64,000 bases of DNA from Lysobacterales bacterium (GCA_022844165.1 JALHMH010000001.1:32001-96000), one strand, 5' to 3'; positions 1 to 64,000 are shown, counted from the stretch's first letter. Made by a program: numbers and translations. The notes: a model not told the origin generated them from the letters alone.

Positions 1-48
1 CCGAAAGCGCGTAAGCACGTGGTCTACAAAGAAGCCAAAATCAAATAA
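1..48 (+). CDS. rpmG: 50S ribosomal protein L33, C-terminal fragment (truncated by window edge)
   Basis: Frame 1 reads PKARKHVVYKEAKIK*, the characteristic L33 C-terminus. Confidence 0.9.
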   Translation, partial: PKARKHVVYKEAKIK

Positions 49-76
49 GTCGTCGCGCCCTGCGAAAACGACAACG

Positions 77-103
77 AAGCCCGCCGCCTGGCGGGCTTTT
101 TTT
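77..103 (+). terminator. Rho-independent terminator after rpmG
   Basis: AAGCCCGCC-gcct-GGCGGGCTT stem followed by a T run. Confidence 0.85.
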
Positions 104-135
104 CAGTGTGCCATGCTCCAGCCGGCGATCCACTC

Positions 136-480
136 TTACAGCGCTTCGCGCACACGCCTGGGAAGCTTGTTGCGCACCAGCTCATAGGCGTGCTCGACCT
201 GCGAGCGTAGCCATTTTGCGTCGAAATCTCCCGGCTTGCGCAGCAGGACCCATTTGGCTCGCGCCAAATATGGCGCCGGCTCGATGCCAGGATGGTCAAG
301 CATCGCCAAAAACAAATCGGCTTCGACTTTGAACGACATCCGCCCCGCGTCAGGTCCGTTCACACAGAGCACGCAGAACATCTTCTCGGCCACCGTATAG
401 ACCCAATCGTCGCCCCATTTGGGGGCTGCGGCGACGCCAGGCAGCTTGAGCAGCCAATCGTCGAGTTTCGTCCGGTTCAT
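136..480 (-). CDS. MmcQ/YjbR family DNA-binding protein
   Basis: KWGDDWVYTVAEKMF, SFKV and PAPYLARAKWV motifs; GGAGG RBS before ATG at 480. Confidence 0.85.
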   Translation of the reverse strand: MNRTKLDDWLLKLPGVAAAPKWGDDWVYTVAEKMFCVLCVNGPDAGRMSFKVEADLFLAMLDHPGIEPAPYLARAKWVLLRKPGDFDAKWLRSQVEHAYELVRNKLPRRVREAL

Positions 481-560
481 CGATTTTCCTCCATAGGTCA
501 AGTCGAAGCGTAAGCCTGTCACGTATTGAAGTCATACGAGTGAGCCCATAGGTTGTGCCC

Positions 561-1010
561 ATGGACACACTCATTCTCGCTTGCCCCGGATGTGGCGCAT
601 TGAACCGTATTCCATCAGCGCGCTTATACGATGCGCCGCGTTGCGGAAAGTGCCGTGTCGAACTGTTTCAGCGTCGGCCATTGGACTTGGACGCAGGGAG
701 CTTCGATGCGCACGCGCAACGCAGTGAAATTCCGCTCTTGGTCGACTTCTGGGCGCCATGGTGTCAGCCATGCCGGTCGATGGCGCCCGCGTTCGCCGCG
801 GCCGCGCGCGGTATGGAACCGCAATTTCGCCTTGGCAAGGTTGACACCGAAGGCCAGCCCGCGCTCGGCGCGCGTTTTGCCATTCGTAGCATCCCTACTT
901 TGGTGCTATTTCATCGCGGACAAGAAATCGCGCGGCAGTCGGGTGCCATTGGGGCGGTCGAAATTGAGCGCTTCGCGCGTGAGGCCTTTGCCCGGTATGC
1001 AAACGGCTGA
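561..1010 (+). CDS. trxC: Thioredoxin 2 (zinc-ribbon thioredoxin)
   Basis: N-terminal CPGC...CGKC zinc motif, DFWAPWCQPC active site, IRSIPT. Confidence 0.9.
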   Translation: MDTLILACPGCGALNRIPSARLYDAPRCGKCRVELFQRRPLDLDAGSFDAHAQRSEIPLLVDFWAPWCQPCRSMAPAFAAAARGMEPQFRLGKVDTEGQPALGARFAIRSIPTLVLFHRGQEIARQSGAIGAVEIERFAREAFARYANG

Positions 1011-1103
1011 TGTCCGTCTTTGATCGTGCTGCCAGGTACGCGGATTTAACTGGAACCTGGCTCGCAACGCGCTGGCATGGGTCGGGCATGCCTAAACTCT
1101 GCC

Positions 1104-2042
1104 TCAATAGCGATAACTCAGAACTGCCGCTGCCAGCCCCAGCGTAATTGCCAGTCCGACCCAGTTATTGGCCTTGAACGCAGTGAAACAGGCGTCGCGT
1201 TCTCGATCGCGTGCATACCAAAGTTGCCAGGCCATCAACATGGCGGCAACACCCAGGCCGAAATAAAACGCCGTATTCAACTCGGCGCGATGTCCCACAA
1301 TCGCCAGAGTTCCCAGTGCGCTCGCATGCAGTATTCCGGTGGCGACCAGATCCAGGTCGCCGAACAGAATCGCTGTCGACCTGGCGCCAGCCTCAATATC
1401 GTCTTCGCGATCGACCATGGCATATAGCGTGTCGTAGGCCGTGGTCCACAGCAGGTTGGCGCAAAACAGCAACACGGCGACCGGGTCGACTTCGCCGCGA
1501 ATGGCGGTGTAGGCCATCGGGATGGCCATACTGAAAGCTGCACCCAGCACGACCTGCGGGAAGGCGATGAAACGCTTTGCGAACGGGTAGAGCACTGCCA
1601 GCAAAGCGGCAATCACCGCAAGCGCAATGGTCGCCGGATTGGTCAGTAACACAAGACACAACGCAGCCAACATCAGGATCACAAATAACGTGAGTGCACC
1701 GCGCGCCGTGACTTCGCCTGTGGCCAGCGGTCGCGATCTGGTGCGTTCCACATTCGGATCCAGCCAACGGTCGGCGTAATCATTGATCACGCAGCCGGCC
1801 GAGCGGGTGAGCACCACGCCGCTGAGAAAGATCAGCAGTGTACCGATGGGCGGCATACCATCGGCGGCCAGAAGCAGCGCCCACAGCGTCGGCCACAGCA
1901 GAAGCAGAATGCCGACAGGTTTGTCGAGACGCATCAGCCGTGCATAGGCGCGCCAGGACGGCGGCGGCGGCACGACAGCGACCGGCACCATGCGTGCGCC
2001 AGAGGGCGTTTGTACGAGACGATAGTGCGGTTTTTTTGCCAT
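1104..2042 (-). CDS. ubiA: 4-hydroxybenzoate octaprenyltransferase
   Basis: [41 protein letters not shown]; start codon uncertain. Confidence 0.92.
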
Positions 2043-2127
2043 GTGCCCATGATGCCATTGGCTGCGGCGCATTGATTGCCGTTAGCGGCTTCGCCATGCT
2101 CGCGCCATCCTTTCGATGGGGGTGTAC

Positions 2128-3906
2128 ATGCACGCATTGGTTTTGTCCGCATTGCTTACATTGACCGTCCCGGCTGAAGACTGGCGGACGCCCGCCGAAG
2201 CCTCGAAGTTCACGCGCACACCCAGCTATCAGGAAACACGCGACTACTTCGAAAAGCTCAAGGCGGCGCACCCCACCAGCATCGCGATCAACGATTTCGG
2301 CGTGTCGCCGGAGGGCCGTGCGTTGTTTAATGTGGTGATCGCCAGTGAAGGGGGATTGACCCCTGCCGCCGCCAAGGCCAGCGGCAAACCTGTGCTGCTG
2401 ATCCAGGCGTGCATCCATCCAGGCGAAAACGAGGGCAAGGATGCGTTGATGGCGCTTGCGCGTGACTGGTTGGTCGACGGCACACAAGCCAAAGCGCGGG
2501 AAAAAGTCGTACTGCTTCTGGTGCCGATCTTCAGTGTCGACGGCCATGAGAATACCGGTCCACATCGCATCAATCAGAATGGACCGGAAGAAACCGGCTG
2601 GCGGTCAACGGCGCAGAACCACAACTTGAATCGCGACTTCTTGAAAGTCGAATCCCCGGAAATGCGCGCCTGGCAAGCGCAGTGGCAGGCGTGGGATCCC
2701 GATTTGTTAGTCGATATGCATAACACCAACGGCGCCGACTATCAGTATCACCTGACCTACGCCTACGAGCGCCATGACTCGGCGCACGCCGCATCGCGCG
2801 ATTGGCAGGCGAACGCGTTCGACGTCGCGATTCCAACCGCGCTCAAGAAGAACAACTGGTTGTTGGCGCCCTATTTCGGGCAAATCGTTTTTGACGATCC
2901 GCGCAAAGGAATCACCTTCGGCGCCTCCACGCCGCGCTTTTCGACTGGATTCGGCACCGCCGCCAATCGCCCGGCGCTGCTGCTCGAAACGCACATGCTG
3001 AAGGACTTCAAGACGCGCACGAAGGTCAACGAGGACTACATCGCTGCGCTGATCGAGCATGTTGCCAAGAACCCGGAAGGCCTGACGTCGATCAATCGCG
3101 ACGCCGACGCAGCGTCAGCGGCGCTCGCCGGAAAATCCTTCGCTCTGCAATTCAAGATCGGTGAAAAAACCGAGACCTTTGACTTTCTGGGCATCGGTTA
3201 CGAACGTGTGCCGAGTGAAGTGTCCGGCGCCTTGTGGACGCGCTACAACGGCAAACCTGAGCGCATTTCCGTGGCGCTGAAACAAACGCTGGAACCCGAG
3301 GTGACCGTGACCTTGCCGCACGGCTATTTGATCCCTGCCTCGTGGACCGCGGCCATCGACGCCTTGCAAGTGCACGGTGTGCGTTTCATTCGTTTGCCGC
3401 CATCGATCACTCTGAGTGGCGCACACACCTATCGGTTTCGCGACGTCAAATATGCGGCGCAGCCGTTCGAGGGTCGCGTGCGGATCGAGTCGCTCAATCT
3501 CGAATCCGTGCGTGAGAACCTTTCGTTCCCCGCAAATAGCGTACTGGTGCCCCTCGATCAGCCGCGCAACCCGATCATCGCGCACCTGCTAGAGCCACAA
3601 GGGCCGGATTCGCTGGTCAGAATGGGCTACGGCGATGGCTTCATGACCCGCACCGAGTACGCTGAGCCGCGCGTCATGGAAGTCAAAGCGCGCGAAATGA
3701 TGGCGGCCGATCCGGCACTCAGAGCTGCATTCGAAGCCGAGCTGCAAAAGCCAGAATTCGCATCGTCGGCACAGGCGCGCCTGGATTTCTTCTACCGCCG
3801 CCTGCCGCACTACGACGAGCGCTTCCTGCGTTATCCCATCGCACGGCTTGATGCGGAACAGATCAACAAATTGCGCCATAAGAGCTCAGGTGACCGCGCT
3901 CCGTAG
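2128..3906 (+). CDS. Secreted M14 family zinc metallocarboxypeptidase
   Basis: Signal peptide, IHPGE zinc motif, NLNRDF, DMH. Confidence 0.85.
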   Translation: MHALVLSALLTLTVPAEDWRTPAEASKFTRTPSYQETRDYFEKLKAAHPTSIAINDFGVSPEGRALFNVVIASEGGLTPAAAKASGKPVLLIQACIHPGENEGKDALMALARDWLVDGTQAKAREKVVLLLVPIFSVDGHENTGPHRINQNGPEETGWRSTAQNHNLNRDFLKVESPEMRAWQAQWQAWDPDLLVDMHNTNGADYQYHLTYAYERHDSAHAASRDWQANAFDVAIPTALKKNNWLLAPYFGQIVFDDPRKGITFGASTPRFSTGFGTAANRPALLLETHMLKDFKTRTKVNEDYIAALIEHVAKNPEGLTSINRDADAASAALAGKSFALQFKIGEKTETFDFLGIGYERVPSEVSGALWTRYNGKPERISVALKQTLEPEVTVTLPHGYLIPASWTAAIDALQVHGVRFIRLPPSITLSGAHTYRFRDVKYAAQPFEGRVRIESLNLESVRENLSFPANSVLVPLDQPRNPIIAHLLEPQGPDSLVRMGYGDGFMTRTEYAEPRVMEVKAREMMAADPALRAAFEAELQKPEFASSAQARLDFFYRRLPHYDERFLRYPIARLDAEQINKLRHKSSGDRAP

Positions 3907-3962
3907 CGCCGGATGTCGATTCGAACTCGCTGCGTTTGCGGTTTCGCGCGCCTCCTGCGCCG

Positions 3963-4373
3963 TCATCGACCTGCGCGCGTTTCTAGTGCTCGCCGAGAAG
4001 CAATGAAGTGGCTGTCGGCGCGCAGCTTTTTGGCGATCGTCGAAGCAGGTTCGATGACGCGCCAGAAGGGCGCGATGTCGGCGACGCTGGCGCCGGCTTG
4101 CAGTTCATCCCATGCAGCTTCGGCAACAATGCGCAGGAAAATCGAACTCGATACAGGGCACGCAGCGTCGGCACCGTGCGCTGCGGCAAGTGAGTTGCGC
4201 ATTTCTGCGATGCTGTGAAATTCACCCCGCTGCAGTGAGTGCAGCCACGCCGCGATGTCGTGCGGGCACGAGATCAATAGTCGTGCGCCTTGTGGCACGC
4301 CGCCAAAGGCCTTTTCGAGCACGGTCACATGTGCTGCTGGCGCATGCATCCTTTCCGCCCACGACTTCGCCAT
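3963..4373 (-). CDS. Hypothetical protein, MGMT/Atl DNA-binding-like family
   Basis: CPVSSSIFLRIVAEAA and PFWRVI resemble the MGMT-like family lacking the catalytic PCHR Cys. Confidence 0.6.
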   Translation of the reverse strand: MAKSWAERMHAPAAHVTVLEKAFGGVPQGARLLISCPHDIAAWLHSLQRGEFHSIAEMRNSLAAAHGADAACPVSSSIFLRIVAEAAWDELQAGASVADIAPFWRVIEPASTIAKKLRADSHFIASRRALETRAGR

Positions 4374-4438
4374 GGTCGCCTCCGCAAGACTCAAGCTGGC
4401 GCTATTGTCCTCTGCTTCGCCACCAACGTCATGTGCCC

Positions 4439-5566
4439 ATGCGCTTTGAAACGCTCGCTGTCCACGCTGCGGCCGATATCGACCGCGAAACCGGTGCGGT
4501 TGCGCCACCGCTGCATTTGTCGACGACTTTCGAACACCCGGCCGATTCGACGCAAATCACGGGCTATTTGTACCAGCGCTACGCAAATCCAACTCAGGAT
4601 CGGCTGGAAGAAGCATTGGCTGCGCTGGATGGTGGCGCAGCGGCCCTGGCTTTTGCCACCGGGATGGCCGCAGGCGCGGCACTATTGCAAAACTTGCCGC
4701 AGGGTGGCGAAGTGCTGATGGCGGACGACACCTACTTTGCTTTTCGCAAGTTGGCCGAGCGCTTCTTCCCGCGTTGGGGACTGACCTGGCGCCTCGTCGA
4801 CATGAGCGATCCGGTCGCCGTAGCCGCTGCCATCGGACCAGAGACGGTCTGCATCTGGGCGGAAACGCCGAGCAATCCAAGGCTGAAAGTGACCAGTGTT
4901 GCAGCGTTATCGGCGCTCGCGCGACCGCGAGCAATCAAACTTGTCGTGGATGCAACATTCGCGACGCCAGCGCTATTGAACCCAATTGCCCTCGGCGCCG
5001 ACGTTGTGCTGCATTCGACAACCAAATATCTCGGTGGTCATAGCGACGCGATGGGGGGTGCGTTGATTTTCGGTGAGCGCAGCGCCTGGAGCGATGCGAT
5101 CCTGGAAACACGCAAGTTGCAAGGCGCGACTGCGAGCCCCTTCGCGTCCTGGCTCATTCTGCGCGGCATCAGAACGCTGGCGCCGCGCGTGTCGTGGCAA
5201 TCAAAGAGCGCGCAGGCGCTGGCGGAATTTCTGGTCGCCCATCCGCGCGTTTGTGCTGTTCACTACCCCGGTCTGGCCGAGCACCCGGGTCATGGGATCG
5301 CACAGCGCGAAATGCGGCAGTTCGGCGGCATGTTGAGCGTCGAAATCGTCGGCGGTCGCGAGGCCGCATTGAACGTCGCGAATGCACTCTCATTGTTCAT
5401 CAATGCCACCAGTCTTGGCGGATATGAAAGCCTCGTCGAACACCGCGAGTCTGTCGAGGGTAGAGGCTCGCCAACGCCAGCAAATCTGTTGCGGTTGTCT
5501 GTGGGTTTGGAGCACTGCGAAGACCTGATCGCCGATTGGCAACAGGCACTGGCTTGCGCGGGATAA
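4439..5566 (+). CDS. PLP-dependent trans-sulfuration enzyme (cystathionine gamma-synthase/lyase family)
   Basis: YQRYANPT, ETPSNP, DATFATP, HSTTKYLGGHSD (PLP lysine), SLGG, LRLSVGLE. Confidence 0.9.
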   Translation: MRFETLAVHAAADIDRETGAVAPPLHLSTTFEHPADSTQITGYLYQRYANPTQDRLEEALAALDGGAAALAFATGMAAGAALLQNLPQGGEVLMADDTYFAFRKLAERFFPRWGLTWRLVDMSDPVAVAAAIGPETVCIWAETPSNPRLKVTSVAALSALARPRAIKLVVDATFATPALLNPIALGADVVLHSTTKYLGGHSDAMGGALIFGERSAWSDAILETRKLQGATASPFASWLILRGIRTLAPRVSWQSKSAQALAEFLVAHPRVCAVHYPGLAEHPGHGIAQREMRQFGGMLSVEIVGGREAALNVANALSLFINATSLGGYESLVEHRESVEGRGSPTPANLLRLSVGLEHCEDLIADWQQALACAG

Positions 5567-5799
5567 CCCGACAAGACTTTGCCTCAGAACGGCGAGCATA
5601 GTTGGCATCGTTCGATTGTGCGGACTCGATCGAGTCTGCGAAATGTCGCTGTGCGTGAATACGGAGGCCATGGCCTGATTGCCGACCAAATCACGTTGAT
5701 TGCCTGGAATTGCGTGGTAAGTCTCGCCAGCGCGGCGAATCCCCGTTACAATCCTGGGCTTAAGCGACGGCAATGATTTTTTAGGGAGCGCAAGTACTT

Positions 5800-8700
5800 A
5801 TGAAGAATTTCGCGCAAATTACTTTAGCTCTGATTGCGTTTGCGATGTCGACTGCGGCGCAATCGGCCCCGGACGGGTCTACGCCGCCGACGCTGCTTTA
5901 CAATCCGAGCGTCGGCAGTACGATCAACTTCTCCGGCGTCACGACGCCCGGCACCAATGGCAACGCCACAATTGGCGTGACAGCGAGTGGCGGTACCAGT
6001 GGCGGCGCCACGGGTTTGTCGTGCACGTTTGTGGGTGCCAACGCCGTCAACTTCACGGTAACGCCGTCATCGCTGAATCTGGCGACCGGTGCGCCGCCAG
6101 CATCGCTCAATCTGGGTTGCCAGTCCGGCACCAGCCAACGTACGGCGACGCTCAATTGTGCTGAAACGCCCAACGGTATCACGGGGCCGACTCGATCCTG
6201 GCCGGTGATTTGTCCTGCAGGCGTTTCCAATACACCGCCGACCCTGAGCTATAACCCTGCGCCCGGCAGCGCGGTGGTCTTTTCTGCGGCGAACAATCTT
6301 GTCGGTCAACAGGCCACCGCGCAGATTCGAATTACACCCTCGGGCGGATCGGGGACTGGTATCAGCGCGACGACCCGAGTCTCCAATTGCACGCTCAGCG
6401 GTGAAACGGTCGCCAACACCTTCGCTGGATTTCAGGGCGTCAATCTGCAGTTCGTTGGCTCAACAACCACGCCTCAGAACATCAACCTGACGGCACAGAT
6501 TCGCAGCACCAATGTCGCGGCGACATTGACCTGCCAGGAGATCGTCGGCAACCCGAATGGCACTGAGGGTACGCCGGGCACTCGCAGCTGGCCGCTGCAG
6601 GTAGCAGCCGGGCAAACACCGGCCCGCATGTTCGTCCGCAAAACATCGAGCGCATCCACCGTCGCCGCGAATGCGGAATTTGCATACACGATTGCTGTCG
6701 AAAACGACGGCAGCAGCGCACTGACCGGACTGGTTCTGCTCGACAATGTTCCTGCCGGGCTGACGGTTCTGGGGGCAGCAGGAGCAGGATGGAGTTGCAG
6801 CGTGGCCGGTAACGCCGTGGATTGTCGCCGCAGTACATTGGCGGCCAATGCCGAAACCGAAGTGACGATTGATGTGCGTGCCCCGAATGCATCGGCGAGC
6901 TTGCTGAATACGGTCACTGTGTCGAGCAACGAAATCCGTAATCCGGTGGCAGCAAACGTCAGCGTTACGGTGAATGCAGCGCCTGCGGGATTTGTCGACC
7001 TGCAGCTCAGTACGATCGACACGCCCGACCCGGTGGTGGTCAATGGATCGCTCAATATGGCCTATACGATCACCAATCGCGGCACGGCGCCAGCCAGCGG
7101 CGTCGCGCTGGATGCCGAATTGGCGACTTTCACTTTCGTCTCCGCGAGTGGGGCAGGGTGGTCATGCAATTCGGCGGTCAGCTCCAGTTGCGCGCTGGCC
7201 ACGCCGCTGTCGGCCGGGGCAAGTAGTACGGTGACCCTGCAATTGCGCGCGCCGTCGGCCGCCGCCACCGTCAGCACCCGGGCGACTGTCCGGTCGACCG
7301 AGCCGGACGCGAATCCAGCCGACAACGTCGATGCCGAATCCACGGTGGTGACCACCACCCCGCCCCCGCCGCCCGATCCGCGCGCTGACTTGGAGGTCAC
7401 CGCGCAAGTTGTGCCAGCGACTGCGATCACTGGGCAGGCTGTGGAATTTCAGTTCGCAGCGAACAATCGCGGGCCAGACCCAGCCAGCAATGTCGTGCTG
7501 CAGGCAACGTTCGCTGCAACGCTAGAAGTGCGAAGTGCTGCAGGCGAGGGTTTTAGCTGCCAGGTCACGGGACAACTGGTTCGCTGCACGCGTGCAACGC
7601 AGGGTCTCAATGCAAGTAGCACGGTGCGTGTGGGGGCGTTGGTCCGCCCCGGTTCGACGGCGGTGGCCGATGCCGTCGCGCAGATCTCGTCCGCAACGCA
7701 GGACCCGGTGCCGAACAACAATTCAGCGCGCGCCGTACTCGCTTACCAATCCGGTGGTGCCGATCTTTCAATTGTAAAGACGGATAGCGCCGATCCGGTG
7801 CGCGCGGGCGCCGAATTCAGCTACACACTTGCGGTGAACAACGCAGGTCCTGAAGCGGCAAGCGGCGTGCGAATCATCGATACGCTTCCGGCCAACTTGA
7901 TATTCGTCAGCGCTTCGGGCGCAGGCGCGGTTTGCGGCCGTACTGGGCAAGTGGTCACTTGTACGCTGGCGGCAAATCTGGCGGCCGGTGCGGCGACCAG
8001 CGTCACTATTGTGGTGCGTGCCCCGACAACCGGACAGTCGGTGACCAATGAAGGTACTGTTTCCGCGACGACGAGCGATTCGAATCTAGCCAACAACCGT
8101 GCCACCCAATCGACCACCATCAACAACCGTAATGCAGACGATTTGGCGACGCTGTTGAATCCGTTGGCCACCGACCCGGCGTCTCGCGCGGCGGTGCCGG
8201 TGGTTGCCGGCGAGTGTGCGCGTTCGTTGACCGGACTGGGAGGCGCGTGCGCCGACATCATCCGCGCAGCCGATGAGGGACGAGGCAACGAAGTGGGCGA
8301 CGCGTTGCGCGCCATCGCGCCGGATGAAGTGTTGGCGCAATCGGTCGTGTTGCGCGAAATCGGCGCAACACAGTTTTTCAACGTGGATGCACGGTTGAGC
8401 GAGCTGCGACGTGGTGGCGGTGGTTTCAGTCTGTCAGGACTGACTGTGACGCAAGGCGCGCAAACCATTCCAGTGGCGATTGCCAGCGATGCGATCCGCG
8501 CGGCGCTGGGTTTTGGCGATGACGGTCTTGGAGGCTTGCTGAGTCAATGGGGCTTCTTCATCAACGGCAATATCACCAGCGGCGAGCAGGATCTGAACCG
8601 GACGCGAGGAAACGTTGGCGTGGACTACGATTCGCGCGGCATCACGGCGGGCGTCGACTATCGCTTCAATACTCGCGCCGTCGCTGGCGTGGCTCTGGGT

Positions 8701-9396
8701 CTGGCCAGTTTCGATGCCGATGTCAGTGGCGGCAGCACGCTGGAAACTCAGAGTGTCATGTTGACCGGTTATGGGTCCTATTACATCAACGACCGCCTGT
8801 ACGTGGATAGCCGTATGACCATCGGCAATGCCAGCCTTGATCAGGCTCGCACCGTGCGATTCCAGGTGGGATCGCGCCTCGTCGATGCGGTGGCTGTTGG
8901 TGAGACCGATGCAACTCAATTCACGATCGCCTCGTCCATGGGCTACCACTTGAACTATGGCCCCTGGAGCGTGACGCCGAATCTGGGGTTCCGCTATACA
9001 TCGAGCGATGTCGATGAGTTCTCCGAGGATGGCGCCGGTGCCTTTAACGTGCGTTACGACGATGCCAGCTTCGATTCGGTAAATGTTGCGCTCGGCGTAC
9101 AAGTGGCGCGTGCGGTCAGCATGCGCACCGGTGTGCTCATGCCGCAATTCGATCTGAGCCTGAACAACGAAAGCGGCGACGATCCATCGTCGACAGCGCG
9201 CCTCGTTGGTGCGACCGGCAGCGAGTTCTTCCGGCTGCAGGAGGAGGGCGCAGATTCAAGTTACGCAACCGCAGGCCTGGGTTTCGTCTACTTGATCGGC
9301 AACGGTCGTCAGGCGTTCTTTTCGTATCGCCGTACGTTCGGGTACGACGACTTTGATCGAGGCACCTTGAATCTCGGCGGGCGTTTCGAGTTCTGA
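5800..9396 (+). CDS. Autotransporter with DUF11 (Ig-like) repeats
   Basis: Signal peptide, four DUF11-like repeats (DLSIVKTDSADPV...YTLAVNNAGP...D.N.ANN), C-terminal beta-barrel ending in RFEF. Confidence 0.85.
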   Translation: MKNFAQITLALIAFAMSTAAQSAPDGSTPPTLLYNPSVGSTINFSGVTTPGTNGNATIGVTASGGTSGGATGLSCTFVGANAVNFTVTPSSLNLATGAPPASLNLGCQSGTSQRTATLNCAETPNGITGPTRSWPVICPAGVSNTPPTLSYNPAPGSAVVFSAANNLVGQQATAQIRITPSGGSGTGISATTRVSNCTLSGETVANTFAGFQGVNLQFVGSTTTPQNINLTAQIRSTNVAATLTCQEIVGNPNGTEGTPGTRSWPLQVAAGQTPARMFVRKTSSASTVAANAEFAYTIAVENDGSSALTGLVLLDNVPAGLTVLGAAGAGWSCSVAGNAVDCRRSTLAANAETEVTIDVRAPNASASLLNTVTVSSNEIRNPVAANVSVTVNAAPAGFVDLQLSTIDTPDPVVVNGSLNMAYTITNRGTAPASGVALDAELATFTFVSASGAGWSCNSAVSSSCALATPLSAGASSTVTLQLRAPSAAATVSTRATVRSTEPDANPADNVDAESTVVTTTPPPPPDPRADLEVTAQVVPATAITGQAVEFQFAANNRGPDPASNVVLQATFAATLEVRSAAGEGFSCQVTGQLVRCTRATQGLNASSTVRVGALVRPGSTAVADAVAQISSATQDPVPNNNSARAVLAYQSGGADLSIVKTDSADPVRAGAEFSYTLAVNNAGPEAASGVRIIDTLPANLIFVSASGAGAVCGRTGQVVTCTLAANLAAGAATSVTIVVRAPTTGQSVTNEGTVSATTSDSNLANNRATQSTTINNRNADDLATLLNPLATDPASRAAVPVVAGECARSLTGLGGACADIIRAADEGRGNEVGDALRAIAPDEVLAQSVVLREIGATQFFNVDARLSELRRGGGGFSLSGLTVTQGAQTIPVAIASDAIRAALGFGDDGLGGLLSQWGFFINGNITSGEQDLNRTRGNVGVDYDSRGITAGVDYRFNTRAVAGVALGLASFDADVSGGSTLETQSVMLTGYGSYYINDRLYVDSRMTIGNASLDQARTVRFQVGSRLVDAVAVGETDATQFTIASSMGYHLNYGPWSVTPNLGFRYTSSDVDEFSEDGAGAFNVRYDDASFDSVNVALGVQVARAVSMRTGVLMPQFDLSLNNESGDDPSSTARLVGATGSEFFRLQEEGADSSYATAGLGFVYLIGNGRQAFFSYRRTFGYDDFDRGTLNLGGRFEF

Positions 9397-9590
9397 AGCC
9401 CGGGCCTCACGCGAACCAGGGGGTTCGCTATGGGGTCGAGCAGCCAAGCGCAAGTCCGGACGGCGTGCCGGACTTCGCGGCATCTGGTCAGCGGACCTGC
9501 GTGGAGCATCAGGAACGGTTCCTCGCATCGCTGTGCGACACAGTGACTGCGCTATCGTGCTGATCCCGGCCTCCTCGGAACGATCACGTC

Positions 9591-10856
9591 ATGCAGAGTT
9601 TAGTGCTGGCCTTCGCGTTGTCGGCTACGCCCGTACCCGCCAACGCAGACATCGAACAAGTCTTGCCGCGTGTGATCCAGTGGCGCAGGGACTTTCACCA
9701 GCACCCAGAACTGGGGGCGAGCGAAGTCCGCACAGCGGGCGTAATCTCCGAACATCTGAAAGGCCTGGGCCTTGAGGTCAAAACCGGGATTGCCGTCACG
9801 GGTGTCGCGGCGGTGATACGAGGCGGCAGGCCTGGGCCGAGAATCGCACTGCGCGCCGACATCGATGCGCTGCCAGTGACCGAAGAAACGAACCTGCCTT
9901 TTGCCTCCAAAGTTCGCACCACCTACCGTGGCCAGCCGGTTGGCGTGATGCACGCCTGCGGCCACGATGCGCACACTGCCATTCTGATGGGTGTCGCCGA
10001 GCTGTTGGTTGCGCAGCGCGAGCAGCTTGCCGGCGAGGTGCTGTTGATTTTTCAGCCCGCAGAAGAAGGACCGCCGGAACCGGGTGTGCCCTTCGGCGCG
10101 AGGCTCATGATCGACGAAGGTTTGTTCGCCGATTTCAAACCTGAGGCTGTGTTCGGGCTGCACGTGTGGGCGGGTTTGCCTGCCGGCAAGGTGGCGTATC
10201 GCAGCGGTCCGACGATGGCCATCGCTGATGAATGGGTACTCAAATTCAAAGGCGCGCAAACGCATGGATCGCGGCCCTGGGATGGCATTGATCCGCTCAC
10301 GGTGGCTGCGCAAATGCAGCTGGCGATGCAGAACATTGTTGCACGCCAAGTCGATATTGTGCGCTCGCCTGTCGTATTGACAACCGGCGCGATCCGCGGC
10401 GGCGTGCGCTACAACATCATCCCCGAAGAGGTCGAAATGACAGGCACCTTGCGCAGCTTCGATCTTGATGTGCGCAGCGACGTGATCCGGCGTATCGAAG
10501 CAAACGCGCAGCATCTGGCTGCCGCCAGCGGCGCATCGGCGACGTTCGACATCTCCATGACAGCCCCGCTGACGAGCAACAGCAATCGCGAATTGACCGA
10601 ACGCAGCGGCAACACGCTGCGAATGACGCTCGGCGAGGAATCCGTCGTCGAAATGCCACTGCTGACGGTTGCCGAAGATTTTTCGCAGTACAGCACGGTG
10701 GCGCCGACGTTCTTCTTCTTCGTCGGCGCTACCAATCGCGAGACCAAACCCCGCGAAGCCGCGCCGAATCACTCGCCGCGGTTTCTGCTCGACGAAGAAG
10801 CGTTGAAAATCGGGCTTGAGGCGATGCACGCGCTGGCGCTCGATCGGTTGCAGTGA
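9591..10856 (+). CDS. M20 family amidohydrolase
   Basis: RRDFHQHPEL, LRADIDALP, MHACGHDAH, FQPAEEG, EDFS, NHSPRF. Confidence 0.9.
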   Translation: MQSLVLAFALSATPVPANADIEQVLPRVIQWRRDFHQHPELGASEVRTAGVISEHLKGLGLEVKTGIAVTGVAAVIRGGRPGPRIALRADIDALPVTEETNLPFASKVRTTYRGQPVGVMHACGHDAHTAILMGVAELLVAQREQLAGEVLLIFQPAEEGPPEPGVPFGARLMIDEGLFADFKPEAVFGLHVWAGLPAGKVAYRSGPTMAIADEWVLKFKGAQTHGSRPWDGIDPLTVAAQMQLAMQNIVARQVDIVRSPVVLTTGAIRGGVRYNIIPEEVEMTGTLRSFDLDVRSDVIRRIEANAQHLAAASGASATFDISMTAPLTSNSNRELTERSGNTLRMTLGEESVVEMPLLTVAEDFSQYSTVAPTFFFFVGATNRETKPREAAPNHSPRFLLDEEALKIGLEAMHALALDRLQ

Positions 10857-10872
10857 GCGCGAGGCGCGCCGC

Positions 10873-12177
10873 TCACGACAGTTGCGCAGGGATGCCGTGT
10901 TCGCGACCGGGCAACAACAAAGCCTCGATCGCCACAGGCTCGATGGTCGGCGCAATGTCGCGGCGAAAGCGGGCGACCAGCGCGTCTTCGCGCCAGTCGG
11001 CGCGTGTGGCAAGTGCCGCCATAGCGGCGCGGGACTCGCGGCCTTCGCCCACACATTCGAAGGGCTTGTGCGCGCCCCATTCCAGCAGCGCGTCGTAAGC
11101 CGCTGTCAGCGCCGGATCGTCGAGAAAATTGCGGCCGAAGATGGCCAGCAGCGCCGGCTTGGTCATAAACGGCGCCAACGCCAGAAACACGAAGTGGCAC
11201 TTTGGACACTCACCGCACCAGCGCGACTCAGGACGTGGGCCGAGAATCTTGAAGTTGCGATTGCAGCTGGAAAAGTGCGCGTGATACCGATCCAGCGCCG
11301 CGAATCGTTCGGCGACGGCTAACTCGCTCAGCGGACGCAGGTAGGAGTAATACACCAGGTCGCTGGCCACCTCGGCACGCACGATCGCCGCGAACGCACG
11401 TTCGAAAGCCCAGCCTTTGCTCCATTGATGGTTGATTGGCTGTCCATCGCGCGTAAAGTTCTCCACACTTGCCGACGACTCGTTGGAAAATGCGATGCCA
11501 TCGTAGCCGTACAGCAGAGCCGCACACACGAGGACCGCGGAGTTGATGGCAGTGACCGGAATATGGCCGTTGTATGCGCCTTGTCGATTCAGTTCAAAAA
11601 GCTGCGGAGCGATATGTCGCTCGATATTGAGCACCGGCGCTCCAGAGATTCGCGCACACGCGGCAATCAAATCGGATTTGCCGACGTAAGTCGCGGCGAC
11701 CGGTTCGCCGCGTGTGCGCAATTCCTCCAGCGTGACAATGGAGTCTTTGCCGCCACCGATTGGTACCAACGTGCGTTTGCTCAAACCCAGCATCGCTGCC
11801 GGGGCGCGGCTCTCGCCGCCAGCGAAGCTGATGTAACCGCGCAGATCGATGCCATTGGCAACTGCGAATTCGCCGAGACCTTGCACATAAACGTCGGTCA
11901 AAAACTCGGCGCGCCTGTCTGACATCGGTGCGAGTTCAATGCGCGGCGGCAATAGAGCCTTGTAATAACTGACACCAGCGATGGCGTGCAGCAAACTGAT
12001 CGCCGATTGCACTGCTTCGCGGCGGGCGGCGGGTATCGCAGGTGTGCCCGGAAACAAGATGCGTTCGATGAGCGGTTCGCTATCGTCGAATTGATAGGGC
12101 AGTGTCAGCACGCCGTCAGCATACGTCGGCGCTAAAAAACGCAGCACTCTGGCCTTGGCAACAATCTCAGAGCGCAT
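10873..12177 (-). CDS. murL: UDP-MurNAc-L-Ala-L-Glu epimerase
   Basis: GVSYYKA, GGGKDS, NGHIPVTA, NHQWSK, SSCNRNF, WCGECPKC, KPFECVG; follows lysAC as in Xanthomonadales. Confidence 0.88.
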   Translation of the reverse strand: MRSEIVAKARVLRFLAPTYADGVLTLPYQFDDSEPLIERILFPGTPAIPAARREAVQSAISLLHAIAGVSYYKALLPPRIELAPMSDRRAEFLTDVYVQGLGEFAVANGIDLRGYISFAGGESRAPAAMLGLSKRTLVPIGGGKDSIVTLEELRTRGEPVAATYVGKSDLIAACARISGAPVLNIERHIAPQLFELNRQGAYNGHIPVTAINSAVLVCAALLYGYDGIAFSNESSASVENFTRDGQPINHQWSKGWAFERAFAAIVRAEVASDLVYYSYLRPLSELAVAERFAALDRYHAHFSSCNRNFKILGPRPESRWCGECPKCHFVFLALAPFMTKPALLAIFGRNFLDDPALTAAYDALLEWGAHKPFECVGEGRESRAAMAALATRADWREDALVARFRRDIAPTIEPVAIEALLLPGREHGIPAQLS

Positions 12178-14725
12178 CGCTGAAAATCTCCCTGGCAGGC
12201 TCGCGCTGGTTGTAACGCGAAGACATCACAGCGCCATAGGCACCCGCATTGGCAATGAGCAGTACGTCGCCTTCGATCGGATTGGCGATCCAGCGATCGC
12301 TGCCCAACACATCGCTGGATTCGCAAATCGGTCCAACAATATCGCAGAGCGTTGCAGCCGGTTGATCGGCGCGGCTTAGATTGCTGATCGCGTGCCAGGC
12401 ATCATAGAGGGCAGGCCTGAGTAAATGGTGCATCCCGGTATCGACGCCGACCTGAAGGATGTCGCCCTTGCGGCGAACCTGAGTGACCCGCGTTAGCAAG
12501 ACGCCCGCTTCGGCGACCAGGTAACGACCGGGTTCGATCCATACCTCGAACGGCTGAAACAACGTGCGCACATGCGCTAACGTCGATCGCAGTCGGTCGA
12601 TATCGAGTTCGTCGTCGTCGCTGGCGTATGGCACGCCCAATCCGCCACCGATATCGAGCACGCGTACGGCCGGAAAGTGATCTGCCAGTGACGCGAGCCC
12701 GGCGTAAACATCGCGCCAGTGATTGGGATCGATTTCGCCGCTGCCCAGATGCGCATGCAAACCAACCACAGTTGCGCCCGCCGCGTCTGCAGCCGCTCGC
12801 GCCGCGACAGCTTCGCCGATCAGCAGGCCGAACTTGCTGCGCCCGCCGCCGGTCTTGACCTTGTCATGGTGACCCACGCCACGGCCAAGATCGAAACGCA
12901 AGAGCAGCGAGCGCCCGGCGAACAGTTCGGGCCATTGTTGCAACGGATACAAACTGTCGATCGTGACATTCACGCCGCGAGCCAAAGCCGCCTCATACTC
13001 GGCGCGTGGGGCAAAATTGGGCGTGAACAAAATGCGCTCCGGCTCCAGCTTCGGTAGCGTCGTGCATACATGATCGAGTTCCGCCAGAGAAACGCATTCC
13101 ATGCCAATTCCGCCAGCGGCGATGCGCCTCAGAATGTCGGGATGTGCGTTGGCTTTAAGCGCATAGAAGCAGCGATCGGCACCGATCGACTTGACGCGCT
13201 CTATCGCTGCGCCCAACTGTGAGCTGGCATAGACATAGGTGGGTGCCGATCCTGCAAGTTCGAGCAGCATTTCTCCAGACGATTGCCACCAGGCATTGCG
13301 TGGCGAGGGCTGGTTGCCAAGTAGCGTGTTCCACGCTGGACCGAACACGCTGTCGCCGGGCGCGCCAATTAATCCTGCCTTCACCAGTTGACAATGCAAT
13401 CGCTCGACGATGCCCTCCGCATCGCTGGCATCGATCACGAACGTCAGATTCAAGTTGTTCGACGATTGCGAAATCAAATGGACGCGTCGCTCGCCGATCT
13501 CGGCGAGCACATCGCTGAGTCGGTGCATCATCGCGCGCATGCCGCGGCCGACCAGCGTTATCGCCACGCAGGGGGCGATGACTTTCACCCGGCAAACCTG
13601 CGCCAGGTCTTCACATAGTGCGGTCAACGCTCGCTGGTCGAGCAGGTTCTCGCTCGGATCAAGCGATACCGTCACGTTGGTCTCCGCCGAGCCGATCAGG
13701 TCCACCGAAAGGCCATGGCGTTTGAAGCGTTCGAAGACGTCTGCCAAAAATCCCACCTGCTGCCACATGCCGATGCTCTCCATCGACACCAGCGTGATGC
13801 CCGTGCGCATCGAAACCGCTTTGACACTCAAGCGTTGCGTGGCTGCTTCCGGGCCAATCACAGTGCCGGCCAATTCGGGGCGCTCAGTGTCCTTGATGAG
13901 CAGCGGCACGCGGGCTTCGCGCACCGGGTTGATTGCGCGTGGATGCAGCACTTTTGCGCCGGTGGTTGCGATCTCTTGCGCCTCGTCATAATCCAGCTCG
14001 CGTAACAACCGTGCGTTTGGCACGAGTTTCGGATTGGCACTGAACATGCCCGGTACATCGGTCCAGATTTCCACGCGTGCAGCGCCCAGCAGAGCGCCGA
14101 AATAGCTCGCCGAAGTGTCCGAGCCGCCGCGGCCAAGCAGCACGGTCTGGCCCAATATGTTGCGGGCAATGAAGCCTTGCGTGATCGAGAGCGGTGTTTC
14201 GTGACTCCAGCGCCGCGCAATCGATGCATTGAGCTCGGGCGAACACTGCGCGCTAAGCGAGCGTGCCCAGGCGGTATCGTGTTCCGCATCGATACTGCAC
14301 AGGTAGTGGCGGGCGTCTCGCCAGGTCGTCTTGAGTCCGGCGCGATTGAGGAAAGCAGCGCCCAACGTACTGCTCAGCAGCTCGCCGCACGCCAGCAGTG
14401 CCGCCTGTTGCGCTGGCTCCGGATGCGCGATCAATGCCGTTCTCGCAACCTCGAATTCGGCCCAGATGGCGTCCAGGCAGTTGACCGGCACGGCCAGTTC
14501 ATCGGCCATACGCCGATGTCGATCGATGATCGCTCCGACCATCGTTTGATCGCCTGGTGCTTCGGCCAGTGCTTTAAGGCGATCGGTCATTCCCGATAGT
14601 GCCGACACCACGATCAACACCGGTCCCTGCCGCAGGCGATCCTCGGCAATGGTGGCGATGTTCGCCCAGCGGTTTTGCGTTGAGACGCTGGTACCGCCGA
14701 ATTTTAGAACTGTAATGGCAGACAT
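12167..14725 (-). CDS. lysAC: Bifunctional aspartate kinase / diaminopimelate decarboxylase
   Basis: VLKFGGTSV, LGRGGSDTSA, ACT region, then YALKAN, HLGSG, EPGRYLVA, GPICESSD. Confidence 0.93.
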   Translation of the reverse strand: MSAITVLKFGGTSVSTQNRWANIATIAEDRLRQGPVLIVVSALSGMTDRLKALAEAPGDQTMVGAIIDRHRRMADELAVPVNCLDAIWAEFEVARTALIAHPEPAQQAALLACGELLSSTLGAAFLNRAGLKTTWRDARHYLCSIDAEHDTAWARSLSAQCSPELNASIARRWSHETPLSITQGFIARNILGQTVLLGRGGSDTSASYFGALLGAARVEIWTDVPGMFSANPKLVPNARLLRELDYDEAQEIATTGAKVLHPRAINPVREARVPLLIKDTERPELAGTVIGPEAATQRLSVKAVSMRTGITLVSMESIGMWQQVGFLADVFERFKRHGLSVDLIGSAETNVTVSLDPSENLLDQRALTALCEDLAQVCRVKVIAPCVAITLVGRGMRAMMHRLSDVLAEIGERRVHLISQSSNNLNLTFVIDASDAEGIVERLHCQLVKAGLIGAPGDSVFGPAWNTLLGNQPSPRNAWWQSSGEMLLELAGSAPTYVYASSQLGAAIERVKSIGADRCFYALKANAHPDILRRIAAGGIGMECVSLAELDHVCTTLPKLEPERILFTPNFAPRAEYEAALARGVNVTIDSLYPLQQWPELFAGRSLLLRFDLGRGVGHHDKVKTGGGRSKFGLLIGEAVAARAAADAAGATVVGLHAHLGSGEIDPNHWRDVYAGLASLADHFPAVRVLDIGGGLGVPYASDDDELDIDRLRSTLAHVRTLFQPFEVWIEPGRYLVAEAGVLLTRVTQVRRKGDILQVGVDTGMHHLLRPALYDAWHAISNLSRADQPAATLCDIVGPICESSDVLGSDRWIANPIEGDVLLIANAGAYGAVMSSRYNQREPAREIFSDAL

Positions 14726-14832
14726 CCAGGCGACCAGGGTTGTATTGTTGCGACGCAATATAGTCCGATCGATATGCGTCGCGGCGCAACAAATTTCGTC
14801 GGTGTGACGTTGTTTTGGACGTTCAGCGATCA

Positions 14833-14862
14833 TTGACAAGGCGCGGCTTTCACACTTAGTCT
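14833..14862 (+). promoter_or_regulatory. Candidate sigma70 promoter for the 14934 gene
   Basis: TTGACA - 18 nt - TAGTCT in the divergent intergenic region. Confidence 0.35.
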
Positions 14863-14933
14863 CCGCACCACGTCTGCTTCTAACGCAGACGAAGACGTCA
14901 GCCCCATTTGCTCGAACCAGGGATTTCATAAAA

Positions 14934-15617
14934 ATGAATGCGCGCCCATTGATTGTCGCTGCTGCCGTTGCCGCAGCGCTTGCTTCGCCCTTCGTACTCG
15001 CTCAAAAGCCAACCGATTCCGGTCCGCAGTTCTCGTCCAGCGCGCCGCGCGGCGGCGACAATCCGGACGGCACGCCGACCTTGACGGTCAATGTGCCCGT
15101 CGGTGGCGCACAATCCATTAACGCCTGCGATTTTGCTGCTGTGACTGCCGGCAACTTCACGATTCCGATTAACCTTGGTGCCAACGCGGTCATCACCGGC
15201 TTGGGCGGCACGGGTACCATTAACGCGCCGGCGCCGAGCTTTTTGTCTGAGGCCGCCGTGCAGGTCCGTGGCGCGGTGGTTGCCGAAGTGATTCGGTTCC
15301 GTCCGCTCTCGACCAACGCCGCGCCCGGCGTCGCACCTTACAACGTGCCGGTGATCGATTTGTCCGGCGCTACGCTGCCGAACATCACCGGTGGACCTTC
15401 AGGCAACTTTATCCTCGAGTTCTGCGAGACGTTCGATGACGGCCCGGGCGCAGATGCCACCTGGGTTGCGCCGAGCTTCATCAGCCTGGCTTGCTTCAGC
15501 TGCTTCGATCCGTTTGCAGCTCGCATCTCGGTGCCGTCGACCAGCACCTGGAGCTTGATCGCTCTGCTGCTCGCTCTCGGCGTTGCCGGTGGTGTGGCGG
15601 TTCGTCGCTTCTCGTAA
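14934..15617 (+). CDS. Secreted protein with IPTL-CTERM-like sorting tail
   Basis: Signal peptide; C-terminus VPSTSTWSLIALLLALGVAGGVAVRR (motif, TM helix, basic residues). Confidence 0.75.
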   Translation: MNARPLIVAAAVAAALASPFVLAQKPTDSGPQFSSSAPRGGDNPDGTPTLTVNVPVGGAQSINACDFAAVTAGNFTIPINLGANAVITGLGGTGTINAPAPSFLSEAAVQVRGAVVAEVIRFRPLSTNAAPGVAPYNVPVIDLSGATLPNITGGPSGNFILEFCETFDDGPGADATWVAPSFISLACFSCFDPFAARISVPSTSTWSLIALLLALGVAGGVAVRRFS

Positions 15618-15649
15618 GATCTGTCGTCCGCGCTTCGGCGCGGTGGCTG

Positions 15650-15680
15650 CAAAAATGCCCGCTCAATGCGGGCATTTTTG
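15650..15680. terminator. Intrinsic terminator hairpin, bidirectional type
   Basis: CAAAAATGCCCGC-tcaat-GCGGGCATTTTTG. Confidence 0.8.
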
Positions 15681-15701
15681 TCTGCGCAGTTTGGAGTGTT
15701 T

Positions 15702-16571
15702 ATGGCCTTGCGACCCTTCGTTCAAATCGACGTGTTCACACGCGAACCGATGCGTGGCAACGCGTTGGCAGTGATTTTGGATGGTCGGGGATTGTCGACG
15801 ACCGCCATGCAGTTGTTCGCGCAATGGACCAACCTGTCGGAAACGACCTTCGTTGTTGAGCCCACGTCGCCAAACGCAAGTTATGCACTGCGAATCTTCA
15901 CGCCGAAATCCGAACTGCCGTTTGCCGGGCATCCGAGTGTCGGTACCGCCTGGGCTCTGTTGGACGCCGGTATCATCCAGGGCAATCACCATATCCAGGA
16001 GTGTGCCGCAGGTCTGCTGACGGTGAGCGTCGTCGAAGACCGTGGTGTGCGCCGGGTATCTGTGCAATCGCCGCAAGCGCAGCGACATGCGTTGAGTCCG
16101 GCGATCGTCGAGGCTCTGCCGCGCGCGCTTGGATCGCCCGTGAGCGGCGAGCGACCGATTCGCTCGGATGTGGGTGCACGCTGGCTGCTGGTCGAAATGC
16201 CGAATCGCGCCACCGTCCGCGCCGTTGTACCGGATCGTCCAGCACTGATCGCCGTGAGCGAACAGGCCGGCGTCGTCGGCATCGCGGTGTTTTCGTTCGA
16301 ACCCGGGTTGCCCATCCCGCTCGAACTGCGGGCATTCGCGCCGATCGATGGGATCGACGAGGATCCGGTGACCGGTAGCGCCCAGGCCGCTGTCGCCGAC
16401 TGGTTGCTTGCGCAGGGGCGGCTGGATGCGCTCCATGGCCGATATCTGGCGAGCCAGGGTCATGCGCTTGGCCGCGATGGTCGCGTTCATGTGTTTGTGG
16501 ATTCGGATCGCCGCGTACATATCGGTGGCGAATGTGTCGCGCTCATCCGAGGCGCGGTCGCTATTGACTGA
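15702..16571 (+). CDS. PhzF family isomerase/epimerase
   Basis: [36 protein letters not shown]. Confidence 0.9.
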
Positions 16572-16645
16572 ACGCAACCTCGAGATCAGGAACACCTGCC
16601 GGTACCCACGGTCTATCTTACGATTACCGCACAAGAGAGCATCCC

Positions 16646-17326
16646 ATGTTTCGTTTGGTCCTTGTTTGTTCGCTGTTGTTCGCCATCGCTGGGTGTAGCG
16701 AAGAGACGCCGCCCGAACCGCAGGTGCTGCCGCCTGCTTTGCCGGGTGTGAAGCAGACAGTAACAGCTTCCGTCGCGATGTCGCCCTATCAGACTGCGCT
16801 TGCGTCTCTGCGCAATGCCCGTTCGTATGCATATTCGGCTGACATCACCAGTCCCGAGGGGCAGACCACAATGAACGGTGCTCAGCAGGACGGTCGTCAT
16901 CTGATCGTCGTGCAATCGTCTCCAGCAAACACCAGCGATGGTCGATGGTTGCTGCAAGGTGGCCGATCGCACCGCGAAGTCAACGGCCGATTCGAATCGC
17001 AACCGACCAGTGTTCGCGGATACGATGCAGTCGTGAACGCGCTCACCGCTCTGCCCGCAAATGATGATAGTGCGCTGCCGGACGCTGGCTCTGACGCTTG
17101 TCAGTTGCGTCGATTCGATCTCCAGCAACTGCGTTCGCTGTCCGACCGATACACCGCTTTTGAGGTTTGCATCACAGACCAGCCGCCAATGGTCACCGAA
17201 TTGCGCGCAACCGAGGTGGATGGTCGGCGCGTCGAGTTGCGCCTGAAGGACTACGGCGTTGCCGTCACGATCCCGGATGCCGGCGTCAAGGAGTGGTGGC
17301 AGGAGTATCCTCAGACCAGGCCGTGA
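16646..17326 (+). CDS. Hypothetical lipoprotein
   Basis: Lipobox IAGC after a hydrophobic stretch. Confidence 0.7.
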   Translation: MFRLVLVCSLLFAIAGCSEETPPEPQVLPPALPGVKQTVTASVAMSPYQTALASLRNARSYAYSADITSPEGQTTMNGAQQDGRHLIVVQSSPANTSDGRWLLQGGRSHREVNGRFESQPTSVRGYDAVVNALTALPANDDSALPDAGSDACQLRRFDLQQLRSLSDRYTAFEVCITDQPPMVTELRATEVDGRRVELRLKDYGVAVTIPDAGVKEWWQEYPQTRP

Positions 17327-17420
17327 TTGCGGTTTGCGGCCAACGTCCCAATCGTCGATTGTGGGTGTGTCCGTAGCCCTCGACGTCAACGCGGTATTGC
17401 CCGCATGCTTGGAAGTTTGA

Positions 17421-18911
<1,491 letters not shown>

Positions 18912-18915
18912 ACGA

Positions 18916-19332
18916 TCACTGTGGCGCGCCAACTTTCTCTTCGCGGCGCGCCACTTTGACGGCCTTGTAGTCCACCGGTCGAATCTGTTCGATGTAGCAC
19001 GATTGCTCTTCGAACTGGACGCGATCAAAACGGCGGCTGATGATGTTGTTGCTCTCCGTGATGCGAATGGCGGTTTGGAACTCGAGGCCATGGCAAGGCG
19101 CCCGCAGCGTCAAAAGAAAGGCGCGATTGACCGTCGTCCAAATGACCAGGTGGCTGGGCGATAGCGATTGCCAGCGATCGACTCCGGTGAGCGTGCGCAC
19201 GCGTTCGACCGGCTCGCCGGCAAATTGCTCGAAACGGGCGAGTTCGGCATCCTGTCGCGCCCGAAATTCTTCGCCAACGCTGGCGCAACCGCCAACGCCG
19301 ATCGTCACCACTGCAAGCCAAATCGATTTCAT
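18916..19332 (-). CDS. Lipoprotein, DUF6491-like
   Basis: Lipobox VGGC; W-x-x-L...AFLLTL..PC..L and terminal C.I..IRP pattern. Confidence 0.65.
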   Translation of the reverse strand: MKSIWLAVVTIGVGGCASVGEEFRARQDAELARFEQFAGEPVERVRTLTGVDRWQSLSPSHLVIWTTVNRAFLLTLRAPCHGLEFQTAIRITESNNIISRRFDRVQFEEQSCYIEQIRPVDYKAVKVARREEKVGAPQ

Positions 19333-19396
19333 GACGGAACTCCAAAACACGTTGGTCCATTGTGCAGAGCACCACCTAAAGTTGCGCTAAGTGCCG

Positions 19397-20968
19397 ATGA
19401 ACTTCCGTCCATACATGGCGCTGATCCTGTGCTGGCTTTTATTGGGCGCTTTCTTGCGCGTTCAACAGTTGCCCGGCCAGTGGCTTGCCGACGATGAGTG
19501 GCATGCGATTCACGTTTTGCAGGCGACGCAGGGCTACGGCGCGCTCTTGGGTTACGTGGGCGTAGCCGACGTATCGACGCCGTTGGTGCTCTACTTTCGA
19601 CTCTGGGCAGAGGGCGCTGGATTAGATGAGGTGCGAATGCGCCTGCCATCGGTTCTCTCCGGTCTGTTCCTGCTCGTGATGGCCGCGCCTGCCGCCTGGC
19701 GTCGCTATGGCGCGACGACCGCCTGCATCTTCACTGGCCTCCTGGCGCTCAGTCCGATGCTGATCTACTACAGCCGCAGTTCGCGGCCGTATGCGATTGC
19801 GCTGTTGTTGGCCTGGGTCGCGCTGGCGGCGGCCATCCGATGGCGCGCCGCGCCGCACGCGCTGAGCGCCTTGACCTATTTGTCGTGCGCAACCATTGCC
19901 AGCTGGATGCATTCAAGTGTCTTGCCTTTCGTCGGTGCGCCGCTGGTTTGGATCGCCATCGAACAGTGGCGTTCGCGATCGCCTGCCGCTGGCGGAACGC
20001 TGCTGTTGGGTCTGTTGACACTGGTACCTGTTGCCGCCCTGACGCTGTGGCCGATGTGGCGCAACCGCAGCGTGTTGGCGGAGCGAATGGGCGGCGATCT
20101 GCCGACGATCGAAACGCTCGCCGGCGTTGCGCACATGTGGACCAGCGCGGCGTACGTACCCGTGGTCGCAATCTGGCTGGGACTGGCGGCCATCGGCGCA
20201 TGGCAGCTGATTCGTGCACGCGATGAGTGGCTTTTGTTCGGCGCTGTCGGCCTGGCGGCGACGCTGCTCAGCGTGCTGATGTTGCAGCCATCCTGGGTGC
20301 ATTTTCCGCTGACCGCGGCGCGTTACCACCTGGCTGGATTGCCATTGTTGCTGCTCTGCATCGCTTGCGGCGCTACGTGGCTGAGTTCGCGATGGCGGTT
20401 CGCGGGCATGGCTCTGGCCGCGTTGCCGCTACTTGCGCTTGCAGGCGGCAGCACGCTCGAACTGGTCGAACGTCCGAACCAGTTCTCGCAACACAGCTGG
20501 TATCAGTTCGATGTGCGCCCGTCCAGCCTTATACGTCGGGAGCTTGGTCCGATCCCGCAATCGCCGTTCTGGAAATCGCTGGCAGCCTATCCGCCCAAAT
20601 CTCTGACCCTGGTGGTGGCGGGGCACCAATTCGAGAGCTTTACGGTGAACGATGTGCGCTGGCAACGAATCCACAAGCAACGGGTGCTGGCCGGCCAGCG
20701 CAACGGCCTTTGCGGCAATCCGCCATACTTGGGCGAAGGCAATCGATCACGTGGGGTGCAGCTGCGCAACGCGGTCGATCTTGCGGACGACGGGCAATTG
20801 CGCGCTGCGCGCGCCGATTACATCGTGTTCAACCTGACCATCTGGCAGCAATATCAACAGGAGACTCTGGATTTGCAGCGCTGCATCGACAGTATTGAAA
20901 AACGCTACGGCCCGCCCGTATGGCAGGATGCTGACGTGGTCGCCTTCAAGTTGAGCGGCGAGTCATGA
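19397..20968 (+). CDS. Polytopic membrane protein, GT-C (PMT/ArnT-like) glycosyltransferase
   Basis: DDEW after the first TM helix, RLPSV, YYSRSSRPYA, many TM helices; coupled to a GT2 gene. Confidence 0.65.
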   Translation: MNFRPYMALILCWLLLGAFLRVQQLPGQWLADDEWHAIHVLQATQGYGALLGYVGVADVSTPLVLYFRLWAEGAGLDEVRMRLPSVLSGLFLLVMAAPAAWRRYGATTACIFTGLLALSPMLIYYSRSSRPYAIALLLAWVALAAAIRWRAAPHALSALTYLSCATIASWMHSSVLPFVGAPLVWIAIEQWRSRSPAAGGTLLLGLLTLVPVAALTLWPMWRNRSVLAERMGGDLPTIETLAGVAHMWTSAAYVPVVAIWLGLAAIGAWQLIRARDEWLLFGAVGLAATLLSVLMLQPSWVHFPLTAARYHLAGLPLLLLCIACGATWLSSRWRFAGMALAALPLLALAGGSTLELVERPNQFSQHSWYQFDVRPSSLIRRELGPIPQSPFWKSLAAYPPKSLTLVVAGHQFESFTVNDVRWQRIHKQRVLAGQRNGLCGNPPYLGEGNRSRGVQLRNAVDLADDGQLRAARADYIVFNLTIWQQYQQETLDLQRCIDSIEKRYGPPVWQDADVVAFKLSGES

Positions 20969-21720
20969 TCCTTGGCCAGAAAGTCGCCGTCGTACTGCCT
21001 GCATATAACGCGGCGCTCACGCTGGAGCGAACGTATCGCGCCCTGCCGCTCGATATCGTCGATCGCGTCATCCTGGTCGACGACGCGAGCCGCGATGACA
21101 CAGCGCGACTCGCCGAGCAGCTGGGATTGCAGACCATTGTGCATCCGCGCAATCGTGGTTACGGCGGCAATCAAAAAACCTGCTACGACGCGGCGCTGAA
21201 GAGTGGTGCCGATATCGTCGTCATGGTACATCCGGACTATCAATACGATCCGCGCCTTGTGCCAGCGATGGTGGGCATGATTGCCTCAGGGGTTTACGAT
21301 GTCGTGCTCGGTTCGCGCATTCTCGGCAAGGGTGCGCTCAGCGGCGGCATGCCGCTTTGGAAGTACATCGCTAATCGAGGCCTGACGCTGATCGAAAATT
21401 TGGCGCTCGGCGCCAAACTCAGCGAATACCACACCGGCTACCGGGCGTATCACCGTCGTGTACTGGAGACGTTGGCGCTGGAGCAAAACTCAGACGATTT
21501 CGTGTTCGACAATGAGTTTCTGGCGCAGGCGATTCTCGGTGGCTTTCGTATGGGCGAAATCTCATGCCCGACACGGTACTTCGAGGAAGCCAGCTCGATT
21601 AATTTTCAGCGCTCTGTGCGCTATGGTTTTGGCGTGCTGCGCGTTTCGCTCGAAGGGTTGCTGCACCGGACCGGGCTGAAAAAGCACCTGCGCTACGAAC
21701 TGCGATCGCCCACCGTCTGA
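20965..21720 (+). CDS. Glycosyltransferase family 2 (DPM synthase-like)
   Basis: VVLPAYN, VDDASRD, NRGYGGNQK, HPDYQY. Confidence 0.9.
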   Translation: MILGQKVAVVLPAYNAALTLERTYRALPLDIVDRVILVDDASRDDTARLAEQLGLQTIVHPRNRGYGGNQKTCYDAALKSGADIVVMVHPDYQYDPRLVPAMVGMIASGVYDVVLGSRILGKGALSGGMPLWKYIANRGLTLIENLALGAKLSEYHTGYRAYHRRVLETLALEQNSDDFVFDNEFLAQAILGGFRMGEISCPTRYFEEASSINFQRSVRYGFGVLRVSLEGLLHRTGLKKHLRYELRSPTV

Positions 21721-22637
21721 GTCGAAACCGTACCGGCCGCATCTTTGCGCACCCAGGGCTCGGCAAACACCGCGGCCAGAATCAACGCTACGCCAAGGTA
21801 GAACTGCAAAGACAACTCGCGCTGTTCGGCGAGCAACGGAATGGCCAGCAGAATCGCATACACGGGTTCGAGATTGATCGCCAACTGCGCCTGATATGCG
21901 CTCAGTTGCCGCAGGGCGACCAGCGACAGCGCGAACGGCAGTAGTGTGCAGCCAAACGCCAACAGCAGCATCAACAGCGCATCGCGGCCATCAAGCACCG
22001 GAAACACCGGTCCGAGTGCCGGCCACGCGGCGCCGAGCAGCATCAGCAACACTGCCCCGGCGCCGAGTTCCAGCGCTGTCACCGAGAGTGCCGCGTGGTG
22101 GCCAATATGGCATTTGTTCAAAGCACCAAACAACGCCACCAGGAGTGCTGAGAGCGTGCCCACGGCAATCCCAGCGTACATACTGGGAGCCACGCCACCG
22201 ACCACCAGCGCCACGCCCGGCACAGCAATGACCGCCAGCCATAGCTCGCGCGGCTCAAAACGCTTGCCGGTGATCCACGGTTCGAGAACGGCCAGAAAGA
22301 TCGGTGTCAGCGCGATGCAGGTCACCGCAATCGACGCGTTCGCCAGTTTGATCGAGCCGTAGAACGTGAGCCAATGCAGTGCGACCAGCGCGCCAATTCC
22401 GGCGAAAACCCAGCGCTGTTTGACGGTCATCGCTGCGATTCCGAGCCAGACTCGTCTCATCAGCGCCAGTGCCGCCACCACCAGACACATCCGCCAGATC
22501 ACCAAGCCCAGGGCCGGCAAGGTAATCAGCTTGCCGAGAATGGCGGTAAATCCCCAGAGCACCACGCAGAAGTGTATCTGCAGCAGCGCCAGGCGCCGCG
22601 GGTGGAGTCCGGAAACGACGCGCTCAATCACAGGCAT
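21693..22637 (-). CDS. DMT/EamA family transporter
   Basis: LWGFTAILGKLI, HWLTFYGSIK, NLEPVY, about 10 TM helices; an alternative TTG start lies at 22673. Confidence 0.85.
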   Translation of the reverse strand: MPVIERVVSGLHPRRLALLQIHFCVVLWGFTAILGKLITLPALGLVIWRMCLVVAALALMRRVWLGIAAMTVKQRWVFAGIGALVALHWLTFYGSIKLANASIAVTCIALTPIFLAVLEPWITGKRFEPRELWLAVIAVPGVALVVGGVAPSMYAGIAVGTLSALLVALFGALNKCHIGHHAALSVTALELGAGAVLLMLLGAAWPALGPVFPVLDGRDALLMLLLAFGCTLLPFALSLVALRQLSAYQAQLAINLEPVYAILLAIPLLAEQRELSLQFYLGVALILAAVFAEPWVRKDAAGTVSTQTVGDRSS

Positions 22638-22669
22638 TCGTCCGAACGTATTGAGAATCGATGCCGGCG

Positions 22670-24499
22670 TCAATCAAGCGCGTATCGCTGCATGTAGTCG
22701 GTTCTCAAAGCGACCGACTGGTCCGCCTTCAACAGTACTGCGTTTTCGATCACCAGCGCATCCAGCTCGCACCCCATGAAACAGCGAAATGCGTCCTCAG
22801 GCGTGCATACGATGGGTTCGCCGCGCACGTTGAAGGAGGTATTCACCAGTATCGGACAACCTGTGAGCTGCTGAAACGCCGTCAACAGAGCGTGGTAGCG
22901 CGGGTGGGTTTGTGCGTCCACCGTCTGGATGCGCGCCGAATAATCGACATGCGTCACTGCGGGCACCGTTGAACGCGGCACATTCAACTTCTCGATGCCG
23001 AACAAACTCAGTTCCTCATCGGTCATCTCTCGCCGATGCTGCGCTTTGACGTCTGCAACCAGGAGCATATACGGGCTGTCGACGTCCATATCGAACCACT
23101 GCGCGACATCCTCTCGGCGCACGCTCGGCGCAAATGGTCGAAAGGACTCCCGATACTTCACTTTGAGATTGAGCTGCTTTTGCATCGTGGGCGAACGTGG
23201 ATCGGCCAGAATGCTGCGCGCCCCCAATGCGCGCGGCCCAAACTCCATCCGGCCGCAGCACCAGCCCACGGCCAGACCTTCGGCCAACCACGCGGCGGTT
23301 TGCGCGATCACAGCATCCTCGTTGAGCACGCGATAAACGGCGCCGGCCTGGTCCAGTGTGTCGGAGATCTCCGTCAGCCGAAACGATGGACCGAGGTAAC
23401 TGCCACGCATCGCATCGCCATTCGCCCGGCGTGGTTGCGAAAGCGCGATGTGATGCGCTGCCAGGGCCGCGCCCAGAGCACCGCCGGCGTCGCCAGCCGC
23501 TGGCTGGATGTAAAGCTCGTCGAAAACCCCGGCGCGCAGCAGCTTGCCATTCGCAACGCAGTTCAGAGCGACGCCGCCAGCCAGACAGAGCCGCCGCATG
23601 CCGGTGCTGCGGCGCGCAAACTGCGCCAGTTTCAATACGGCCTCCTCCGTCACGGACTGGATCGACGCGGCCAGATCCATCTCGCGCTGCGTCAACGGCG
23701 ATTCGGGCGAGCGCGGCGGACCACCGAACAGCGCGTGGAAACGCGCGTTGGTCATCGTCAGGCCAGTGCAGTAGTTGAAGTACTTCAAGTCCAGCGCAAA
23801 GCTGCCGTCGTCGCGCAGATCGATCAAATGACTTTTGATCAAGTCCGCGAATCTGGGTTCGCCGTACGGCGCCAAACCCATGATTTTGTACTCGCCAGAA
23901 TTGACCCTGAATCCGGTGTAGTAGGTGAAAGCCGAATACAGCAAGCCGATCGAATGCGGGAACTGAATTTCGCGCTGGACCTTCAATTGGTGACCGCGGC
24001 CAATCGCCAATGATGTGGTCGTCCATTCGCCGACGCCGTCCATGGTCAACACCGCAGCCGCATCGAAGGGCGACGGGAAAAACGCACTCGCAGCGTGGCT
24101 CAAATGGTGCTCGGAGAACATCAGCTTCTGCGCGTAATCGACATCGTTGCCGAAGACACACAGCGCCTCGCAGATCTGGCGTTTCTGGAACAGTTTGTCC
24201 TTCAGCCAAACCGGCAAGGCGGCAGCGAAACTTCTGAAGCCACGCGGGGCAAACGCCAGATAGGTTTCGAGCAGGCGTTCGAACTTCAAGAACGGTTTGT
24301 CGTAAAACGCGATGCCATCCAGCGTAGCGATATCGACACCGCCCTCGCTCAGGCAGTATCCGATGGCATGCTGCGGAAAGGACGGATCGTGCTTGATGCG
24401 CGTGAAGCGCTCTTCCTGCGCCGCGGCGACGATTTGCCCATCGACCAGCAATGCCGCCGCTGCGTCGTGGTAGTACGCGGAAATGCCGAGTATGCGCAT
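22670..24499 (-). CDS. Carbamoyltransferase (NodU/CmcH/SxtI family)
   Basis: ILGISAYYHDAAA, EERFTR, HHLSHAASAF, GEYKIMGLAPYG, GPRALGARS, NTSFNVRGEP. Confidence 0.93.
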   Translation of the reverse strand: MRILGISAYYHDAAAALLVDGQIVAAAQEERFTRIKHDPSFPQHAIGYCLSEGGVDIATLDGIAFYDKPFLKFERLLETYLAFAPRGFRSFAAALPVWLKDKLFQKRQICEALCVFGNDVDYAQKLMFSEHHLSHAASAFFPSPFDAAAVLTMDGVGEWTTTSLAIGRGHQLKVQREIQFPHSIGLLYSAFTYYTGFRVNSGEYKIMGLAPYGEPRFADLIKSHLIDLRDDGSFALDLKYFNYCTGLTMTNARFHALFGGPPRSPESPLTQREMDLAASIQSVTEEAVLKLAQFARRSTGMRRLCLAGGVALNCVANGKLLRAGVFDELYIQPAAGDAGGALGAALAAHHIALSQPRRANGDAMRGSYLGPSFRLTEISDTLDQAGAVYRVLNEDAVIAQTAAWLAEGLAVGWCCGRMEFGPRALGARSILADPRSPTMQKQLNLKVKYRESFRPFAPSVRREDVAQWFDMDVDSPYMLLVADVKAQHRREMTDEELSLFGIEKLNVPRSTVPAVTHVDYSARIQTVDAQTHPRYHALLTAFQQLTGCPILVNTSFNVRGEPIVCTPEDAFRCFMGCELDALVIENAVLLKADQSVALRTDYMQRYALD

Positions 24500-24648
24500 C
24501 AGAACAAGGTGTAGATGAAGGGCGCCAGCACGGAGCCTTTGGCGATCAGCAAAATGCCGCCGATCAGTACCATCAGGATCACGATCGGCATCAACCAGAG
24601 CTTCTTACGCGCCTTGAAAAATTCGTAGAGTTCTTTGAGGAACGACAT
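24499..24648 (-). CDS. Small membrane protein, DUF5989/SxtK-like (49 aa; not in the ORF track)
   Basis: Translated by hand: MSFLKELYEFFKARKKLWLMPIVILMVLIGGILLIAKGSVLAPFIYTLF*; its TGA overlaps the next ATG. Confidence 0.85.
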   Translation of the reverse strand: MSFLKELYEFFKARKKLWLMPIVILMVLIGGILLIAKGSVLAPFIYTLF

Positions 24649-24653
24649 GGCGG

Positions 24654-25046
24654 TCAATACTGCCGACGAAAGGAATCAGATTCTGGCCCAGGCGGGGTGC
24701 GCTCGATCCAGTAGCTGGACGCACCGCGCTTCAGGCGCAGAGCATCCCGCCCGAAAGCGCGGGTTACCATGGCCACCGGCGTGATGAGCAGGAAGAACAT
24801 GGCGCCGAGCACGATCGGGCTGATGATGCGGCCGAGTAGTAGTCCGAATGCCATCCATGCGCGATTGAACGGTGCGAGACGCGTCGGGCGAAACCAGGCG
24901 AGCAGCGCGGTGGTCGTCGCCAGGGCAATCGCAATCGTCAACAGCAGCGCATGCGATCGCCACGCCGCCCACGCCGCGACCAGGGAAAAAACAACGACAA
25001 ACAAAGCGCCAAAACGGCGGTTGGTTGGCAGTGGCGACGATTGCAT
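24654..25046 (-). CDS. SxtJ family membrane protein
   Basis: RRFG, L.PFNRAWMAFG.LLG.I.SP, GRDALRL, SYWI.R, terminal RQY. Confidence 0.82.
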   Translation of the reverse strand: MQSSPLPTNRRFGALFVVVFSLVAAWAAWRSHALLLTIAIALATTTALLAWFRPTRLAPFNRAWMAFGLLLGRIISPIVLGAMFFLLITPVAMVTRAFGRDALRLKRGASSYWIERTPPGPESDSFRRQY

Positions 25047-25234
25047 CCTGCGGATGGGTGAGCCTTGGGGTTGCGAAGGTTAGCAGCTTGACGAGGCGAT
25101 AAATGGGGCGAGCGTGCGCCAAGCTAAACCGCTGCCAACAGACCTGGCCAGATTCAGATTCAAGTTATCGATGCGGGCCTACGCTGTGCCTCGAACCCGC
25201 GCATGGTGCGCGGCGCACTTGGAGTGCATGAGCT

Positions 25235-25861
25235 ATGGCTCGTATGTGGTTGGGTATGACGCTGCTGGCGCTGACGACGAATGTATTCGCGCAGGATTAC
25301 TACGACGACAACTACTACGCCGAGGAAGATGCCAGGTATCACGATATCGGTGATCGCGGCTACGGGAATGCTGATTATCGAGGCGCCGGCGATGGCTACG
25401 ACTTCGCTCGTGTCGTCGATGCACGACCAGTTTACGAAAACGTACCGGTGGCTGAGCCGCGTCGGCAGTGTTGGAATGAGCCGGTGACCTATGTCAGCGG
25501 TCCGCGCTATCGGCACCGCAGCAATACACCGGAAGTTGTCGGCGGCATCATCGGTGGTTTGGTCGGCAACCAGTTCGGGCGTGGCGATGGCCGCACCGCT
25601 GCTACGCTGGCAGGCGTGGTTCTCGGGGCGTCGATCGGTCGTGATGCCGAGCGCCAGAATCGTTACTACGGCGGTCCGCGCTACGAGCGCACAGTCCACG
25701 AACGTCGTTGCGATGTCGTCGAGCGTTATCGCGAGGAGCGACGGCTCAGCGGCTATGATGTCACCTACGATTACAACGGCACCATCGGCCAGGTGTTCAC
25801 CGATCGCCATCCTGGAACCGAAATTCGCGTTCGGATCAGCGTCGAACCGGCAGACTATTGA
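25235..25861 (+). CDS. Glycine zipper 2TM protein (YcfJ-like), secreted
   Basis: ARVVDARP, GGIIGGLVGNQFGRGDGR..AT.AG, GYDVTYDY.G. Confidence 0.85.
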   Translation: MARMWLGMTLLALTTNVFAQDYYDDNYYAEEDARYHDIGDRGYGNADYRGAGDGYDFARVVDARPVYENVPVAEPRRQCWNEPVTYVSGPRYRHRSNTPEVVGGIIGGLVGNQFGRGDGRTAATLAGVVLGASIGRDAERQNRYYGGPRYERTVHERRCDVVERYREERRLSGYDVTYDYNGTIGQVFTDRHPGTEIRVRISVEPADY

Positions 25862-25867
25862 CTCGTT

Positions 25868-25896
25868 GGCGTCCCTCCGTCTGGCGGAGGGACGCC
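25868..25896. terminator. GC-rich hairpin between convergent genes at the left edge of the accessory block
   Basis: GGCGTCCCTCCG-tctgg-CGGAGGGACGCC, 12-bp perfect stem with no T tail. Confidence 0.5.
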
Positions 25897-25934
25897 GGCC
25901 GCACCTGACCGGATCACCATCCGGCAGATTCAAG

Positions 25935-26669
25935 CTACTCAGAAAGCCGTGGCCGGAAACTGTATGGCGGCCACGGACCTGAGCAGCTCAAAAATATCCC
26001 CTCGGCGGCCAGCGTCTCGCGAGCGGCATCGACATCTTGCTGAAACGCATGCTCACGCGCCCTATCGATCAGCAGAGCGATATTCAACAGCGGCTGAGCC
26101 TGCTGACCTGGAACAACCGCCTGGCGACGAACTTCGGTGCGCGCACGCGCCTGCGAGAAAAGCGGCGCCAGCAACTCGTCGATTCTCGTGCGGGCGGCTT
26201 CCTGGCGAATCCGGCGCCGTTCCGGCGCGGACTGCTTAGCTTTCAACCACGCAAGACCGCTCATTCCCGATGCCGGGACTTCAGTGCCTTCTTCGCCGTC
26301 GGCGAGTATCGCCTTGATGCCCCACTCGGCAGCGCCGGCGACGTTTGCGAAGTACCGCTCCAACTCATCATGGTGTGCGCTGGCCGCGCATAGCAACTCG
26401 TCGGCCGCAGGCACGATGAGTCCAAATTGAAGCGGATACGCAGCCACCGTCTGACATATCTCCGTCACTGCGCTGTGCTGTCTGGCCAGTGCCCACGACA
26501 GCCATTTCGCGTCCTGCTGCGTGATATCAGAGTAGCGCTCCACGTCTGTCGCTTCGAGCGCTAAACAAAGAAGCGTCCAAGGTCCTTCAGTTGCCACCAC
26601 TTCCAGGCCCTCAACAGCGGGAAGCTCCGGTGCAGAACCAGTGGCGACCAGCGCAATTGGGTTCAGCAT
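25935..26669 (-). CDS. gvpL: GvpL/GvpF family gas vesicle protein (detached copy)
   Basis: H..V...PLQFG, EWGIK, LLNIALLID, C-terminal SGPWPPYSF; AGGA RBS before ATG at 26669. Confidence 0.85.
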   Translation of the reverse strand: MLNPIALVATGSAPELPAVEGLEVVATEGPWTLLCLALEATDVERYSDITQQDAKWLSWALARQHSAVTEICQTVAAYPLQFGLIVPAADELLCAASAHHDELERYFANVAGAAEWGIKAILADGEEGTEVPASGMSGLAWLKAKQSAPERRRIRQEAARTRIDELLAPLFSQARARTEVRRQAVVPGQQAQPLLNIALLIDRAREHAFQQDVDAARETLAAEGIFLSCSGPWPPYSFRPRLSE

Positions 26670-26784
26670 TGTGAATCCTATGACAAGACCAGACCGCGAC
26701 AATACGGCAGCTCAGCGCTGACATCACAACTACTACAACTAAGTGGGTAGTTCCCGGCGACAGATCGCAGGGAATGATAAGGAC

Positions 26785-28578
26785 ATGAAAAGGGCCTTCC
26801 CCACGTTCCAGGTCGATCAATCGCGACGCCGCAAGCGCATGCGGACGGTTCTGCGGGGCGGCCGCTTTAGTTGGAACACTGGACTCTTCCGCGGAGCGAC
26901 GGACTTGAACGAATTGCCAGCCGCGCTACTTGAATCGGACGGCGAGCTGCTTGCGGCAATTCTTGAAGCGCTGCCGACGATGCTGATGGTCTTCGATCGG
27001 ACTGGCAAGCTGCTGCGCGTCAATCGTTCCTTTCAGTCCATTGCGGGCTACTCGCCAGACGCCATCGAACATCTGCACTTTTCCAGTCTGTTCGCCGATT
27101 CCAGTGCGCAGTCGCAATGGCAAACGGCCCTGGCCTGCAAGAACTTGAATGCCATCGAGTGCAATGAATACTTGACCAACCGCGCCGGGCGGCGGGTGCC
27201 GCTGGAACTGGCATTGGTGCGAGTGGGCGAGGCGGCCGATTTACGTATCGTGGTCGGCGCCATTGACTTGCGCAGTCAGCGCACGACCGAACGCCATCTG
27301 ATCCGACAGGCCTACTTTGATGCGTTGACGCGATTGCCCAATCGTACGGGTTTCAAACACCAGCTGGCGTTGCGCATTGCCGGCAGTTTTCAGCGCGACG
27401 AGGACTCTCTCGCTGTTGCCGTAGTCGATGTTGCACGCTTTCGCGTCATCAACGATGCGATCGGTCATGACGGTGGCGATGCATTGTTGCAGAGCCTCGC
27501 CAGCCGACTCCAGTCCAACCTCCAGGATGTGGTGATCGGGCATTTGAGTGCCGGCGAATTTGCTGTGATGTTGACCGATGTGCGCAACGAGCGCGACGCG
27601 CTGCGTGTCGGCCAGCGAATCCTTGGATTGTTTCGGGAGGCATTCCTGGTGCGCGGCCAACGCATCGTGCTCAACGCACGCGTTGGTGTGGCGCTGGCCG
27701 ACGCCAGGTCGGACCCCGCGACCGTGATGCGCGATGCCGATTCTGCACTTTTCGAGGCCAAGGAATCCGCTCAGGGTGTGCGTGTCTTCGACCGGTCGAT
27801 GCGCCTCGCCAGCGAAGCACGCCTGCGTCTGGATATCGAACTCCGCGCAGCCGTCGCGCGCGATGAATTTCGCCTGGTGCTGCAGCCGATCGTCCGTGTG
27901 CAGGACGGCACATTGGTCGGGCACGAAGCCCTGGTTCGCTGGGCACATCCAACTGCCGGCGAGCTGCTTCCCGCGCAATTCATCGCGCATGCTGAGCGCT
28001 CCGGGGTTATCTCCGCCATCGACGCCTGGTCGCTGCGAGCTACTCTGGAGTGGCTGGAAGACACGCGAACGGGTCTGTCCTGTAACGTCAATACGTCGGC
28101 GCTGTCGTTGTTGGATCAGGTGTGGTTAAACGATGCCGTACGCCTTCTCGAAGAACACAGCGAAGCGGCAAAACGACTACGCATCGAGATCACCGAAACC
28201 GCGCTGCTTGGCGATGCCCAGATCACTGCTGCGGCGCTGGAGCGATTGATCGGTGCTGGCGCGCAAATCGTCCTCGACGATTTTGGGACTGGCTACTCCT
28301 CGCTCGTGCATCTGCAGAGTTTTCCGATCTCCGGCATCAAGGTCGATCGTTCGTTTCTTGCGCGCCTGGATTCCGATCGGCGGGACCAGACGATTGTTGC
28401 CGCGCTCATCGGTCTGGCAAGCGAACTGGGTCTGACGGTCACCGCCGAAGGCGTCGAGACTGAAACGCAACGTGCTTGTCTGATCGAGCACGGGTGCGAG
28501 TTTGCGCAGGGATATTTATTCGGTCGACCCGCGCCCGCGGCCGCGACCTTGCAGCACTCTCTTGGAGCAATCAAATGA
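26785..28578 (+). CDS. PAS-GGDEF(degenerate)-EAL protein, probable c-di-GMP phosphodiesterase
   Basis: PAS; DALTRLPNR; GGDEF replaced by SAGEF; intact EAL, EITET, DDFGTGYSS, KVDRSF, EGVET, QGY. Confidence 0.88.
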   Translation: MKRAFPTFQVDQSRRRKRMRTVLRGGRFSWNTGLFRGATDLNELPAALLESDGELLAAILEALPTMLMVFDRTGKLLRVNRSFQSIAGYSPDAIEHLHFSSLFADSSAQSQWQTALACKNLNAIECNEYLTNRAGRRVPLELALVRVGEAADLRIVVGAIDLRSQRTTERHLIRQAYFDALTRLPNRTGFKHQLALRIAGSFQRDEDSLAVAVVDVARFRVINDAIGHDGGDALLQSLASRLQSNLQDVVIGHLSAGEFAVMLTDVRNERDALRVGQRILGLFREAFLVRGQRIVLNARVGVALADARSDPATVMRDADSALFEAKESAQGVRVFDRSMRLASEARLRLDIELRAAVARDEFRLVLQPIVRVQDGTLVGHEALVRWAHPTAGELLPAQFIAHAERSGVISAIDAWSLRATLEWLEDTRTGLSCNVNTSALSLLDQVWLNDAVRLLEEHSEAAKRLRIEITETALLGDAQITAAALERLIGAGAQIVLDDFGTGYSSLVHLQSFPISGIKVDRSFLARLDSDRRDQTIVAALIGLASELGLTVTAEGVETETQRACLIEHGCEFAQGYLFGRPAPAAATLQHSLGAIK

Positions 28579-30731
28579 TGGATGGCAGCGACGCCTTGAA
28601 TGATGCGGTCGATTCGTTCGCGCGTGCGAAAGGGCTATTCAGTCCTGCGGCGATGGGCTACTACCAGGGCGCTTTGCAGGCGCGCCAACACCTGGCCAGT
28701 GCGGCAATCATTTTCGACCGGGCTCAGGCGATCGCACGCGATGCGTGCGAGCTGGCCCGACCGTCGTTCGAACGCTCGGGTCTCATGGTGCATGCCGATG
28801 CTCTGGCGAGCGCCGAGCGCGACCTGTGCATGTTTGCTCAGGTGTGCGCGCGCGCATTGACGGGTGCGGATCGCGATCTGGAAAAAGGATACCTGAGGCA
28901 AGTGGCGACAGCCTCCAGCCTCGGTATGGACTTTCACGACTCCAGCCCATTGTTGCTGGGATTCGCCTGGTGCGCGGCTGCCAATCACTTGCAAGGACAA
29001 GCGCTGTGGTGCTTTCGCGCGGCCTGCGAACGGGCACAGTCCGCGTTGCGTAACGCTGCCAGCGGAGCGGCACTCAGCGCAGCGGCAGGCGACATTGGCG
29101 CTGGCGCTTACCCGATGTTGTCATCGGCTCACCCGGAACTGGATCAGATTTACGGCGCTGTGACAGCGGCAAAGTGTCCGCGCGATATGAGCATGATGCT
29201 CGGCACAGCAGCGCACGAATGGCTGGCCGAAGGGCGGCAAACGCCGTTAACCCAATGGATCAGCTGGCTCGTCGCCGCGATCGGGCCGCACGTTGCGCGC
29301 TACAGCGGCGATGTCTGGGGCAGCGTTTTTGCCAGCCTCGCGGCCGCCTCGTTGAGCCGGGTGCCGACGCAACAGTTGCCTGGGTGCGCCGCACCCCTTT
29401 TGGAGATTTCGCTTCACGGACATGCGCTGCGGCGCGCGGTGCATGGTTTGTTGCGTGCCGAAGATGCCGGGCATTTGAGCGCGCGGCGCAATAGCGAATC
29501 GGTAGCGGCTGCCCCCCACCATCAGCAGCGGGTCGCGCGGTTGTTTGCTGCACTCGCTTGCGCCAGCGTTGTGGGCGACCATGCCTATGCCGAGAAAGCG
29601 GTAGCAGACTTGCTCAACGAAGTCCGAACCTCGTCCAGTGAGCCATGTCTGCTCGGCCTTGCGTCGGCAGGCAGCGAAGCGATGGGTGTTGCCTACACGC
29701 CATTCGTCGCGCAGGCAATCGATGCTGGAGTCGATTCGGCGCGTGCGTTCGCCTTGCTACAGGGCGAGTGGCGCCACTTGCCAGACATCGCCAAAGGCGT
29801 CGTAGACCAGCTGAGTTTACCAACGGGTATGTTGCCGTGGCTCACCGGCGTTCTGGCGCTGCTGCTGGAACTGGCGACCAGCCGTTCTGCGCCGCGAGCC
29901 GAGCTTGCTCTGGGCGACCGGCTTCTGGCGGATTTCCTGGGGCTTTCGGGCAGCACGCCGGCCATTGAGGCGCAAGCCTTGCGTGCGCTGGCCGCTCGAG
30001 TACGCGAACATCCGGCCTCTGCCGTGGCGCGCCTAAGCACCTTGTTAAGCTCGCTGGGCGCAATGACCGACCGTTGGGAAGTGGTCTTTGTGATGCGCGC
30101 GGCAAGCAATCGCGGCGATGCCAGCGAATCCTGGACCGGGGCACTGTCCGCGCGCCTGGCCGTCGTATTGATCAATAACGCAAGCGAAAATTCCATTGCA
30201 GACACCGTGCATTGGTTGGCGACGGCATGGGTACCCCACGTGCGCTTCGCCCTGCCCGAACAATCGCCAGAGGTGCTGGCCGCGCCGGCGATTGCAGAGC
30301 TTCAGGCGCAACTGCCCATAGAGCAGCACGGTCGAATTGCGCAGCTCGCCGAGGGCATCGCCGATGCGGCGACCGCCCATGCGATGCTGGCAAACGCCGA
30401 TGCCTGGTGTGCTCAAGCGGTTGCGGAGATGCGAACGCGACCGAGCTTTGCGTCAGTGCGTGGGATTGAGACCAGGTGCATCCGCGATCTGACCATTTTG
30501 CTCAAGTCGATCGCTTGTTTCCTGGGCTCAGGACTTGGCGATGTTCCTATACGAGTTCGCGCATTTGCAGCGGCGCACTTGTTGCCGTTCCTACAAGAAG
30601 AAACGCGCAACTTCGGCACTGAACTGGTTGCAGTGTTGCAGGCGCAGATGGCACAACTGAGCGGCACGTCGCGCAACCGGGTCGCAGCGCTCCTGGCCTC
30701 AGTTTATCAACACGACGGTGCCCCGCAATGA
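28575..30731 (+). CDS. Large protein with several phycobiliprotein-like (BBAG-type globin) repeats
   Basis: Phycobiliprotein-like N-terminus; helix-E-like motifs SAERDL, KCPRDM, RCIRDL; ATGA-coupled at both ends. Confidence 0.6.
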   Translation: MMDGSDALNDAVDSFARAKGLFSPAAMGYYQGALQARQHLASAAIIFDRAQAIARDACELARPSFERSGLMVHADALASAERDLCMFAQVCARALTGADRDLEKGYLRQVATASSLGMDFHDSSPLLLGFAWCAAANHLQGQALWCFRAACERAQSALRNAASGAALSAAAGDIGAGAYPMLSSAHPELDQIYGAVTAAKCPRDMSMMLGTAAHEWLAEGRQTPLTQWISWLVAAIGPHVARYSGDVWGSVFASLAAASLSRVPTQQLPGCAAPLLEISLHGHALRRAVHGLLRAEDAGHLSARRNSESVAAAPHHQQRVARLFAALACASVVGDHAYAEKAVADLLNEVRTSSSEPCLLGLASAGSEAMGVAYTPFVAQAIDAGVDSARAFALLQGEWRHLPDIAKGVVDQLSLPTGMLPWLTGVLALLLELATSRSAPRAELALGDRLLADFLGLSGSTPAIEAQALRALAARVREHPASAVARLSTLLSSLGAMTDRWEVVFVMRAASNRGDASESWTGALSARLAVVLINNASENSIADTVHWLATAWVPHVRFALPEQSPEVLAAPAIAELQAQLPIEQHGRIAQLAEGIADAATAHAMLANADAWCAQAVAEMRTRPSFASVRGIETRCIRDLTILLKSIACFLGSGLGDVPIRVRAFAAAHLLPFLQEETRNFGTELVAVLQAQMAQLSGTSRNRVAALLASVYQHDGAPQ

Positions 30732-33700
30732 GCGTGCCGAGTTCACCTCTTCGCGGTTGTTTCGCCTCTAGTAGCGCGGCTGGACTCAGCGCACGCCTGC
30801 GCGCCGTGCATTCTGTGGCCATCGCCCGGGAACTGAGCGTGCTCAGCGCCTCGTTGCGCAATGGCAACAGCGAGGAGTTGGGCGATCTGACCGAACTTGC
30901 CGACGGCGATGCGTTGGCCGAAGTTCTGGATGAGCTTGCCAGGCGCCTGACCACGCCTGAGCAGATCGCTGCGCAACCGATGCCGGCCTGGGTCAGCATC
31001 GCGCAGCGTTCGCGGGACTATGTCGATATCGACGATTTGTCGCCGCTGGTGGAGCGCATTGTGGCGCGTATCGCGCGCCGCGTCGCACCCGGAACCCGTA
31101 GCTTCGTTGAACTCTATGTTTGGGAAGCGCAGGCAGCATTCGAGGTGTTTCGACAACGCTTTCAGATCGCGCAGGATATCGATGCCATCGTTGCCGAAGT
31201 GTTTGCCGGGCTGGCCCATGCAATGCGCCTCCTCGATGAAGACGCGAGCCAGGTGGATCTGGAGGAGTTGCAAAGCAGCTTCGCGCAAGTCTTGCGCGAG
31301 TGGACGAAGCTGTTGAGCGACATGGGCGCAGTGGTCGATCTGGAACTGATCAGACTCTTCGTCAACGAACTTGCGGTTCGCTACCGCTTGAGCCCGCGGA
31401 TATGGTCGTTGCTGATTTTGCGCCTCGATCGCGCGTTTTCGGTGCGCGCCGATAACCGCCTCGAACACGTCTTCGGCGATGCGATCGAGGGCTTGCTCGG
31501 TGCTACGCAACGGTTCGATTTCTTGCGCGATCTGCGCAGCGACGGGTATGCCTATTTGCCACCGGACGCCGAGTTGTGGGGCGATCTGGTCAGCGTGATG
31601 ATTGTCGTTTCGCTACGTCCGGGCTCGCGCCTGGAAGCGCGTTCGGCGCGGGCTTTGAATTTGGCGGCCGTCAGCGATCTGGTCGGCGGGCGTTGGGACG
31701 ATTTCGAGCAAGCCGTTCGCCTCGGCTCGGCCGGCCTGCGCAATCGCTGGGAGCGCAATTTCCTGGACTTGTACACGGCGGGGTCAGCGCGCCTGCTGAC
31801 GGTCGCCAAAGTTGCCAGTGAGCTGGCAGCGCAGGACTTGAGTGCAGTCCACGATCCGTCTGTCGAAACGTTGCTGCTGAAGGCGCGCGCAGCGATCGTA
31901 CTGGGCGCTGATGTGCCTGCTCAGCGCAGTCTGTTTCGTGTTGGCCTTTCGCAGGTGATCGAATTGCCCAATCGCTCGCAGTTGCGCGTACTCGCGCAGC
32001 AGGCGTCCGGCGGCGATGCCGAACTGAATTCCGCACTCAAGGATCTATTTGAGCTGGCGCAGGTGTCGGGACATCAAGCCGAAGACCTGGCGCCAGCTGC
32101 GGCCGGTCTGCTCGCACAGATGGTTGCGCCGAACGACCCTGCCGTGGCGTGTCTATTGCAATTATTCGCCGGCATGCATCGCATCTTCGACGAGCACGAA
32201 GCGCGCGCCGAACTGCGGGCACATATGGCGCGGACGCTGCTCGAGGGTTGGCAGACTCGCGCCGGATCGGAGTTGACCGCCCTGCATGCGGCGCTCAGTT
32301 TCCTGCGCGCCAGCGCGCACTGGAAAAACAGTCAGCTCGCAAAGCTGATGATCGCCTTCGAGCCATCGCTGCGTTCGGTTTCGGCCGCGGTCAAAATTTC
32401 CAGAGTGGCCGCTGAACTTGCCGATCAAGCCAGCGCTGCGGTCCTGCGCGACTATCCGCATTACGCCGAACGAATTGGCGAAAGCGGTTGCGCCGCGACG
32501 CGCCGTGACAACTACTTTACCGTCTTGCGGCTGGCACAAGTTCTGGGTGGGGCCAACGCATCGCCCAAAGAAACGATGGTGTGGTGGTGGTTGAGCACGA
32601 TCGGCGTCTATCTGCGCAATCGCGATCAGTCTGTGATGCAAGGCAACCTGCGCGCCATCGTGCACGCGCTGACGCCGCATTTAAGAGTCGAAGAACTGCT
32701 GATCTGCAGCGATATCCTGACGGCCGTGTACCGGAAGGGATTGGCAATCGACATCCCGCGCGATCTGGGCGTCGGATCGGTGTTGAACTTTCGACAAATG
32801 GCCGAGCGCGGCCCGTTATGGCGTAGCGCGTTCACCATGCGCCGTGCCGCATCGCCCCACCACGGCCTGCTCGGCGACTACTTGAAAACTTACGCCGCGG
32901 CCGACACCGAAGGCGCGGCTGTGATCGATGTTTGGCGCAACTTCGCGGCACAGTGGCAGGCGCTGGGCGATCCGGCGATGGCCTGGTCGGAACTGTCGGC
33001 ACAGGTGTCCCAGGCGATCCGCGCCGTGGGCGCGAATCGGTTGCAGTCGGCTTGGGTTCGCGAGCTGCGAGTATTTGGCGCGATGCCCGAATGCGCCATG
33101 CACCATTTGTTGTTGGCGCAAGGCCTGGAGCGAGTGCAACTGGTGGCCTTTGGGTTGAACCTGGCGCCGCGCATCGCCGAGTTGTCTGCATTGATGGGAC
33201 GCTCAGCGCATGTTCTGCCGGAAACGCCAGAAGGTCGCGGCGAGTTGTTCGCGCACAAGGGCGAGCGTGACCTGGCGCTACTGCTGAATGTGTTGGCGGA
33301 GGCCTGCTGCAGTGGCGATCAAGGTCTCGCAACACTGAATGCTGGACGCTATCTGCTCGAGTGTATCCTGCCCTACGTTCCGTTCTCCGAACAGAGCTGG
33401 GCTTCGGTTTGGGCGGTTGCACTCGCGGAACTCCTGCCGACGTCGTGCGCACCGGTGTCGGCCGCGGCGCAGCGCTGTTTTGCGCTGCTCAATGCCCTCA
33501 CCCGCCAGGCGGATATGCTACGTGCGGTAGGGCAGGAGATTTTTGTCCCCACCTTGCCGGTGTTTTCCGACGATCCGGCACAGGAGGCAGAGTGGCGTGC
33601 GCTGGCCTCCGGGTTAATGGTGGCCGCTGCGGCTGCAGACGCTGGTCTGCCGGGGGAGGCGCTGGCGCAGAGTCTCGCGCTGGCGACTCCATTGTTTGCA

Positions 33701-34576
33701 GAGCAGGCAGTCACCTTGTGGCAGGAAGCCAAAGCGCCGCTTTGTGCGTTGCTTGGAAAATCGCTGTCGCCCAGTTTGCGCTCTGCGCTCGACGGCGTCT
33801 GCGCCGCGCTCGACCGCACGCTTGGCGCCGAACGGATTTTTCAAGGCGCTCCGGCGAGCTCGGCCCTGGATCTGGCATTGGCGCTACGCAGCGCCGACCC
33901 GTACTCGCTGGCGATCTGGCGCTGCGATCGCGTTACGCGGGTGCAGCGGGAAGGTCTGACCACACCGCTGCCGGGGGATCTGACCATGTCCCGCGCAAGC
34001 GGTTGGCAGTGCCCAGAAATGCTCGCCATTCGCCGCGCGATTTCCCACCTCAGCGAATGCACGGCGCTAGCGCCACAGAATGCTGCGCCGGGCCGGCAGG
34101 ACTTCCAGCTCGGGTTACAGCGCCTGGCCTGGTCTACCGCATTCCTGCGCGATGGTATGGGCAACGCACTGGCGCCATGGCTGACGAGCTCGTTGCTCGG
34201 CGGCGAGTGGTACGCACTCGATCTGCCGACGCTCGTGGCGTGGTCCGAGGCATGCATCGGTGAACTCGACGAGCGCTTCGGCGACGACTCGACGCTGGTC
34301 GCGCGGCTGCATGAGGCACTGGCCAGCCTTTGGCTGCCAACCGCTGCCACTCAAAGCGCTGCGGAGCTGCCGGTACGTCAGGGCAATGCACTTGAGCAAC
34401 GGAGTCTTGCCAGTTTTCTGCTGGGTCAGTCCGCACCCAATACACCAGAAGAATCAGCCCGCGGGATGGCGATCGTTCATGCCTCCGGTTGGTTTCAACG
34501 ACTCACCACCTCGCATCAAGCCAGGGTAACGTCGGCGCTGCGCGCAGGTCGCTACCGCGGGAGCCTGCCGGCATGA
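30728..34576 (+). CDS. Very large alpha-helical protein with degenerate phycobiliprotein-like repeats
   Basis: 1282 aa; motifs CAATRRDNYFTV and KGERDLALLL, each followed by a W/Y..I.PY/VY helix as in the upstream gene; ATGA-coupled. Confidence 0.5.
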   Translation: MSVPSSPLRGCFASSSAAGLSARLRAVHSVAIARELSVLSASLRNGNSEELGDLTELADGDALAEVLDELARRLTTPEQIAAQPMPAWVSIAQRSRDYVDIDDLSPLVERIVARIARRVAPGTRSFVELYVWEAQAAFEVFRQRFQIAQDIDAIVAEVFAGLAHAMRLLDEDASQVDLEELQSSFAQVLREWTKLLSDMGAVVDLELIRLFVNELAVRYRLSPRIWSLLILRLDRAFSVRADNRLEHVFGDAIEGLLGATQRFDFLRDLRSDGYAYLPPDAELWGDLVSVMIVVSLRPGSRLEARSARALNLAAVSDLVGGRWDDFEQAVRLGSAGLRNRWERNFLDLYTAGSARLLTVAKVASELAAQDLSAVHDPSVETLLLKARAAIVLGADVPAQRSLFRVGLSQVIELPNRSQLRVLAQQASGGDAELNSALKDLFELAQVSGHQAEDLAPAAAGLLAQMVAPNDPAVACLLQLFAGMHRIFDEHEARAELRAHMARTLLEGWQTRAGSELTALHAALSFLRASAHWKNSQLAKLMIAFEPSLRSVSAAVKISRVAAELADQASAAVLRDYPHYAERIGESGCAATRRDNYFTVLRLAQVLGGANASPKETMVWWWLSTIGVYLRNRDQSVMQGNLRAIVHALTPHLRVEELLICSDILTAVYRKGLAIDIPRDLGVGSVLNFRQMAERGPLWRSAFTMRRAASPHHGLLGDYLKTYAAADTEGAAVIDVWRNFAAQWQALGDPAMAWSELSAQVSQAIRAVGANRLQSAWVRELRVFGAMPECAMHHLLLAQGLERVQLVAFGLNLAPRIAELSALMGRSAHVLPETPEGRGELFAHKGERDLALLLNVLAEACCSGDQGLATLNAGRYLLECILPYVPFSEQSWASVWAVALAELLPTSCAPVSAAAQRCFALLNALTRQADMLRAVGQEIFVPTLPVFSDDPAQEAEWRALASGLMVAAAAADAGLPGEALAQSLALATPLFAEQAVTLWQEAKAPLCALLGKSLSPSLRSALDGVCAALDRTLGAERIFQGAPASSALDLALALRSADPYSLAIWRCDRVTRVQREGLTTPLPGDLTMSRASGWQCPEMLAIRRAISHLSECTALAPQNAAPGRQDFQLGLQRLAWSTAFLRDGMGNALAPWLTSSLLGGEWYALDLPTLVAWSEACIGELDERFGDDSTLVARLHEALASLWLPTAATQSAAELPVRQGNALEQRSLASFLLGQSAPNTPEESARGMAIVHASGWFQRLTTSHQARVTSALRAGRYRGSLPA

Positions 34577-35046
34577 GACAGATCAAATTTCGCGCCGATC
34601 AATCCACGGTTTCGTTGCAAACCGACACCCGACTTCTCGATGCGCTCTTGGCGCATCAAGTGCCGGTGAAGATGGTCTGTGGTGGTCGCGGTTTGTGCGC
34701 TACCTGTCACGTGTACGTCACCGCCGGCGAAGCCAGCCTCACCCCTGCATCGCAGCGCGAACAGTTGGCTCTGAGCGTACTCACCGGCGCTCAGAGCAAC
34801 AGTCGGCTGTCGTGTCAGGCACGGGTGATCGGCGATGGTGTGGAAGTGGCGCTTCCCGATGGCATGTACGTCGAGTCGTTTACTGAACTGGAATCGTTGA
34901 TCGGGCAGCGCACGTCGATGCCGATCTTGCATCCGGTGACCGGCGAGACGCTGGTCGAGGCGAACAAAATCATCATTCGCTCTTCAATCATGCAACTGAA
35001 GGACGTCGATTTCAGTATCGGCGACGTCGGCACGTCCAGGGCATGA
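34573..35046 (+). CDS. 2Fe-2S ferredoxin with C-terminal extension (Slr0148/Fd5-like)
   Basis: CGGRGLCATCHV...RLSCQ; tail LIGQR...ILHPVTGETLVEANKII.RS. Confidence 0.88.
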   Translation: MRQIKFRADQSTVSLQTDTRLLDALLAHQVPVKMVCGGRGLCATCHVYVTAGEASLTPASQREQLALSVLTGAQSNSRLSCQARVIGDGVEVALPDGMYVESFTELESLIGQRTSMPILHPVTGETLVEANKIIIRSSIMQLKDVDFSIGDVGTSRA

Positions 35047-35090
35047 GCGCAGTTTTCGCAGGCAAATCCGATGACTTTGAGTAAAGACTA

Positions 35091-35750
35091 ATGGCTATCG
35101 ATCCAGTACTAGGCGGCGTCCAGGGTTTCCACAATTACTACACGCCCGACGAGTTTTTTCGCCACGATCCCACGGAGGGCTCGATTTATCTGCGCGATGG
35201 CCAGCGCGCGGCCAAGATTTCCGAGGCCTTCATCAACGGACTGCACACCGGAATCGAAGAGGAAGTCGGCAACAGCTCAGGACTGCTGATGTATCGGTGC
35301 GGTCAAGAGTGGGCGCTTGCCGACATGAAACGTTTCTCAGCGCGAATGCGCCAGGAGTTCGGTGGCGGAAAGCTCGACATCTGGCAGATGAACCCGGCTT
35401 TCGTTTGGGAGTGCTGGTGGTGGCCTTTGGCGATCGAAGGATACGGCGGATGGACCTTGGATCTGAGCTTTGCGGACAAGGACATTACGCTGATCGAAAT
35501 CCGCAACTCGGCCGTCGCCAAGTCCATGAAGATGGTCGGCCGCCCGGTCTGCCACATGTACGCGGGGTTGTTTGCCGGCGCCTTCAGCTTTTTTCACCGC
35601 AAGGAGCTGCAGAGCATTGAGGTGCAGTGTTACGCGATGGGCAACGACGTCTGCAAGTTCCTGGTCGGCGACGAGAAACGCGTCAACGCTGCAGAATTCT
35701 GGCGAGAAGAGGGTGCCAGCGCGCAAACCATTCGGGAAAATCTCGCCTGA
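35091..35750 (+). CDS. V4R domain protein (Slr0144-like)
   Basis: GIEEEVG, WWWP...GYG.W, SAVA, PVCHMYAGLFAG, EVQCYAMG..VCKF. Confidence 0.88.
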   Translation: MAIDPVLGGVQGFHNYYTPDEFFRHDPTEGSIYLRDGQRAAKISEAFINGLHTGIEEEVGNSSGLLMYRCGQEWALADMKRFSARMRQEFGGGKLDIWQMNPAFVWECWWWPLAIEGYGGWTLDLSFADKDITLIEIRNSAVAKSMKMVGRPVCHMYAGLFAGAFSFFHRKELQSIEVQCYAMGNDVCKFLVGDEKRVNAAEFWREEGASAQTIRENLA

Positions 35751-35762
35751 GGCGGAACATCC

Positions 35763-37928
35763 ATGATGACAACTCCTAACAGTCAATTGCTTGAACTCGG
35801 CGCTTTCTTTCGCGAAGTTGTCGAAGGCATCGCCGATAGCCAGGCCGGGCGTCGCCCCCCACCTAAGGCCGAGATGCCGACTCTTGATGGCGCTGTGCTG
35901 CTCGACTCGATGCGGGCGATCGTTACCGAGGAACTGCAAGGACTGGCCAGGACGCAGCCACTGCTCGGAAGTGATGATGCCGCGCTACGCGAGGCCCAGG
36001 CCGTGGCCGCCGACAGCGCGCGCCGTATCGAAGAGCTTGAGCTTGCCCACCAGCAGCGCGAGTTGGCGCTGCGCCAGCAGTTGCACGAACGCTACGAGGA
36101 GCAACTGCAAGCCGAACGCAGTCGCCAGGCGCTGGTTGACGAGCGAGTCATCACGCTCGAAAACCGGTTGGATGTCAACGAGACCACCAGACAAAGTCTC
36201 GAATCCGAGCTTCGTGAGCGCAGCGATTTGCTGGCGGTGCTGCGTTCCGAGCTCAACCACATGCATGAGCAGGCGCAGCATCTGGAGCGCAACCATGCGC
36301 TACTGGTCGGCCAGATCGATGAACAAACCGAGCGCGATCGCCAGCGGCAGGCGGAGTTCGATGCTTGCCAGGCGCAACGGGACGAAGCGCTGCGGGCGTT
36401 TGCGCTGCAGGAAGACACCGTCGCTGTCTTGAATGCCGAGCTGGAACAGGCGCGCAACGATCGGCAATCTCAACAGACCAGCGCCAACAGCCTGCGGCTT
36501 GAGTTCGAAGCGAAATTCGAAGAGCGAGAATCGGAAGCGCTGCACATGCTGCTGGCCGCAGAGCAGCGCGCGCGTGAGGATCGTCAGACGTACATAGAAC
36601 AGATCCATCAGTTGACCGAAGCGCTCGATGCCGAGCAACTGCAAAATGCGCAACTCAAGGACGCGATTCTGGTGCTGGAGGCGCAGGCCGAAAACGCTTC
36701 AGACGTGCAGGCATTCGCAGCGGAATTCCAGGCCAAAGACCAACAGCAACAATCCGAACTGAGCGAATTGCGCGAGGCACTGAAGGCCGGGCAAGAGCTC
36801 GCCGAACAGCTTCAGAGCGAACTCGCGTCGGTGCAAACCGCTGCGGTTGCAGACGCAGAGAGGTTGGCGGAGCAACTGCGAGTACGAGAAGAAGAACTGC
36901 AAGTCAAGACCGCCGAATTGGATGGCGCACTGCTCGGCGAACACGCACGCACCGCTGAGTTGCAAGCCGAAATCGCGACACTGCGCGAAGCGCTCGATTC
37001 CGAATCAGCAGCGCGTGCCGCTGACCGAGCACTTCTCGAGGCGCAGCTCAGCACGGAACAAACGCTTACCGTGCAGCTGCAGGCCAACATCGCGCGCCTT
37101 GAGCAAGAGGCACAACACCGGCAGCAGGCCGACGATCGACGCTCGGAATTGACTCAGGCGTTGGATGCCGAGAGAGCGCAGACCGCTCGTCTGAAGACCG
37201 AGATCCTGCAGTTCGAAGCGCGCGTAGCAGCGGCTGCCGAAGCGAACACCAGAATGCTGGCCGCGGTGCAGGAGCTGAGCAGCAAACAATTGCTCGAACT
37301 TGGCAGCGCGCTGAAATCTGAGCAGACATTGACTGCGCAACTGTTGGCCGACATTCAGGCATTGGAAGCACGATCGAATGAGCAGGATCTGGCGCTGGCG
37401 CAAGCGCAAGCGGCTGCCGATGCCGATCGTCACGCACGGCTCGAAGCGCAAGCCGCAGCTCAGGCGCGGGAGCAGGCGCTGATCGAAGCACGCTCGCAGT
37501 TGCAAGCGCTCAACGACCAACAAGAGGCGTCCAGGAAGCGCGCGTCAGTGGGATTCCTGGCGGGGCTTGGAGAGACACCGCCGGTTGATGCATCGCCGAG
37601 CGCAGCGCAGGCTGCCATCGCCGCTGCACCTGTCGCCCCTGCTCCTGTGGCCGCTGCGGTACAAGCCGCTGTAGCACCGATGAGCGCTGTGGAGTTAGAG
37701 CGCGAACAGAAGCGACTGGCGATTCTGAGCCAAAGTACCGATGTGGCCACGGCCAAACTCTATTTCCAGATGCTGCCCTGGCAAGGACTCAAGACCTCTC
37801 GAATTTCTGTTGCCGCAAATGAAAGGGGCGACCCCAGTGGCACGCTCGCTGGTTTTGCTGTCGCCGCCGCTACCCAACAGGCAATCGATTCCAGTCTTTC
37901 AACTCAACCGACGAAGGCCAGACCATGA
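35763..37928 (+). CDS. Long coiled-coil protein with internal repeats
   Basis: E/Q/L/A-rich heptads over about 500 aa; five L..AL..E...TA.L...I..LE repeats. Confidence 0.75.
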   Translation: MMTTPNSQLLELGAFFREVVEGIADSQAGRRPPPKAEMPTLDGAVLLDSMRAIVTEELQGLARTQPLLGSDDAALREAQAVAADSARRIEELELAHQQRELALRQQLHERYEEQLQAERSRQALVDERVITLENRLDVNETTRQSLESELRERSDLLAVLRSELNHMHEQAQHLERNHALLVGQIDEQTERDRQRQAEFDACQAQRDEALRAFALQEDTVAVLNAELEQARNDRQSQQTSANSLRLEFEAKFEERESEALHMLLAAEQRAREDRQTYIEQIHQLTEALDAEQLQNAQLKDAILVLEAQAENASDVQAFAAEFQAKDQQQQSELSELREALKAGQELAEQLQSELASVQTAAVADAERLAEQLRVREEELQVKTAELDGALLGEHARTAELQAEIATLREALDSESAARAADRALLEAQLSTEQTLTVQLQANIARLEQEAQHRQQADDRRSELTQALDAERAQTARLKTEILQFEARVAAAAEANTRMLAAVQELSSKQLLELGSALKSEQTLTAQLLADIQALEARSNEQDLALAQAQAAADADRHARLEAQAAAQAREQALIEARSQLQALNDQQEASRKRASVGFLAGLGETPPVDASPSAAQAAIAAAPVAPAPVAAAVQAAVAPMSAVELEREQKRLAILSQSTDVATAKLYFQMLPWQGLKTSRISVAANERGDPSGTLAGFAVAAATQQAIDSSLSTQPTKARP

Positions 37929-38524
37929 GCACAGTCGCGGCAAATGTTCGTCCCCAGAGCCAGACGCTCAGAAAGCACGCGTTGCTCAAGGAACTCTTTC
38001 GGCGTGCGGAAGGCAGGCATTGGAGCGAAGAGGAACTTAGTCTCTACGCCAAGAGCGCCCCGGAATTCATGGAACGCGTACATGCCGCAAGGGCAATCGC
38101 TCGACATGAAACGGCGGTTGTCGAAAAGACCGTGACCGAAATATTCGCCAGCTACCCATTCACCAAGTACCACGCGTTGGCCGAAATCAAAGCGCCGCGC
38201 GACATCACACAGGTCAGTGTGTACGCCACGGCCGCCATGCTGATGAACGATCACGACTGGTTTCGAGATCGGGTGTTGTTGTGGCTCAAAACCATGCTGC
38301 AGGCATTCGTCTTCCCCAAGCGCGAAGCGGCCAGTCAGCGGACCTTATTCGGCAACCGGGCGGCCACCAACAATCCCGCCGAGAGCATGCCGCAGCGTAA
38401 ACAGGCCGTGTTCGAAACCTACGTTGTGCTCAAACGCAATTACCAGCAGGCGCTTGAGGCCGCGGACTACGCGCAATTTGAGCCTTACCTGCAACAGATC
38501 ATCGACACCCTGTCGGCGGACTAA
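37925..38524 (+). CDS. Single-domain phycobiliprotein-like globin (BBAG / Slr0146-Slr0149-like)
   Basis: AEGRHWSEEEL, R..AA..I, KAPRDI...YA..AML.ND..W.RDR.L.WL.T.L.A. Confidence 0.8.
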   Translation: MSTVAANVRPQSQTLRKHALLKELFRRAEGRHWSEEELSLYAKSAPEFMERVHAARAIARHETAVVEKTVTEIFASYPFTKYHALAEIKAPRDITQVSVYATAAMLMNDHDWFRDRVLLWLKTMLQAFVFPKREAASQRTLFGNRAATNNPAESMPQRKQAVFETYVVLKRNYQQALEAADYAQFEPYLQQIIDTLSAD

Positions 38525-38530
38525 ACAACT

Positions 38531-39229
38531 ATGAGCGCGATGATGAATCAAGCACCAGTCTTGCCAGAAGCCGGCGGCACCGCGTTGACCGCCGGTACGT
38601 CCAGTGCGCGTTTTGCTTCCATGTTGGAGATCGATAGTCTGAACTTCGATTTGTACGAAGGCACGGTGGTCGACCCCAGCGATACCCGCAGCATCTTCCT
38701 GGCAACCGACATTTTGCGTGGCATCCACGCCGCTTTGTCCTATGAAGCTGGCCAGGCTTGGACAATCGTGCTCTATCGCTGCGGTTTTTTATGGGGACAA
38801 AAGACCCTGCGGCATTTCGTGCGCCAATCGCAAGGCGCCTTCGGCGCAAAGTTCGAGCAGATCAGCGTCGACGTTTTCTTGAGCAACCTGATCACTTTCA
38901 TGAACTTCAATGGCTGGGGTGTGCTCAGCATCGACATGCAGCGCGCGACGACGCATGGCGTGCTCCGCATGGAGTTGCGCAAGAGCATTTTCGCCGATGC
39001 CCTCGACCATCTCCGCGAACGCGTGGACTTCATGGTCGCTGGAATGCTGGCTGGCGTATTCAGCGACCTGTCGCGCGCCAGCCTGGCGTGCATTGAAGTA
39101 AGTTCTTCGCTGACCGGCGGCTCGAACTCTGTGTTCCTGTTGAGCGCCAGCGAGCGCATTGAAGCGCTGCGCCCGGCATTGGAAGGCGGCGCCGACGAAC
39201 GCGAGCTGATCGAGCTTCTGTGTGGCTGA
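38531..39229 (+). CDS. Second V4R domain protein (Slr0147-like)
   Basis: GIHAAL..EAG.A...VLYRCG..WG, GWG, SIFA, AGMLAGVFS. Confidence 0.8.
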   Translation: MSAMMNQAPVLPEAGGTALTAGTSSARFASMLEIDSLNFDLYEGTVVDPSDTRSIFLATDILRGIHAALSYEAGQAWTIVLYRCGFLWGQKTLRHFVRQSQGAFGAKFEQISVDVFLSNLITFMNFNGWGVLSIDMQRATTHGVLRMELRKSIFADALDHLRERVDFMVAGMLAGVFSDLSRASLACIEVSSSLTGGSNSVFLLSASERIEALRPALEGGADERELIELLCG

Positions 39230-41162
39230 GTTCGACGCCATCCCGGAGCGATATGAGGTGCTCGGCGAATTGGCGACCGGGGCGCAAGGTGTTGTGTTGC
39301 GTGCTCGCGATCGACACAGCGGCAGTGCTGTGGCCATTAAGCAGTTTTCGATCGGTGCGCGCACCGCTTACCTGCGGGAATTGGCGGCATCGCTCGACAA
39401 TCGGCACGACAATCTGCTGACGCCGCTGGATACGTTCTACGGCGCGGACGGCGTCGGGTTCGTGGTTTACGAATTCCTGGAAGCAGGTACCTTGCGCCAG
39501 GCGATGACGCCTGGGAAACCGTTCGCCTCACTTCTAATCCTCCGTTGTGCGGAAGATCTGCTCAAGGCCTTGGTCAACTTGCACGATCGCAAGTTGATTC
39601 ACTGCGACATCAAACCAGAGAACATTTTCGTCCGGCACAATGCGCAAGGTCAGATGGAGTCGTTCTTGCTGGGTGATCTCGGATCGACCTGTTCTATACG
39701 CGAGGCTGAAGAGGGCGACTACCGCAGCGGGTCGCCCGCCTACACAGCGCCCGAGCGCTTCTATCAGAAGTTTCAGCCCAATAGTGATCTGTATAGCCTC
39801 GGCGTTCTGCTGTTCGAATTGGCCAGCGGTAACTTGCCCTTTATCGGAGGCCCAAAAGCCATGGCGCGCGCGCACCTGCAACAGCCCGTTCCGCTGAATC
39901 AAATCCAGTCTTCTCACCTGCGCACCTTGATCGGCGGGCTGATGGAAAAGGAACCATCGCGACGGATCGGCTCAGCAAAAAGAGCATTGCAAATGCTGAA
40001 CCCAGAGGACGCGGTACAGGGTCCATCGAATTTGCCCATTTCGAATGCTGACTTAAGAACACCAGTGAATAAGCCTACGCAAAAGCAAGCCAATATCGGC
40101 CGACGCCCTCCGATTGAAGTGGCGAGCACCATCATCGAGTCCGGTTTCGCCCGTTTGCACATCGCGAGCGTTGGCGATAAACCCTTGTTGCTGGTCGAGT
40201 CCAGTACCGATCTGGCAACCCTGGCTCTGGCGCCACAATCGCGCCCGCGCCTGTTCCCGAAATCGGGAAACGCACGACTGCTGGGTACGTCGGAGTTGCT
40301 TTACCAGGTCGAATCGTCGATCAACCTGTTGAACTTGAGCAGCGGCGCCAATCGCGTGCTGCACGACCGCTGTGTCGGCGCCATCGATTTTACCTGCGAC
40401 GGGCAACGGTTGCTCTGGCGGACGCGGCGCAGCGCGCATCGGATAGACCTGGAAACGCGTGCCGAGAGTTCGTTCTTGCTGGCGCACTATCTGCTGGATG
40501 CCCGCTCGCACTTGCTTCCGAGCGGCAGCTTCGCGGTCTCAACCGGGGCCATGAACAACCAGATTGCGCTTCGCAGCAGCGACGGCACAGCGAAGGCGGT
40601 GCACGAACTGGATGGTCCGGTCATCGAGATCGTCAACGATTTGGAGACTTTGCTGGCGCTGACGCTTAACGTCAATCAGGCGGACAGCCTGACGCTGTGG
40701 CGAATCTCCGAGTATTCCAAACCCCAACGTCTGGATGTCCCGACCGGCTCGCGCTTTTTTGCGACCACACCAGGTCACATATTCTGGCTCGACAATGGCA
40801 CCCAGATCGTACAGTGCGGCATAGGTCTTGCGCCGCGCGAGGTTTTCAGGGCGGGCGAGTCGATCGACGGCTTCGCGATCTCGCCGGATCATGCCTGGCT
40901 CGCGACCTGGAGCAATCTCGGTGACAACGTCTCACGAGTTCGGGTCTATTCCGCGGCGAATGCCAACGAGGCCGTGTCCCGGAGCGATGAGCGCAGTCAG
41001 CTTCGCGCACCGCCAGGCAAGGAATCCCTGCTCCGTTCGACAGAATCGATGCCACCGGCGGCGCAGGTGAGCGTCAAGAGAACGAGCAATCCGGTTGAAC
41101 ATTCGACTGGATCGACAAGAACCCGCTCCGTCAACGACTCCAGCGAGACGCACACGCCATGA
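39222..41162 (+). CDS. Hanks-type Ser/Thr protein kinase with C-terminal beta-rich domain
   Basis: GAQGVV, VAIK, HCDIKPEN, DLG, YTAPE, DLYSLG. Confidence 0.9.
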   Translation: MAEFDAIPERYEVLGELATGAQGVVLRARDRHSGSAVAIKQFSIGARTAYLRELAASLDNRHDNLLTPLDTFYGADGVGFVVYEFLEAGTLRQAMTPGKPFASLLILRCAEDLLKALVNLHDRKLIHCDIKPENIFVRHNAQGQMESFLLGDLGSTCSIREAEEGDYRSGSPAYTAPERFYQKFQPNSDLYSLGVLLFELASGNLPFIGGPKAMARAHLQQPVPLNQIQSSHLRTLIGGLMEKEPSRRIGSAKRALQMLNPEDAVQGPSNLPISNADLRTPVNKPTQKQANIGRRPPIEVASTIIESGFARLHIASVGDKPLLLVESSTDLATLALAPQSRPRLFPKSGNARLLGTSELLYQVESSINLLNLSSGANRVLHDRCVGAIDFTCDGQRLLWRTRRSAHRIDLETRAESSFLLAHYLLDARSHLLPSGSFAVSTGAMNNQIALRSSDGTAKAVHELDGPVIEIVNDLETLLALTLNVNQADSLTLWRISEYSKPQRLDVPTGSRFFATTPGHIFWLDNGTQIVQCGIGLAPREVFRAGESIDGFAISPDHAWLATWSNLGDNVSRVRVYSAANANEAVSRSDERSQLRAPPGKESLLRSTESMPPAAQVSVKRTSNPVEHSTGSTRTRSVNDSSETHTP

Positions 41163-41803
41163 CCAACCACACTGCGCCCGCCATCAATGGCGCCACGCCC
41201 TCCGTGCATTGCGTCTTTTACACTCACCCGTGGGCCATCGATGCGCTGCGGGTTGCCAAACTTGGCGAACTGGATCGGACGCTGCTCATCGAACTGGCGC
41301 GGCGCTCGCAACTGGCGAGCTTGATCAACACCCAACAACAGCTGCGGTCTGGCGTGAGCGGCATCCTGCGCGATCCCGGTGAACTCGACGGGCTGATCGT
41401 CACGACACCGCGGTTCCTGGTACCCGTGATCCTTGCGCCCAATCCTTGCGTGCCGGATGCAACACAAGCCTCGGCGATCGCTCTTTTGCCATCCGTGAAG
41501 TCGAGCTTCAATCGCTTCATCGTGTTTGTACATCTGTCAGAGGCAATGAACTTCCGCTACGCGTATCCGTATTGCGATCGTTTTTCGTTTCTCTGGGACG
41601 TCGCAGACCCTCCGATGTTCAAAATGGGCGATATCGGCGCGATGCTGCGCGATCTGGGTGTGCTCAGGCGCGAATCCTGGGGAGGATTTTACTTGTTCAA
41701 TCATCCACGGCGGCATGTGAGCAATCTGGACAGCCGGCTGAGCGAATTGCGAAAGGTGATGGGGCAGGCGAAAAAGCCCAGCGCTCTCGCCGCAACAGCC
41801 TAA
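41159..41803 (+). CDS. Hypothetical protein
   Basis: ATGA-coupled to the kinase, fills the operon gap; no motif recognised. Confidence 0.7.
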   Translation: MTNHTAPAINGATPSVHCVFYTHPWAIDALRVAKLGELDRTLLIELARRSQLASLINTQQQLRSGVSGILRDPGELDGLIVTTPRFLVPVILAPNPCVPDATQASAIALLPSVKSSFNRFIVFVHLSEAMNFRYAYPYCDRFSFLWDVADPPMFKMGDIGAMLRDLGVLRRESWGGFYLFNHPRRHVSNLDSRLSELRKVMGQAKKPSALAATA

Positions 41804-41814
41804 GGCCCGCGAGC

Positions 41815-42300
41815 ATGTGGGACTTAAAACACGGCTTGGGAATTTCCGCACTTCCGACCCGGTCGTCGCTCAGGCTGTTTAAGACCCTGGGATTCACCGA
41901 TCTGGTCAACGTCTCCGGCAGCGCAACGGAAAACTTGTACCTGGCAGCCGATCTCGATGGTTTGGCCTTCAGCGACTATCCATTTGCCGATGTACTCTCG
42001 ACCGCTGGCGCGGTTACGGAAATCGTTGAGAAGCTTGGTCCGGCCGGGCTGTTGGAGTTTAAGAAGGCTGCAACTCAAACCGCCAGCTGTCTGCAGCAGC
42101 AGCGTCGCGTCATCGTGTTTTGCCACCTCGGCGTTGGGCGTTCACCGGCCGTCTCGACGATTGCTTTGATGCTCGGGCGGGGCTATTCGTTAGACGAAGC
42201 TGTTGATGTGATCGTGAAGTTGCGACCCGAGGCGGTTCTTAGCGACCCGGTCGTTGCATTTGTCCAACGGATGCATGCGGAACTCGTGAGTGCCGCATGA
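41815..42300 (+). CDS. Dual-specificity (Cys-based) protein phosphatase
   Basis: CX5R loop VFCHLGVGRS, upstream PFAD acid loop, EAV..I..LRP. Confidence 0.82.
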   Translation: MWDLKHGLGISALPTRSSLRLFKTLGFTDLVNVSGSATENLYLAADLDGLAFSDYPFADVLSTAGAVTEIVEKLGPAGLLEFKKAATQTASCLQQQRRVIVFCHLGVGRSPAVSTIALMLGRGYSLDEAVDVIVKLRPEAVLSDPVVAFVQRMHAELVSAA

Positions 42301-42980
42301 CGCTCAATAGCGTACTTGAGCGCAGTACGGAGCTGGCCGTCGCTGCCGGCTTCAGGCGAAAGCCGCTCGATCCCGAACTGGCGCAGGCGGAAAAGCCTCT
42401 GCCCAGCGGCAACCTCAGCTGTAACGCGCAAAGCTGGGAGGCCGATGCCGCTGAGCTGCGCGTGGTGTCGATCGAATCGCCCAAGATCCAGGTGATTTCC
42501 TGTTTCGTCTATCCGCATTCGGCCATTGCGTTGCCGCTTTATGCCATGGAGTTGGTACAGCTCGGCGCAAAGCCCATCGTTGCGGTCATCGATGCGGTAG
42601 CGCCAGCGCACGACCCTGCGCAGGCCATCGCACAAAACTGGCTGGAGCAAGCGCATTGTGTGTATGCCGACCTCAAGAATGCCGACGATCCTCCACCGTG
42701 GTTTCAAGCGTGTCGCAGCGGTCTGGACTTTTTCATCCGCCCTGGTGACCAGACGGAATTGCGACGCGTCGGTTCCTTGCACGTCGAGCTGCTGGGGCGG
42801 TACTTGCACGCGATCCCCGATGCCTCGCAGAGGACGGTTGCCGCTGCCCACCGCTACGAAGAATTTTCGCGCCACTACAAAGATCATCATGCCGCGAATT
42901 CGCCGGGTTTACCGTTGATGCAGAAGTCCTTCGGCCCGCAGTGGACGGAGCGTTTCATGCAGCAGTGTTTCTTTCTTTAG
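42297..42980 (+). CDS. Ferredoxin-dependent bilin reductase (PcyA/pre-PcyA-like)
   Basis: QVISCFVYP...LPLYAMELV...VAVID, PPPWF, Y...Y, PG...MQKSFG.QWTERFM...F. Confidence 0.78.
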   Translation: MTLNSVLERSTELAVAAGFRRKPLDPELAQAEKPLPSGNLSCNAQSWEADAAELRVVSIESPKIQVISCFVYPHSAIALPLYAMELVQLGAKPIVAVIDAVAPAHDPAQAIAQNWLEQAHCVYADLKNADDPPPWFQACRSGLDFFIRPGDQTELRRVGSLHVELLGRYLHAIPDASQRTVAAAHRYEEFSRHYKDHHAANSPGLPLMQKSFGPQWTERFMQQCFFL

Positions 42981-42990
42981 AGCTAGTCCA

Positions 42991-44163
42991 ATGCATCGTT
43001 ATCGATATCTGATCATCGGCGGCGGGATGGCCGCAGATTCGGCGCTCAAGGGCATTCGCATGTCCGACCCCACGGCTCAAGTGGGGCTGGTGTCCGAAGA
43101 ACTGGACAAACCCTATAACCGCCCGCCGCTGTCGAAAAAGCTCTGGGATGGACTTCCATTGGAGGAAATCTGGCGCCCGAATCGCGGCTCCCAAGTCAAC
43201 TTGCATCTGGGCCGGCGTATCGTCGCGCTCGTCCCCTTGCGCAAGCAGGCGCGCGATCAGACCGGCGAGATCTACGCCTTTGAACAAGCACTGCTGGCCA
43301 TCGGCGGCAGCCCAAAGCGCATCTCAGGCGATGACGAATCCGTCATGTATTTCCGCACACTCGCCGATTACCGACGCCTGCGCGCGTTGTCGCGCGAGGC
43401 CGAACCGATCACGCTGGTTGGCGCCGGGCTGATCGGCACCGAACTTGCCGCGTGTCTGCGCAAGGCGGGTTCTTCGGTCGATCTTTATTGTGGAAAACGT
43501 GGTCTTGTTCGGTCGATTCTGCCCGAAGTCTTGTCTAATGAACTGGCGCGAAGCCTTGATGGGCATGGCGTTCGGCTGCACTTCTTGAGCGTCTCGAACA
43601 TCCAGAAGGCAAACGGCACCCAACAACTCAAGCTGAGCGACGGAAAAATGGTGACGGCCAAACGCGTCGTCGCCGGTCTGGGCCTGGTCGCGAACACGCA
43701 ACTGGCCAAAGATGCCGGCATCGTGTGTTCCAATGGCATCGACGTAGATGCCTCGCTCAGAACGTCGATACCTGGCATATATGCCGCCGGCGATTGCGTG
43801 AACTTCTGGTGCTCAACCCTGGGTCGGCGACTGAGTTCGCAGCATGAAGAACACGCCAATTTTTCGGGTATCGCTGCCGGTCGCGCGATGGCTGGAAAGA
43901 CGGTCGACTACTCGCCGTTGCCGTACTTTTACTCACGCGTTTTCGATCATGCATACGAGGGGATTGGCTGGGTCGATACGTCGCTCAAACACCATGTCGT
44001 GGCACCGCGAGGACCGATGGAGGCTACGGTTTATTATCTGCACGACAACCGCGTCGTCGGCGTGTTGTATTGGAATACGCGGGCCGATCTGGAGCGGGCC
44101 ACCGAGCTTATCGAGGCCAAACGTCCGTGCACGCCAGCCGAGCTGGTCGGTCAGATCCAGTGA
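42991..44163 (+). CDS. FAD-dependent NAD(P)H oxidoreductase (ferredoxin reductase-like)
   Basis: IIGGGMAA, PYNRPPLSK, GAGLIGTE, TS.PGIYAAGD, PYFYS. Confidence 0.88.
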   Translation: MHRYRYLIIGGGMAADSALKGIRMSDPTAQVGLVSEELDKPYNRPPLSKKLWDGLPLEEIWRPNRGSQVNLHLGRRIVALVPLRKQARDQTGEIYAFEQALLAIGGSPKRISGDDESVMYFRTLADYRRLRALSREAEPITLVGAGLIGTELAACLRKAGSSVDLYCGKRGLVRSILPEVLSNELARSLDGHGVRLHFLSVSNIQKANGTQQLKLSDGKMVTAKRVVAGLGLVANTQLAKDAGIVCSNGIDVDASLRTSIPGIYAAGDCVNFWCSTLGRRLSSQHEEHANFSGIAAGRAMAGKTVDYSPLPYFYSRVFDHAYEGIGWVDTSLKHHVVAPRGPMEATVYYLHDNRVVGVLYWNTRADLERATELIEAKRPCTPAELVGQIQ

Positions 44164-44208
44164 GGCGAAGTTCGACCATGCCGGTCGACCTGCGCCACCG
44201 CTCTGATA

Positions 44209-47200
44209 TCAGGCATGGGCAAACTGCCTTTCTTTTCCTTGTTGGCCAGCCAATTCTGCAAAGTGCGTCATCAACCCGCGGAGTCTCACTGCCTTCAATG
44301 GTTTGTACAGCAGGTGGTGCCCGTGCTTCTTGCAGCGTTCCCGCAGAGCGTCGCTGTGATCGGCCGTAATTAAAGCGCTACCGATTAAGGAACTGCCGAG
44401 CCGCAGTTGCAAAGTCCTGAGCAGTTCGATACCCAACTCATGGGGACCCAGCTGCTGATCGACCAACAGCACATCGGGCACGAATGTGGCAATCGTTGCC
44501 AGAGCCGCAGCGCCATCTTCGGCAGTCTCTACGTCTACGCCCCAACCACTCAACAACGCGCGCATCGATCGTAAAATGTCTGGATCGTCGTCGACGCAAA
44601 GTACCTTCATCGGCGTCGGCAAGCCATCGGCACTGGCAGCTGCCATCTCGTGGCCTGGCGATGCTTCTGTTTCTCGCCACTCGCCCAGCAAAGGCACAGC
44701 AACTCGAAAACAGGAGCCACGGCCCGGCTTCGACACGACAGTCAACGAATGGCCCAGCAGGCGGCATATCCGTTCGCAAATCGCCAAACCCAGACCGCTG
44801 CCGCGGTCGCCCCAGGGCGATCGCTGGTTCACACGGGAAAACTCTTCGAAGACCTTCGATTGGTGTATGGCATCAATGCCGATACCGGTGTCCCACACCT
44901 CGATCAGCAGCTCGCCGCGGCGTTTGCGTGTGCCCACGAGCACCCCGCCTTCAGCAGTGTATCGGAGCGCATTCGCCATCAGGTTCTGCACCACGCGACG
45001 CAATAGTCGGCGGTCGCTTTGCACCAGCCATTTACAGGGCGGAACCCGCAACTGAAGTTGCCGGGATGTCGCCAATGAGGACATTTGCGCGGCCAGGATC
45101 TCGAGCTGGGGATAGAGCGCAAAAGGCTCAATTTCGGTCACTAAAGCGCCAGAATCGAGTTTGGTCACTTCGACCAGCACATCGATGATCTCTTCTGCCG
45201 CGATCAGCGCCAGATCAATACGTTGGGCGGCTTCCCGCACATTGCTGCCAATCGCGGGCAGTTCGCTGAGCGCCGAGGCATAGATGCGTGCAGCGTTCAG
45301 CGGCTGCAACAAGTCGTGACTGGCTGCGGCAAAAAAGGTCGCCTTTCGATCCAGCGTGGCTTGCGCAGCGGGTTTGGAGATGGGCGCGGCAGCCATGCCA
45401 AGTTGGGCGGTATCCAAAATGGTCTTCACCAGATCCAAGGTGTGCCGCGTGGTTTGGCAGACAACGTCCAACGCCTCTCGCACTCGCGGCGTTTGCGCGA
45501 GTTTCAGCGCCATTTCGGTCTGGCCCAACATGATCGTCAGTGGCTCGTGCAATTCGCGACCTACCTGACCCAGCACTGTCGATTTCGCCTGCACAAGCGC
45601 TACAGATTCGCTCAGCGAATCTTCGAGCACACGGTTTTTCTGCTCCAGCCCTGCCCGAATTCGGCGCCGTTCGCTGATGTCGGTCAACACCGAGATCCAA
45701 TGCGTTCGCCTACCGAGTGCATCTTCGACCGAGGAAACGCGCACGTCCGCCCAGAACGTGCTGCCATCCTTGCGGTACAACAAAATTTCATCCTCGAACT
45801 TATCGCCGCTGGCGAGTTTTTCGCGAATATTGTCCATTGCGCCGGCACCGGATTCTGGGCCGAACAGAAAAGTGGGTACGGTGCCAATGACCTCGGCCAC
45901 ACGATAACCCGTCACGCGCTCGAAAGCCTCGCTCGCCATCAAGATGCGCCGTCCGACGCCCGGCGTGGGTTCGGCTTCACTGATCAGGATCATCACGTTG
46001 CTGTTTGCTGTGCTGCGATGCAGGAACTCAAGTTCGATGCGGGTTCGCTGCTCGCGACGGCCCTGAATCAGACTGCGCAGCGATTCCGCGAAACTCAGTT
46101 CATCGCTGGACCACGGATCGGCGGCAAGGCCGGCATCTCGGAAACGCGCGTTGCTCGCGAGCCGAAACCAAAGCAACCTGCTGTCCAGAGGGTCGCCCAC
46201 GTCTGCCAAAAGCAGTCCCGCAAAATCTGCCCCACCGCGTTCGGCTGTTGCGGGCCATCGCAGTGGCCTTGTGCCGGGCTGCGTTGCTGCGGGCAATCGA
46301 CCGATGACGCGCCGCAATTCGTTCTCTTGTGGGCATAGACCGATACACACACAACGCTTTTGGCTTAGCAGTGCAAAACCGTCTGCCTGCAGTGCGCTCA
46401 GCAACAGTTCGGCTTTGCCGTCCGCCGTCAAGTTCTCCAGGTCGCCGTCGTCGGTACATTTGGCAAACGCCTCCAGCGCGGCCTCGCGTTCGCCATTCCT
46501 TTTGCGGGCAACGCTGATCTGATATTGATCAATTCGATGGGCCACCTCCTTGCACATGCGCCAGAAAGCCAGGCGGGCCGGGCCGCTCAGCAATTTGGGC
46601 CGACGCAATTGCTGGCATTCGATGACGCCCCACAAAGTGCCGCGTACGACCAGCGAGCCGGTCGACAGCGCTGTGATACCCGTGCGCCGCAGTTGTTCCA
46701 ACGACGGGTCGACGCGCAAGCTGGACCCGCTGAGGTCGCCCGCGCCGAGTGTTGCGCCACGCAGCAGCGGCGATGCGGAGCAACTGAGATCGGCAAAATG
46801 CTCGATACCTGACTTGCGCAAGCGGTCCCTGAACTGCTTGCTGTATATCGATGCCGTGTCGCTCGAGTCCGGGATCGACTCAATCTTCGAGTGGCGCGCC
46901 TGCGCAATCACCGAGGCATCGCCGTGCACATCGAACCGACGCAACAGTACACGGTCGAAACACAGGGACTTTCGGATGACCTTGACAGCCTTCATCAAGA
47001 AAGCGTCCTGCTGATCGGACTGCGCCGATTCGGTGATAGACTCAAGCCCGGAAAAGAGGCGCTGCAACGATTGCGCAGAAGCCCGTCGACAGCGCTCCAG
47101 ATCCAGTATCGCCATGCCTGCCCGGACATGCAGCCAGCCGTAACAGGATCGGCCAGATTCGCGCAGAGTCAACACCAGATACGAATCCGGCGGCGCACGC

Positions 47201-47394
47201 CGACGCGAAACCGCGGCTTCGAGTCGGCGCCAGCTCCGCGGCGTGAAGAGCTGAGTCGCGGGCTGGCCGATCAGCGCCGCGCCGTCGTAGCCGAGTATTT
47301 CGGCTGTGGAGGTACTCGCTGCCTGAATGCGCAAGCTCTCGATATCGAGCACAAGCACCGCACCGTGCGGCTGAATTGCGTGAGCTGCGGGCAT
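44209..47394 (-). CDS. Hybrid histidine kinase with degenerate bacteriophytochrome module (PAS2-GAF-PHY-PAS-HisKA-HATPase-REC)
   Basis: IQPHG, FDRV, LWG.I.C, LLWFR, PWS; SHDLLQPLN, NALRYT, DTGIGI, GLGL; REC VDDD..D..K. Confidence 0.85.
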   Translation of the reverse strand: MPAAHAIQPHGAVLVLDIESLRIQAASTSTAEILGYDGAALIGQPATQLFTPRSWRRLEAAVSRRRAPPDSYLVLTLRESGRSCYGWLHVRAGMAILDLERCRRASAQSLQRLFSGLESITESAQSDQQDAFLMKAVKVIRKSLCFDRVLLRRFDVHGDASVIAQARHSKIESIPDSSDTASIYSKQFRDRLRKSGIEHFADLSCSASPLLRGATLGAGDLSGSSLRVDPSLEQLRRTGITALSTGSLVVRGTLWGVIECQQLRRPKLLSGPARLAFWRMCKEVAHRIDQYQISVARKRNGEREAALEAFAKCTDDGDLENLTADGKAELLLSALQADGFALLSQKRCVCIGLCPQENELRRVIGRLPAATQPGTRPLRWPATAERGGADFAGLLLADVGDPLDSRLLWFRLASNARFRDAGLAADPWSSDELSFAESLRSLIQGRREQRTRIELEFLHRSTANSNVMILISEAEPTPGVGRRILMASEAFERVTGYRVAEVIGTVPTFLFGPESGAGAMDNIREKLASGDKFEDEILLYRKDGSTFWADVRVSSVEDALGRRTHWISVLTDISERRRIRAGLEQKNRVLEDSLSESVALVQAKSTVLGQVGRELHEPLTIMLGQTEMALKLAQTPRVREALDVVCQTTRHTLDLVKTILDTAQLGMAAAPISKPAAQATLDRKATFFAAASHDLLQPLNAARIYASALSELPAIGSNVREAAQRIDLALIAAEEIIDVLVEVTKLDSGALVTEIEPFALYPQLEILAAQMSSLATSRQLQLRVPPCKWLVQSDRRLLRRVVQNLMANALRYTAEGGVLVGTRKRRGELLIEVWDTGIGIDAIHQSKVFEEFSRVNQRSPWGDRGSGLGLAICERICRLLGHSLTVVSKPGRGSCFRVAVPLLGEWRETEASPGHEMAAASADGLPTPMKVLCVDDDPDILRSMRALLSGWGVDVETAEDGAAALATIATFVPDVLLVDQQLGPHELGIELLRTLQLRLGSSLIGSALITADHSDALRERCKKHGHHLLYKPLKAVRLRGLMTHFAELAGQQGKERQFAHA

Positions 47395-47425
47395 TTTTTA
47401 CATCCGAAGGATGAGGTTACGAAGA

Positions 47426-48127
47426 CTAACCGTCGCCAATCGACTGAGTGGCATCGAAGGTTTGCATCATCAACGCAACCTGCGTGCGATTGCGCGCGTC
47501 CAGTTTTTGCATGATCGACTTCATGTGCACCTTGACCGTCGCTTCGGTGATCTGAAGTTGTGCTGCGATCTGTTTATTCAACATCCCGGTTGCCAACATG
47601 CTGGCAATACGGAACTGTTGTGCGCTGAGCGCTCCAATCTGGCGTGCCGCCGACTGCTCTTTCGAGCTCAATTGTGGTACGAACCCCAACTCGCTCAGTG
47701 AAGCAGGAATGTAGCGCGAACCGGACAGCACCTGGCCGAGCGCCTTGGAAATTTCCCGCAACGGTGCGGATTTGGGAATGAAGCCCGCTGCGCCCAGCTG
47801 CAGAGCCCGGCGGATCGTCAGTGGCTCTTCCTGCGCCGAGATGACGGCAACGCTCAGGCCAGGCGACTTCGCGCGCACGTGGATCAGGCCCGACAAACCA
47901 TGCGAGCCGGGCATGTTCAAGTCGAGCAAAACCAGATCGACGTTTTGATCGCGATTGAGCAGATCCTGAAGGCAATCCAGCGTATCGGCCTCCAACACGG
48001 ACGCCGACGGGAAGTTGGCGCCTACACAAGAAACCATCGCGTGCCGGAACATCGGATGGTCGTCCGCAACGATAATCGTCCCGACTGCCTTGATGTCGAT
48101 CAGGTGGGGACTGAACAAACTAGACAT
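47426..48127 (-). CDS. NarL/LuxR family response regulator
   Basis: ADDHPMFR, LLDLNMPG, FIPKS, NKQIA..L.ITEATVKVH. Confidence 0.92.
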   Translation of the reverse strand: MSSLFSPHLIDIKAVGTIIVADDHPMFRHAMVSCVGANFPSASVLEADTLDCLQDLLNRDQNVDLVLLDLNMPGSHGLSGLIHVRAKSPGLSVAVISAQEEPLTIRRALQLGAAGFIPKSAPLREISKALGQVLSGSRYIPASLSELGFVPQLSSKEQSAARQIGALSAQQFRIASMLATGMLNKQIAAQLQITEATVKVHMKSIMQKLDARNRTQVALMMQTFDATQSIGDG

Positions 48128-48848
48128 GCACGTGCTGCGCTGCGTGCGCAAATGGGCAGCCCAACGATCCTTGGCGTGCCGGGCGTGGCGCAGGCATGGC
48201 GACTTCGCCAAGCCATGCGCTCAGCGAGCCGAAGACGAAGCGCGCAACGTCGATCATGCGATTCTCATCGAGGTCGGTTGTGTTTTCGATCTGTTGAATG
48301 GTGCGTCTCCATACCTGCCCGTGCGCGCCGTCATAACAATCGAAGTATGTCACCGCGTTAGCGACAGTCTGACCCAGATGTTCGTTGAGCGCGCGGCGAA
48401 TCACTTGTCCGCCCAAGGTGGCGCCTTCGAACACATACACCACGCCGGCGCGCGTCGACTCATCGTGGCAATCCAGTTCGTCGAATACTGGCGAACTGGT
48501 ACTCCGGGGGAAGTCGCGCATACCGACGGCGGCGAGATCGGATTCAAGCTTCGGTGTGCGCTGGCAGGCGAGGTTGAAGACGGCATGTTGTGCCTGCGCC
48601 ATACGCAACTCCAGGGGTCCCACATAACCCAGCAGCCGCAGCAGCAACAGCCGATACTCATTCAGGCTGTAATCTGGCTCTAGCAGCCGGCGCATGCAGG
48701 GCACGGCCTCGATCATGTCGTGGGCCTGGCGTGTGTTTAGTCGCAAGCGCTGAATGCGCGATGTGGAGCGATCGCCATGCAGATCGCCCGATTCGCCGGA
48801 TAGCGACGCGGCTGGCAAAGTCGTTAGCAACACAGCTTTGGATCCCAT
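48120..48848 (-). CDS. bphO: Biliverdin-producing heme oxygenase
   Basis: LR..T..AH..IE (proximal His), YVFEGATLGGQVI, YF..Y.....W. Confidence 0.88.
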   Translation of the reverse strand: MGSKAVLLTTLPAASLSGESGDLHGDRSTSRIQRLRLNTRQAHDMIEAVPCMRRLLEPDYSLNEYRLLLLRLLGYVGPLELRMAQAQHAVFNLACQRTPKLESDLAAVGMRDFPRSTSSPVFDELDCHDESTRAGVVYVFEGATLGGQVIRRALNEHLGQTVANAVTYFDCYDGAHGQVWRRTIQQIENTTDLDENRMIDVARFVFGSLSAWLGEVAMPAPRPARQGSLGCPFAHAAQHVHV

Positions 48849-48910
48849 CGGCCTTGTTGGTCGACATAGTGGTGAAATGTGTGCTCACAGTCCCTACCAC
48901 TTTGGTTTTA

Positions 48911-48939
48911 TTGCACGCAAGCCCCCTGCTGACCATGCT
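48911..48939 (+). promoter_or_regulatory. Candidate sigma70-like promoter for the gvpA operon
   Basis: TTGCAC - 17 nt - CATGCT preceded by a T-rich tract. Confidence 0.3.
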
Positions 48940-49057
48940 TAGGCGGCGTCCAGGGTTTCGAGTCGGACTTGGGTGCCGCTAGTGCAAGATGCGCCGTCTG
49001 GCGGGCAAGAGCGCTCTTACAACTCGGTTTGTTGCAACTAAATTTCGGAGATTCGCC

Positions 49058-49276
49058 ATGGCACAAGTTCAGAAATCGACCGACTCTTCAAGTCTGGCCG
49101 AAGTTGTTGATCGCATCCTCGACAAAGGTATCGTGATCGATGCGTTCGTCAAGGTTTCGTTGGTGGGTATTGAATTGCTCGCGATCGAAGCGCGCGTGGT
49201 GATCGCCTCGGTCGAAACGTACTTGAAGTACGCCGAAGCGATCGGCCTGACCGCCAGCGCCGCGCAACCGGCGTAA
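49058..49276 (+). CDS. gvpA: Gas vesicle structural protein GvpA
   Basis: [55 protein letters not shown]; GGAG RBS. Confidence 0.97.
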
Positions 49277-49286
49277 CAGGGTACCC

Positions 49287-49327
49287 GTTCGCCGGAGGTC
49301 CGCCTCCGGTGAACTTCTTTTCCTTTC
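49287..49327 (+). terminator. Stem-loop / partial terminator downstream of gvpA
   Basis: GTTCGCCGGAGG-tccg-CCTCCGGTGAAC followed by TTCTTTTCCTTT. Confidence 0.7.
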
Positions 49328-49348
49328 AACTGCGCAGGCGGCAAGACA

Positions 49349-49873
49349 ATGGACCAGCAGTTTCCTGGAGATATCGCGCCGCTGATGCGCGCATGCGCCG
49401 ATCTGGCGCGACGACGTGCCGACGATCTGGCGCGTGTCCGGACATCGGTAAGCCAGCTCAAGAACAATCTCGCGCGCACGCTGGTGCAGTTCGACCATGC
49501 GCGCAATGAGAGCGCGGCGCGAATTCAGGCGCTCCGCGCGCAGACGACGCAGTCGCTTGCCGATAACCGTCGTGAACGCAGCCAACAGCTTGCCGACTTC
49601 CGCGCGCGACTGGCAAAAGACCATGCTCGTACCACGGAGCAAACGCGCCAGGCCCTGGGCAGTTTTCGCGACGCGCTGCAAGCGGCGGTGAGTGACATCA
49701 AGAAACAAACTCAGGTTGCAAAGCGTGCGCGGTTCAAGACCGGTTCGTTCCGTCATGCGGCGGCACCGGCCAAGCCACCGAGCCGTCCGACATCTGTCGC
49801 AGACACGGCACCCATCGCGCGCAAGCGCAACCGGTCCGGCGCGAACGACTCGCGTAGTTTCCTCGACCTATGA
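49349..49873 (+). CDS. gvpC: Putative GvpC-like gas vesicle strengthening protein
   Basis: Lies between gvpA and gvpN; helical repeats of the L..F...R type. Confidence 0.55.
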   Translation: MDQQFPGDIAPLMRACADLARRRADDLARVRTSVSQLKNNLARTLVQFDHARNESAARIQALRAQTTQSLADNRRERSQQLADFRARLAKDHARTTEQTRQALGSFRDALQAAVSDIKKQTQVAKRARFKTGSFRHAAAPAKPPSRPTSVADTAPIARKRNRSGANDSRSFLDL

Positions 49874-51075
49874 GCACCTTTGCAGGCGTGGACGAGTTGG
49901 ATCCCGCGGGGCAAGTCTCCGTCGAACCCAGCGCTGGTTTTGTATTGACGCCGGCGGTTTCGCTGATTGCGGATCGCGCGCTGGCGTATCTGCGTGCCGG
50001 GTATCCCGTCCACCTCTGCGGCCCAACCGGCACCGGCAAGACCACGCTGGCATTTCATGTTGCCAGCAAGTTAGAGCGCCCAATCGTTCTGCTGCACGGC
50101 GATCATCAATTGACCAGCGCTGATTTGGTCGGTTCGCCCTCTGGCACGCGCACTTCGCGCGTGGTCGACAACTACATCCGGTCGGTTGTTCGCACCGAGG
50201 AGGAGCGGCGCGAGTTGTGGGTCGACAATCGGCTCACGACGGCATGCCGCTACGGGCACACGCTCATCTACGACGAATTTAATCGCACGACCGCGGAAGC
50301 CAATAACCCGCTGCTTAGCGTCTTTTCCGAAGGCATTCTGAATTTGCCGAAGGCCAGCGACGGGCGCGAAAGCTATCTGCGCGTGCATCCAAAGTTCGCA
50401 GCAATATTGACGTCGAATCCCGAAGAGTACGCTGGCGTGTTTCGCACCCCAGACGCCTTGCTGGATCGCGTCATTACCATCGTGCTCGACTATTACGACG
50501 GCGAAACCGAGACCAGTATCGTGGCAGCGCGTACTGGCGTCGATTTCGACTTCGCGCATCAGATTGTCGCGATGGTGCGTGGCTTGCGCAACGCCGGTAG
50601 CAGTGCACATCGCCCAACCATTCGCGCCGCCATCACCATCGCCAAAGTACTCAAACAGTCAGGGCTCCCCATTTCCAGCGAACCGGTCGTACGCTCGATT
50701 TTTGCCGATGTGCTCGGCGCCGATCCTTTCAAGATCTTGTTGAGCTCGACGGCACCCGGTTCTACCGGAGCGGCGGCCGATTCCCCGGCGTCGGACGAGT
50801 TCAAACCAGCCGATCAAGATTTTGATGCGGCGCCGTCAGTCGTGGTCGCCCCTGATGAGCCTGGTACAAGCGCGATGCGGGCGGAAGAAGCCCCCGACAG
50901 TCCGATACTGGAAGTGTCTGGCGCAACGATGCCAGCGGAGCTGGCGCGGGCCATGCCAGCCGAACCGCTGGATGAGCGCGAACAGAAGCGCGCGGCCCGG
51001 CAGAGAAAACGTGGCGGCCAGCCGGCAGCTGCCTGGTTGAATGCGTTCGACGAACGCAGCCCACAAACTTCCTGA
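49870..51075 (+). CDS. gvpN: Gas vesicle AAA ATPase GvpN
   Basis: YL.AGYPVHL.GPTGTGKT, WVDNRLT.AC, YDEFNR, TSNPEEYAGV. Confidence 0.95.
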   Translation: MSTFAGVDELDPAGQVSVEPSAGFVLTPAVSLIADRALAYLRAGYPVHLCGPTGTGKTTLAFHVASKLERPIVLLHGDHQLTSADLVGSPSGTRTSRVVDNYIRSVVRTEEERRELWVDNRLTTACRYGHTLIYDEFNRTTAEANNPLLSVFSEGILNLPKASDGRESYLRVHPKFAAILTSNPEEYAGVFRTPDALLDRVITIVLDYYDGETETSIVAARTGVDFDFAHQIVAMVRGLRNAGSSAHRPTIRAAITIAKVLKQSGLPISSEPVVRSIFADVLGADPFKILLSSTAPGSTGAAADSPASDEFKPADQDFDAAPSVVVAPDEPGTSAMRAEEAPDSPILEVSGATMPAELARAMPAEPLDEREQKRAARQRKRGGQPAAAWLNAFDERSPQTS

Positions 51076-51086
51076 GCGCCGAAGCG

Positions 51087-51383
51087 ATGGCCAACTTTAA
51101 ACGCGTCAAGTCCACCATACCGAGCCGCACCTGGAGCGGGCGCAAGGTCCAGGTCAGCAACCACGCGACGTACTTGAAGTTGAGCTTCTTGTCGCAAGAG
51201 CGACGGCGTCGTCAGGTAGAGTTGAACAATCTTTCGGCACGCATCGAGTTATTGAAGAAGCGCATGGTGACGATCGATCAGGAGATCGAAAAGCTAAGCG
51301 CTCAAATCGTCTCGCCGGCGCAGAGCCATGTCACAGAAGCCGATCCCGAACCGCAGCAGCGCGGTATATCGATCAAGTATTGA
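51087..51383 (+). CDS. gvpV: GvpV-like coiled-coil gas vesicle protein
   Basis: YLKL..L..ER.R...EL..L..R......R...I..E pattern directly after gvpN. Confidence 0.55.
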   Translation: MANFKRVKSTIPSRTWSGRKVQVSNHATYLKLSFLSQERRRRQVELNNLSARIELLKKRMVTIDQEIEKLSAQIVSPAQSHVTEADPEPQQRGISIKY

Positions 51384-51389
51384 GCAATC

Positions 51390-51662
51390 ATGAAAATGAG
51401 CAAGTCCCCCGTTCTGCAAATCCACGAGCAAATCAAGGGCAACCTGATCGAAATGCTCGGTGCTCGTGAATTCCGCGTCGTCGGCATGCAAAAGCTGGAT
51501 GCCGGTTGGTCGGCTGATGTCGAGGTGTACGTGCGCAATCCGCAACTGAGCATCTCGAACGACGCCGGTAGCAAGGATATGCTGACGCGCTGCCGCTACC
51601 GGGTAGACTTCGATGCGGATTTGCAGATGAGCGGCTTCACCGAGACTGAATTCGACTCATGA
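51390..51662 (+). CDS. gvpO: GvpO-like gas vesicle protein
   Basis: VVG.....GW...VEV......D.L...Y.V..D......G pattern. Confidence 0.65.
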   Translation: MKMSKSPVLQIHEQIKGNLIEMLGAREFRVVGMQKLDAGWSADVEVYVRNPQLSISNDAGSKDMLTRCRYRVDFDADLQMSGFTETEFDS

Positions 51663-52390
51663 GCCTGCTCCTGTATGGCATTACCAAGGCCGAGGTTTCG
51701 CTCCCTGGCGAACTCGCTGGCGTATCCGATGCGCCGGTGAGACCGATAGTCGTCGGTCCCGTGTCGATGTGGGCTTCGGATTACGATGGTGTAGAAGTGT
51801 CTCCGCGGCGCAAAAATCTGGCCGGTTTCCAAGGGGTTGTGAACCATATTTCGGCGCAGCACGATATGTTGCCGGCTGCATTCGGCATGCTCGCCGCCGA
51901 TGAGGACGAAGTGACCGCACTGCTGAGCCGGCATCGTGCCGTGCTGCTTTCGGAGCTCGATCGCGTCGCCGGTGCTTGCGAGTACGCCTTCCGCTTACGC
52001 TTTGTCGGCGAAAATTTGTTCGCCGATTTTGTCGAGCGCTTCGCTGAAATCCGAGCGTTGCGCGATCGCGTGTTCGAGGGCGGCAAGGCACCAACGCAAA
52101 ATGAGCGCATCCAGCTCGGCCAGAGTTTCGAGAAGCGCCTGCAGAGCGAGCGTGCGCGCATTCTGGAGTTGATGGTCAAGTGCTTCGAACCCAGCATCCG
52201 AGAATGGATGGAATTGAACTTCGAAAACGAACAAGTGCTTTGCAACGTCGCGTTGCTGGTCGATCGTGGTCAGGTCGCCGCGCTCGATGCGGCAGTCGAA
52301 GGTTTCGCTGCACGGTTCGACGACTTCCATCTGGTGGAGCTGTTGGGCCCCTGGCCGCCTTACAGTTTCGCCGAACTGCGTTTGGATTAG
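51659..52390 (+). CDS. gvpF: GvpF/GvpL family gas vesicle protein
   Basis: LYGI, LPAAFG, NVALLVDR, GPWPPYSF. Confidence 0.88.
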   Translation: MSLLLYGITKAEVSLPGELAGVSDAPVRPIVVGPVSMWASDYDGVEVSPRRKNLAGFQGVVNHISAQHDMLPAAFGMLAADEDEVTALLSRHRAVLLSELDRVAGACEYAFRLRFVGENLFADFVERFAEIRALRDRVFEGGKAPTQNERIQLGQSFEKRLQSERARILELMVKCFEPSIREWMELNFENEQVLCNVALLVDRGQVAALDAAVEGFAARFDDFHLVELLGPWPPYSFAELRLD

Positions 52391-52394
52391 TGAG

Positions 52395-52604
52395 ATGTTT
52401 GGCACTGGCTTGTTGATGGGCGTGATGCGCGAGATCGACAAGGCCGTGCAGGGTGAACTCGATAGCGAGCAAGAGGGCATCTTACGGAAACTGCGCCAGT
52501 TGCACCGAGCGATCGAACTCAAAGAAATCGATGAAGATACGTTCGAGGAGCGGGAGACGCAGCTCCTGGAGCGGCTGGAAACCATCAAACGGATGCGGCG
52601 CTGA
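52395..52604 (+). CDS. gvpG: Gas vesicle protein GvpG
   Basis: I..KL..L....E..EIDEDTFEERE..LLERL. Confidence 0.8.
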   Translation: MFGTGLLMGVMREIDKAVQGELDSEQEGILRKLRQLHRAIELKEIDEDTFEERETQLLERLETIKRMRR

Positions 52605-52625
52605 CCCAATGAGTCGTTCGAACTG

Positions 52626-52865
52626 ATGCAGCGCCATGACGCCAACGAGTTGTACCTTTCGGACCTGCTTGATCGTCTGCTGGACACCGGTGTCGTGCTG
52701 CGTGGGCACATCACGATCAGCGTTGCCGACATTGAGCTGGTGTACCTCGACATCAGTGTGGTGCTGGCGTCCGTCGAGCGCGCGTTGAAGTGGCAACACG
52801 CCGAATCGTTGGCAGATCGGCAGATACCTGGGGTGCGCAATGTCGATCGAACCGTCCTCCATTGA
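52626..52865 (+). CDS. GvpA-family accessory protein (GvpJ/M/S-like)
   Basis: LSDLLDRLLDTGVVL.G.I.ISVADIELV. Confidence 0.85.
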   Translation: MQRHDANELYLSDLLDRLLDTGVVLRGHITISVADIELVYLDISVVLASVERALKWQHAESLADRQIPGVRNVDRTVLH

Positions 52866-53157
52866 ACAGGGCCTGGCGGCCCTGCTGAGCCGCCAGAGCC
52901 GCGTCGACCTGGCCGACCCCGCCGCTGGCGTGAATGGCCTGGCGCAGCTGGTGCTTACGTTGATCAAGGTGATCCACGAGTTGCTCGAAAAACAAGCGCT
53001 GCGGCGCTTCGAGGCCGGTTCTTTGACCGATGAGGAAGCCGAAAAACTGGGCAGCGTGCTGATGGCGCAGGCCCGCGAACTGAAAGCCTTGTGCGTACAC
53101 TTCGGCCTCGACGAGCGCGACCTCACGCTCGATCTTGGCCCGCTGGGAAAACTCTAA
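52840..53157 (+). CDS. gvpK: Gas vesicle protein GvpK
   Basis: GLAQLVLTL...ELLEKQALRR...GSL...E.EKLG, DL.LDLGPLGKL. Confidence 0.92.
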   Translation: MSIEPSSIEQGLAALLSRQSRVDLADPAAGVNGLAQLVLTLIKVIHELLEKQALRRFEAGSLTDEEAEKLGSVLMAQARELKALCVHFGLDERDLTLDLGPLGKL

Positions 53158-53165
53158 GGATGCAT

Positions 53166-53501
53166 ATGTCACGCGACGAGCCACGCAACATGGTGCACTC
53201 GACCCACAGCACCAATCTGGCCGATCTGCTGGAACGATTGCTCGACAAAGGCGTGGTGATCAGCGGCGATATTCGCATCAAGTTGGTGGATATCGAATTG
53301 TTGACGATCCAGATTCGTCTGGTGATCTGCTCGGTCGATCGTGCGGTGGAGATGGGCATGGACTGGTGGCGGCACAACCAGTATTTCCAGAAGGGTACCG
53401 ATGCCGATCCGGCGCAACTGGAACGCATCGCCGATCGCCTGGATTCGCTTGAACGCCGCCTCTCGGCGCTACCTGTTGAGGTCCCTGATCGCCATGAGTG
53501 A
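53166..53501 (+). CDS. gvpJ: Gas vesicle protein GvpJ
   Basis: NLADLLERLLDKGVVISGDI...IELLTI.IRLVICSVD.A.EMG.DWW. Confidence 0.88.
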   Translation: MSRDEPRNMVHSTHSTNLADLLERLLDKGVVISGDIRIKLVDIELLTIQIRLVICSVDRAVEMGMDWWRHNQYFQKGTDADPAQLERIADRLDSLERRLSALPVEVPDRHE

Positions 53502-53997
53502 CAAGAATCTTTTTGCCGATTTGCTTCGTGGTTTGGGTGGTGCGCTTGAAAGTCTGGGTGAGGCGATCAACAAACAAACCGACGGCAAGCCGCGTGTTGA
53601 AGTGAAGCGCAGCGTCAAAATGCGCTCGGCGGATGGCAGTAGCGGTAATCCGCTGGACGATCTAAAAGATCTTGCCAATCGGCTCAAAGAAAACACCAGC
53701 CCGCCGATACCAAGATCGCGAACCTTGAAACTTGAGGTGCACGAAGAAGATAACCAGGTATTCGTGGTCATCCAGCAGGCCGGTTTGCAAGCGGACAATT
53801 TGCAGATCGCGATCGACGGAGACATGCTTGAGTTGCGGGCAGAACAACCCGAAGGCCGTTACCATGGCGAGGCGCTGTTGCCTTGCGCCGTCAAGAAAAG
53901 TTCGCAAACGCTGACCGATCGTGCCGGACTGCTCGAGCTGCGCTGGCAGAAACTACGTCTCACGCGAACTCGCGCGGCACCGAAGCGCTCACCCTGA
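53494..53997 (+). CDS. Hsp20/alpha-crystallin-like protein (GvpH-like)
   Basis: EVHEE...V.V.....G.....L.I...GD.L.L.A....RY..E..LP, GLLELR. Confidence 0.7.
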   Translation: MSDKNLFADLLRGLGGALESLGEAINKQTDGKPRVEVKRSVKMRSADGSSGNPLDDLKDLANRLKENTSPPIPRSRTLKLEVHEEDNQVFVVIQQAGLQADNLQIAIDGDMLELRAEQPEGRYHGEALLPCAVKKSSQTLTDRAGLLELRWQKLRLTRTRAAPKRSP

Positions 53998-53998
53998 T

Positions 53999-56071
53999 AT
54001 GGCCAATCCGACAACGACCCTGATCATCCGCGAGGCGCGCCCGCAGGATGTCGGAAGGCAAATCGCGCGCATCGATCCGGCCGATATTCAACGCCTTGGA
54101 CTTCAAGTCGGCGGATTCGCGACGCTGCAACAAGGCGCCCACAGCACGGTGCTGCGCGTCATGCCTGCCTTCCCCGGCGAGCGTGGCAAGCGACAGGTGC
54201 AGATCGACCCGGCAACCCGGCAATTGTTGCAGGCAAGTCTGGGTCAAGAAGCTCTGTTGACGACGGTGGAATGCCCGCCGGCCAAAGAAGTCTGGCTGCG
54301 CGTGGATGATGGCTTGCCATTGTCGAGCAGCGCACAGGACTTTCTCGCCGAGTGGGTAGACGGTCTTGCGCTCAATGTCGGTGCGCTGCTGAAGCCTGAG
54401 GTTGGCGGACAGATTCGGCGGATCGTGGTTGAGCGCCTGCGCCCGGACGGGCCGTGCGTGGCGCTGCCGGAGACGCAACTGAAAATTGAGGTTCCCCAGG
54501 CGCGTGCAGCGCGTAAAGAGGTCACGCTGTTCGACGACATTGGGGGCCTGGAACGGGAAATCGAGAGCCTGCGGCAAATCGTTGAGCTGCCACTGAAGTC
54601 GCCTCAGGTGTTTGCCAAACTCGGCATTGCAGCTCCCCGTGGCGTGCTGTTGTACGGGCCGCCAGGCACCGGGAAAACGCTGATCGCGCGCGCCGTTGCC
54701 AGTGAGAGCCGAGCGAATTTTATCGCCATCAGCGCGCCGGAAATCGTCCATAAATTTTATGGCGAAAGCGAGGCCAAACTGCGCGAGTTGTTCGATCGAG
54801 CCCGCAAGCAGGCACCGGCAATCGTGTTCATCGACGAGATCGACGCGATCGCCGCGCGTCGCGATCAGGTGCAGGGCGAAGTCGAGAAACGCATCGTTGC
54901 GCAGTTGTTGACGCTGCTCGATGGCCTCGATGGTCGCGGCCAGATCATTGTGATCGGTGCCACCAATTTGCCGCAGGTTCTCGACCCGGCTTTGCGCCGG
55001 CCGGGGCGTTTTGATCGCGAATTGCTGATCAGTTTGCCCAGCGAATCGGCGCGGCGCTCGATTCTGGGCGTGCATACCCGCGGTATGCCGCTGGCCGCGG
55101 ACGTCAACCTTGATGAGCTGAGCCGTGAAACGCGTGGTTACAGCGGCGCAGATCTCAAGGCGCTGTGCCAGGAAGCCGGCATGCGTGTCGCAACGGCCGC
55201 AGCACGAGAGCCGGCAACCGAATTGGTCCTGCGCCAGGCCAACTTCGAAGCGGCGCTGCTGGATGTCGTACCGACATCCATGCGACAAGTCGATATCGAA
55301 GTACCAAACACGCCGCTCGAAGCGATTGGTGGCTTGCAGGAGGCCAAGCGGCTGCTCTGCGAGAACATTCTTTGGCCGATCGAAACGCCAGAGTTGTATC
55401 GCCATTTCAAGGTCAATCCGGCACGTGGTCTTGTGCTTCACGGCCCGCCGGGCACCGGCAAGACCCTGCTGGCACGCGCGATTGCCAGCGCCGCCAAGGC
55501 GAATTTCCTGGCAGTCTCTGGCCCTTCGTTGTTGTCGCGTTATGTCGGCGACTCGGAGCGCGCCGTGCGCGAATTGTTCGCGCGTGCCCGCCAGGCCACG
55601 CCGTCGATCATTTTTTTCGATGAATTCGATTCACTTGCACCAGCACGAGGCCGCAACGGCAGCAGCGAAGTCAGCGAACGAGTCGTTGCGCAACTTCTCA
55701 CGGAAATCGACGGGCTGACGCCGCGAGCACCGGTATGGCTGCTTGCCGCCACCAATCGCGTGGATTTGATCGACCCGGCGCTGCTGCGCCCGGGCCGCTT
55801 CGACGCCCTGGTGCCGGTCACCCTGCCCAGCCGCGACGACTGTCTCGCGATCTTGCGTGTAGCGCTGCGCGATCGGCCGCTGCAAGCCAACCTTGATCTT
55901 GAGTCACTTGCACCGTTTTGTGTCGGCCTTAGCGGGGCAGAAATCGTCGCTCGCGTCGACGACGCTGCTCTGCGCGCCATTCGCCGGACGCGCGAATCGC
56001 CAGGTGTGGAGGCATGTCTGGAGGAGCAGGATTTGAGCGCGACTTTCGGGCGCACTCCCAAAGCCGACTGA
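53999..56071 (+). CDS. CDC48/p97-family double AAA+ ATPase
   Basis: N-domain DVGR.IARID; two GPPGTGKT Walker A motifs, FIDEID / FFDEFD, two RPGRFD. Confidence 0.92.
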   Translation: MANPTTTLIIREARPQDVGRQIARIDPADIQRLGLQVGGFATLQQGAHSTVLRVMPAFPGERGKRQVQIDPATRQLLQASLGQEALLTTVECPPAKEVWLRVDDGLPLSSSAQDFLAEWVDGLALNVGALLKPEVGGQIRRIVVERLRPDGPCVALPETQLKIEVPQARAARKEVTLFDDIGGLEREIESLRQIVELPLKSPQVFAKLGIAAPRGVLLYGPPGTGKTLIARAVASESRANFIAISAPEIVHKFYGESEAKLRELFDRARKQAPAIVFIDEIDAIAARRDQVQGEVEKRIVAQLLTLLDGLDGRGQIIVIGATNLPQVLDPALRRPGRFDRELLISLPSESARRSILGVHTRGMPLAADVNLDELSRETRGYSGADLKALCQEAGMRVATAAAREPATELVLRQANFEAALLDVVPTSMRQVDIEVPNTPLEAIGGLQEAKRLLCENILWPIETPELYRHFKVNPARGLVLHGPPGTGKTLLARAIASAAKANFLAVSGPSLLSRYVGDSERAVRELFARARQATPSIIFFDEFDSLAPARGRNGSSEVSERVVAQLLTEIDGLTPRAPVWLLAATNRVDLIDPALLRPGRFDALVPVTLPSRDDCLAILRVALRDRPLQANLDLESLAPFCVGLSGAEIVARVDDAALRAIRRTRESPGVEACLEEQDLSATFGRTPKAD

Positions 56072-56143
56072 TTGGCATCGTCTCGACGACGTATCAGAGC
56101 TTAGGTGCCGGCGGCGAGCCAGATCTGCTTGCCAAGTTGACTC

Positions 56144-56974
56144 TCAGTCCTTATTGCGCCCGTGGAACAGCTCGTCGATTTCGCGGCGCACCTGTGCTTC
56201 GATGCGTGCGCGATCCTTGAACGACAGTTCATTCTTCGTCGATTCGAACAGGTAGGTGTCGAGGTCGAACTCTTTCACGTGCATCTTGGTGTGGAAGATG
56301 TTTTCCTGGTACACGTTGACATCGAACATCTCGTAGCGGTTCTTGATCGGTCGCGACAAAAAGTCCTGGATCGAATTGATGCGGTGATCGATGTAATGCT
56401 TGCGGCCGCGCACGTCGCGCGTCGCGCCGCGCACGCGATAGTCCATGATCACGATGTCCGACTCGAAGCTGTCGATCAAGTAATTCAACGCCTTCAGCGG
56501 CGAAATAACGCCACATGTGGCAACGTCGATATCGGCACGGAAGGTACTGATGCCATTGAACGGATGGCTTTCAGGGTAGGTATGCACGGTGATGTGGCTC
56601 TTGTCCAGGTGCGCAACCACACTGGCCTCTGAGCCTTCCATCTCGTCGCTCTCGCGCATCGCATCTTTGAGCATCTCGCGGCCGACATCCGCGCGGTCGA
56701 TGACCGGCTGTTCGGAAATCAGAATCGTGACGCTCGCGCCTTGCGGATCGTAGTCTTGACGCGCAACATTCAAGATGTTTGCGCCGATGATGTCGGCGAC
56801 TTCCGTGAGGATTTCCGTCAATCGCTCGGCGTTGTACGCCTCGTCGATGTACTCGATGTAGCGGTTGCGCTGCTCCTCGGTGACCGCATAGCAGATGTCG
56901 TAAATGTTAAAGCTCAGCGCTTTGGTGAGATTGTTGAAACCCTGGAGTTTCAGGCGCGGCAACGGTTTGACCAT
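56144..56974 (-). CDS. speD: S-adenosylmethionine decarboxylase proenzyme
   Basis: [40 protein letters not shown]. Confidence 0.96.
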
Positions 56975-57203
56975 GGCTGGCTCTCTTAGTGGCAAGTGGG
57001 CGGCTCGTACCCGCCGATGACGGCGGAGTACGTGGCACGCGTATTCAGGCAAACGTGGGCTCGATGGGATCAGGCTCGCGTTGCGCAACCGGCGCCCGCT
57101 TCCTGCGCCTTTCGACGGGCGCGGATTATGTGCTAATCATGTTTACGTCGATAGCGCTTCTGGTTTTGCTATGTTTCGCACGGGTTCAGCCAAGGAACGC
57201 GCA

Positions 57204-57929
57204 ATGGCAACGGCAGCAATGAAAATCGAGAAGCCGATTCTGCGCTACTCGCTGCAAGCAAGTTTACGGAAGTTGGCGGCCAGCAAGCCGCTGGCGCCAG
57301 AGCCGGTTCACATCGAACGTTTTTTGCAGTTGTGCCATCGGCGTCGCTATCCGTCGAAGGCGCCAATCATTCGTCCGGGGGACGTCGCAAACACGCTGTA
57401 CTACATCATCGACGGGTCGCTGGCCGTGATGAGCGAGGACGAAGAGGGCCGCGAGCTGATTCTGGCGTACGTTAACGAGGGCGATTTCATCGGCGAGATG
57501 GGTTTGTTTATGGAGCCCGAGAAGCGCGAAGTGCTGGTGCGAACTCGAACGCCCTGTGAGCTGGCGGAGATCAGTTACGAGCGATTGTTCCAGTTGTTCG
57601 ACGGTCCGCTCAAAGAAGAGTGTCCGCGCATTTTGTTCTCGATTGCAGCTCAGCTTACGAAGCGCCTGCTCTTGACCTCACGTAAAGTGTCTCGGTTGGC
57701 CTTCATGGATGTCACCAGTCGCGTTGGGCGTACGCTCGTCGACTTGTGTGACGAGCCCGATGCCATGACGCACCCGAAAGGCACGCAAATCCGGATCTCC
57801 CGGCAGGAGATTTCGCGCATCGTCGGTTGTTCGCGAGAGATGGTTGGTCGCGTTCTCAAACAGTTGGAAGAAGACGGCAAGATCAGTGTCAGCGGCAAGA
57901 CCATTGTCGTTTTCGGAACGCGCGGATGA
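57204..57929 (+). CDS. crp: CRP-family global regulator (Clp/Crp)
   Basis: GDFIGEMGLF, LAFMDV..R, DAMTHP.G.QI..SRQEI.RIVGCSREMVGRVLK; divergent from speD. Confidence 0.93.
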   Translation: MATAAMKIEKPILRYSLQASLRKLAASKPLAPEPVHIERFLQLCHRRRYPSKAPIIRPGDVANTLYYIIDGSLAVMSEDEEGRELILAYVNEGDFIGEMGLFMEPEKREVLVRTRTPCELAEISYERLFQLFDGPLKEECPRILFSIAAQLTKRLLLTSRKVSRLAFMDVTSRVGRTLVDLCDEPDAMTHPKGTQIRISRQEISRIVGCSREMVGRVLKQLEEDGKISVSGKTIVVFGTRG

Positions 57930-59032
57930 AGTGGGGCGCCGCAATCGCGCTGCTATTGCTCGTGGTGGTCGGCGTCTCGTTGTGGCGGATGGAAATGCCG
58001 GAGACCTTGGAGCCTGCGGGTCCGGCATCGCTGTCGGCGACCTCTACTGCAGAGCGTGCTGCCGGCGAGTCTGCGCCGGCTGAGCAACCCTCGTCTCTGC
58101 AATCCGTGGTCAGCATCGACTCGCAACCTGCCGGTCATTCGAACGCATTGATGCAGCCCGGCGCATCGCCACCGCCGCCTTTGGGTATCGCGCTTAAAGA
58201 CAGCATTGAGGCGCTTGTTGATCGTATGCGTGCAGGCGACCGTGACGCGACCACGCGGCTGTTGAGCGAATTGACCGATTGTCTTGGTTATCGCAACGCC
58301 AATCGCCAGGTTGATATGGCTCTCGCCATGGAGGAGATGAGTCGCGAGCGGCGTCGTGGCGTTGAGTTCTTGCAGCAAATGATGAATCGAGCCGCCGATA
58401 CGATCGCCGAACTCGACGCACAGTGCCAGGATTTGCCGGACGATTACGACGGTGCGCTGTTGTTCGAAGTGCAGCGTCGGGCCGCGGAGATGGGTGATCT
58501 GGCGGGGCAGCTGGCTTTTCTTGTTGCTCCATCGCTCGATTTGAATCGTGGCATCGAACAACGCGAGCGACTGGAGGTTTTTGCGGAACTTGCGCCGCAC
58601 ATCGCTCAGCGCGCGCTTGAACACGCCAGTGGCCAGGCCGCATTTGCGCTGATGAGTGGTTACGACAACCAACCTGAGCTGTGGCGCAATCGGCGTGGCG
58701 CCCAGAATCGCCCGGAAAACGCTGCGATGCAGCGGGCATTCGCGGCCAGCATGCCCAAGAGTCCGTTGCAGCAGGCGTTGGGCAGCGATGACGCCAGAGC
58801 TTATCAGTACGCGCTGCTGTGCAAACGCGTTTGCAATTTCGTCGATGTCGATATCGCGACGACGACCGCTGCGCGCCTGGAAGGCGGCTTGAGCAGCGAT
58901 GCGCGCACGCTGGCGCGCAACAATGCCGATGAACTATTCGACCGCTATTTCGCAGCGAAACCCAGACCCGACGATATCGATCTGCAAGCGCTGCGCATGG
59001 CGACGTCCGGATTCATCTTTCGACCCAGGTAG
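57926..59032 (+). CDS. Hypothetical protein with N-terminal membrane anchor
   Basis: ATGA-coupled to crp; N-terminal hydrophobic helix, helical body with Cys pairs. Confidence 0.65.
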   Translation: MKWGAAIALLLLVVVGVSLWRMEMPETLEPAGPASLSATSTAERAAGESAPAEQPSSLQSVVSIDSQPAGHSNALMQPGASPPPPLGIALKDSIEALVDRMRAGDRDATTRLLSELTDCLGYRNANRQVDMALAMEEMSRERRRGVEFLQQMMNRAADTIAELDAQCQDLPDDYDGALLFEVQRRAAEMGDLAGQLAFLVAPSLDLNRGIEQRERLEVFAELAPHIAQRALEHASGQAAFALMSGYDNQPELWRNRRGAQNRPENAAMQRAFAASMPKSPLQQALGSDDARAYQYALLCKRVCNFVDVDIATTTAARLEGGLSSDARTLARNNADELFDRYFAAKPRPDDIDLQALRMATSGFIFRPR

Positions 59033-59038
59033 ATGGGG

Positions 59039-60058
59039 CTATCGCCGCGCGAATCGGTAGTGCCCGACCAACCATTGCTCGCCACCGGCATAACCGAAAA
59101 GTTCGGCGCAGGCCAGATAGAACATCCGCCAGCGTTGCAACCATACGGCGGCATTTTTTTCTCCGTAGGTTGCCTTGAACTGCGCGAGGATCGAGTCGCG
59201 GTGTTTGTCCATGTTCTGTAACCAGTGTTCGCTGGTTTGTTGATAATGCCGGCCGTTCACTCTCCATTGCTCTTCAAGCCGCACATCGCGTTGGAAATAC
59301 AGCAGCGTATCGGCAGCCGGCATCAAGCCTCCGGTAAAGAAGTACCGCCCCATCCAGTTGTCCTCGCCTTGCGTCTCGAATGGATACATGAGCTCGCGGT
59401 GGCAGAAGATGTGTACGAAGAGTTTTCCACCGGGCTTGAGCCACGAGGCGATTCGGCCGAGCAGCACCTCGTAATTGCGCATGTGTTCGAACATCTCGAT
59501 TGAGACACAGCGATCGAAGGTATTCGGATCGAGTTTCAGCTCGTTCACATCGCAGGTGATGACGCGGACATTGCTCAGGCCCCGTTCGTTGAGCCGCGCT
59601 TCGATGTGCTCGCGCTGCGGGCGTGAGTTCGAAACGGCTGTGATTTGCGAATTCGGGAAATGTTCGGCCATCCACAAGGTCAACGAGCCCCAGCCGCATC
59701 CAAGCTCCAGAATTTGCTGGCCGTCGGACAATTCCGCCCTCTCGTTATAGAGCGCCAACATTGCCTCTTCGGCCTCGTCCAGCGTTTCTGCGCCGTTTCG
59801 ATAAAAGCAGCTCGAATACTTGAGGCGTTTGCCGAGACAGGCCTGAAAAAAGTCCGGAGGCAATTCGTAGTGTTGTTCGTTGGCAGCGTGCGTCTCGATG
59901 GCAATCGGACTGGCGCGTAAAGCCGCTGTGCGCTCCCGAAACCGTCCGTACCAATCGCCCGCATACTCGCCTCTCAGGCGCGTGGCATTCAGCCGGCGAA
60001 TGCCCACACGGGTCAACGTGTCGGGTATCCAGCCGCGTTCACAAAGATCGATCAGCAT
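59039..60058 (-). CDS. SAM-dependent methyltransferase, cyclopropane-fatty-acid synthase family
   Basis: ANEQHYE, LKYSSC, ILELGCGWGS, SIEMFEHMRN, FFTGG.MP. Confidence 0.9.
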   Translation of the reverse strand: MLIDLCERGWIPDTLTRVGIRRLNATRLRGEYAGDWYGRFRERTAALRASPIAIETHAANEQHYELPPDFFQACLGKRLKYSSCFYRNGAETLDEAEEAMLALYNERAELSDGQQILELGCGWGSLTLWMAEHFPNSQITAVSNSRPQREHIEARLNERGLSNVRVITCDVNELKLDPNTFDRCVSIEMFEHMRNYEVLLGRIASWLKPGGKLFVHIFCHRELMYPFETQGEDNWMGRYFFTGGLMPAADTLLYFQRDVRLEEQWRVNGRHYQQTSEHWLQNMDKHRDSILAQFKATYGEKNAAVWLQRWRMFYLACAELFGYAGGEQWLVGHYRFARR

Positions 60059-60219
60059 CCTGAGTCCCTAAGTTCAAAGTCGCGTTCCTGGTTGGCCGTC
60101 AGACTGCATGGCCGGGCATCAAGAATTTGTAGTTCCTGAGAGCAACGCCGCGATGGGCGATGCCATAGGCCTCGAATGCATCGAGACTTATGCAAGTCAG
60201 TGCGCTTTTCAACACCACA

Positions 60220-61869
60220 CTAGAGCTTTTTGCCGTCGATCCACGTCTCGCGCACGCTCAGGCCGAGCAGGCCACGACCCTTGAGCATGAATGGATCGGT
60301 ATTCACCACGATAAAGTCGGCGCGTTTGCCGGGTTCCAGACTGCCGACTTCGTTTTCCATGAATGCAGCATAGGCCGCGCCCAAGGTAAATCCCGCAAGC
60401 GCCTGAACGAAGGTCATACGTTCGTCGGCGCGCCACCCGCCGGGTGGTTCGCCGGCAGCGTCTTGTCGGGTCACGGCCGCATAGAGTCCGAGTTTCGGAT
60501 CGACCGATTCAACCGGGAAGTCGCTGCCCAGCGCCATCGTCGCGCCGTCCTGCAGCAGGGTCTTCCAGGCATAGGCACCGCGCAATCGATCGGGACCGAC
60601 GCGCGCCAGTGCCCAAGGCATATCGCTGGTTGCATGCGTTGGTTGCATTGACGCGATCACGCCCAGGCGCTTGAAGCGCTTCAGGTCGGCAACATCGACC
60701 ACTTGTGCGTGTTCGACCCGAGGTCGCAGGCGCTCCCGTTGTTCGGCGCTCAGTGCCGCAAATGCATCGAGCACGAGGCGATTGGCGCGATCGCCGATCG
60801 CATGCACGGCCGGTTGGACCTTGCAGGTTGCGGCGCGAGCGATCAGCGACTTGAGGCGATCTTCCGTTTCGATCAATAACCCGCGATTGCCCGGATCGTC
60901 GCTGTAGGCATCTTGCAGCGCTGCACCGCGGCTGCCGAGCGCGCCGTCGGCGTAGAGCTTGACCGCACGCATTGCCAGGCGCCCTGATTCATGTTGATAC
61001 GGTCCTTTTTTGCATAGCTGCGCAAAGGCCGCCTGATCGCCATCGGCCATCGCGTAGATGCGAATCGGCAGTTGCTGACCATTCGCGAACTCGCGCATCA
61101 GCTGAAGATCGTCGAGCGCTACGCCAGCGTCGTGTACACCCGTCAGTCCCAGACTGGCGGCGCGTTCCAGCGCCAGCGTCAGCGCGTTTCGTCGCTGCTC
61201 TTTATTCGGCTTGGGGATCACCTTGTCGACATACGCCATCGCGCTATCGATCAAGATACCGGTTGCCCTGCCCGTACTGTCGCGTACCACCTTGCCACCT
61301 TGCGGGTCGGGGGTTCGGTCGGTAATGCCTGCGGCTCGTAACGCGGCGCTGTTCGCCCACCCGGCATGGCCATCAATGCGTTCAAGCCACACGGGACGAT
61401 CGGAGAAGGTGGCGTCGAGCACTGCCGCATCGGGAAAGCTGGCCTCGGCCCAGTCGTTCTGATCCCAGCCACGCCCGGTTATCCAGCCCTTTGTGCCCAT
61501 CGAACGCGCATGCGCGCGCACCCGCTCAAGCACTTCATCGCGGCTGCGCGTGCCCACCAGGTCAGCCTGTAGCAGCGAATACCCAAGGCTCATCAGATGG
61601 CCATGCGCATCGATCAAGCCGGGTAGAACGGTGCCATCGATGACCTTCTCTACATAGTTGCTGCCGCGTTCATCGAGTTTGGCGCGAACCGCCGCATGTG
61701 TGCCAGTCAGGATCACTCTGCCCTGCGGATCGATGCCCATCGCGTTCACCGCGGGTGCGTCGGCCCGCGGGTAAATGCGCGCGATGACCAGCGTGTCGGC
61801 GCGAGTTGCTTGAGCGGCATGGGAGAAGCCGGCGACGAGCGCCAGCAGTACAGCAACCAAACGGATCAT
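60220..61869 (-). CDS. Secreted amidohydrolase (YtcJ-like, amidohydrolase 3)
   Basis: PGLIDAHGH, DGALGSRGA, HAIGD, RVEHAQ, GSDFPVE, GKRADF. Confidence 0.9.
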   Translation of the reverse strand: MIRLVAVLLALVAGFSHAAQATRADTLVIARIYPRADAPAVNAMGIDPQGRVILTGTHAAVRAKLDERGSNYVEKVIDGTVLPGLIDAHGHLMSLGYSLLQADLVGTRSRDEVLERVRAHARSMGTKGWITGRGWDQNDWAEASFPDAAVLDATFSDRPVWLERIDGHAGWANSAALRAAGITDRTPDPQGGKVVRDSTGRATGILIDSAMAYVDKVIPKPNKEQRRNALTLALERAASLGLTGVHDAGVALDDLQLMREFANGQQLPIRIYAMADGDQAAFAQLCKKGPYQHESGRLAMRAVKLYADGALGSRGAALQDAYSDDPGNRGLLIETEDRLKSLIARAATCKVQPAVHAIGDRANRLVLDAFAALSAEQRERLRPRVEHAQVVDVADLKRFKRLGVIASMQPTHATSDMPWALARVGPDRLRGAYAWKTLLQDGATMALGSDFPVESVDPKLGLYAAVTRQDAAGEPPGGWRADERMTFVQALAGFTLGAAYAAFMENEVGSLEPGKRADFIVVNTDPFMLKGRGLLGLSVRETWIDGKKL

Positions 61870-61955
61870 GGAATTGCCCCGGCAGCGATGCGTATGGACA
61901 GCGAACCGACATCAGAGCCGCTATCCTGCCAGGAATCCTCGCAATTGGAACGACC

Positions 61956-62873
61956 ATGAATCCATCCGTCCGCGAACGCATTGAGAACTTGCTGGGGCAA
62001 AACCGTGTCGTGTTGTTCATGAAGGGCACGCGCAATGCACCCCGTTGTGGATTTTCGGCCACCGTCGCCGGCCATTTGAACGAATTGCTCGATGAATACC
62101 AGACGGTGGACGTGTTGGCCGATGAAGACATCCGTCAGGGCATCAAGGACTATGGCAACTGGCCGACCATTCCGCAGCTGTACGTCGACAAAGAATTGAT
62201 CGGAGGCTCCGATATCGTGTCCGGGATGTACAACTCTGGCGAATTGCACGAGCTGCTCGGTAAGCCCAGGCCCGATCGCACGCCGCCCGACATTGAGATC
62301 ACAGCTTCAGCCGCCGAGGCGATTCGCAATGGAATGGCGGATGAACCCGGTATGGCGCTACATGTGGCGATTGATGGTCGCTGGCAAACGCAATTCATGC
62401 TCAAGCCGGCTGTCGGTCATGAAATCCGGGCGCGCAGCAGCGATATCGATGTGCTCATGGATCTGGCATCGGCGCAACGCGCACGAGGCATGAAGATCGA
62501 CTGGGTCGACAATGCGCGAGGCAGTGGTCTGGCGGTGACACTACCGCTCGCGCCAGCTGGGGTAAAGCCGCTCACCGTTGAACAACTAAAGGAGCGACTT
62601 TCACAAGGCAATATCAGTGTCATTGATGTGCGACCAACCGCAGACCGCGCGCGGGCGCCGTTTCCATCTGCGCGCCCACTCGACGCGGCCAGTCAACGCG
62701 AAATCGAAGGCTGGCCAAAGGAGCAACCCATCGCCTTTTTGTGCCACTTCGGCAACTCTTCCCGCCAGGCAGCAGAGCACTTCAGGGGCTTAGGGTTCAC
62801 GCAGGTGTACAACGTCGAAGGCGGTATCGATGCCTGGTCGCAGCGCATTGATTCTGGTGTGCCGCGGTATTGA
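61956..62873 (+). CDS. grxD: Monothiol glutaredoxin Grx4 fused to IscA-like and rhodanese domains
   Basis: FMKG...PRCGFS, WPTIPQLY, GGSDI; C-terminal CHFGNSS, GGIDAWS. Confidence 0.9.
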   Translation: MNPSVRERIENLLGQNRVVLFMKGTRNAPRCGFSATVAGHLNELLDEYQTVDVLADEDIRQGIKDYGNWPTIPQLYVDKELIGGSDIVSGMYNSGELHELLGKPRPDRTPPDIEITASAAEAIRNGMADEPGMALHVAIDGRWQTQFMLKPAVGHEIRARSSDIDVLMDLASAQRARGMKIDWVDNARGSGLAVTLPLAPAGVKPLTVEQLKERLSQGNISVIDVRPTADRARAPFPSARPLDAASQREIEGWPKEQPIAFLCHFGNSSRQAAEHFRGLGFTQVYNVEGGIDAWSQRIDSGVPRY

Positions 62874-63008
62874 CGTGGTTGCAGGCTGCCAGTGCAGTCC
62901 GCATTTGGCAGCGCATGCACACTTTTGGGGCTCGATGCACGAGCGAACCATCCCTGGTTCGCAGGCTGATTCTGGAAACAGCCTGCGGATGCCCGGCATT
63001 CGCTTCCT

Positions 63009-63494
63009 TTAGAACGGGATATCGTCTTCGAAGTCATCCGGCGGGGGCGCTTCGCGACGCGGTTCCGGTCGCGGCGCAGCGCTTCGCTCCTGGCTCGGCG
63101 CGGCGCGCGGCGCGGCCGGTGCGCTGCGGCGTTCGCCACTCATACCGCCTTCGCCGCCTGAGCCACCCAATAGTTGCATCTCGTTGGCGACGATATCGTA
63201 GGCGATACGTTCAACGCCTTCTTTATCGGTGTATTTGTCGCTACGGATGCTGCCCTCAATGTACACCTGCCTACCTTTCTTGAGGTACTCGCCGGCAATT
63301 TCCGCCAGGCGGCCGAAGAATTTCACGCGGTGCCATTCGGTGCGCTCTTGATTCTCACCGGTTTGTTTATCCTTCCAGCTTTCGCTGGTTGCCACACTGA
63401 TGGAAGTGATTGCTCCGCCGTTGGCTGTATATCGGGTTTCCGGGTCTTTGCCGCAATTGCCTACCAAAATGACTTTGTTGATGCCGCGTGCCAT
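63009..63494 (-). CDS. ssb: Single-stranded DNA-binding protein
   Basis: [21 protein letters not shown], acidic tail DDIPF. Confidence 0.97.
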
Positions 63495-63619
63495 CGCGAT
63501 CTCCTGAAGTTGCGAAAGTGGCGCAACGATAGCAGCAGCCGGCCCGGCCCGAGGATCAGCGTAACGCGCATGTTGATGTAGGACTTTTCTGACAAGCGGG
63601 CGCTGGCATACTGGCGAAC

Positions 63620-64000
63620 ATGAGTCTGATCGAATTGCCTCCCATATCCGCGCCACGGGTCGATATCGGCGCTGTCCAACGCTTGTGCGCGGCCGATATG
63701 CTGCAGGTCGACGCCGTCATCCGTGGCGAATTGACTTCGGATGTAGCGTTGATCAATCAGATCGGCGAGCACATCGTACGTGCCGGCGGTAAACGCCTGC
63801 GCCCGTTGCTGGTTGTGCTGACATGCCGAGCTTGCGGTGGGAACGATATCGCCACCGCGGCACGGCTCGCCGCCGTCGTCGAGTTCATACACACAGCCAC
63901 GTTGTTGCACGACGATGTGGTCGACGAGTCCGAACTGCGTCGCGGACGAAAAACGGCCAACGCGCTATGGGGAAATGCGGCGAGCGTGCTGGTGGGCGAT
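63620..64000 (+). CDS. ispB: Octaprenyl diphosphate synthase, N-terminal part (truncated by window edge)
   Basis: Translated by hand: [25 protein letters not shown]. Confidence 0.88.

Follow-up and report, generated by a model that had tools for sequence, protein, structure and literature searches.

Gas vesicle genes interleaved with an extended pre-PcyA-type bilin operon in a Lysobacterales genome

Introduction

Why would a bacterium without a photosystem carry genes for bilin pigments among the genes for its gas vesicles, and could the pigment system steer flotation? The question is raised by a locus of about 30 kb (25935-56071) in a 64,000-nucleotide stretch of DNA from a Lysobacterales bacterium (GCA_022844165.1), hereafter the window, in which Pfam and NCBIfam find bilin-pigment genes interleaved with a full gas vesicle set. 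We read 25.9-56.1 kb, with moderate confidence, as one co-inherited composite locus of three parts: the gas vesicle set, an extended pre-PcyA (pre-1-like) bilin operon, and a regulatory hinge of heme oxygenase (HO), LuxR regulator and hybrid kinase.

Gene identities are Pfam and NCBIfam profile matches, supplemented by tblastn, Foldseek, hhalign and motif searches with regular expressions. The genome carrying the locus is called G000; G018, G011, G149, G053, G001 and G013 are relatives.

Gene content and organisation of the locus

Gas vesicle genes surround a 13-gene pre-PcyA-type bilin operon and an operon of HO, LuxR regulator and hybrid kinase (Table 1). The genes on the plus strand are packed as in an operon, with seven overlaps of 4 to 8 nt or gaps of at most 13 nt, and the three hinge genes are packed on the minus strand. 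An earlier note on this DNA had claimed that gvp genes bracket the block and that a short divergent region joins each gvp unit to a bilin-related operon. Both claims agree with the annotation: a gvpL family match lies at one end and the gvpA-to-CDC48-like set at the other, and the divergent junctions measure 209 bp (HO|gvpA) and about 40-116 bp (gvpL|EAL), the range being set by the choice of start codons.

The heme oxygenase, bilin reductase, ferredoxin, FAD reductase, kinase, EAL protein and two-component pair named in that note were all matched by Pfam or NCBIfam. Its phosphatase was also recovered, with a DSPc score just below the cut-off and a C-X5-R motif (CHLGVGR) in a frame starting at 41446 or at about 41815. 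Of its three phycobiliprotein-like genes, one is firm (the BBAG-type globin) and one is weak (the 1282-aa protein), but a third was not found. Its two V4R proteins hold with a qualification, as the second is sub-threshold in Pfam yet matches V4R_a homologs by tblastn (E 1e-14 to 1e-17). The description of the host as a heterotroph fits the genome, rated 99.97% complete, in which neither Photo_RC nor RuBisCO_large has a match. A rhodopsin search of the genome was empty, and its positive control was equally silent.

Table 1. Features of the locus, with positions counted from the first letter of the window.
Feature	Position	Strand	Evidence and remarks
gvpL/gvpF-family gene	25935-26702	-	PF06386, E 3.2e-26; likely ATG 26669; divergent from bilin operon
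PAS/degenerate GGDEF/EAL protein, bilin operon gene 1	26743-28578	+	EAL 213.6 bits, GGDEF 103.2 bits, PAS
751-aa orphan, start uncertain	28476-30731	+	Homologs 28-29% identical at same position in G018 and G011
1282-aa helical orphan	30728-34576	+	Possible embedded phycobiliprotein-like domain, about aa 520-680
[2Fe-2S] ferredoxin	34489-35046	+	PF00111, E 3.5e-11; likely start 34573
V4R protein A	35091-35750	+	PF02830, 62.8 bits
721-aa coiled-coil protein	35763-37928	+	Translation; ends in YFxxLPWxG motif
BBAG-type phycobiliprotein-like globin	37925-38524	+	PF00502, E 5.8e-10
V4R protein B, divergent	38531-39229	+	Pfam V4R, E 0.052, sub-threshold
Ser/Thr protein kinase	39222-41162	+	PF00069, E 4.8e-34
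214-aa protein, ParA/MinD/BY-kinase-like fold	41159-41803	+	AF2 model, pLDDT 87.3
Cys-based dual-specificity-type phosphatase	41446-42300	+	PF00782, 32.9 bits against cut-off 33.5
Pre-PcyA-like ferredoxin-dependent bilin reductase (FDBR)	42297-42980	+	PF05996, 61.8 bits against cut-off 31
FAD/NAD(P)H ferredoxin-reductase-type enzyme	42991-44163	+	Pyr_redox_2, E 6.5e-44; Reductase_C, E 9e-4
Phytochrome-derived hybrid histidine kinase	44209-47394	-	Pfam: PAS2-GAF-PHY-PAS-HisKA-HATPase-REC
REC + LuxR/GerE-type response regulator	47426-48211	-	PF00072 and PF00196; likely start 48127
Heme oxygenase (HO)	48120-48848	-	PF01126, E 4.7e-11; divergent from gvpA
HO|gvpA divergent intergenic region	48849-49057		Contains CTACCACTTTGGT
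gvpA, 72 aa	49058-49276	+	PF00741; ATG at 49058
Terminator-like hairpin directly 3' of gvpA	49287-49314	+	12-bp stem, then T-rich tail
174-aa coiled-coil protein	49349-49873	+	Only weak coiled-coil matches
gvpN	49870-51075	+	TIGR02640, 319.7 bits against cut-off 266.8
Two small ORFs, 98 and 90 aa	51087-51662	+	Kept in G018, G011 and G149
gvpF	51659-52390	+	PF06386, E 6e-47
gvpG	52395-52604	+	PF05120, 37.8 bits against cut-off 30.6
gvpJ	52626-52865	+	PF00741
gvpK	52840-53157	+	PF05121
Second GvpJ/A-like gene (third Gas_vesicle-family gene)	53091-53501	+	PF00741
Hsp20-like protein, start uncertain	53341-53997	+	NF041800, E 4.4e-9, below cut-off
CDC48-like double AAA+ ATPase, last gene of gvp operon	53921-56071	+	CDC48_N and two AAA domains

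Gas vesicle genes

Judged by gene content, the gas vesicle set appears complete, with gvpA, N, F/L, G, J and K present and all frames open. The gene gvpG was missing from the gene list of the earlier note. The first 16 residues of GvpA are common to four relatives, and the gvpL homologs of G018 and G011 adjoin the EAL gene. At the other end, an Hsp20-like gene precedes the CDC48-like gene in G018, G011, G149 and G053 too, with CDC48-like identities of 60, 57, 50 and 48%, respectively. The 98-aa and 90-aa ORFs have no Pfam or NCBIfam family above threshold.

Pfam finds no family match for a GvpC-type outer protein in the locus. The 174-aa coiled-coil ORF behind gvpA, which has counterparts of 35-37% identity in the corresponding place of G018 and G011, is a candidate for such a vesicle-surface protein. 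These observations, together with the long coiled-coil and helical orphans of the bilin operon, would suit a purely physical association, in which the bilin-globin, the 1282-aa protein and the coiled-coil proteins coat or scaffold the vesicles, for instance as a pigmented coat, with no signalling. We consider this highly improbable; the position of the coiled-coil or linker gene is also filled in organisms without gas vesicles. In the Opitutales clusters the place of the 721-aa gene is taken by a low-complexity protein of 241-411 aa with repeats of the FFxxLPWxG type, and the 721-aa protein itself may be a linker or coiled-coil component of the bilin operon.

The bilin operon

The first protein of the operon has the EAL, DDFGTG and EGVE motifs, which we take to be the motif patterns of a c-di-GMP phosphodiesterase. 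The regular expression GG[DE]EF finds no match in it, and cyclase activity is therefore unlikely. The position of the EAL gene is kept in G018, G011 and G149. For the 751-aa orphan there is no Pfam family and the Atlas search was uninformative.

The possible globin-like domain of the 1282-aa protein is suggested by a weak PF00502 match (E 0.051), by profile matches to phycocyanin and allophycocyanin in the PDB (E 0.39-1.3), and by Foldseek, which ranks phycobiliprotein alpha chains first (TMt 0.5-0.6, E 0.16-1) for a model with pLDDT 57.7. The hhalign comparison with the BBAG alignment gave no match. Homologs of this protein are found in G018, G011, G149 and one Competibacterales MAG. In the BBAG-type globin itself, the CXRD motif reads APRD in G000, G018 and G011, with R and D retained; of 13 aligned homologs, 10 have the motif Cys, and those of these three genomes have Ala instead. 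The CXRD chromophore motif is reported for some BBAGs in PMC10151467.

The ferredoxin has a C-X5-C-X2-C...C pattern and 79% identity with its counterparts in G018 and G011. V4R protein A is 83, 81, 77 and 67% identical in G018, G011, G149 and G053. The Ser/Thr kinase has HCDIKPEN, DLG and APE motifs and a C-terminal domain of about 380 aa without an assigned family, and its gene is present at 14 of 23 FDBR loci. The 214-aa protein resembles Wzc, ParA and MinD (Foldseek TM about 0.5, E 5e-5 to 1e-3) and contains no Walker A motif (GK[ST]); from its model it may be a ParA-like pseudo-NTPase. It was also considered as a BBAG relative and rejected, the comparison showing no relation.

The FDBR matches PcyA structures by profile (E 4e-17). 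Aligned with Synechocystis PcyA, it carries Asn in place of His88 and Glu (the invariant E85) in place of Asp105, and the Glu76 column is not conserved. Absence of the catalytic PcyA residues His88 and Asp105 is the criterion for pre-1 enzymes in PMC10151467 (section 5), and the enzyme here lacks both. Its surroundings, with HO, an Fe-S protein, two V4R paralogs and a BBAG, are also those of the pre-1 type. It is 36% identical to the homolog of Agitococcus lubricus, a species whose FDBR is named pre-1 in PMC10151467. A FAD reductase follows the FDBR in the gvp-linked lineages only.

The regulatory hinge

The kinase and regulator have the parts of a two-component pair, namely HisKA, HATPase and REC in the kinase and a REC acidic pocket with a LuxR HTH in the regulator. 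The photosensory module of the kinase is recognised by PAS_2 (61.4 bits), PHY (34.1 bits) and a borderline GAF match (22.2 bits, cut-off 22.4), and it matches BphP structures in the PDB (E 1e-36). Its PHY domain is the only one in the genome. An alignment to BphP 8u4x shows no N-terminal Cys region, IYS in place of DIP, a gap at His260 and Gln at His290; the ORF opens with the IQPHG motif and is preceded by a stop codon. In the kinases of G018 and G011 the phytochrome module is wholly absent. Judging from these residues, the candidate sensors look impaired: the BBAG is without the CXRD Cys, and the phytochrome module of the kinase without Cys, DIP and both His.

The hinge genes adjoin the gvpA operon in every arrangement compared. 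HO lies beside this operon in G018 and G011 also, and homologs of the LuxR regulator adjoin HO or gvpA in G018, G011 and G149. Within the HO|gvpA region, CTACCACTTTGGT is common to G000 and G018, and there is one copy of an exact 20-mer that is repeated in V4R_a. No motif upstream of gvpA is kept across all lineages, and none is common to the two divergent regions of G000.

Co-occurrence, linkage and phylogeny within the order

Among 399 sampled genomes of the order, gvpA is found in four, and strong FDBR matches (E < 1e-60) are found in the same four, each with a close bilin cluster on the gvp contig. This co-occurrence exceeds chance. The linked genomes are kin, coming from two families of the order, and their number therefore overstates how many independent cases there are. 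The same picture is seen among 39 relatives, G000 included, where FDBR occurs in three genomes and three-hit gvpA sets occur in the same three. G053 is a fifth co-occurring genome, with an assembly too fragmented to show linkage, and G013 has a single weak Gas_vesicle match (27.5 bits) and no FDBR.

The four linked genomes have four different gene orders. In G000 the order is gvpL | EAL..FADred, then kinase-LuxR-HO | gvpA..CDC48. G018 has HO | gvpA..CDC48, then gvpL | EAL..FADred .. kinase, LuxR-HO | EAL2. In G011, HO-LuxR-kinase-gvpA..CDC48 are all codirectional and are followed by gvpL | EAL..FADred, and G149, of a different family, shows BBAG..V4R-Fer2..EAL-LuxR | gvpA..CDC48. The concatenated trees of the gvp and bilin sets have the same topology, ((G000,G018),G011,(G149,G053)), with near-equal branch lengths; the first split is supported at 98/99 and 94/99, the second only at 61/46 and 60/54. 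The distribution and phylogeny of the two halves, which the earlier note had proposed to compare, are thus concordant within this order, and it is supported that they form one unit there.

The two halves could also have travelled together without functional coupling, as two accessory clusters fused on a mobile or recombination-prone segment and spread or lost as a block. This would suit their patchy spread (three of 25 genomes of the family, one of 15 in family f9), the composition of the segment, which is similar to that of its flanks, and the same-genus relative G001, which is without both halves. There, homology to G000 ends at 25861 and restarts at 56143, so that 25862-56142 is absent, and this joint absence also supports the reading of the two halves as one unit. 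The comparison had been suggested as a search for an empty site between the ycfJ-like gene and speD; the segment is indeed missing, but the site is not clean, since its flanks are rearranged and lie on different contigs in the sister species. Against transfer alone stands the fact that the FDBRs of the carriers are only 43-47% identical and that adjacency has nevertheless outlived at least three rearrangements, a pattern in favour of selection for linkage. The window also contains no tRNA gene, the segment is not flanked by long direct repeats (the longest repeat family in the region measures 34 nt), and bilin and regulator genes stand in among the gvp genes, which goes beyond mere juxtaposition. 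We regard co-transfer without coupling as unlikely.

Bilin clusters and gvp genes outside the order

The comparison outside the order covered 21 FDBR loci, drawn from Opitutales and other Verrucomicrobiota, Thiotrichales, Thiomargarita, Agitococcus, a betaproteobacterial MAG, Competibacterales, Chloracidobacterium and an actinomycete MAG. The proposal that gvp genes lie near bilin-cluster homologs across genera holds within the order but not elsewhere, with gvp genes in the 10-kb flanks of none of the 21 loci. Conversely, three of three gvp-positive gammaproteobacteria from outside the order have neither FDBR nor V4R. The broader claim of the earlier note, that flotation is the missing output of pre-PcyA/BBAG clusters, fails here: 20 of the 21 genomes have no gvpA anywhere, and flotation is therefore not the general output of these clusters. 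At most, flotation would be an output specific to this lineage, which is plausible, or a partner regulated together with the bilin cluster. In one Verrucomicrobia relative, the gene for a canonical phytochrome hybrid kinase, which retains the Cys, DIP and His residues, lies 3.6 kb downstream of the FDBR gene, so a kinase partner of this architecture recurs.

Since the bilin cluster is found without gvp in those 20 genomes, it has a function independent of flotation. The two gene sets could belong to a shared surface-lifestyle regulon and stay together because they are co-expressed: the vesicles would lift the cell to the lit, oxic surface, where the bilin proteins serve, for example in protection from light and ROS, in heme or iron handling, or in light sensing for other outputs, rather than controlling flotation. 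Adjacency, co-occurrence and co-phylogeny suit such co-regulation equally with control, and an EAL enzyme at the head of the operon suits a planktonic programme. However, the kinase, the phosphatase, the two V4R proteins of ligand-binding type and the two-component pair resemble signalling more than a protective pigment, and the hinge genes always adjoin gvpA itself. We think this explanation rather unlikely.

A possible route from bilin to buoyancy

The pairing of pigment and flotation genes recurs in the few relatives with flotation genes, which suggests that the pigment system steers buoyancy. In our judgement, a composite locus in which the bilin pathway tunes buoyancy to light and/or O2/redox is the best explanation, with about an even chance of being right. 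What we observed is the gene content, its operon-like packing, an adjacency that is conserved, and the agreement of the two halves in occurrence and phylogeny; each biochemical step is inferred, as are the nature of the signal (light, O2 or redox) and the assumption that control runs from the bilin side to gvp.

The O2-dependent heme oxygenase would produce biliverdin, which the FDBR would reduce to a phytobilin. Because the host has no photosystem, electrons would come from NAD(P)H through the FAD reductase and the 2Fe-2S ferredoxin of the locus itself. The bilin would bind non-covalently to the Cys-less BBAG, and perhaps also to the 1282-aa protein through its globin-like domain. The holo/apo or light state of the bilin complex might then be sensed by the V4R proteins together with the kinase and the phosphatase. 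From there the signal would pass to the hybrid kinase and the LuxR regulator, which would act at the HO|gvpA region to set transcription. With c-di-GMP lowered by the EAL enzyme, the outcome would be buoyancy matched to light and/or O2/redox.

The bilin/BBAG/V4R/kinase module would be ancient, as the stock from which phycobiliproteins arose. In its strongest form, our reading would be that in a few non-phototrophic aquatic Xanthomonadales this module is a working depth sensor, in which a reduced bilin reads light and/or O2 and directly sets gas vesicle production through the HO-LuxR-hybrid kinase hinge. We put this forward tentatively, as a possibility that is on balance doubtful. If true, a pre-PcyA/BBAG cluster would for the first time have an assigned physiological output, and control of buoyancy by a bilin would be known for the first time from a heterotroph. 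The 1282-aa protein with its globin-like domain would in that case be a scaffold comparable to a core-membrane linker.

Comparison with known systems

In Serratia sp. ATCC 39006, the gvpA1-gvrA operons reportedly combine gas vesicle genes with dedicated regulators, and O2 is said to be a known cue for flotation. The locus shares with such proteobacterial gvp clusters the order of gvpA followed by N, F, G, J, K and an A-like gene, as well as regulators encoded alongside. It differs in that the LuxR-type regulator, hybrid kinase and HO are tied to a bilin pathway, in the Hsp20-like and CDC48-like genes at its end, and in having no GvpC family match. With the bphO-bphP bacteriophytochrome systems it has in common that HO shares its operon with a response regulator and a histidine kinase of PAS2-GAF-PHY type, whereas the photosensory module here is without the chromophore Cys, DIP and both His and is absent from the G018 and G011 orthologs.

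The Synechocystis cluster slr0144-slr0152 contains V4R, BBAG and Fe-S proteins, and the adjacent Ser/Thr kinase SpkG phosphorylates ferredoxin 5 (PMC10151467, section 7, and the title of its reference 58). The core families and a Ser/Thr kinase beside Fe-S, V4R and globin genes are the same here, the kinases being likened by description rather than by sequence. FDBR and HO, both present in our locus, are missing from the cyanobacterial cluster, which has been discussed in the context of photosystem assembly.

The closest known systems are the HO/FDBR/Fe-S/V4R/BBAG clusters of pre-PcyA (pre-1) type in non-photosynthetic bacteria (Rockwell, Martin and Lagarias 2023, PMC10151467). PMC10151467 describes pre-1 enzymes with FDBR activity and BBAGs that self-assemble with bilins, and the pre-1 product is 3(E)-phytochromobilin (bioRxiv 10.64898/2026.05.08.723791, preprint of PMC13446030). 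The terms 'gas vesicle', 'gvp' and 'buoyancy' are absent from the main texts of PMC10151467 and PMC13446030, and the literature searched contains no mention of a coupling between bilins and gas vesicles. Our locus shares with these clusters HO, an FDBR without His88 and Asp105, an Fe-S protein, two V4R paralogs and the globin, and its FDBR locus is homologous to that of Agitococcus lubricus. It differs in the APRD of its BBAG in place of CXRD, in its additional EAL enzyme, two large orphans, ferredoxin reductase and two-component pair, and in being embedded among gas vesicle genes. What sets it apart from the known pre-PcyA clusters is this conserved, lineage-restricted pairing with gas vesicle genes.

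Gene content of the locus

The window was scanned with Pfam and NCBIfam models and for long open reading frames (ORFs), and nearly all genes named in the earlier note were found where it had placed them. Besides the gas vesicle (gvp) genes they include a ferredoxin-dependent bilin reductase (FDBR), heme oxygenase (HO), a phycobiliprotein-like globin (BBAG) and two V4R proteins. At several junctions in the bilin operon the genes overlap by 4 to 8 nt or are at most 13 nt apart, and a strong terminator-like hairpin lies directly 3' of gvpA. No tRNA gene is present within the window.

Positions in the window of the bilin and gas vesicle genes, their flanks and associated sequence features
Feature	Position	Strand	Remark
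Carbamoyltransferase and small SxtJ-family protein	22670-25046		left flank; 350.9 and 242.7 bits, and 38 bits
gvpL/F-family gene	25935-26702	-	left edge of block
Bilin operon, 13 genes	26743-44163	+	tightly packed; divergent from gvpL/F gene
Operon gene 1, PAS / degenerate GGDEF / EAL protein		+	
Operon genes 2-3, 751-aa orphan and 1282-aa orphan		+	
Operon gene 4, 2Fe-2S ferredoxin (Fer2)		+	
Operon gene 5, V4R-A		+	
Operon gene 6, 721-aa coiled-coil protein		+	
Operon gene 7, BBAG		+	PF00502, E 5.8e-10
Operon gene 8, V4R-B		+	divergent V4R protein
Operon gene 9, Ser/Thr kinase		+	
Operon gene 10, 214-aa protein		+	
Operon gene 11, Cys-based phosphatase		+	
Operon gene 12, FDBR		+	PF05996, 61.8 bits
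Operon gene 13, FAD-dependent ferredoxin-reductase-type enzyme (FADred)		+	
HO, REC-LuxR regulator, PAS2-GAF-PHY-PAS-HisKA-HATPase-REC hybrid kinase	48848 down to 44209	-	operon converging on bilin operon
Post-PHY PAS domain of hybrid kinase	45700-46000		kinase residues ~480-575
gvp operon	gvpA ATG 49058, CDC48-like end 56071		divergent from HO across 209 bp
After gvpA: coiled-coil ORF, then gvpN			gvpN: TIGR02640, above cut-off
After gvpN: two small conserved ORFs, then gvpF			
gvpG	52395-52604		PF05120; absent from the earlier list
After gvpG: gvpJ, gvpK, second J/A-like gene, Hsp20-like gene			
CDC48-like double AAA+ ATPase	ends 56071		last gene of gvp operon
speD (AdoMet decarboxylase) and Crp/Clp-type cNMP-binding regulator	56144-57929		right flank; divergent pair
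20-nt direct repeat, first copy	35110-35129		V4R-A codons 7-13
20-nt direct repeat, second copy	48940-48959		HO/gvpA spacer, 99-118 nt upstream of gvpA ATG

Neither a photosynthetic reaction-centre gene nor a RuBisCO large-subunit gene was found in the source genome (G000), whose completeness is rated at 99.97%, so its description as a heterotroph is reasonable. In the left flank, EamA-transporter and glycosyltransferase genes adjoin the carbamoyltransferase and SxtJ genes; the group may be a small modification cluster unconnected with the bilin and gvp genes. The G000-specific segment ends at the speD/regulator pair on the right, which has 83% DNA identity to the sister species. Window 42297-52290 is represented in four DNA runs of a single drinking-water metagenome study (word shares 0.80, 0.26, 0.25 and 0.20), and there was no RNA run among the sequencing runs listed. 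This metagenome may be the source sample of G000, and the runs are thus not independent evidence of habitat.

Pairing of bilin and gas vesicle genes within the order

FDBR was detected in 3 of 39 relatives, G000 included. These three (G000, G011 and G018) represent three genera of one family, and full three-hit gvpA-family sets occur in the same three and no others; in G013, which lacks FDBR, a single weak Gas_vesicle match was obtained (27.5 bits). When 399 genomes were sampled evenly across the order, four had gvpA (E at most 1e-6), and strong FDBR matches (E below 1e-60) were present in the same four; the additional carrier, G149, is from another family. In two others of the 399 the FDBR is distant (E 5e-23 and 1e-9) and gvpA is absent. 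About 0.04 co-occurrences would be expected under independence, a figure that gives no formal probability because the carriers are kin.

We queried the contigs of the relatives by tblastn with 34 proteins of the window and found the whole module in each relative, in four different gene orders. With a slash marking divergent neighbours, the order in G018 is HO / gvpA..CDC48, gvpL / EAL..FDBR-FADred, kinases, LuxR-HO / second EAL gene, of which the G000 order is a circular permutation. In G011, HO, LuxR, hybrid kinase and gvpA..CDC48 are codirectional and are followed by gvpL / EAL..FADred. In G149 a LuxR-EAL-...-Fer2-V4R-...-BBAG operon is directly divergent from gvpA and runs off its contig; it possibly continues on a second, compatible contig, which starts with the kinase and carries FDBR, FADred and HO. 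In every case a member of the HO/LuxR/hybrid-kinase trio adjoins gvpA.

G018 has two HO genes (L009:50-796 and L006:7366-7998), one at each end of the module, and paired with them two PAS-GGDEF-EAL genes (L005:3460-5274 and L006:8157 to the contig end). The module may thus have undergone a partial duplication, which could have mediated the permuted order in G000.

Maximum likelihood trees were built from concatenated GvpN, GvpF, CDC48 and GvpK and from concatenated V4R-A, ferredoxin, FDBR, kinase and 214-aa protein. Both have the topology ((G000,G018),G011,(G149,G053)), where G053 is a fifth genome with both gene sets, with nearly equal branch lengths, good support for the first split and weak support for the second; the two halves are therefore concordant rather than, as had been raised as a possible objection, discordant in phylogeny. 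The same-genus relative G001 lacks both halves, and its homology to G000 stops at window 25861 and restarts at 56143, bracketing exactly the block that had been proposed. The proposed comparison for an empty site gave a mixed answer: the whole segment is absent from G001, but there is no clean empty site because the left flank lies on contig C3 and the right flank on C17, and the DNA beside them matches other G000 contigs.

In the best-supported reading, bilin system and gas vesicles belong to a single co-selected module and are functionally tied. Pure co-transfer of the two gene sets we consider less likely.

Bilin clusters outside these lineages

Relatives of this FDBR were found at 23 loci (L011-L033) when one genome of each species was scanned with a pattern; the scan was limited by that pattern and not exhaustive, as it missed G149. 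FDBR relatives of 59-69% identity (P0002-P0012) were also found. Many of these loci, in Opitutales and other Verrucomicrobiota, a betaproteobacterial MAG and a Competibacterales MAG, contain a core of Fer2, V4R-A, a low-complexity protein, BBAG, V4R-B, kinase, 214-aa protein and FDBR, and sometimes the phosphatase. A partial cluster at a contig edge in Agitococcus lubricus has the kinase C-terminus, 214-aa protein, phosphatase and FDBR and is devoid of Fe-S, V4R and BBAG genes.

Bilin clusters elsewhere are not enriched near gvp genes, an outcome that the earlier note had listed as counting against its proposal: none of the 21 FDBR loci outside the family has gvp genes in its 10-kb flanks. Only one of these 21 genomes, G053, has gvpA anywhere, and its bilin and gvp genes are on separate small contigs on which linkage cannot be judged. 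Conversely, gvpA was found in 4 of 400 sampled genomes of the class, G000 among them, and the other three have neither FDBR nor V4R-A. Since gvp genes are absent beside the outside loci, and FDBR and V4R-A from the other gvpA carriers, the bilin-gvp fusion is specific to a few Xanthomonadales lineages. Two loci from a metagenome scan with the 1282-aa protein alignment were rejected as a further lineage, both contigs having 99% DNA identity to G018 and coming from that organism.

A V4R-A search of plasmid records gave no sign of this locus on plasmids. The sole plasmid matches (~42% identity) are at two places each on the conjugative Acaryochloris marina plasmids NZ_AP026078.1 and NZ_AP026077.1.

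Bilin chemistry and globin-like proteins

Aligned to PcyA, the FDBR has Asn at His88 and Glu at Asp105. Pre-1 enzymes are described in PMC10151467 as devoid of the PcyA catalytic residues, and the residues of this FDBR fit that description. The ferredoxin has a C-X5-C-X2-C...C pattern and the reductase, whose gene follows FDBR in the gvp-linked lineages only, has Pyr_redox_2 and Reductase_C domains; together they could pass electrons from NAD(P)H to FDBR and HO.

In the CXRD motif of the BBAG, Arg and Asp are conserved. The Cys is replaced by Ala in G000, G018 and G011 and is kept in 10 other homologs, so bilin binding by this globin, if any, would be non-covalent. Three phycobiliprotein-like genes had been proposed, of which BBAG is firm, a second is weak and a third was not found in the window. 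The possible second candidate is a globin-like domain embedded in the 1282-aa protein. This protein matches the phycobiliprotein family at a Pfam E of 0.051 and PDB profiles of phycocyanin and allophycocyanin at E 0.39-1.3, and most top-ranked Foldseek matches of its model (pLDDT 57.7) are phycobiliprotein chains (TMt 0.5-0.6, E only 0.16-1). Profile-profile comparison of the 1282-aa protein with the BBAG alignment gave no match. In the ESM Atlas the 751-aa and 1282-aa orphans had uninformative best scores of 0.87 and 0.78.

The 214-aa protein was rejected as a second globin (hhalign probability 0.2%). Its confident model (pLDDT 87) resembles the ParA/MinD/BY-kinase fold (TM ~0.5), and it has no Walker A motif.

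Signalling-type and coiled-coil proteins

The hybrid kinase, the sole holder of a PHY domain in the G000 genome, is aptly called phytochrome-derived: the PAS2-GAF-PHY module is present and its bilin-binding residues are lost. The module begins at the IQPHG motif, leaving no room for an N-terminal Cys, and has IYS in place of DIP, a gap at His260 and Gln at His290. It is an unlikely candidate for the photoreceptor. The orthologous hybrid kinases of G018 (576 aa) and G011 (556 aa) are without the module. A Verrucomicrobia MAG encodes, at L020:14164-18816, a canonical 1550-aa PAS2-GAF-PHY / multi-PAS / HK / REC protein preceded by a REC protein. This kinase lies 3.6 kb downstream of a pre-PcyA-like FDBR and has a similar architecture with more PAS domains and with Cys, DIP and His intact; this suggests that the association of a phytochrome hybrid kinase with the cluster may be older.

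The post-PHY PAS domain of the G000 kinase matches LOV-type PAS structures (YF1, 4gcz, E 5.6e-19). It reads GTVPTFLFG at the position of GXNCRFLQ, the flavin-Cys motif of LOV domains, and so resembles a LOV-like fold that has no photoactive Cys.

Catalytic residues are kept in the Ser/Thr kinase (catalytic Asp, DLG and APE motifs) and in the phosphatase (C-X5-R). Of the characteristic motifs of EAL/GGDEF proteins, the EAL protein has EAL, DDFGTG and EGVE and is without the GGDEF signature.

The 721-aa protein is a long coiled coil with a C-terminal YFQMLPWQG. In Opitutales clusters its position is taken by a low-complexity protein of 241-411 aa with several FFxxLPWxG-type motifs. Such a protein, often Pro/Ala-rich, lies between V4R-A and BBAG in L013, L014, L017, L018, L020, L022, L023, L025 and L021. 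The organisms of these clusters are gvp-less, and the 721-aa protein keeps one such motif.

Intergenic regions and repeats

MAFFT alignment and a k-mer search of the 260 nt upstream of gvpA found no shared promoter motif, that is, no k-mer of at least 9 nt in at least three of five genomes. The sequence CTACCACTTTGGT upstream of gvpA is common to G000 and G018 only and occurs once in the window; it is only a lead as a promoter element, since at least one match also turns up in 26 of 100 shuffles. The gvpL/EAL divergent spacer has no inverted repeat.

The exact 20-nt direct repeat listed in the table has no other copy (up to 2 mismatches) in the 4.68-Mb genome and none in the relatives' loci at up to 3 mismatches. 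If the HO leader RNA spans the 20-mer, it would form an exact antisense match to the start region of V4R-A.

Functional interpretation and comparison with published clusters

For the functional tie we favour control of gvp expression, because the parts are signalling parts and the hinge genes (HO, LuxR-type regulator and hybrid kinase) always touch gvpA. The chain of bilin, kinase and two-component proteins would then act on gvp expression, and the signal could bear on the O2 needed by HO, the photoactive pigment that is the product or the reducing power that drives the chain. The data fit almost as well with co-regulation of the bilin and gvp sets for a surface lifestyle, an explanation that we hold to be less probable. 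Because the cluster is joined to a phenotype that is easy to score (floating, turbidity collapse under pressure, vesicles in TEM), this lineage provides a handle on the roles of the bilin, globin, V4R and kinase proteins. Gas vesicle biology would gain a regulator of a new kind, together with a compact sensor-to-buoyancy cassette that would be of interest for engineered acoustic reporters.

A full-text literature search found no paper joining gas vesicles with bilin reductase, BBAG or V4R clusters and no later pre-PcyA/FDBR work on such coupling; PMC4053972 mentions both topics separately. The terms 'gas vesicle', 'gvp' and 'buoyancy' are absent from the main texts of PMC10151467 and PMC13446030, whose supplementary context tables might show such neighbours. 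A Ser/Thr kinase occurs together with the FDBR/BBAG/V4R core at 14 of the 23 loci, in Verrucomicrobiota and Proteobacteria, and the 214-aa ParA-like protein does so at 10; the cluster description in section 7 of PMC10151467 names neither as core. The bilin cluster itself is already published (PMC10151467; PMC13446030). Pre-PcyA/BBAG/V4R clusters, from which phycocyanobilin synthesis and phycobiliproteins are proposed to have evolved, are assigned no function in heterotrophs in the main texts of these papers.

Follow-up and report, generated by a model that had tools for sequence, protein, structure and literature searches.

Phycobiliprotein subunits are single domains of ~160–170 aa, whose alpha-beta pairs build rings, while the core-membrane linker ApcE of phycobilisomes has a single phycobiliprotein domain ahead of its linker repeats. 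Chains of several globin domains occur in the multi-domain haemoglobins of invertebrates (e.g., the nine-domain chain of Artemia), in which they bind haem and carry oxygen. How phycobiliproteins arose from bilin-binding globins in heterotrophic bacteria is a question raised only recently and not yet settled (PMC10151467). The same work describes the pre-PcyA type of gene cluster, in which the bilin biosynthesis-associated globins (BBAGs) need no lyase to bind bilin. Among these, BBAG-1 of the pre-1 PcyA clusters (Rockwell, Martin, Lagarias 2023, PMC10151467) is a phycobiliprotein-related globin with a K/R-[C/A]-x-R-D site, which was poorly chromophorylated in E. coli. In the C-x-R-D form of this site the Cys bonds the A ring of the bilin, and hydrogen bonds run from the R and the D to the chromophore (PMC10151467).

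Here, we describe a 718-aa protein encoded in a 64,000-nt stretch of DNA, hereafter the window, from Lysobacterales bacterium (GCA_022844165.1, JALHMH010000001.1:32001-96000).

Results

A multi-globin gene in a conserved bilin cluster

The gene for the 718-aa protein lies in a bilin cluster of the pre-PcyA type, which is conserved and contains genes for an Fe-S protein, two V4R proteins, a BBAG, a ferredoxin-dependent bilin reductase (FDBR) and haem oxygenase (Table 1). Its start codon opens an MDGSD sequence that is common to the homologues, and a GGAG lies 8–11 nt upstream. Four genes, coding for the PAS-GGDEF-EAL enzyme, the 718-aa protein, a 1282-aa paralogue and a 2Fe-2S ferredoxin, are linked by ATGA overlaps, in the first of which the PAS-GGDEF-EAL stop codon shares nucleotides with the start codon of the 718-aa gene. 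The latter is predicted from these sequences to be translationally coupled to both of its neighbours. The PAS-GGDEF-EAL gene stands directly upstream in all five related loci with upstream sequence (L005, L007, L008, L009 and L011). In the family alignment of the cluster's small BBAG (n=14), the Cys position is occupied by Ala in 11 sequences and by Cys in three. NCBIfam holds no family for the 718-aa protein, the 1282-aa protein or this BBAG. The whole bilin cluster is inserted in a gas-vesicle locus.

Table 1. Features of the 718-aa protein and its cluster. Coordinates count from the first nucleotide of the window.
Feature	Coordinates	Strand	Remarks
PAS-GGDEF-EAL gene	26743..28578	+	Pfam EAL 3.4e-63, GGDEF 1.6e-29, PAS
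718-aa multi-globin protein gene (P0001)	28575..30731	+	open frame without internal stop, 718 aa + stop
Unit G1 (aa ~9-160)	28599..29054	+	phycobiliprotein-type globin, N-terminal helix pair included
Site 1, SAERDL (aa 79-84)	28809..28826	+	Cys-less x-R-D pocket motif of G1; S79 codon 28809
Unit G2 (aa ~135-285)	28977..29429	+	by sequence the unit nearest to BBAG and phycobiliproteins
Site 2, KCPRDM (aa 200-205)	29172..29189	+	in G2; Cys201 codon 29175
Unit G3 (aa ~280-400)	29412..29774	+	globin-like on predicted fold only; no x-R-D
Unit G4 (aa ~440-600, uncertain boundaries)	29892..30374	+	degenerate, no x-R-D; contains HWLATAWVPHV
Unit G5 (aa ~575-718)	30297..30728	+	globin unit carrying site 3
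Site 3, RCIRDL (aa 634-639)	30474..30491	+	in G5; Cys635 codon 30477
1282-aa paralogue gene	30728..34576	+	start overlaps 718-aa gene stop (ATGA)
2Fe-2S ferredoxin, cluster Fe-S protein	34573..35046	+	Pfam Fer2 3.5e-11; ATGA-coupled to 1282-aa gene; start inferred from this overlap and 157-aa homologues
V4R protein A	35091..35750	+	Pfam V4R 3.2e-17; kept in related loci
Single-domain BBAG-like globin, 199 aa	37925..38524	+	Pfam PF00502 5.8e-10; KAPRD site without Cys
V4R-like protein B	38531..39229	+	weak V4R match, E 0.052; orthologues in related loci
Ser/Thr kinase, conserved 214-aa protein, dual-specificity phosphatase	39222..42300	+	Pkinase 4.8e-34, DSPc 6.3e-8; gene order kept in related loci
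FDBR (pre-PcyA-like) + ferredoxin reductase	42297..44163	+	Fe_bilin_red 9.7e-17, Pyr_redox_2 6.5e-44; NCBIfam PcyA model on FDBR 44.5 bits only vs cut-off 206
Bacteriophytochrome histidine kinase, LuxR-type response regulator, haem oxygenase	44209..48848	-	Pfam PAS_2, GAF, PHY, HisKA, HATPase_c, Response_reg; GerE; Heme_oxygenase 4.7e-11

Fold and homology of the globin units

The AlphaFold2 model of the 718-aa protein is all helical (pLDDT 87.4, pTM 0.88). In an all-against-all structural search over 48,161 chains, the 50 best matches, nearly all of them phycobiliproteins or globins, contained no helical solenoid, which is the non-globin fold that would have spoken against the domain architecture proposed in the first-pass annotation. 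For G5 the best structural matches were haem globins, not phycobiliproteins, and for G1 structural comparison of the model points to a globin-type fold with an extra N-terminal helix pair. Foldseek searches against the PDB returned nothing at E ≤ 0.001 with either of two models, the best values being E 0.067 with an rmsd above 25 Å for the whole model and E 0.33 for the model of aa 280–595. In the ESM Atlas, the whole protein and aa 130–290 matched only unrelated helical-repeat clusters at sub-threshold values of 0.82–0.89.

At the sequence level, a PDB search with the family profile at E ≤ 10 gave 36 matches, 32 of them to phycobiliproteins (best E 6.6e-4). These matches fall in three separate regions of the profile (21–112, 138–225 and 586–720), and the middle region of the family alignment gave none at the same threshold. 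Pfam PF00502, whose curated cut-off is 22.2 bits, had no match in the 718-aa protein at E ≤ 1, while 11 of 13 relatives were listed at E ≤ 1, eight of them below the cut-off and three above it (P0006, 25.1; P0011, 28.2; P0013, 45.5 bits). The BBAG profile matched G2 with E 1.1e-4 on the whole chain and 1.8e-5 on the unit alone; G5 and G1 aligned more weakly, and in all three alignments the BBAG K-A-P-R-D falls on the x-R-D motif. Internal repeat scores were 30.4 for G1-G2, 37.2 for G1-G5, 41.7 for G2-G5 and 28.7 for G4-G5, all above the maxima of 13–18 obtained with reversed and column-shuffled nulls.

These data support a fusion of phycobiliprotein-like globin units. A count of ~5, at the upper end of the four to five domains given in the first-pass annotation, is fair: three units are recognised by sequence (two of which also have a strong fold match), one is degenerate, and one is seen by fold only. 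The stretch aa 392–500 scores as globin-like in fold too.

The BBAGs are among the known systems that come closest to the 718-aa protein. It shares with BBAG-1 the homology to phycobiliproteins and the K/R-[C/A]-x-R-D site, and likewise has haem oxygenase, FDBR, Fe-S and V4R genes nearby; the profiles of its family and of the window's BBAG family match each other with E 1.8e-5. However, the members of that BBAG family are single domains of ~194–238 aa, whereas the 718-aa protein has ~5 units, two of them degenerate. Allophycocyanin, phycocyanin and phycoerythrin (PF00502) are single domains as well; the 718-aa protein, by contrast, has its units fused head to tail, stays below the Pfam cut-off and is encoded in a genome without a type II reaction-centre match. 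Unlike ApcE, it comprises several globin units, and only globin-type folds were matched. The photoglobin and photocobilin globin domain was compared as well. Photoglobin carries C-x-Q-D (PMC10151467) instead of C-x-R-D, and is described in PMC8717448 as lacking the N-terminal helix pair, which G1 has, and as occurring with B12-binding domains, none of which appeared in the Pfam scans of the 718-aa cluster. Several globin domains in one polypeptide are a feature shared with the multi-domain invertebrate haemoglobins, but the 718-aa protein is bacterial and belongs to the phycobiliprotein branch.

Conservation of the x-R-D sites

The first-pass annotation had located SAERDL, KCPRDM and RCIRDL in this open frame, and all three positions proved exact on translation. 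C-x-R-D thus occupies aa 201–204 and 635–638, and G1 has A-x-R-D at aa 80–83. The recurring helix motif that the first-pass annotation had also noted is present (SWLVAAIGPHV, HWLATAWVPHV and AFAAAHLLPFL, beginning at aa 230, 546 and 663); the first and third copies lie 29 and 28 residues downstream of the Cys, and the second has no x-R-D partner.

In alignments with the neighbouring BBAG family, both C-x-R-D sites fall in register on its K-[A/C]-x-R-D site, site 2 being aligned on KAPRD. Among the 15 family members, Cys is found at site 2 in 12 (Ala in three) and at site 3 in 13 (Ala in one, Ser in one), the latter site keeping R637 and D638 throughout. Because the Cys is replaced in these three and two relatives, respectively, the family as a whole cannot depend on covalent linkage. 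At site 1, R82 is kept in 15/15 and D83 in 13/15 members (N in two), with Ala at the Cys position in 11, Phe or Tyr in two, and Cys in two (P0013 and P0016). SAERDL marks a third pocket, Cys-less in the 718-aa protein, which the first-pass annotation had missed; those two relatives have C-x-R-D at this place.

An alignment of 14 sequences with 19–70% identity to the 718-aa protein contains only 25 invariant columns, among them R82, L84, K200, R203, D204, R637 and D638. Twenty-two of the 25 fall in G1, G2 and G5, and they include every R-D residue except D83. Shuffling the protein 5000 times gives a mean C-x-R-D count of 0.044 against the two observed, and 0.1% of the shuffles reach two; the RD dipeptide alone is unremarkable (5 observed vs 2.3 ± 1.4 expected). 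The conservation of these residues is a stronger argument than the shuffle statistics.

Related loci and the 1282-aa paralogue

Fourteen further full-length relatives of 720–767 aa were found. The 718-aa protein represents a small family of its own, with 10 representatives (three of them fragments) among 1.84 billion proteins. A family pattern search of genome contigs gave 39 pattern matches and no relatives, and a search of 401 genomes from the same class recovered no genome other than the window's own, two partial matches of 20 bits not being counted as relatives. Gene order is kept in metagenome and genome loci at 43–70% identity, the fused globin chain is present in 7/8 assessable genome loci of pre-PcyA clusters, and bilin-synthesis genes accompany the 718-aa-type gene in every locus that is long enough to show them.

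The G2 profile also matched the 1282-aa paralogue, at aa 775–938 (E 6.8e-6, with GERDL at 845–849) and at aa 544–674 (E 1.4e-3, with TRRDN at 591–595). Both sites are without Cys, and the match of this protein to PF00502 is weak (E 0.051). Related giant proteins in two Verrucomicrobia loci have four C-x-R-D each. We rejected the idea that these ~2000-aa proteins are 718+1282 fusions, as they are colinear with the 1282-aa family and contain an internal duplication. Longer fused forms of the 718-aa family did not appear in our search, which is weak evidence on this point.

Discussion

What computation shows here is the fold and the homology, together with the conservation of the motifs and of the gene cluster. 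We moderately favour the reading that the 718-aa protein is a ~5-unit, bilin-bearing globin chain serving as a sensory or scaffold subunit of a signalling complex, its bilin binding, its complex and its signalling role being what we infer from these data. In this model, ~5 globin units of the phycobiliprotein/BBAG branch form one chain, with long shared helices joining neighbours into a compact body. Biliverdin would be supplied by the haem oxygenase, and its reduction would fall to the pre-PcyA-like reductase, served by the ferredoxin and ferredoxin reductase of the cluster; 3(E)-phytochromobilin is the product of the published pre-1 enzymes. The bilin would be housed in the three units that retain the helix-E x-R-D pocket (G1, G2 and G5), attached covalently at Cys201 in G2 and Cys635 in G5, and bound non-covalently, or not at all, in G1 with its Ala80. 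G3 and G4, having lost the pocket, may act as spacers. The loaded protein might then sit in a complex with the coupled PAS-GGDEF-EAL enzyme and the 1282-aa paralogue, where, as the subunit that carries the chromophore, it would be the sensor or scaffold of a signalling system that responds to light or redox state and has c-di-GMP and Ser/Thr phosphorylation as outputs.

The same chain could instead be a chromophore-free scaffold, in which ligand-less globin modules hold the small BBAG, the V4R proteins and the kinase together in a large complex, and the conserved R-D pairs serve folding or protein contacts. A precedent is the non-haem globin that RsbR contributes to stressosomes. We regard this as unlikely, though it deserves some weight, given that relatives with as little as 19% identity keep the R-D pairs unchanged although the flanking sequence drifts, that most members retain the Cys (12/15 and 13/15), and that every sufficiently long locus links the gene to bilin-synthesis genes. 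Several pockets per chain would suit a bilin buffer or carrier, a protein that binds bilin without itself being a sensor. It would store the reactive pigment or pass it on, with the phytochrome or the small BBAG as recipient, or it would shield the cell from free bilin. The Cys-less small BBAG of the cluster, the adjoining bacteriophytochrome gene and the description of published BBAGs as photoinert (PMC10151467) agree with this proposal; yet a Cys-linked bilin could not be handed over, and the coupling to the PAS-GGDEF-EAL gene in the window, together with the presence of that gene in 5/5 assessable loci, points to signalling, so that we hold a buffer or carrier role to be improbable.

At least one unit, G5 especially, might bind haem through a histidine of helix F and act as a sensor of O2, NO or redox state. 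This is quite improbable: no Pfam globin or protoglobin family was among the matches listed at E ≤ 1 for any of 14 members, the matches by sequence are phycobiliproteins, and the invariant residue is Leu669, beside His668, not His668 itself, with a hydrophobic residue at that pocket position in photoglobin and phycocyanin as well (PMC8717448). The first-pass annotation had offered "mini-antenna or sensor", and the operon partners, which are signalling proteins, fit the sensor half. Phycobiliprotein-like units, the N-terminal helix pair of G1 and several chromophore sites in one chain are what a mini-antenna feeding excitation energy to a photosystem would display, but such a role is very improbable, because PF00124 (type II reaction centre) was not found in this 99.97%-complete genome with a search that detected it in a control genome; the search covered the type II reaction-centre family alone. 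Moreover, the genome's sole PF00502 matches are the BBAG and the weak one in the 1282-aa gene, and the fluorescence yield of 3–7% reported for BBAGs (PMC10151467) is unlike that of antenna proteins. A pigment-carrying sensor part is hence more likely than a light-harvesting antenna.

A bolder and rather doubtful extension of the sensory reading is that the 718-aa and 1282-aa proteins form a concatenated multi-bilin array, phycobilisome-like but used for sensing and not for energy capture, with the GGDEF-EAL enzyme and the kinase/phosphatase pair as read-out. Several bilins held in one rigid body would share excitation or redox state, and gas-vesicle buoyancy would be a likely output target because of the locus in which the whole cluster is inserted. 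If so, the fused chains and the four-C-x-R-D Verrucomicrobia giants could be an evolutionary relic of the step from single bilin-binding globins to assembled phycobiliprotein complexes.

Many pre-PcyA clusters have a fused globin chain as a conserved component, in some cases with as many as four C-x-R-D sites. These chains may serve as the principal bilin acceptors there, which could explain the poor chromophorylation of the small BBAG-1. They offer a testable system for bilin function in non-photosynthetic bacteria and, as single chains for several chromophores, a natural scaffold that may be useful in fluorescent-protein engineering. The main texts consulted do not describe multi-globin chains of this kind; supplements and figures (PMC10151467 Fig. 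3 and SI Fig. S11; PMC13446030 Fig. 2b) may already show or name the large ORFs. An ORF, MCH8539434, is named without description in PMC13446030 and lies between the haem oxygenase gene and the rest of an Opitutales cluster.

Reading frame, conservation and kinship of the multi-globin protein

The open reading frame of the multi-globin protein, hereafter P0001, was uninterrupted and encodes 718 residues. Its three x-R-D motifs, SAERDL (site 1, residues 79-84), KCPRDM (site 2, 200-205) and RCIRDL (site 3, 634-639), and both Cys codons were exactly where the first-pass annotation had placed them, and the three 11-residue helix motifs listed there were located as well, starting at residues 230, 546 and 663. 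The start codon is supported by the first residues MDGSD that the homologues share, by a GGAG upstream and by an ATGA overlap with the stop of the preceding gene. C-x-R-D occurs twice, against 0.044 occurrences expected for a protein of this composition (at least two in 0.1% of 5000 shuffles).

A word-indexed search of 5.8 billion proteins recovered eight proteins including P0001, while searching 1.84 billion representatives exhaustively with HMMER yielded ten matches at E <= 0.001, including P0001 itself and three fragments. Given these yields and the full-length members, 15 distinct proteins of 717-767 aa with one added from a metagenome locus, the family is small and constant in length. Within a 14-sequence alignment, identity to P0001 ranged from 70% down to 19% and only 25 columns were invariant (R82, L84, K200/R203/D204 and R637/D638 among them), 22 of which lie within the three units bearing x-R-D. 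The residue two positions ahead of the Arg is Cys in 2 of 15 members at site 1 (Ala in 11, Phe or Tyr in two), in 12 of 15 at site 2 (Ala in three) and in 13 of 15 at site 3 (Ala in one, Ser in one).

On its own, P0001 had no Pfam match worth naming. Among its 13 relatives, 11 listed PF00502 (Phycobilisome protein) at E <= 1, and three exceeded the curated cut-off: P0006 and P0011 with their second unit (25.1 and 28.2 bits) and P0013 with its last (45.5 bits, E 1e-11, profile positions 20-150 of 155). At E <= 10, a profile of eight close members matched six sequences in the PDB, including four phycobiliproteins. The 14-member profile matched 36, of which 32 were phycobiliproteins, on three separate regions: 586-720 (best match phycocyanin alpha, E 6.6e-4), 21-112 (ApcB3, E 0.0082) and 138-225 (E 0.087); the other four were unrelated, all at E >= 0.57. 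Moreover, the 14-sequence profile of the neighbouring bilin biosynthesis-associated globin (BBAG) aligned to the family three times, at residues 135-291 (E 1.1e-4), 568-693 (E 0.073) and 4-129 (E 0.35), its K-A-P-R-D falling on the x-R-D motif each time.

Number of globin units and predicted fold

We compared sub-alignments of the family among themselves with hhalign, using reversed and 20 column-shuffled versions of each target as controls, whose scores topped out at 13-20. Above this null were residues 1-140 against 130-300 (30.4) and 565-718 (37.2), 130-300 against 565-718 (41.7), 440-600 against 601-718 (28.7) and BBAG against 130-300 (39.0). Marginal scores were obtained for 130-300 against 440-590 (20.8), 295-445 against 565-718 (22.4) and BBAG against 565-718 (20.6), and those of 295-445 against the first two units and of BBAG against 1-140 fell within the null of reversed and shuffled controls. 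Single-unit profiles scanned over the whole chain revealed a five-fold periodicity, with units at approximately 9-164, 131-284, 249-445 (weak), 416-613 and 572-716.

The full-length AlphaFold2 model (14 sequences) was confident (pLDDT 87.4, pTM 0.88) and all helical, with 35 helices. Foldseek returned no match with this model, nor with a separate model of residues 280-595 (6 sequences, pLDDT 78). The full-length model was also submitted to an exhaustive VIA-align structural search of 48,161 chains; in the separate model, VIA-align matched residues 515-595 to generic helical pieces only. Long helices bridge the unit borders in the model (residues 141-169, 282-306, 376-413 and 582-619), and the sequence-derived unit ranges overlap there, from which we infer that the last helix of one unit probably continues into the next.

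Where four to five fused globin domains were originally proposed, about five is the best figure, three of them well supported: the first and last units (G1 and G5) from sequence and fold, and the second (G2) mainly from sequence. As for the other two, similarity to G5 argues for a degenerate fourth unit (G4), and the third (G3) is predicted from the fold alone. Residues ~392-600 may form one unit or two.

Gene cluster and its conservation

P0001 is encoded by the second gene of a same-strand row, the first four genes of which are linked by ATGA overlaps (see table).

Genes of the cluster encoding P0001 and its gas-vesicle flanks
Feature	Position	Strand	Remark
Gas-vesicle genes, left flank	25935-26702	-	GvpF/L
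PAS-GGDEF-EAL	26743-28578	+	
P0001	28575-30731	+	
1282-aa protein	30728-34576	+	
2Fe-2S ferredoxin	34573-35046	+	
V4R protein A	35091-35750	+	
721-aa protein, Gln/Glu/Ala-rich	35763-37928	+	no Pfam or NCBIfam match
BBAG, 199-aa PF00502 globin	37925-38524	+	
V4R-like protein B	38531-39229	+	
Ser/Thr kinase	39222-41162	+	
214-aa protein of no family	41159-41803	+	
Dual-specificity phosphatase	41446-42300	+	
Ferredoxin-dependent bilin reductase (FDBR)	42297-42980	+	Pfam Fe_bilin_red E 9.7e-17; far under NCBIfam PcyA cut-off
Ferredoxin reductase	42991-44163	+	
Bacteriophytochrome histidine kinase with receiver domain, LuxR-type response regulator, haem oxygenase	44209-48848	-	
Gas-vesicle genes, right flank	48989-56071	+	GvpA, GvpN-like AAA protein, GvpF/L, GvpG, GvpJ-like, GvpK, GvpA-like, CDC48-type AAA protein

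The BBAG of the window lacks an attachment Cys, since its site reads K-A-P-R-D (Ala in 11 and Cys in 3 of the 14 aligned BBAGs). The 1282-aa neighbour contains at least two G2-like units, at residues 775-938 (E 6.8e-6) and 544-674 (E 1.4e-3), which are likewise without Cys, as their sites read G-E-R-D and T-R-R-D. Among the globin-type proteins examined, C-x-R-D in this cluster occurs only on P0001. The 721-aa protein looks like a coiled coil from its sequence, and its counterparts elsewhere range from ~265 to 1131 aa.

Relatives of P0001 are encoded in six metagenome loci; two of these (L007 and L008) keep the gene order of the window from GGDEF-EAL to the kinase, and PAS-GGDEF-EAL lies directly upstream of the P0001-type gene in all five loci with upstream sequence. 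The BBAG profile led to 12 genome loci from Xanthomonadales/Lysobacterales, Burkholderiales, Methylococcaceae, Competibacter and Verrucomicrobia, four of them too short upstream to assess. In seven of the eight others, a locus-by-locus tally showed the ferredoxin gene to be preceded by a large multi-globin gene, either as the 718 + 1282 pair (L010, L011), as a single protein of 1331-1397 aa akin to the 1282-aa family (L012, L013, L021) or as a single protein of ~2000 aa (L017, L020); the Methylococcaceae locus L015 had none within 7.9 kb upstream.

The ~2000-aa proteins, from Verrucomicrobia (L017:1347-7259, L020:1386-7388), each contain four C-x-R-D motifs in corresponding positions, and the G2 and G5 profiles match several of their units; the L017 protein also matches PF00502 (E 5e-4). 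They are not fusions of the 718- and 1282-aa proteins, since they follow the 1282-aa family colinearly, with an added internal duplication. In the P0001 family, the C-terminal unit matches the 1282-aa family at near-identical residue numbers, and P0001 may therefore, tentatively, be a shortened paralogue that corresponds to residues 1 to ~730 of the neighbouring protein.

Between the second V4R and FDBR genes, the Ser/Thr kinase, the 214-aa protein and, in most loci, the phosphatase are kept (window 39222-42300, L010-L021), a block spanning Gamma- and Betaproteobacteria and Verrucomicrobia. The main text of PMC10151467 uses the word 'kinase' a single time and the preprint of PMC13446030 never.

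Possible roles of the multi-globin protein

Based on its neighbours only, namely a coupled c-di-GMP enzyme, a kinase and a phosphatase that are conserved, and the adjoining phytochrome, a sensor or scaffold role is most likely for P0001. The first-pass annotation had also considered a concatenated mini-antenna, yet light harvesting is unlikely because no match to the type II reaction-centre family occurs in the 99.97% complete genome and the BBAGs described in PMC10151467 are low in fluorescence yield. Those BBAGs are reported to bind bilin without lyases (PMC10151467), and a pre-1 enzyme to yield 3(E)-phytochromobilin (PMC13446030 with its preprint). A scaffold free of chromophore is a serious rival to a bilin-binding protein, and the last unit might, with low probability, bind haem.

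Within the literature searched, these clusters are treated only in PMC10151467 and PMC13446030 (with its preprint), where the pre-PcyA cluster type and single-domain BBAGs are already published. As to fused multi-globin chains, the words 'tandem', 'multidomain' and 'fusion' are absent from both main texts and the preprint, and the large ORFs may appear in figures or supplements.

The bacteriophytochrome kinase, LuxR-type regulator and haem oxygenase constitute a second bilin-dependent light sensor adjoining the cluster. The bilin and signalling cluster in its entirety (26.7-48.8 kb) sits inside a gas-vesicle gene cluster, and the junction of GvpF/L (-) with GGDEF-EAL (+) recurs in the metagenome locus L008 (L008:323-1051 (-)), which together suggest light- or bilin-dependent control of buoyancy.

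Elsewhere, the window encodes an autotransporter with four DUF11 repeats (5800-9396 (+)), a 920-aa fusion protein in which an amino-acid kinase domain and ACT domains are combined with an Orn/DAP/Arg decarboxylase domain (12167-14929 (-)), and a carbamoyltransferase beside a small SxtJ-like membrane protein (22670-25046 (-)).
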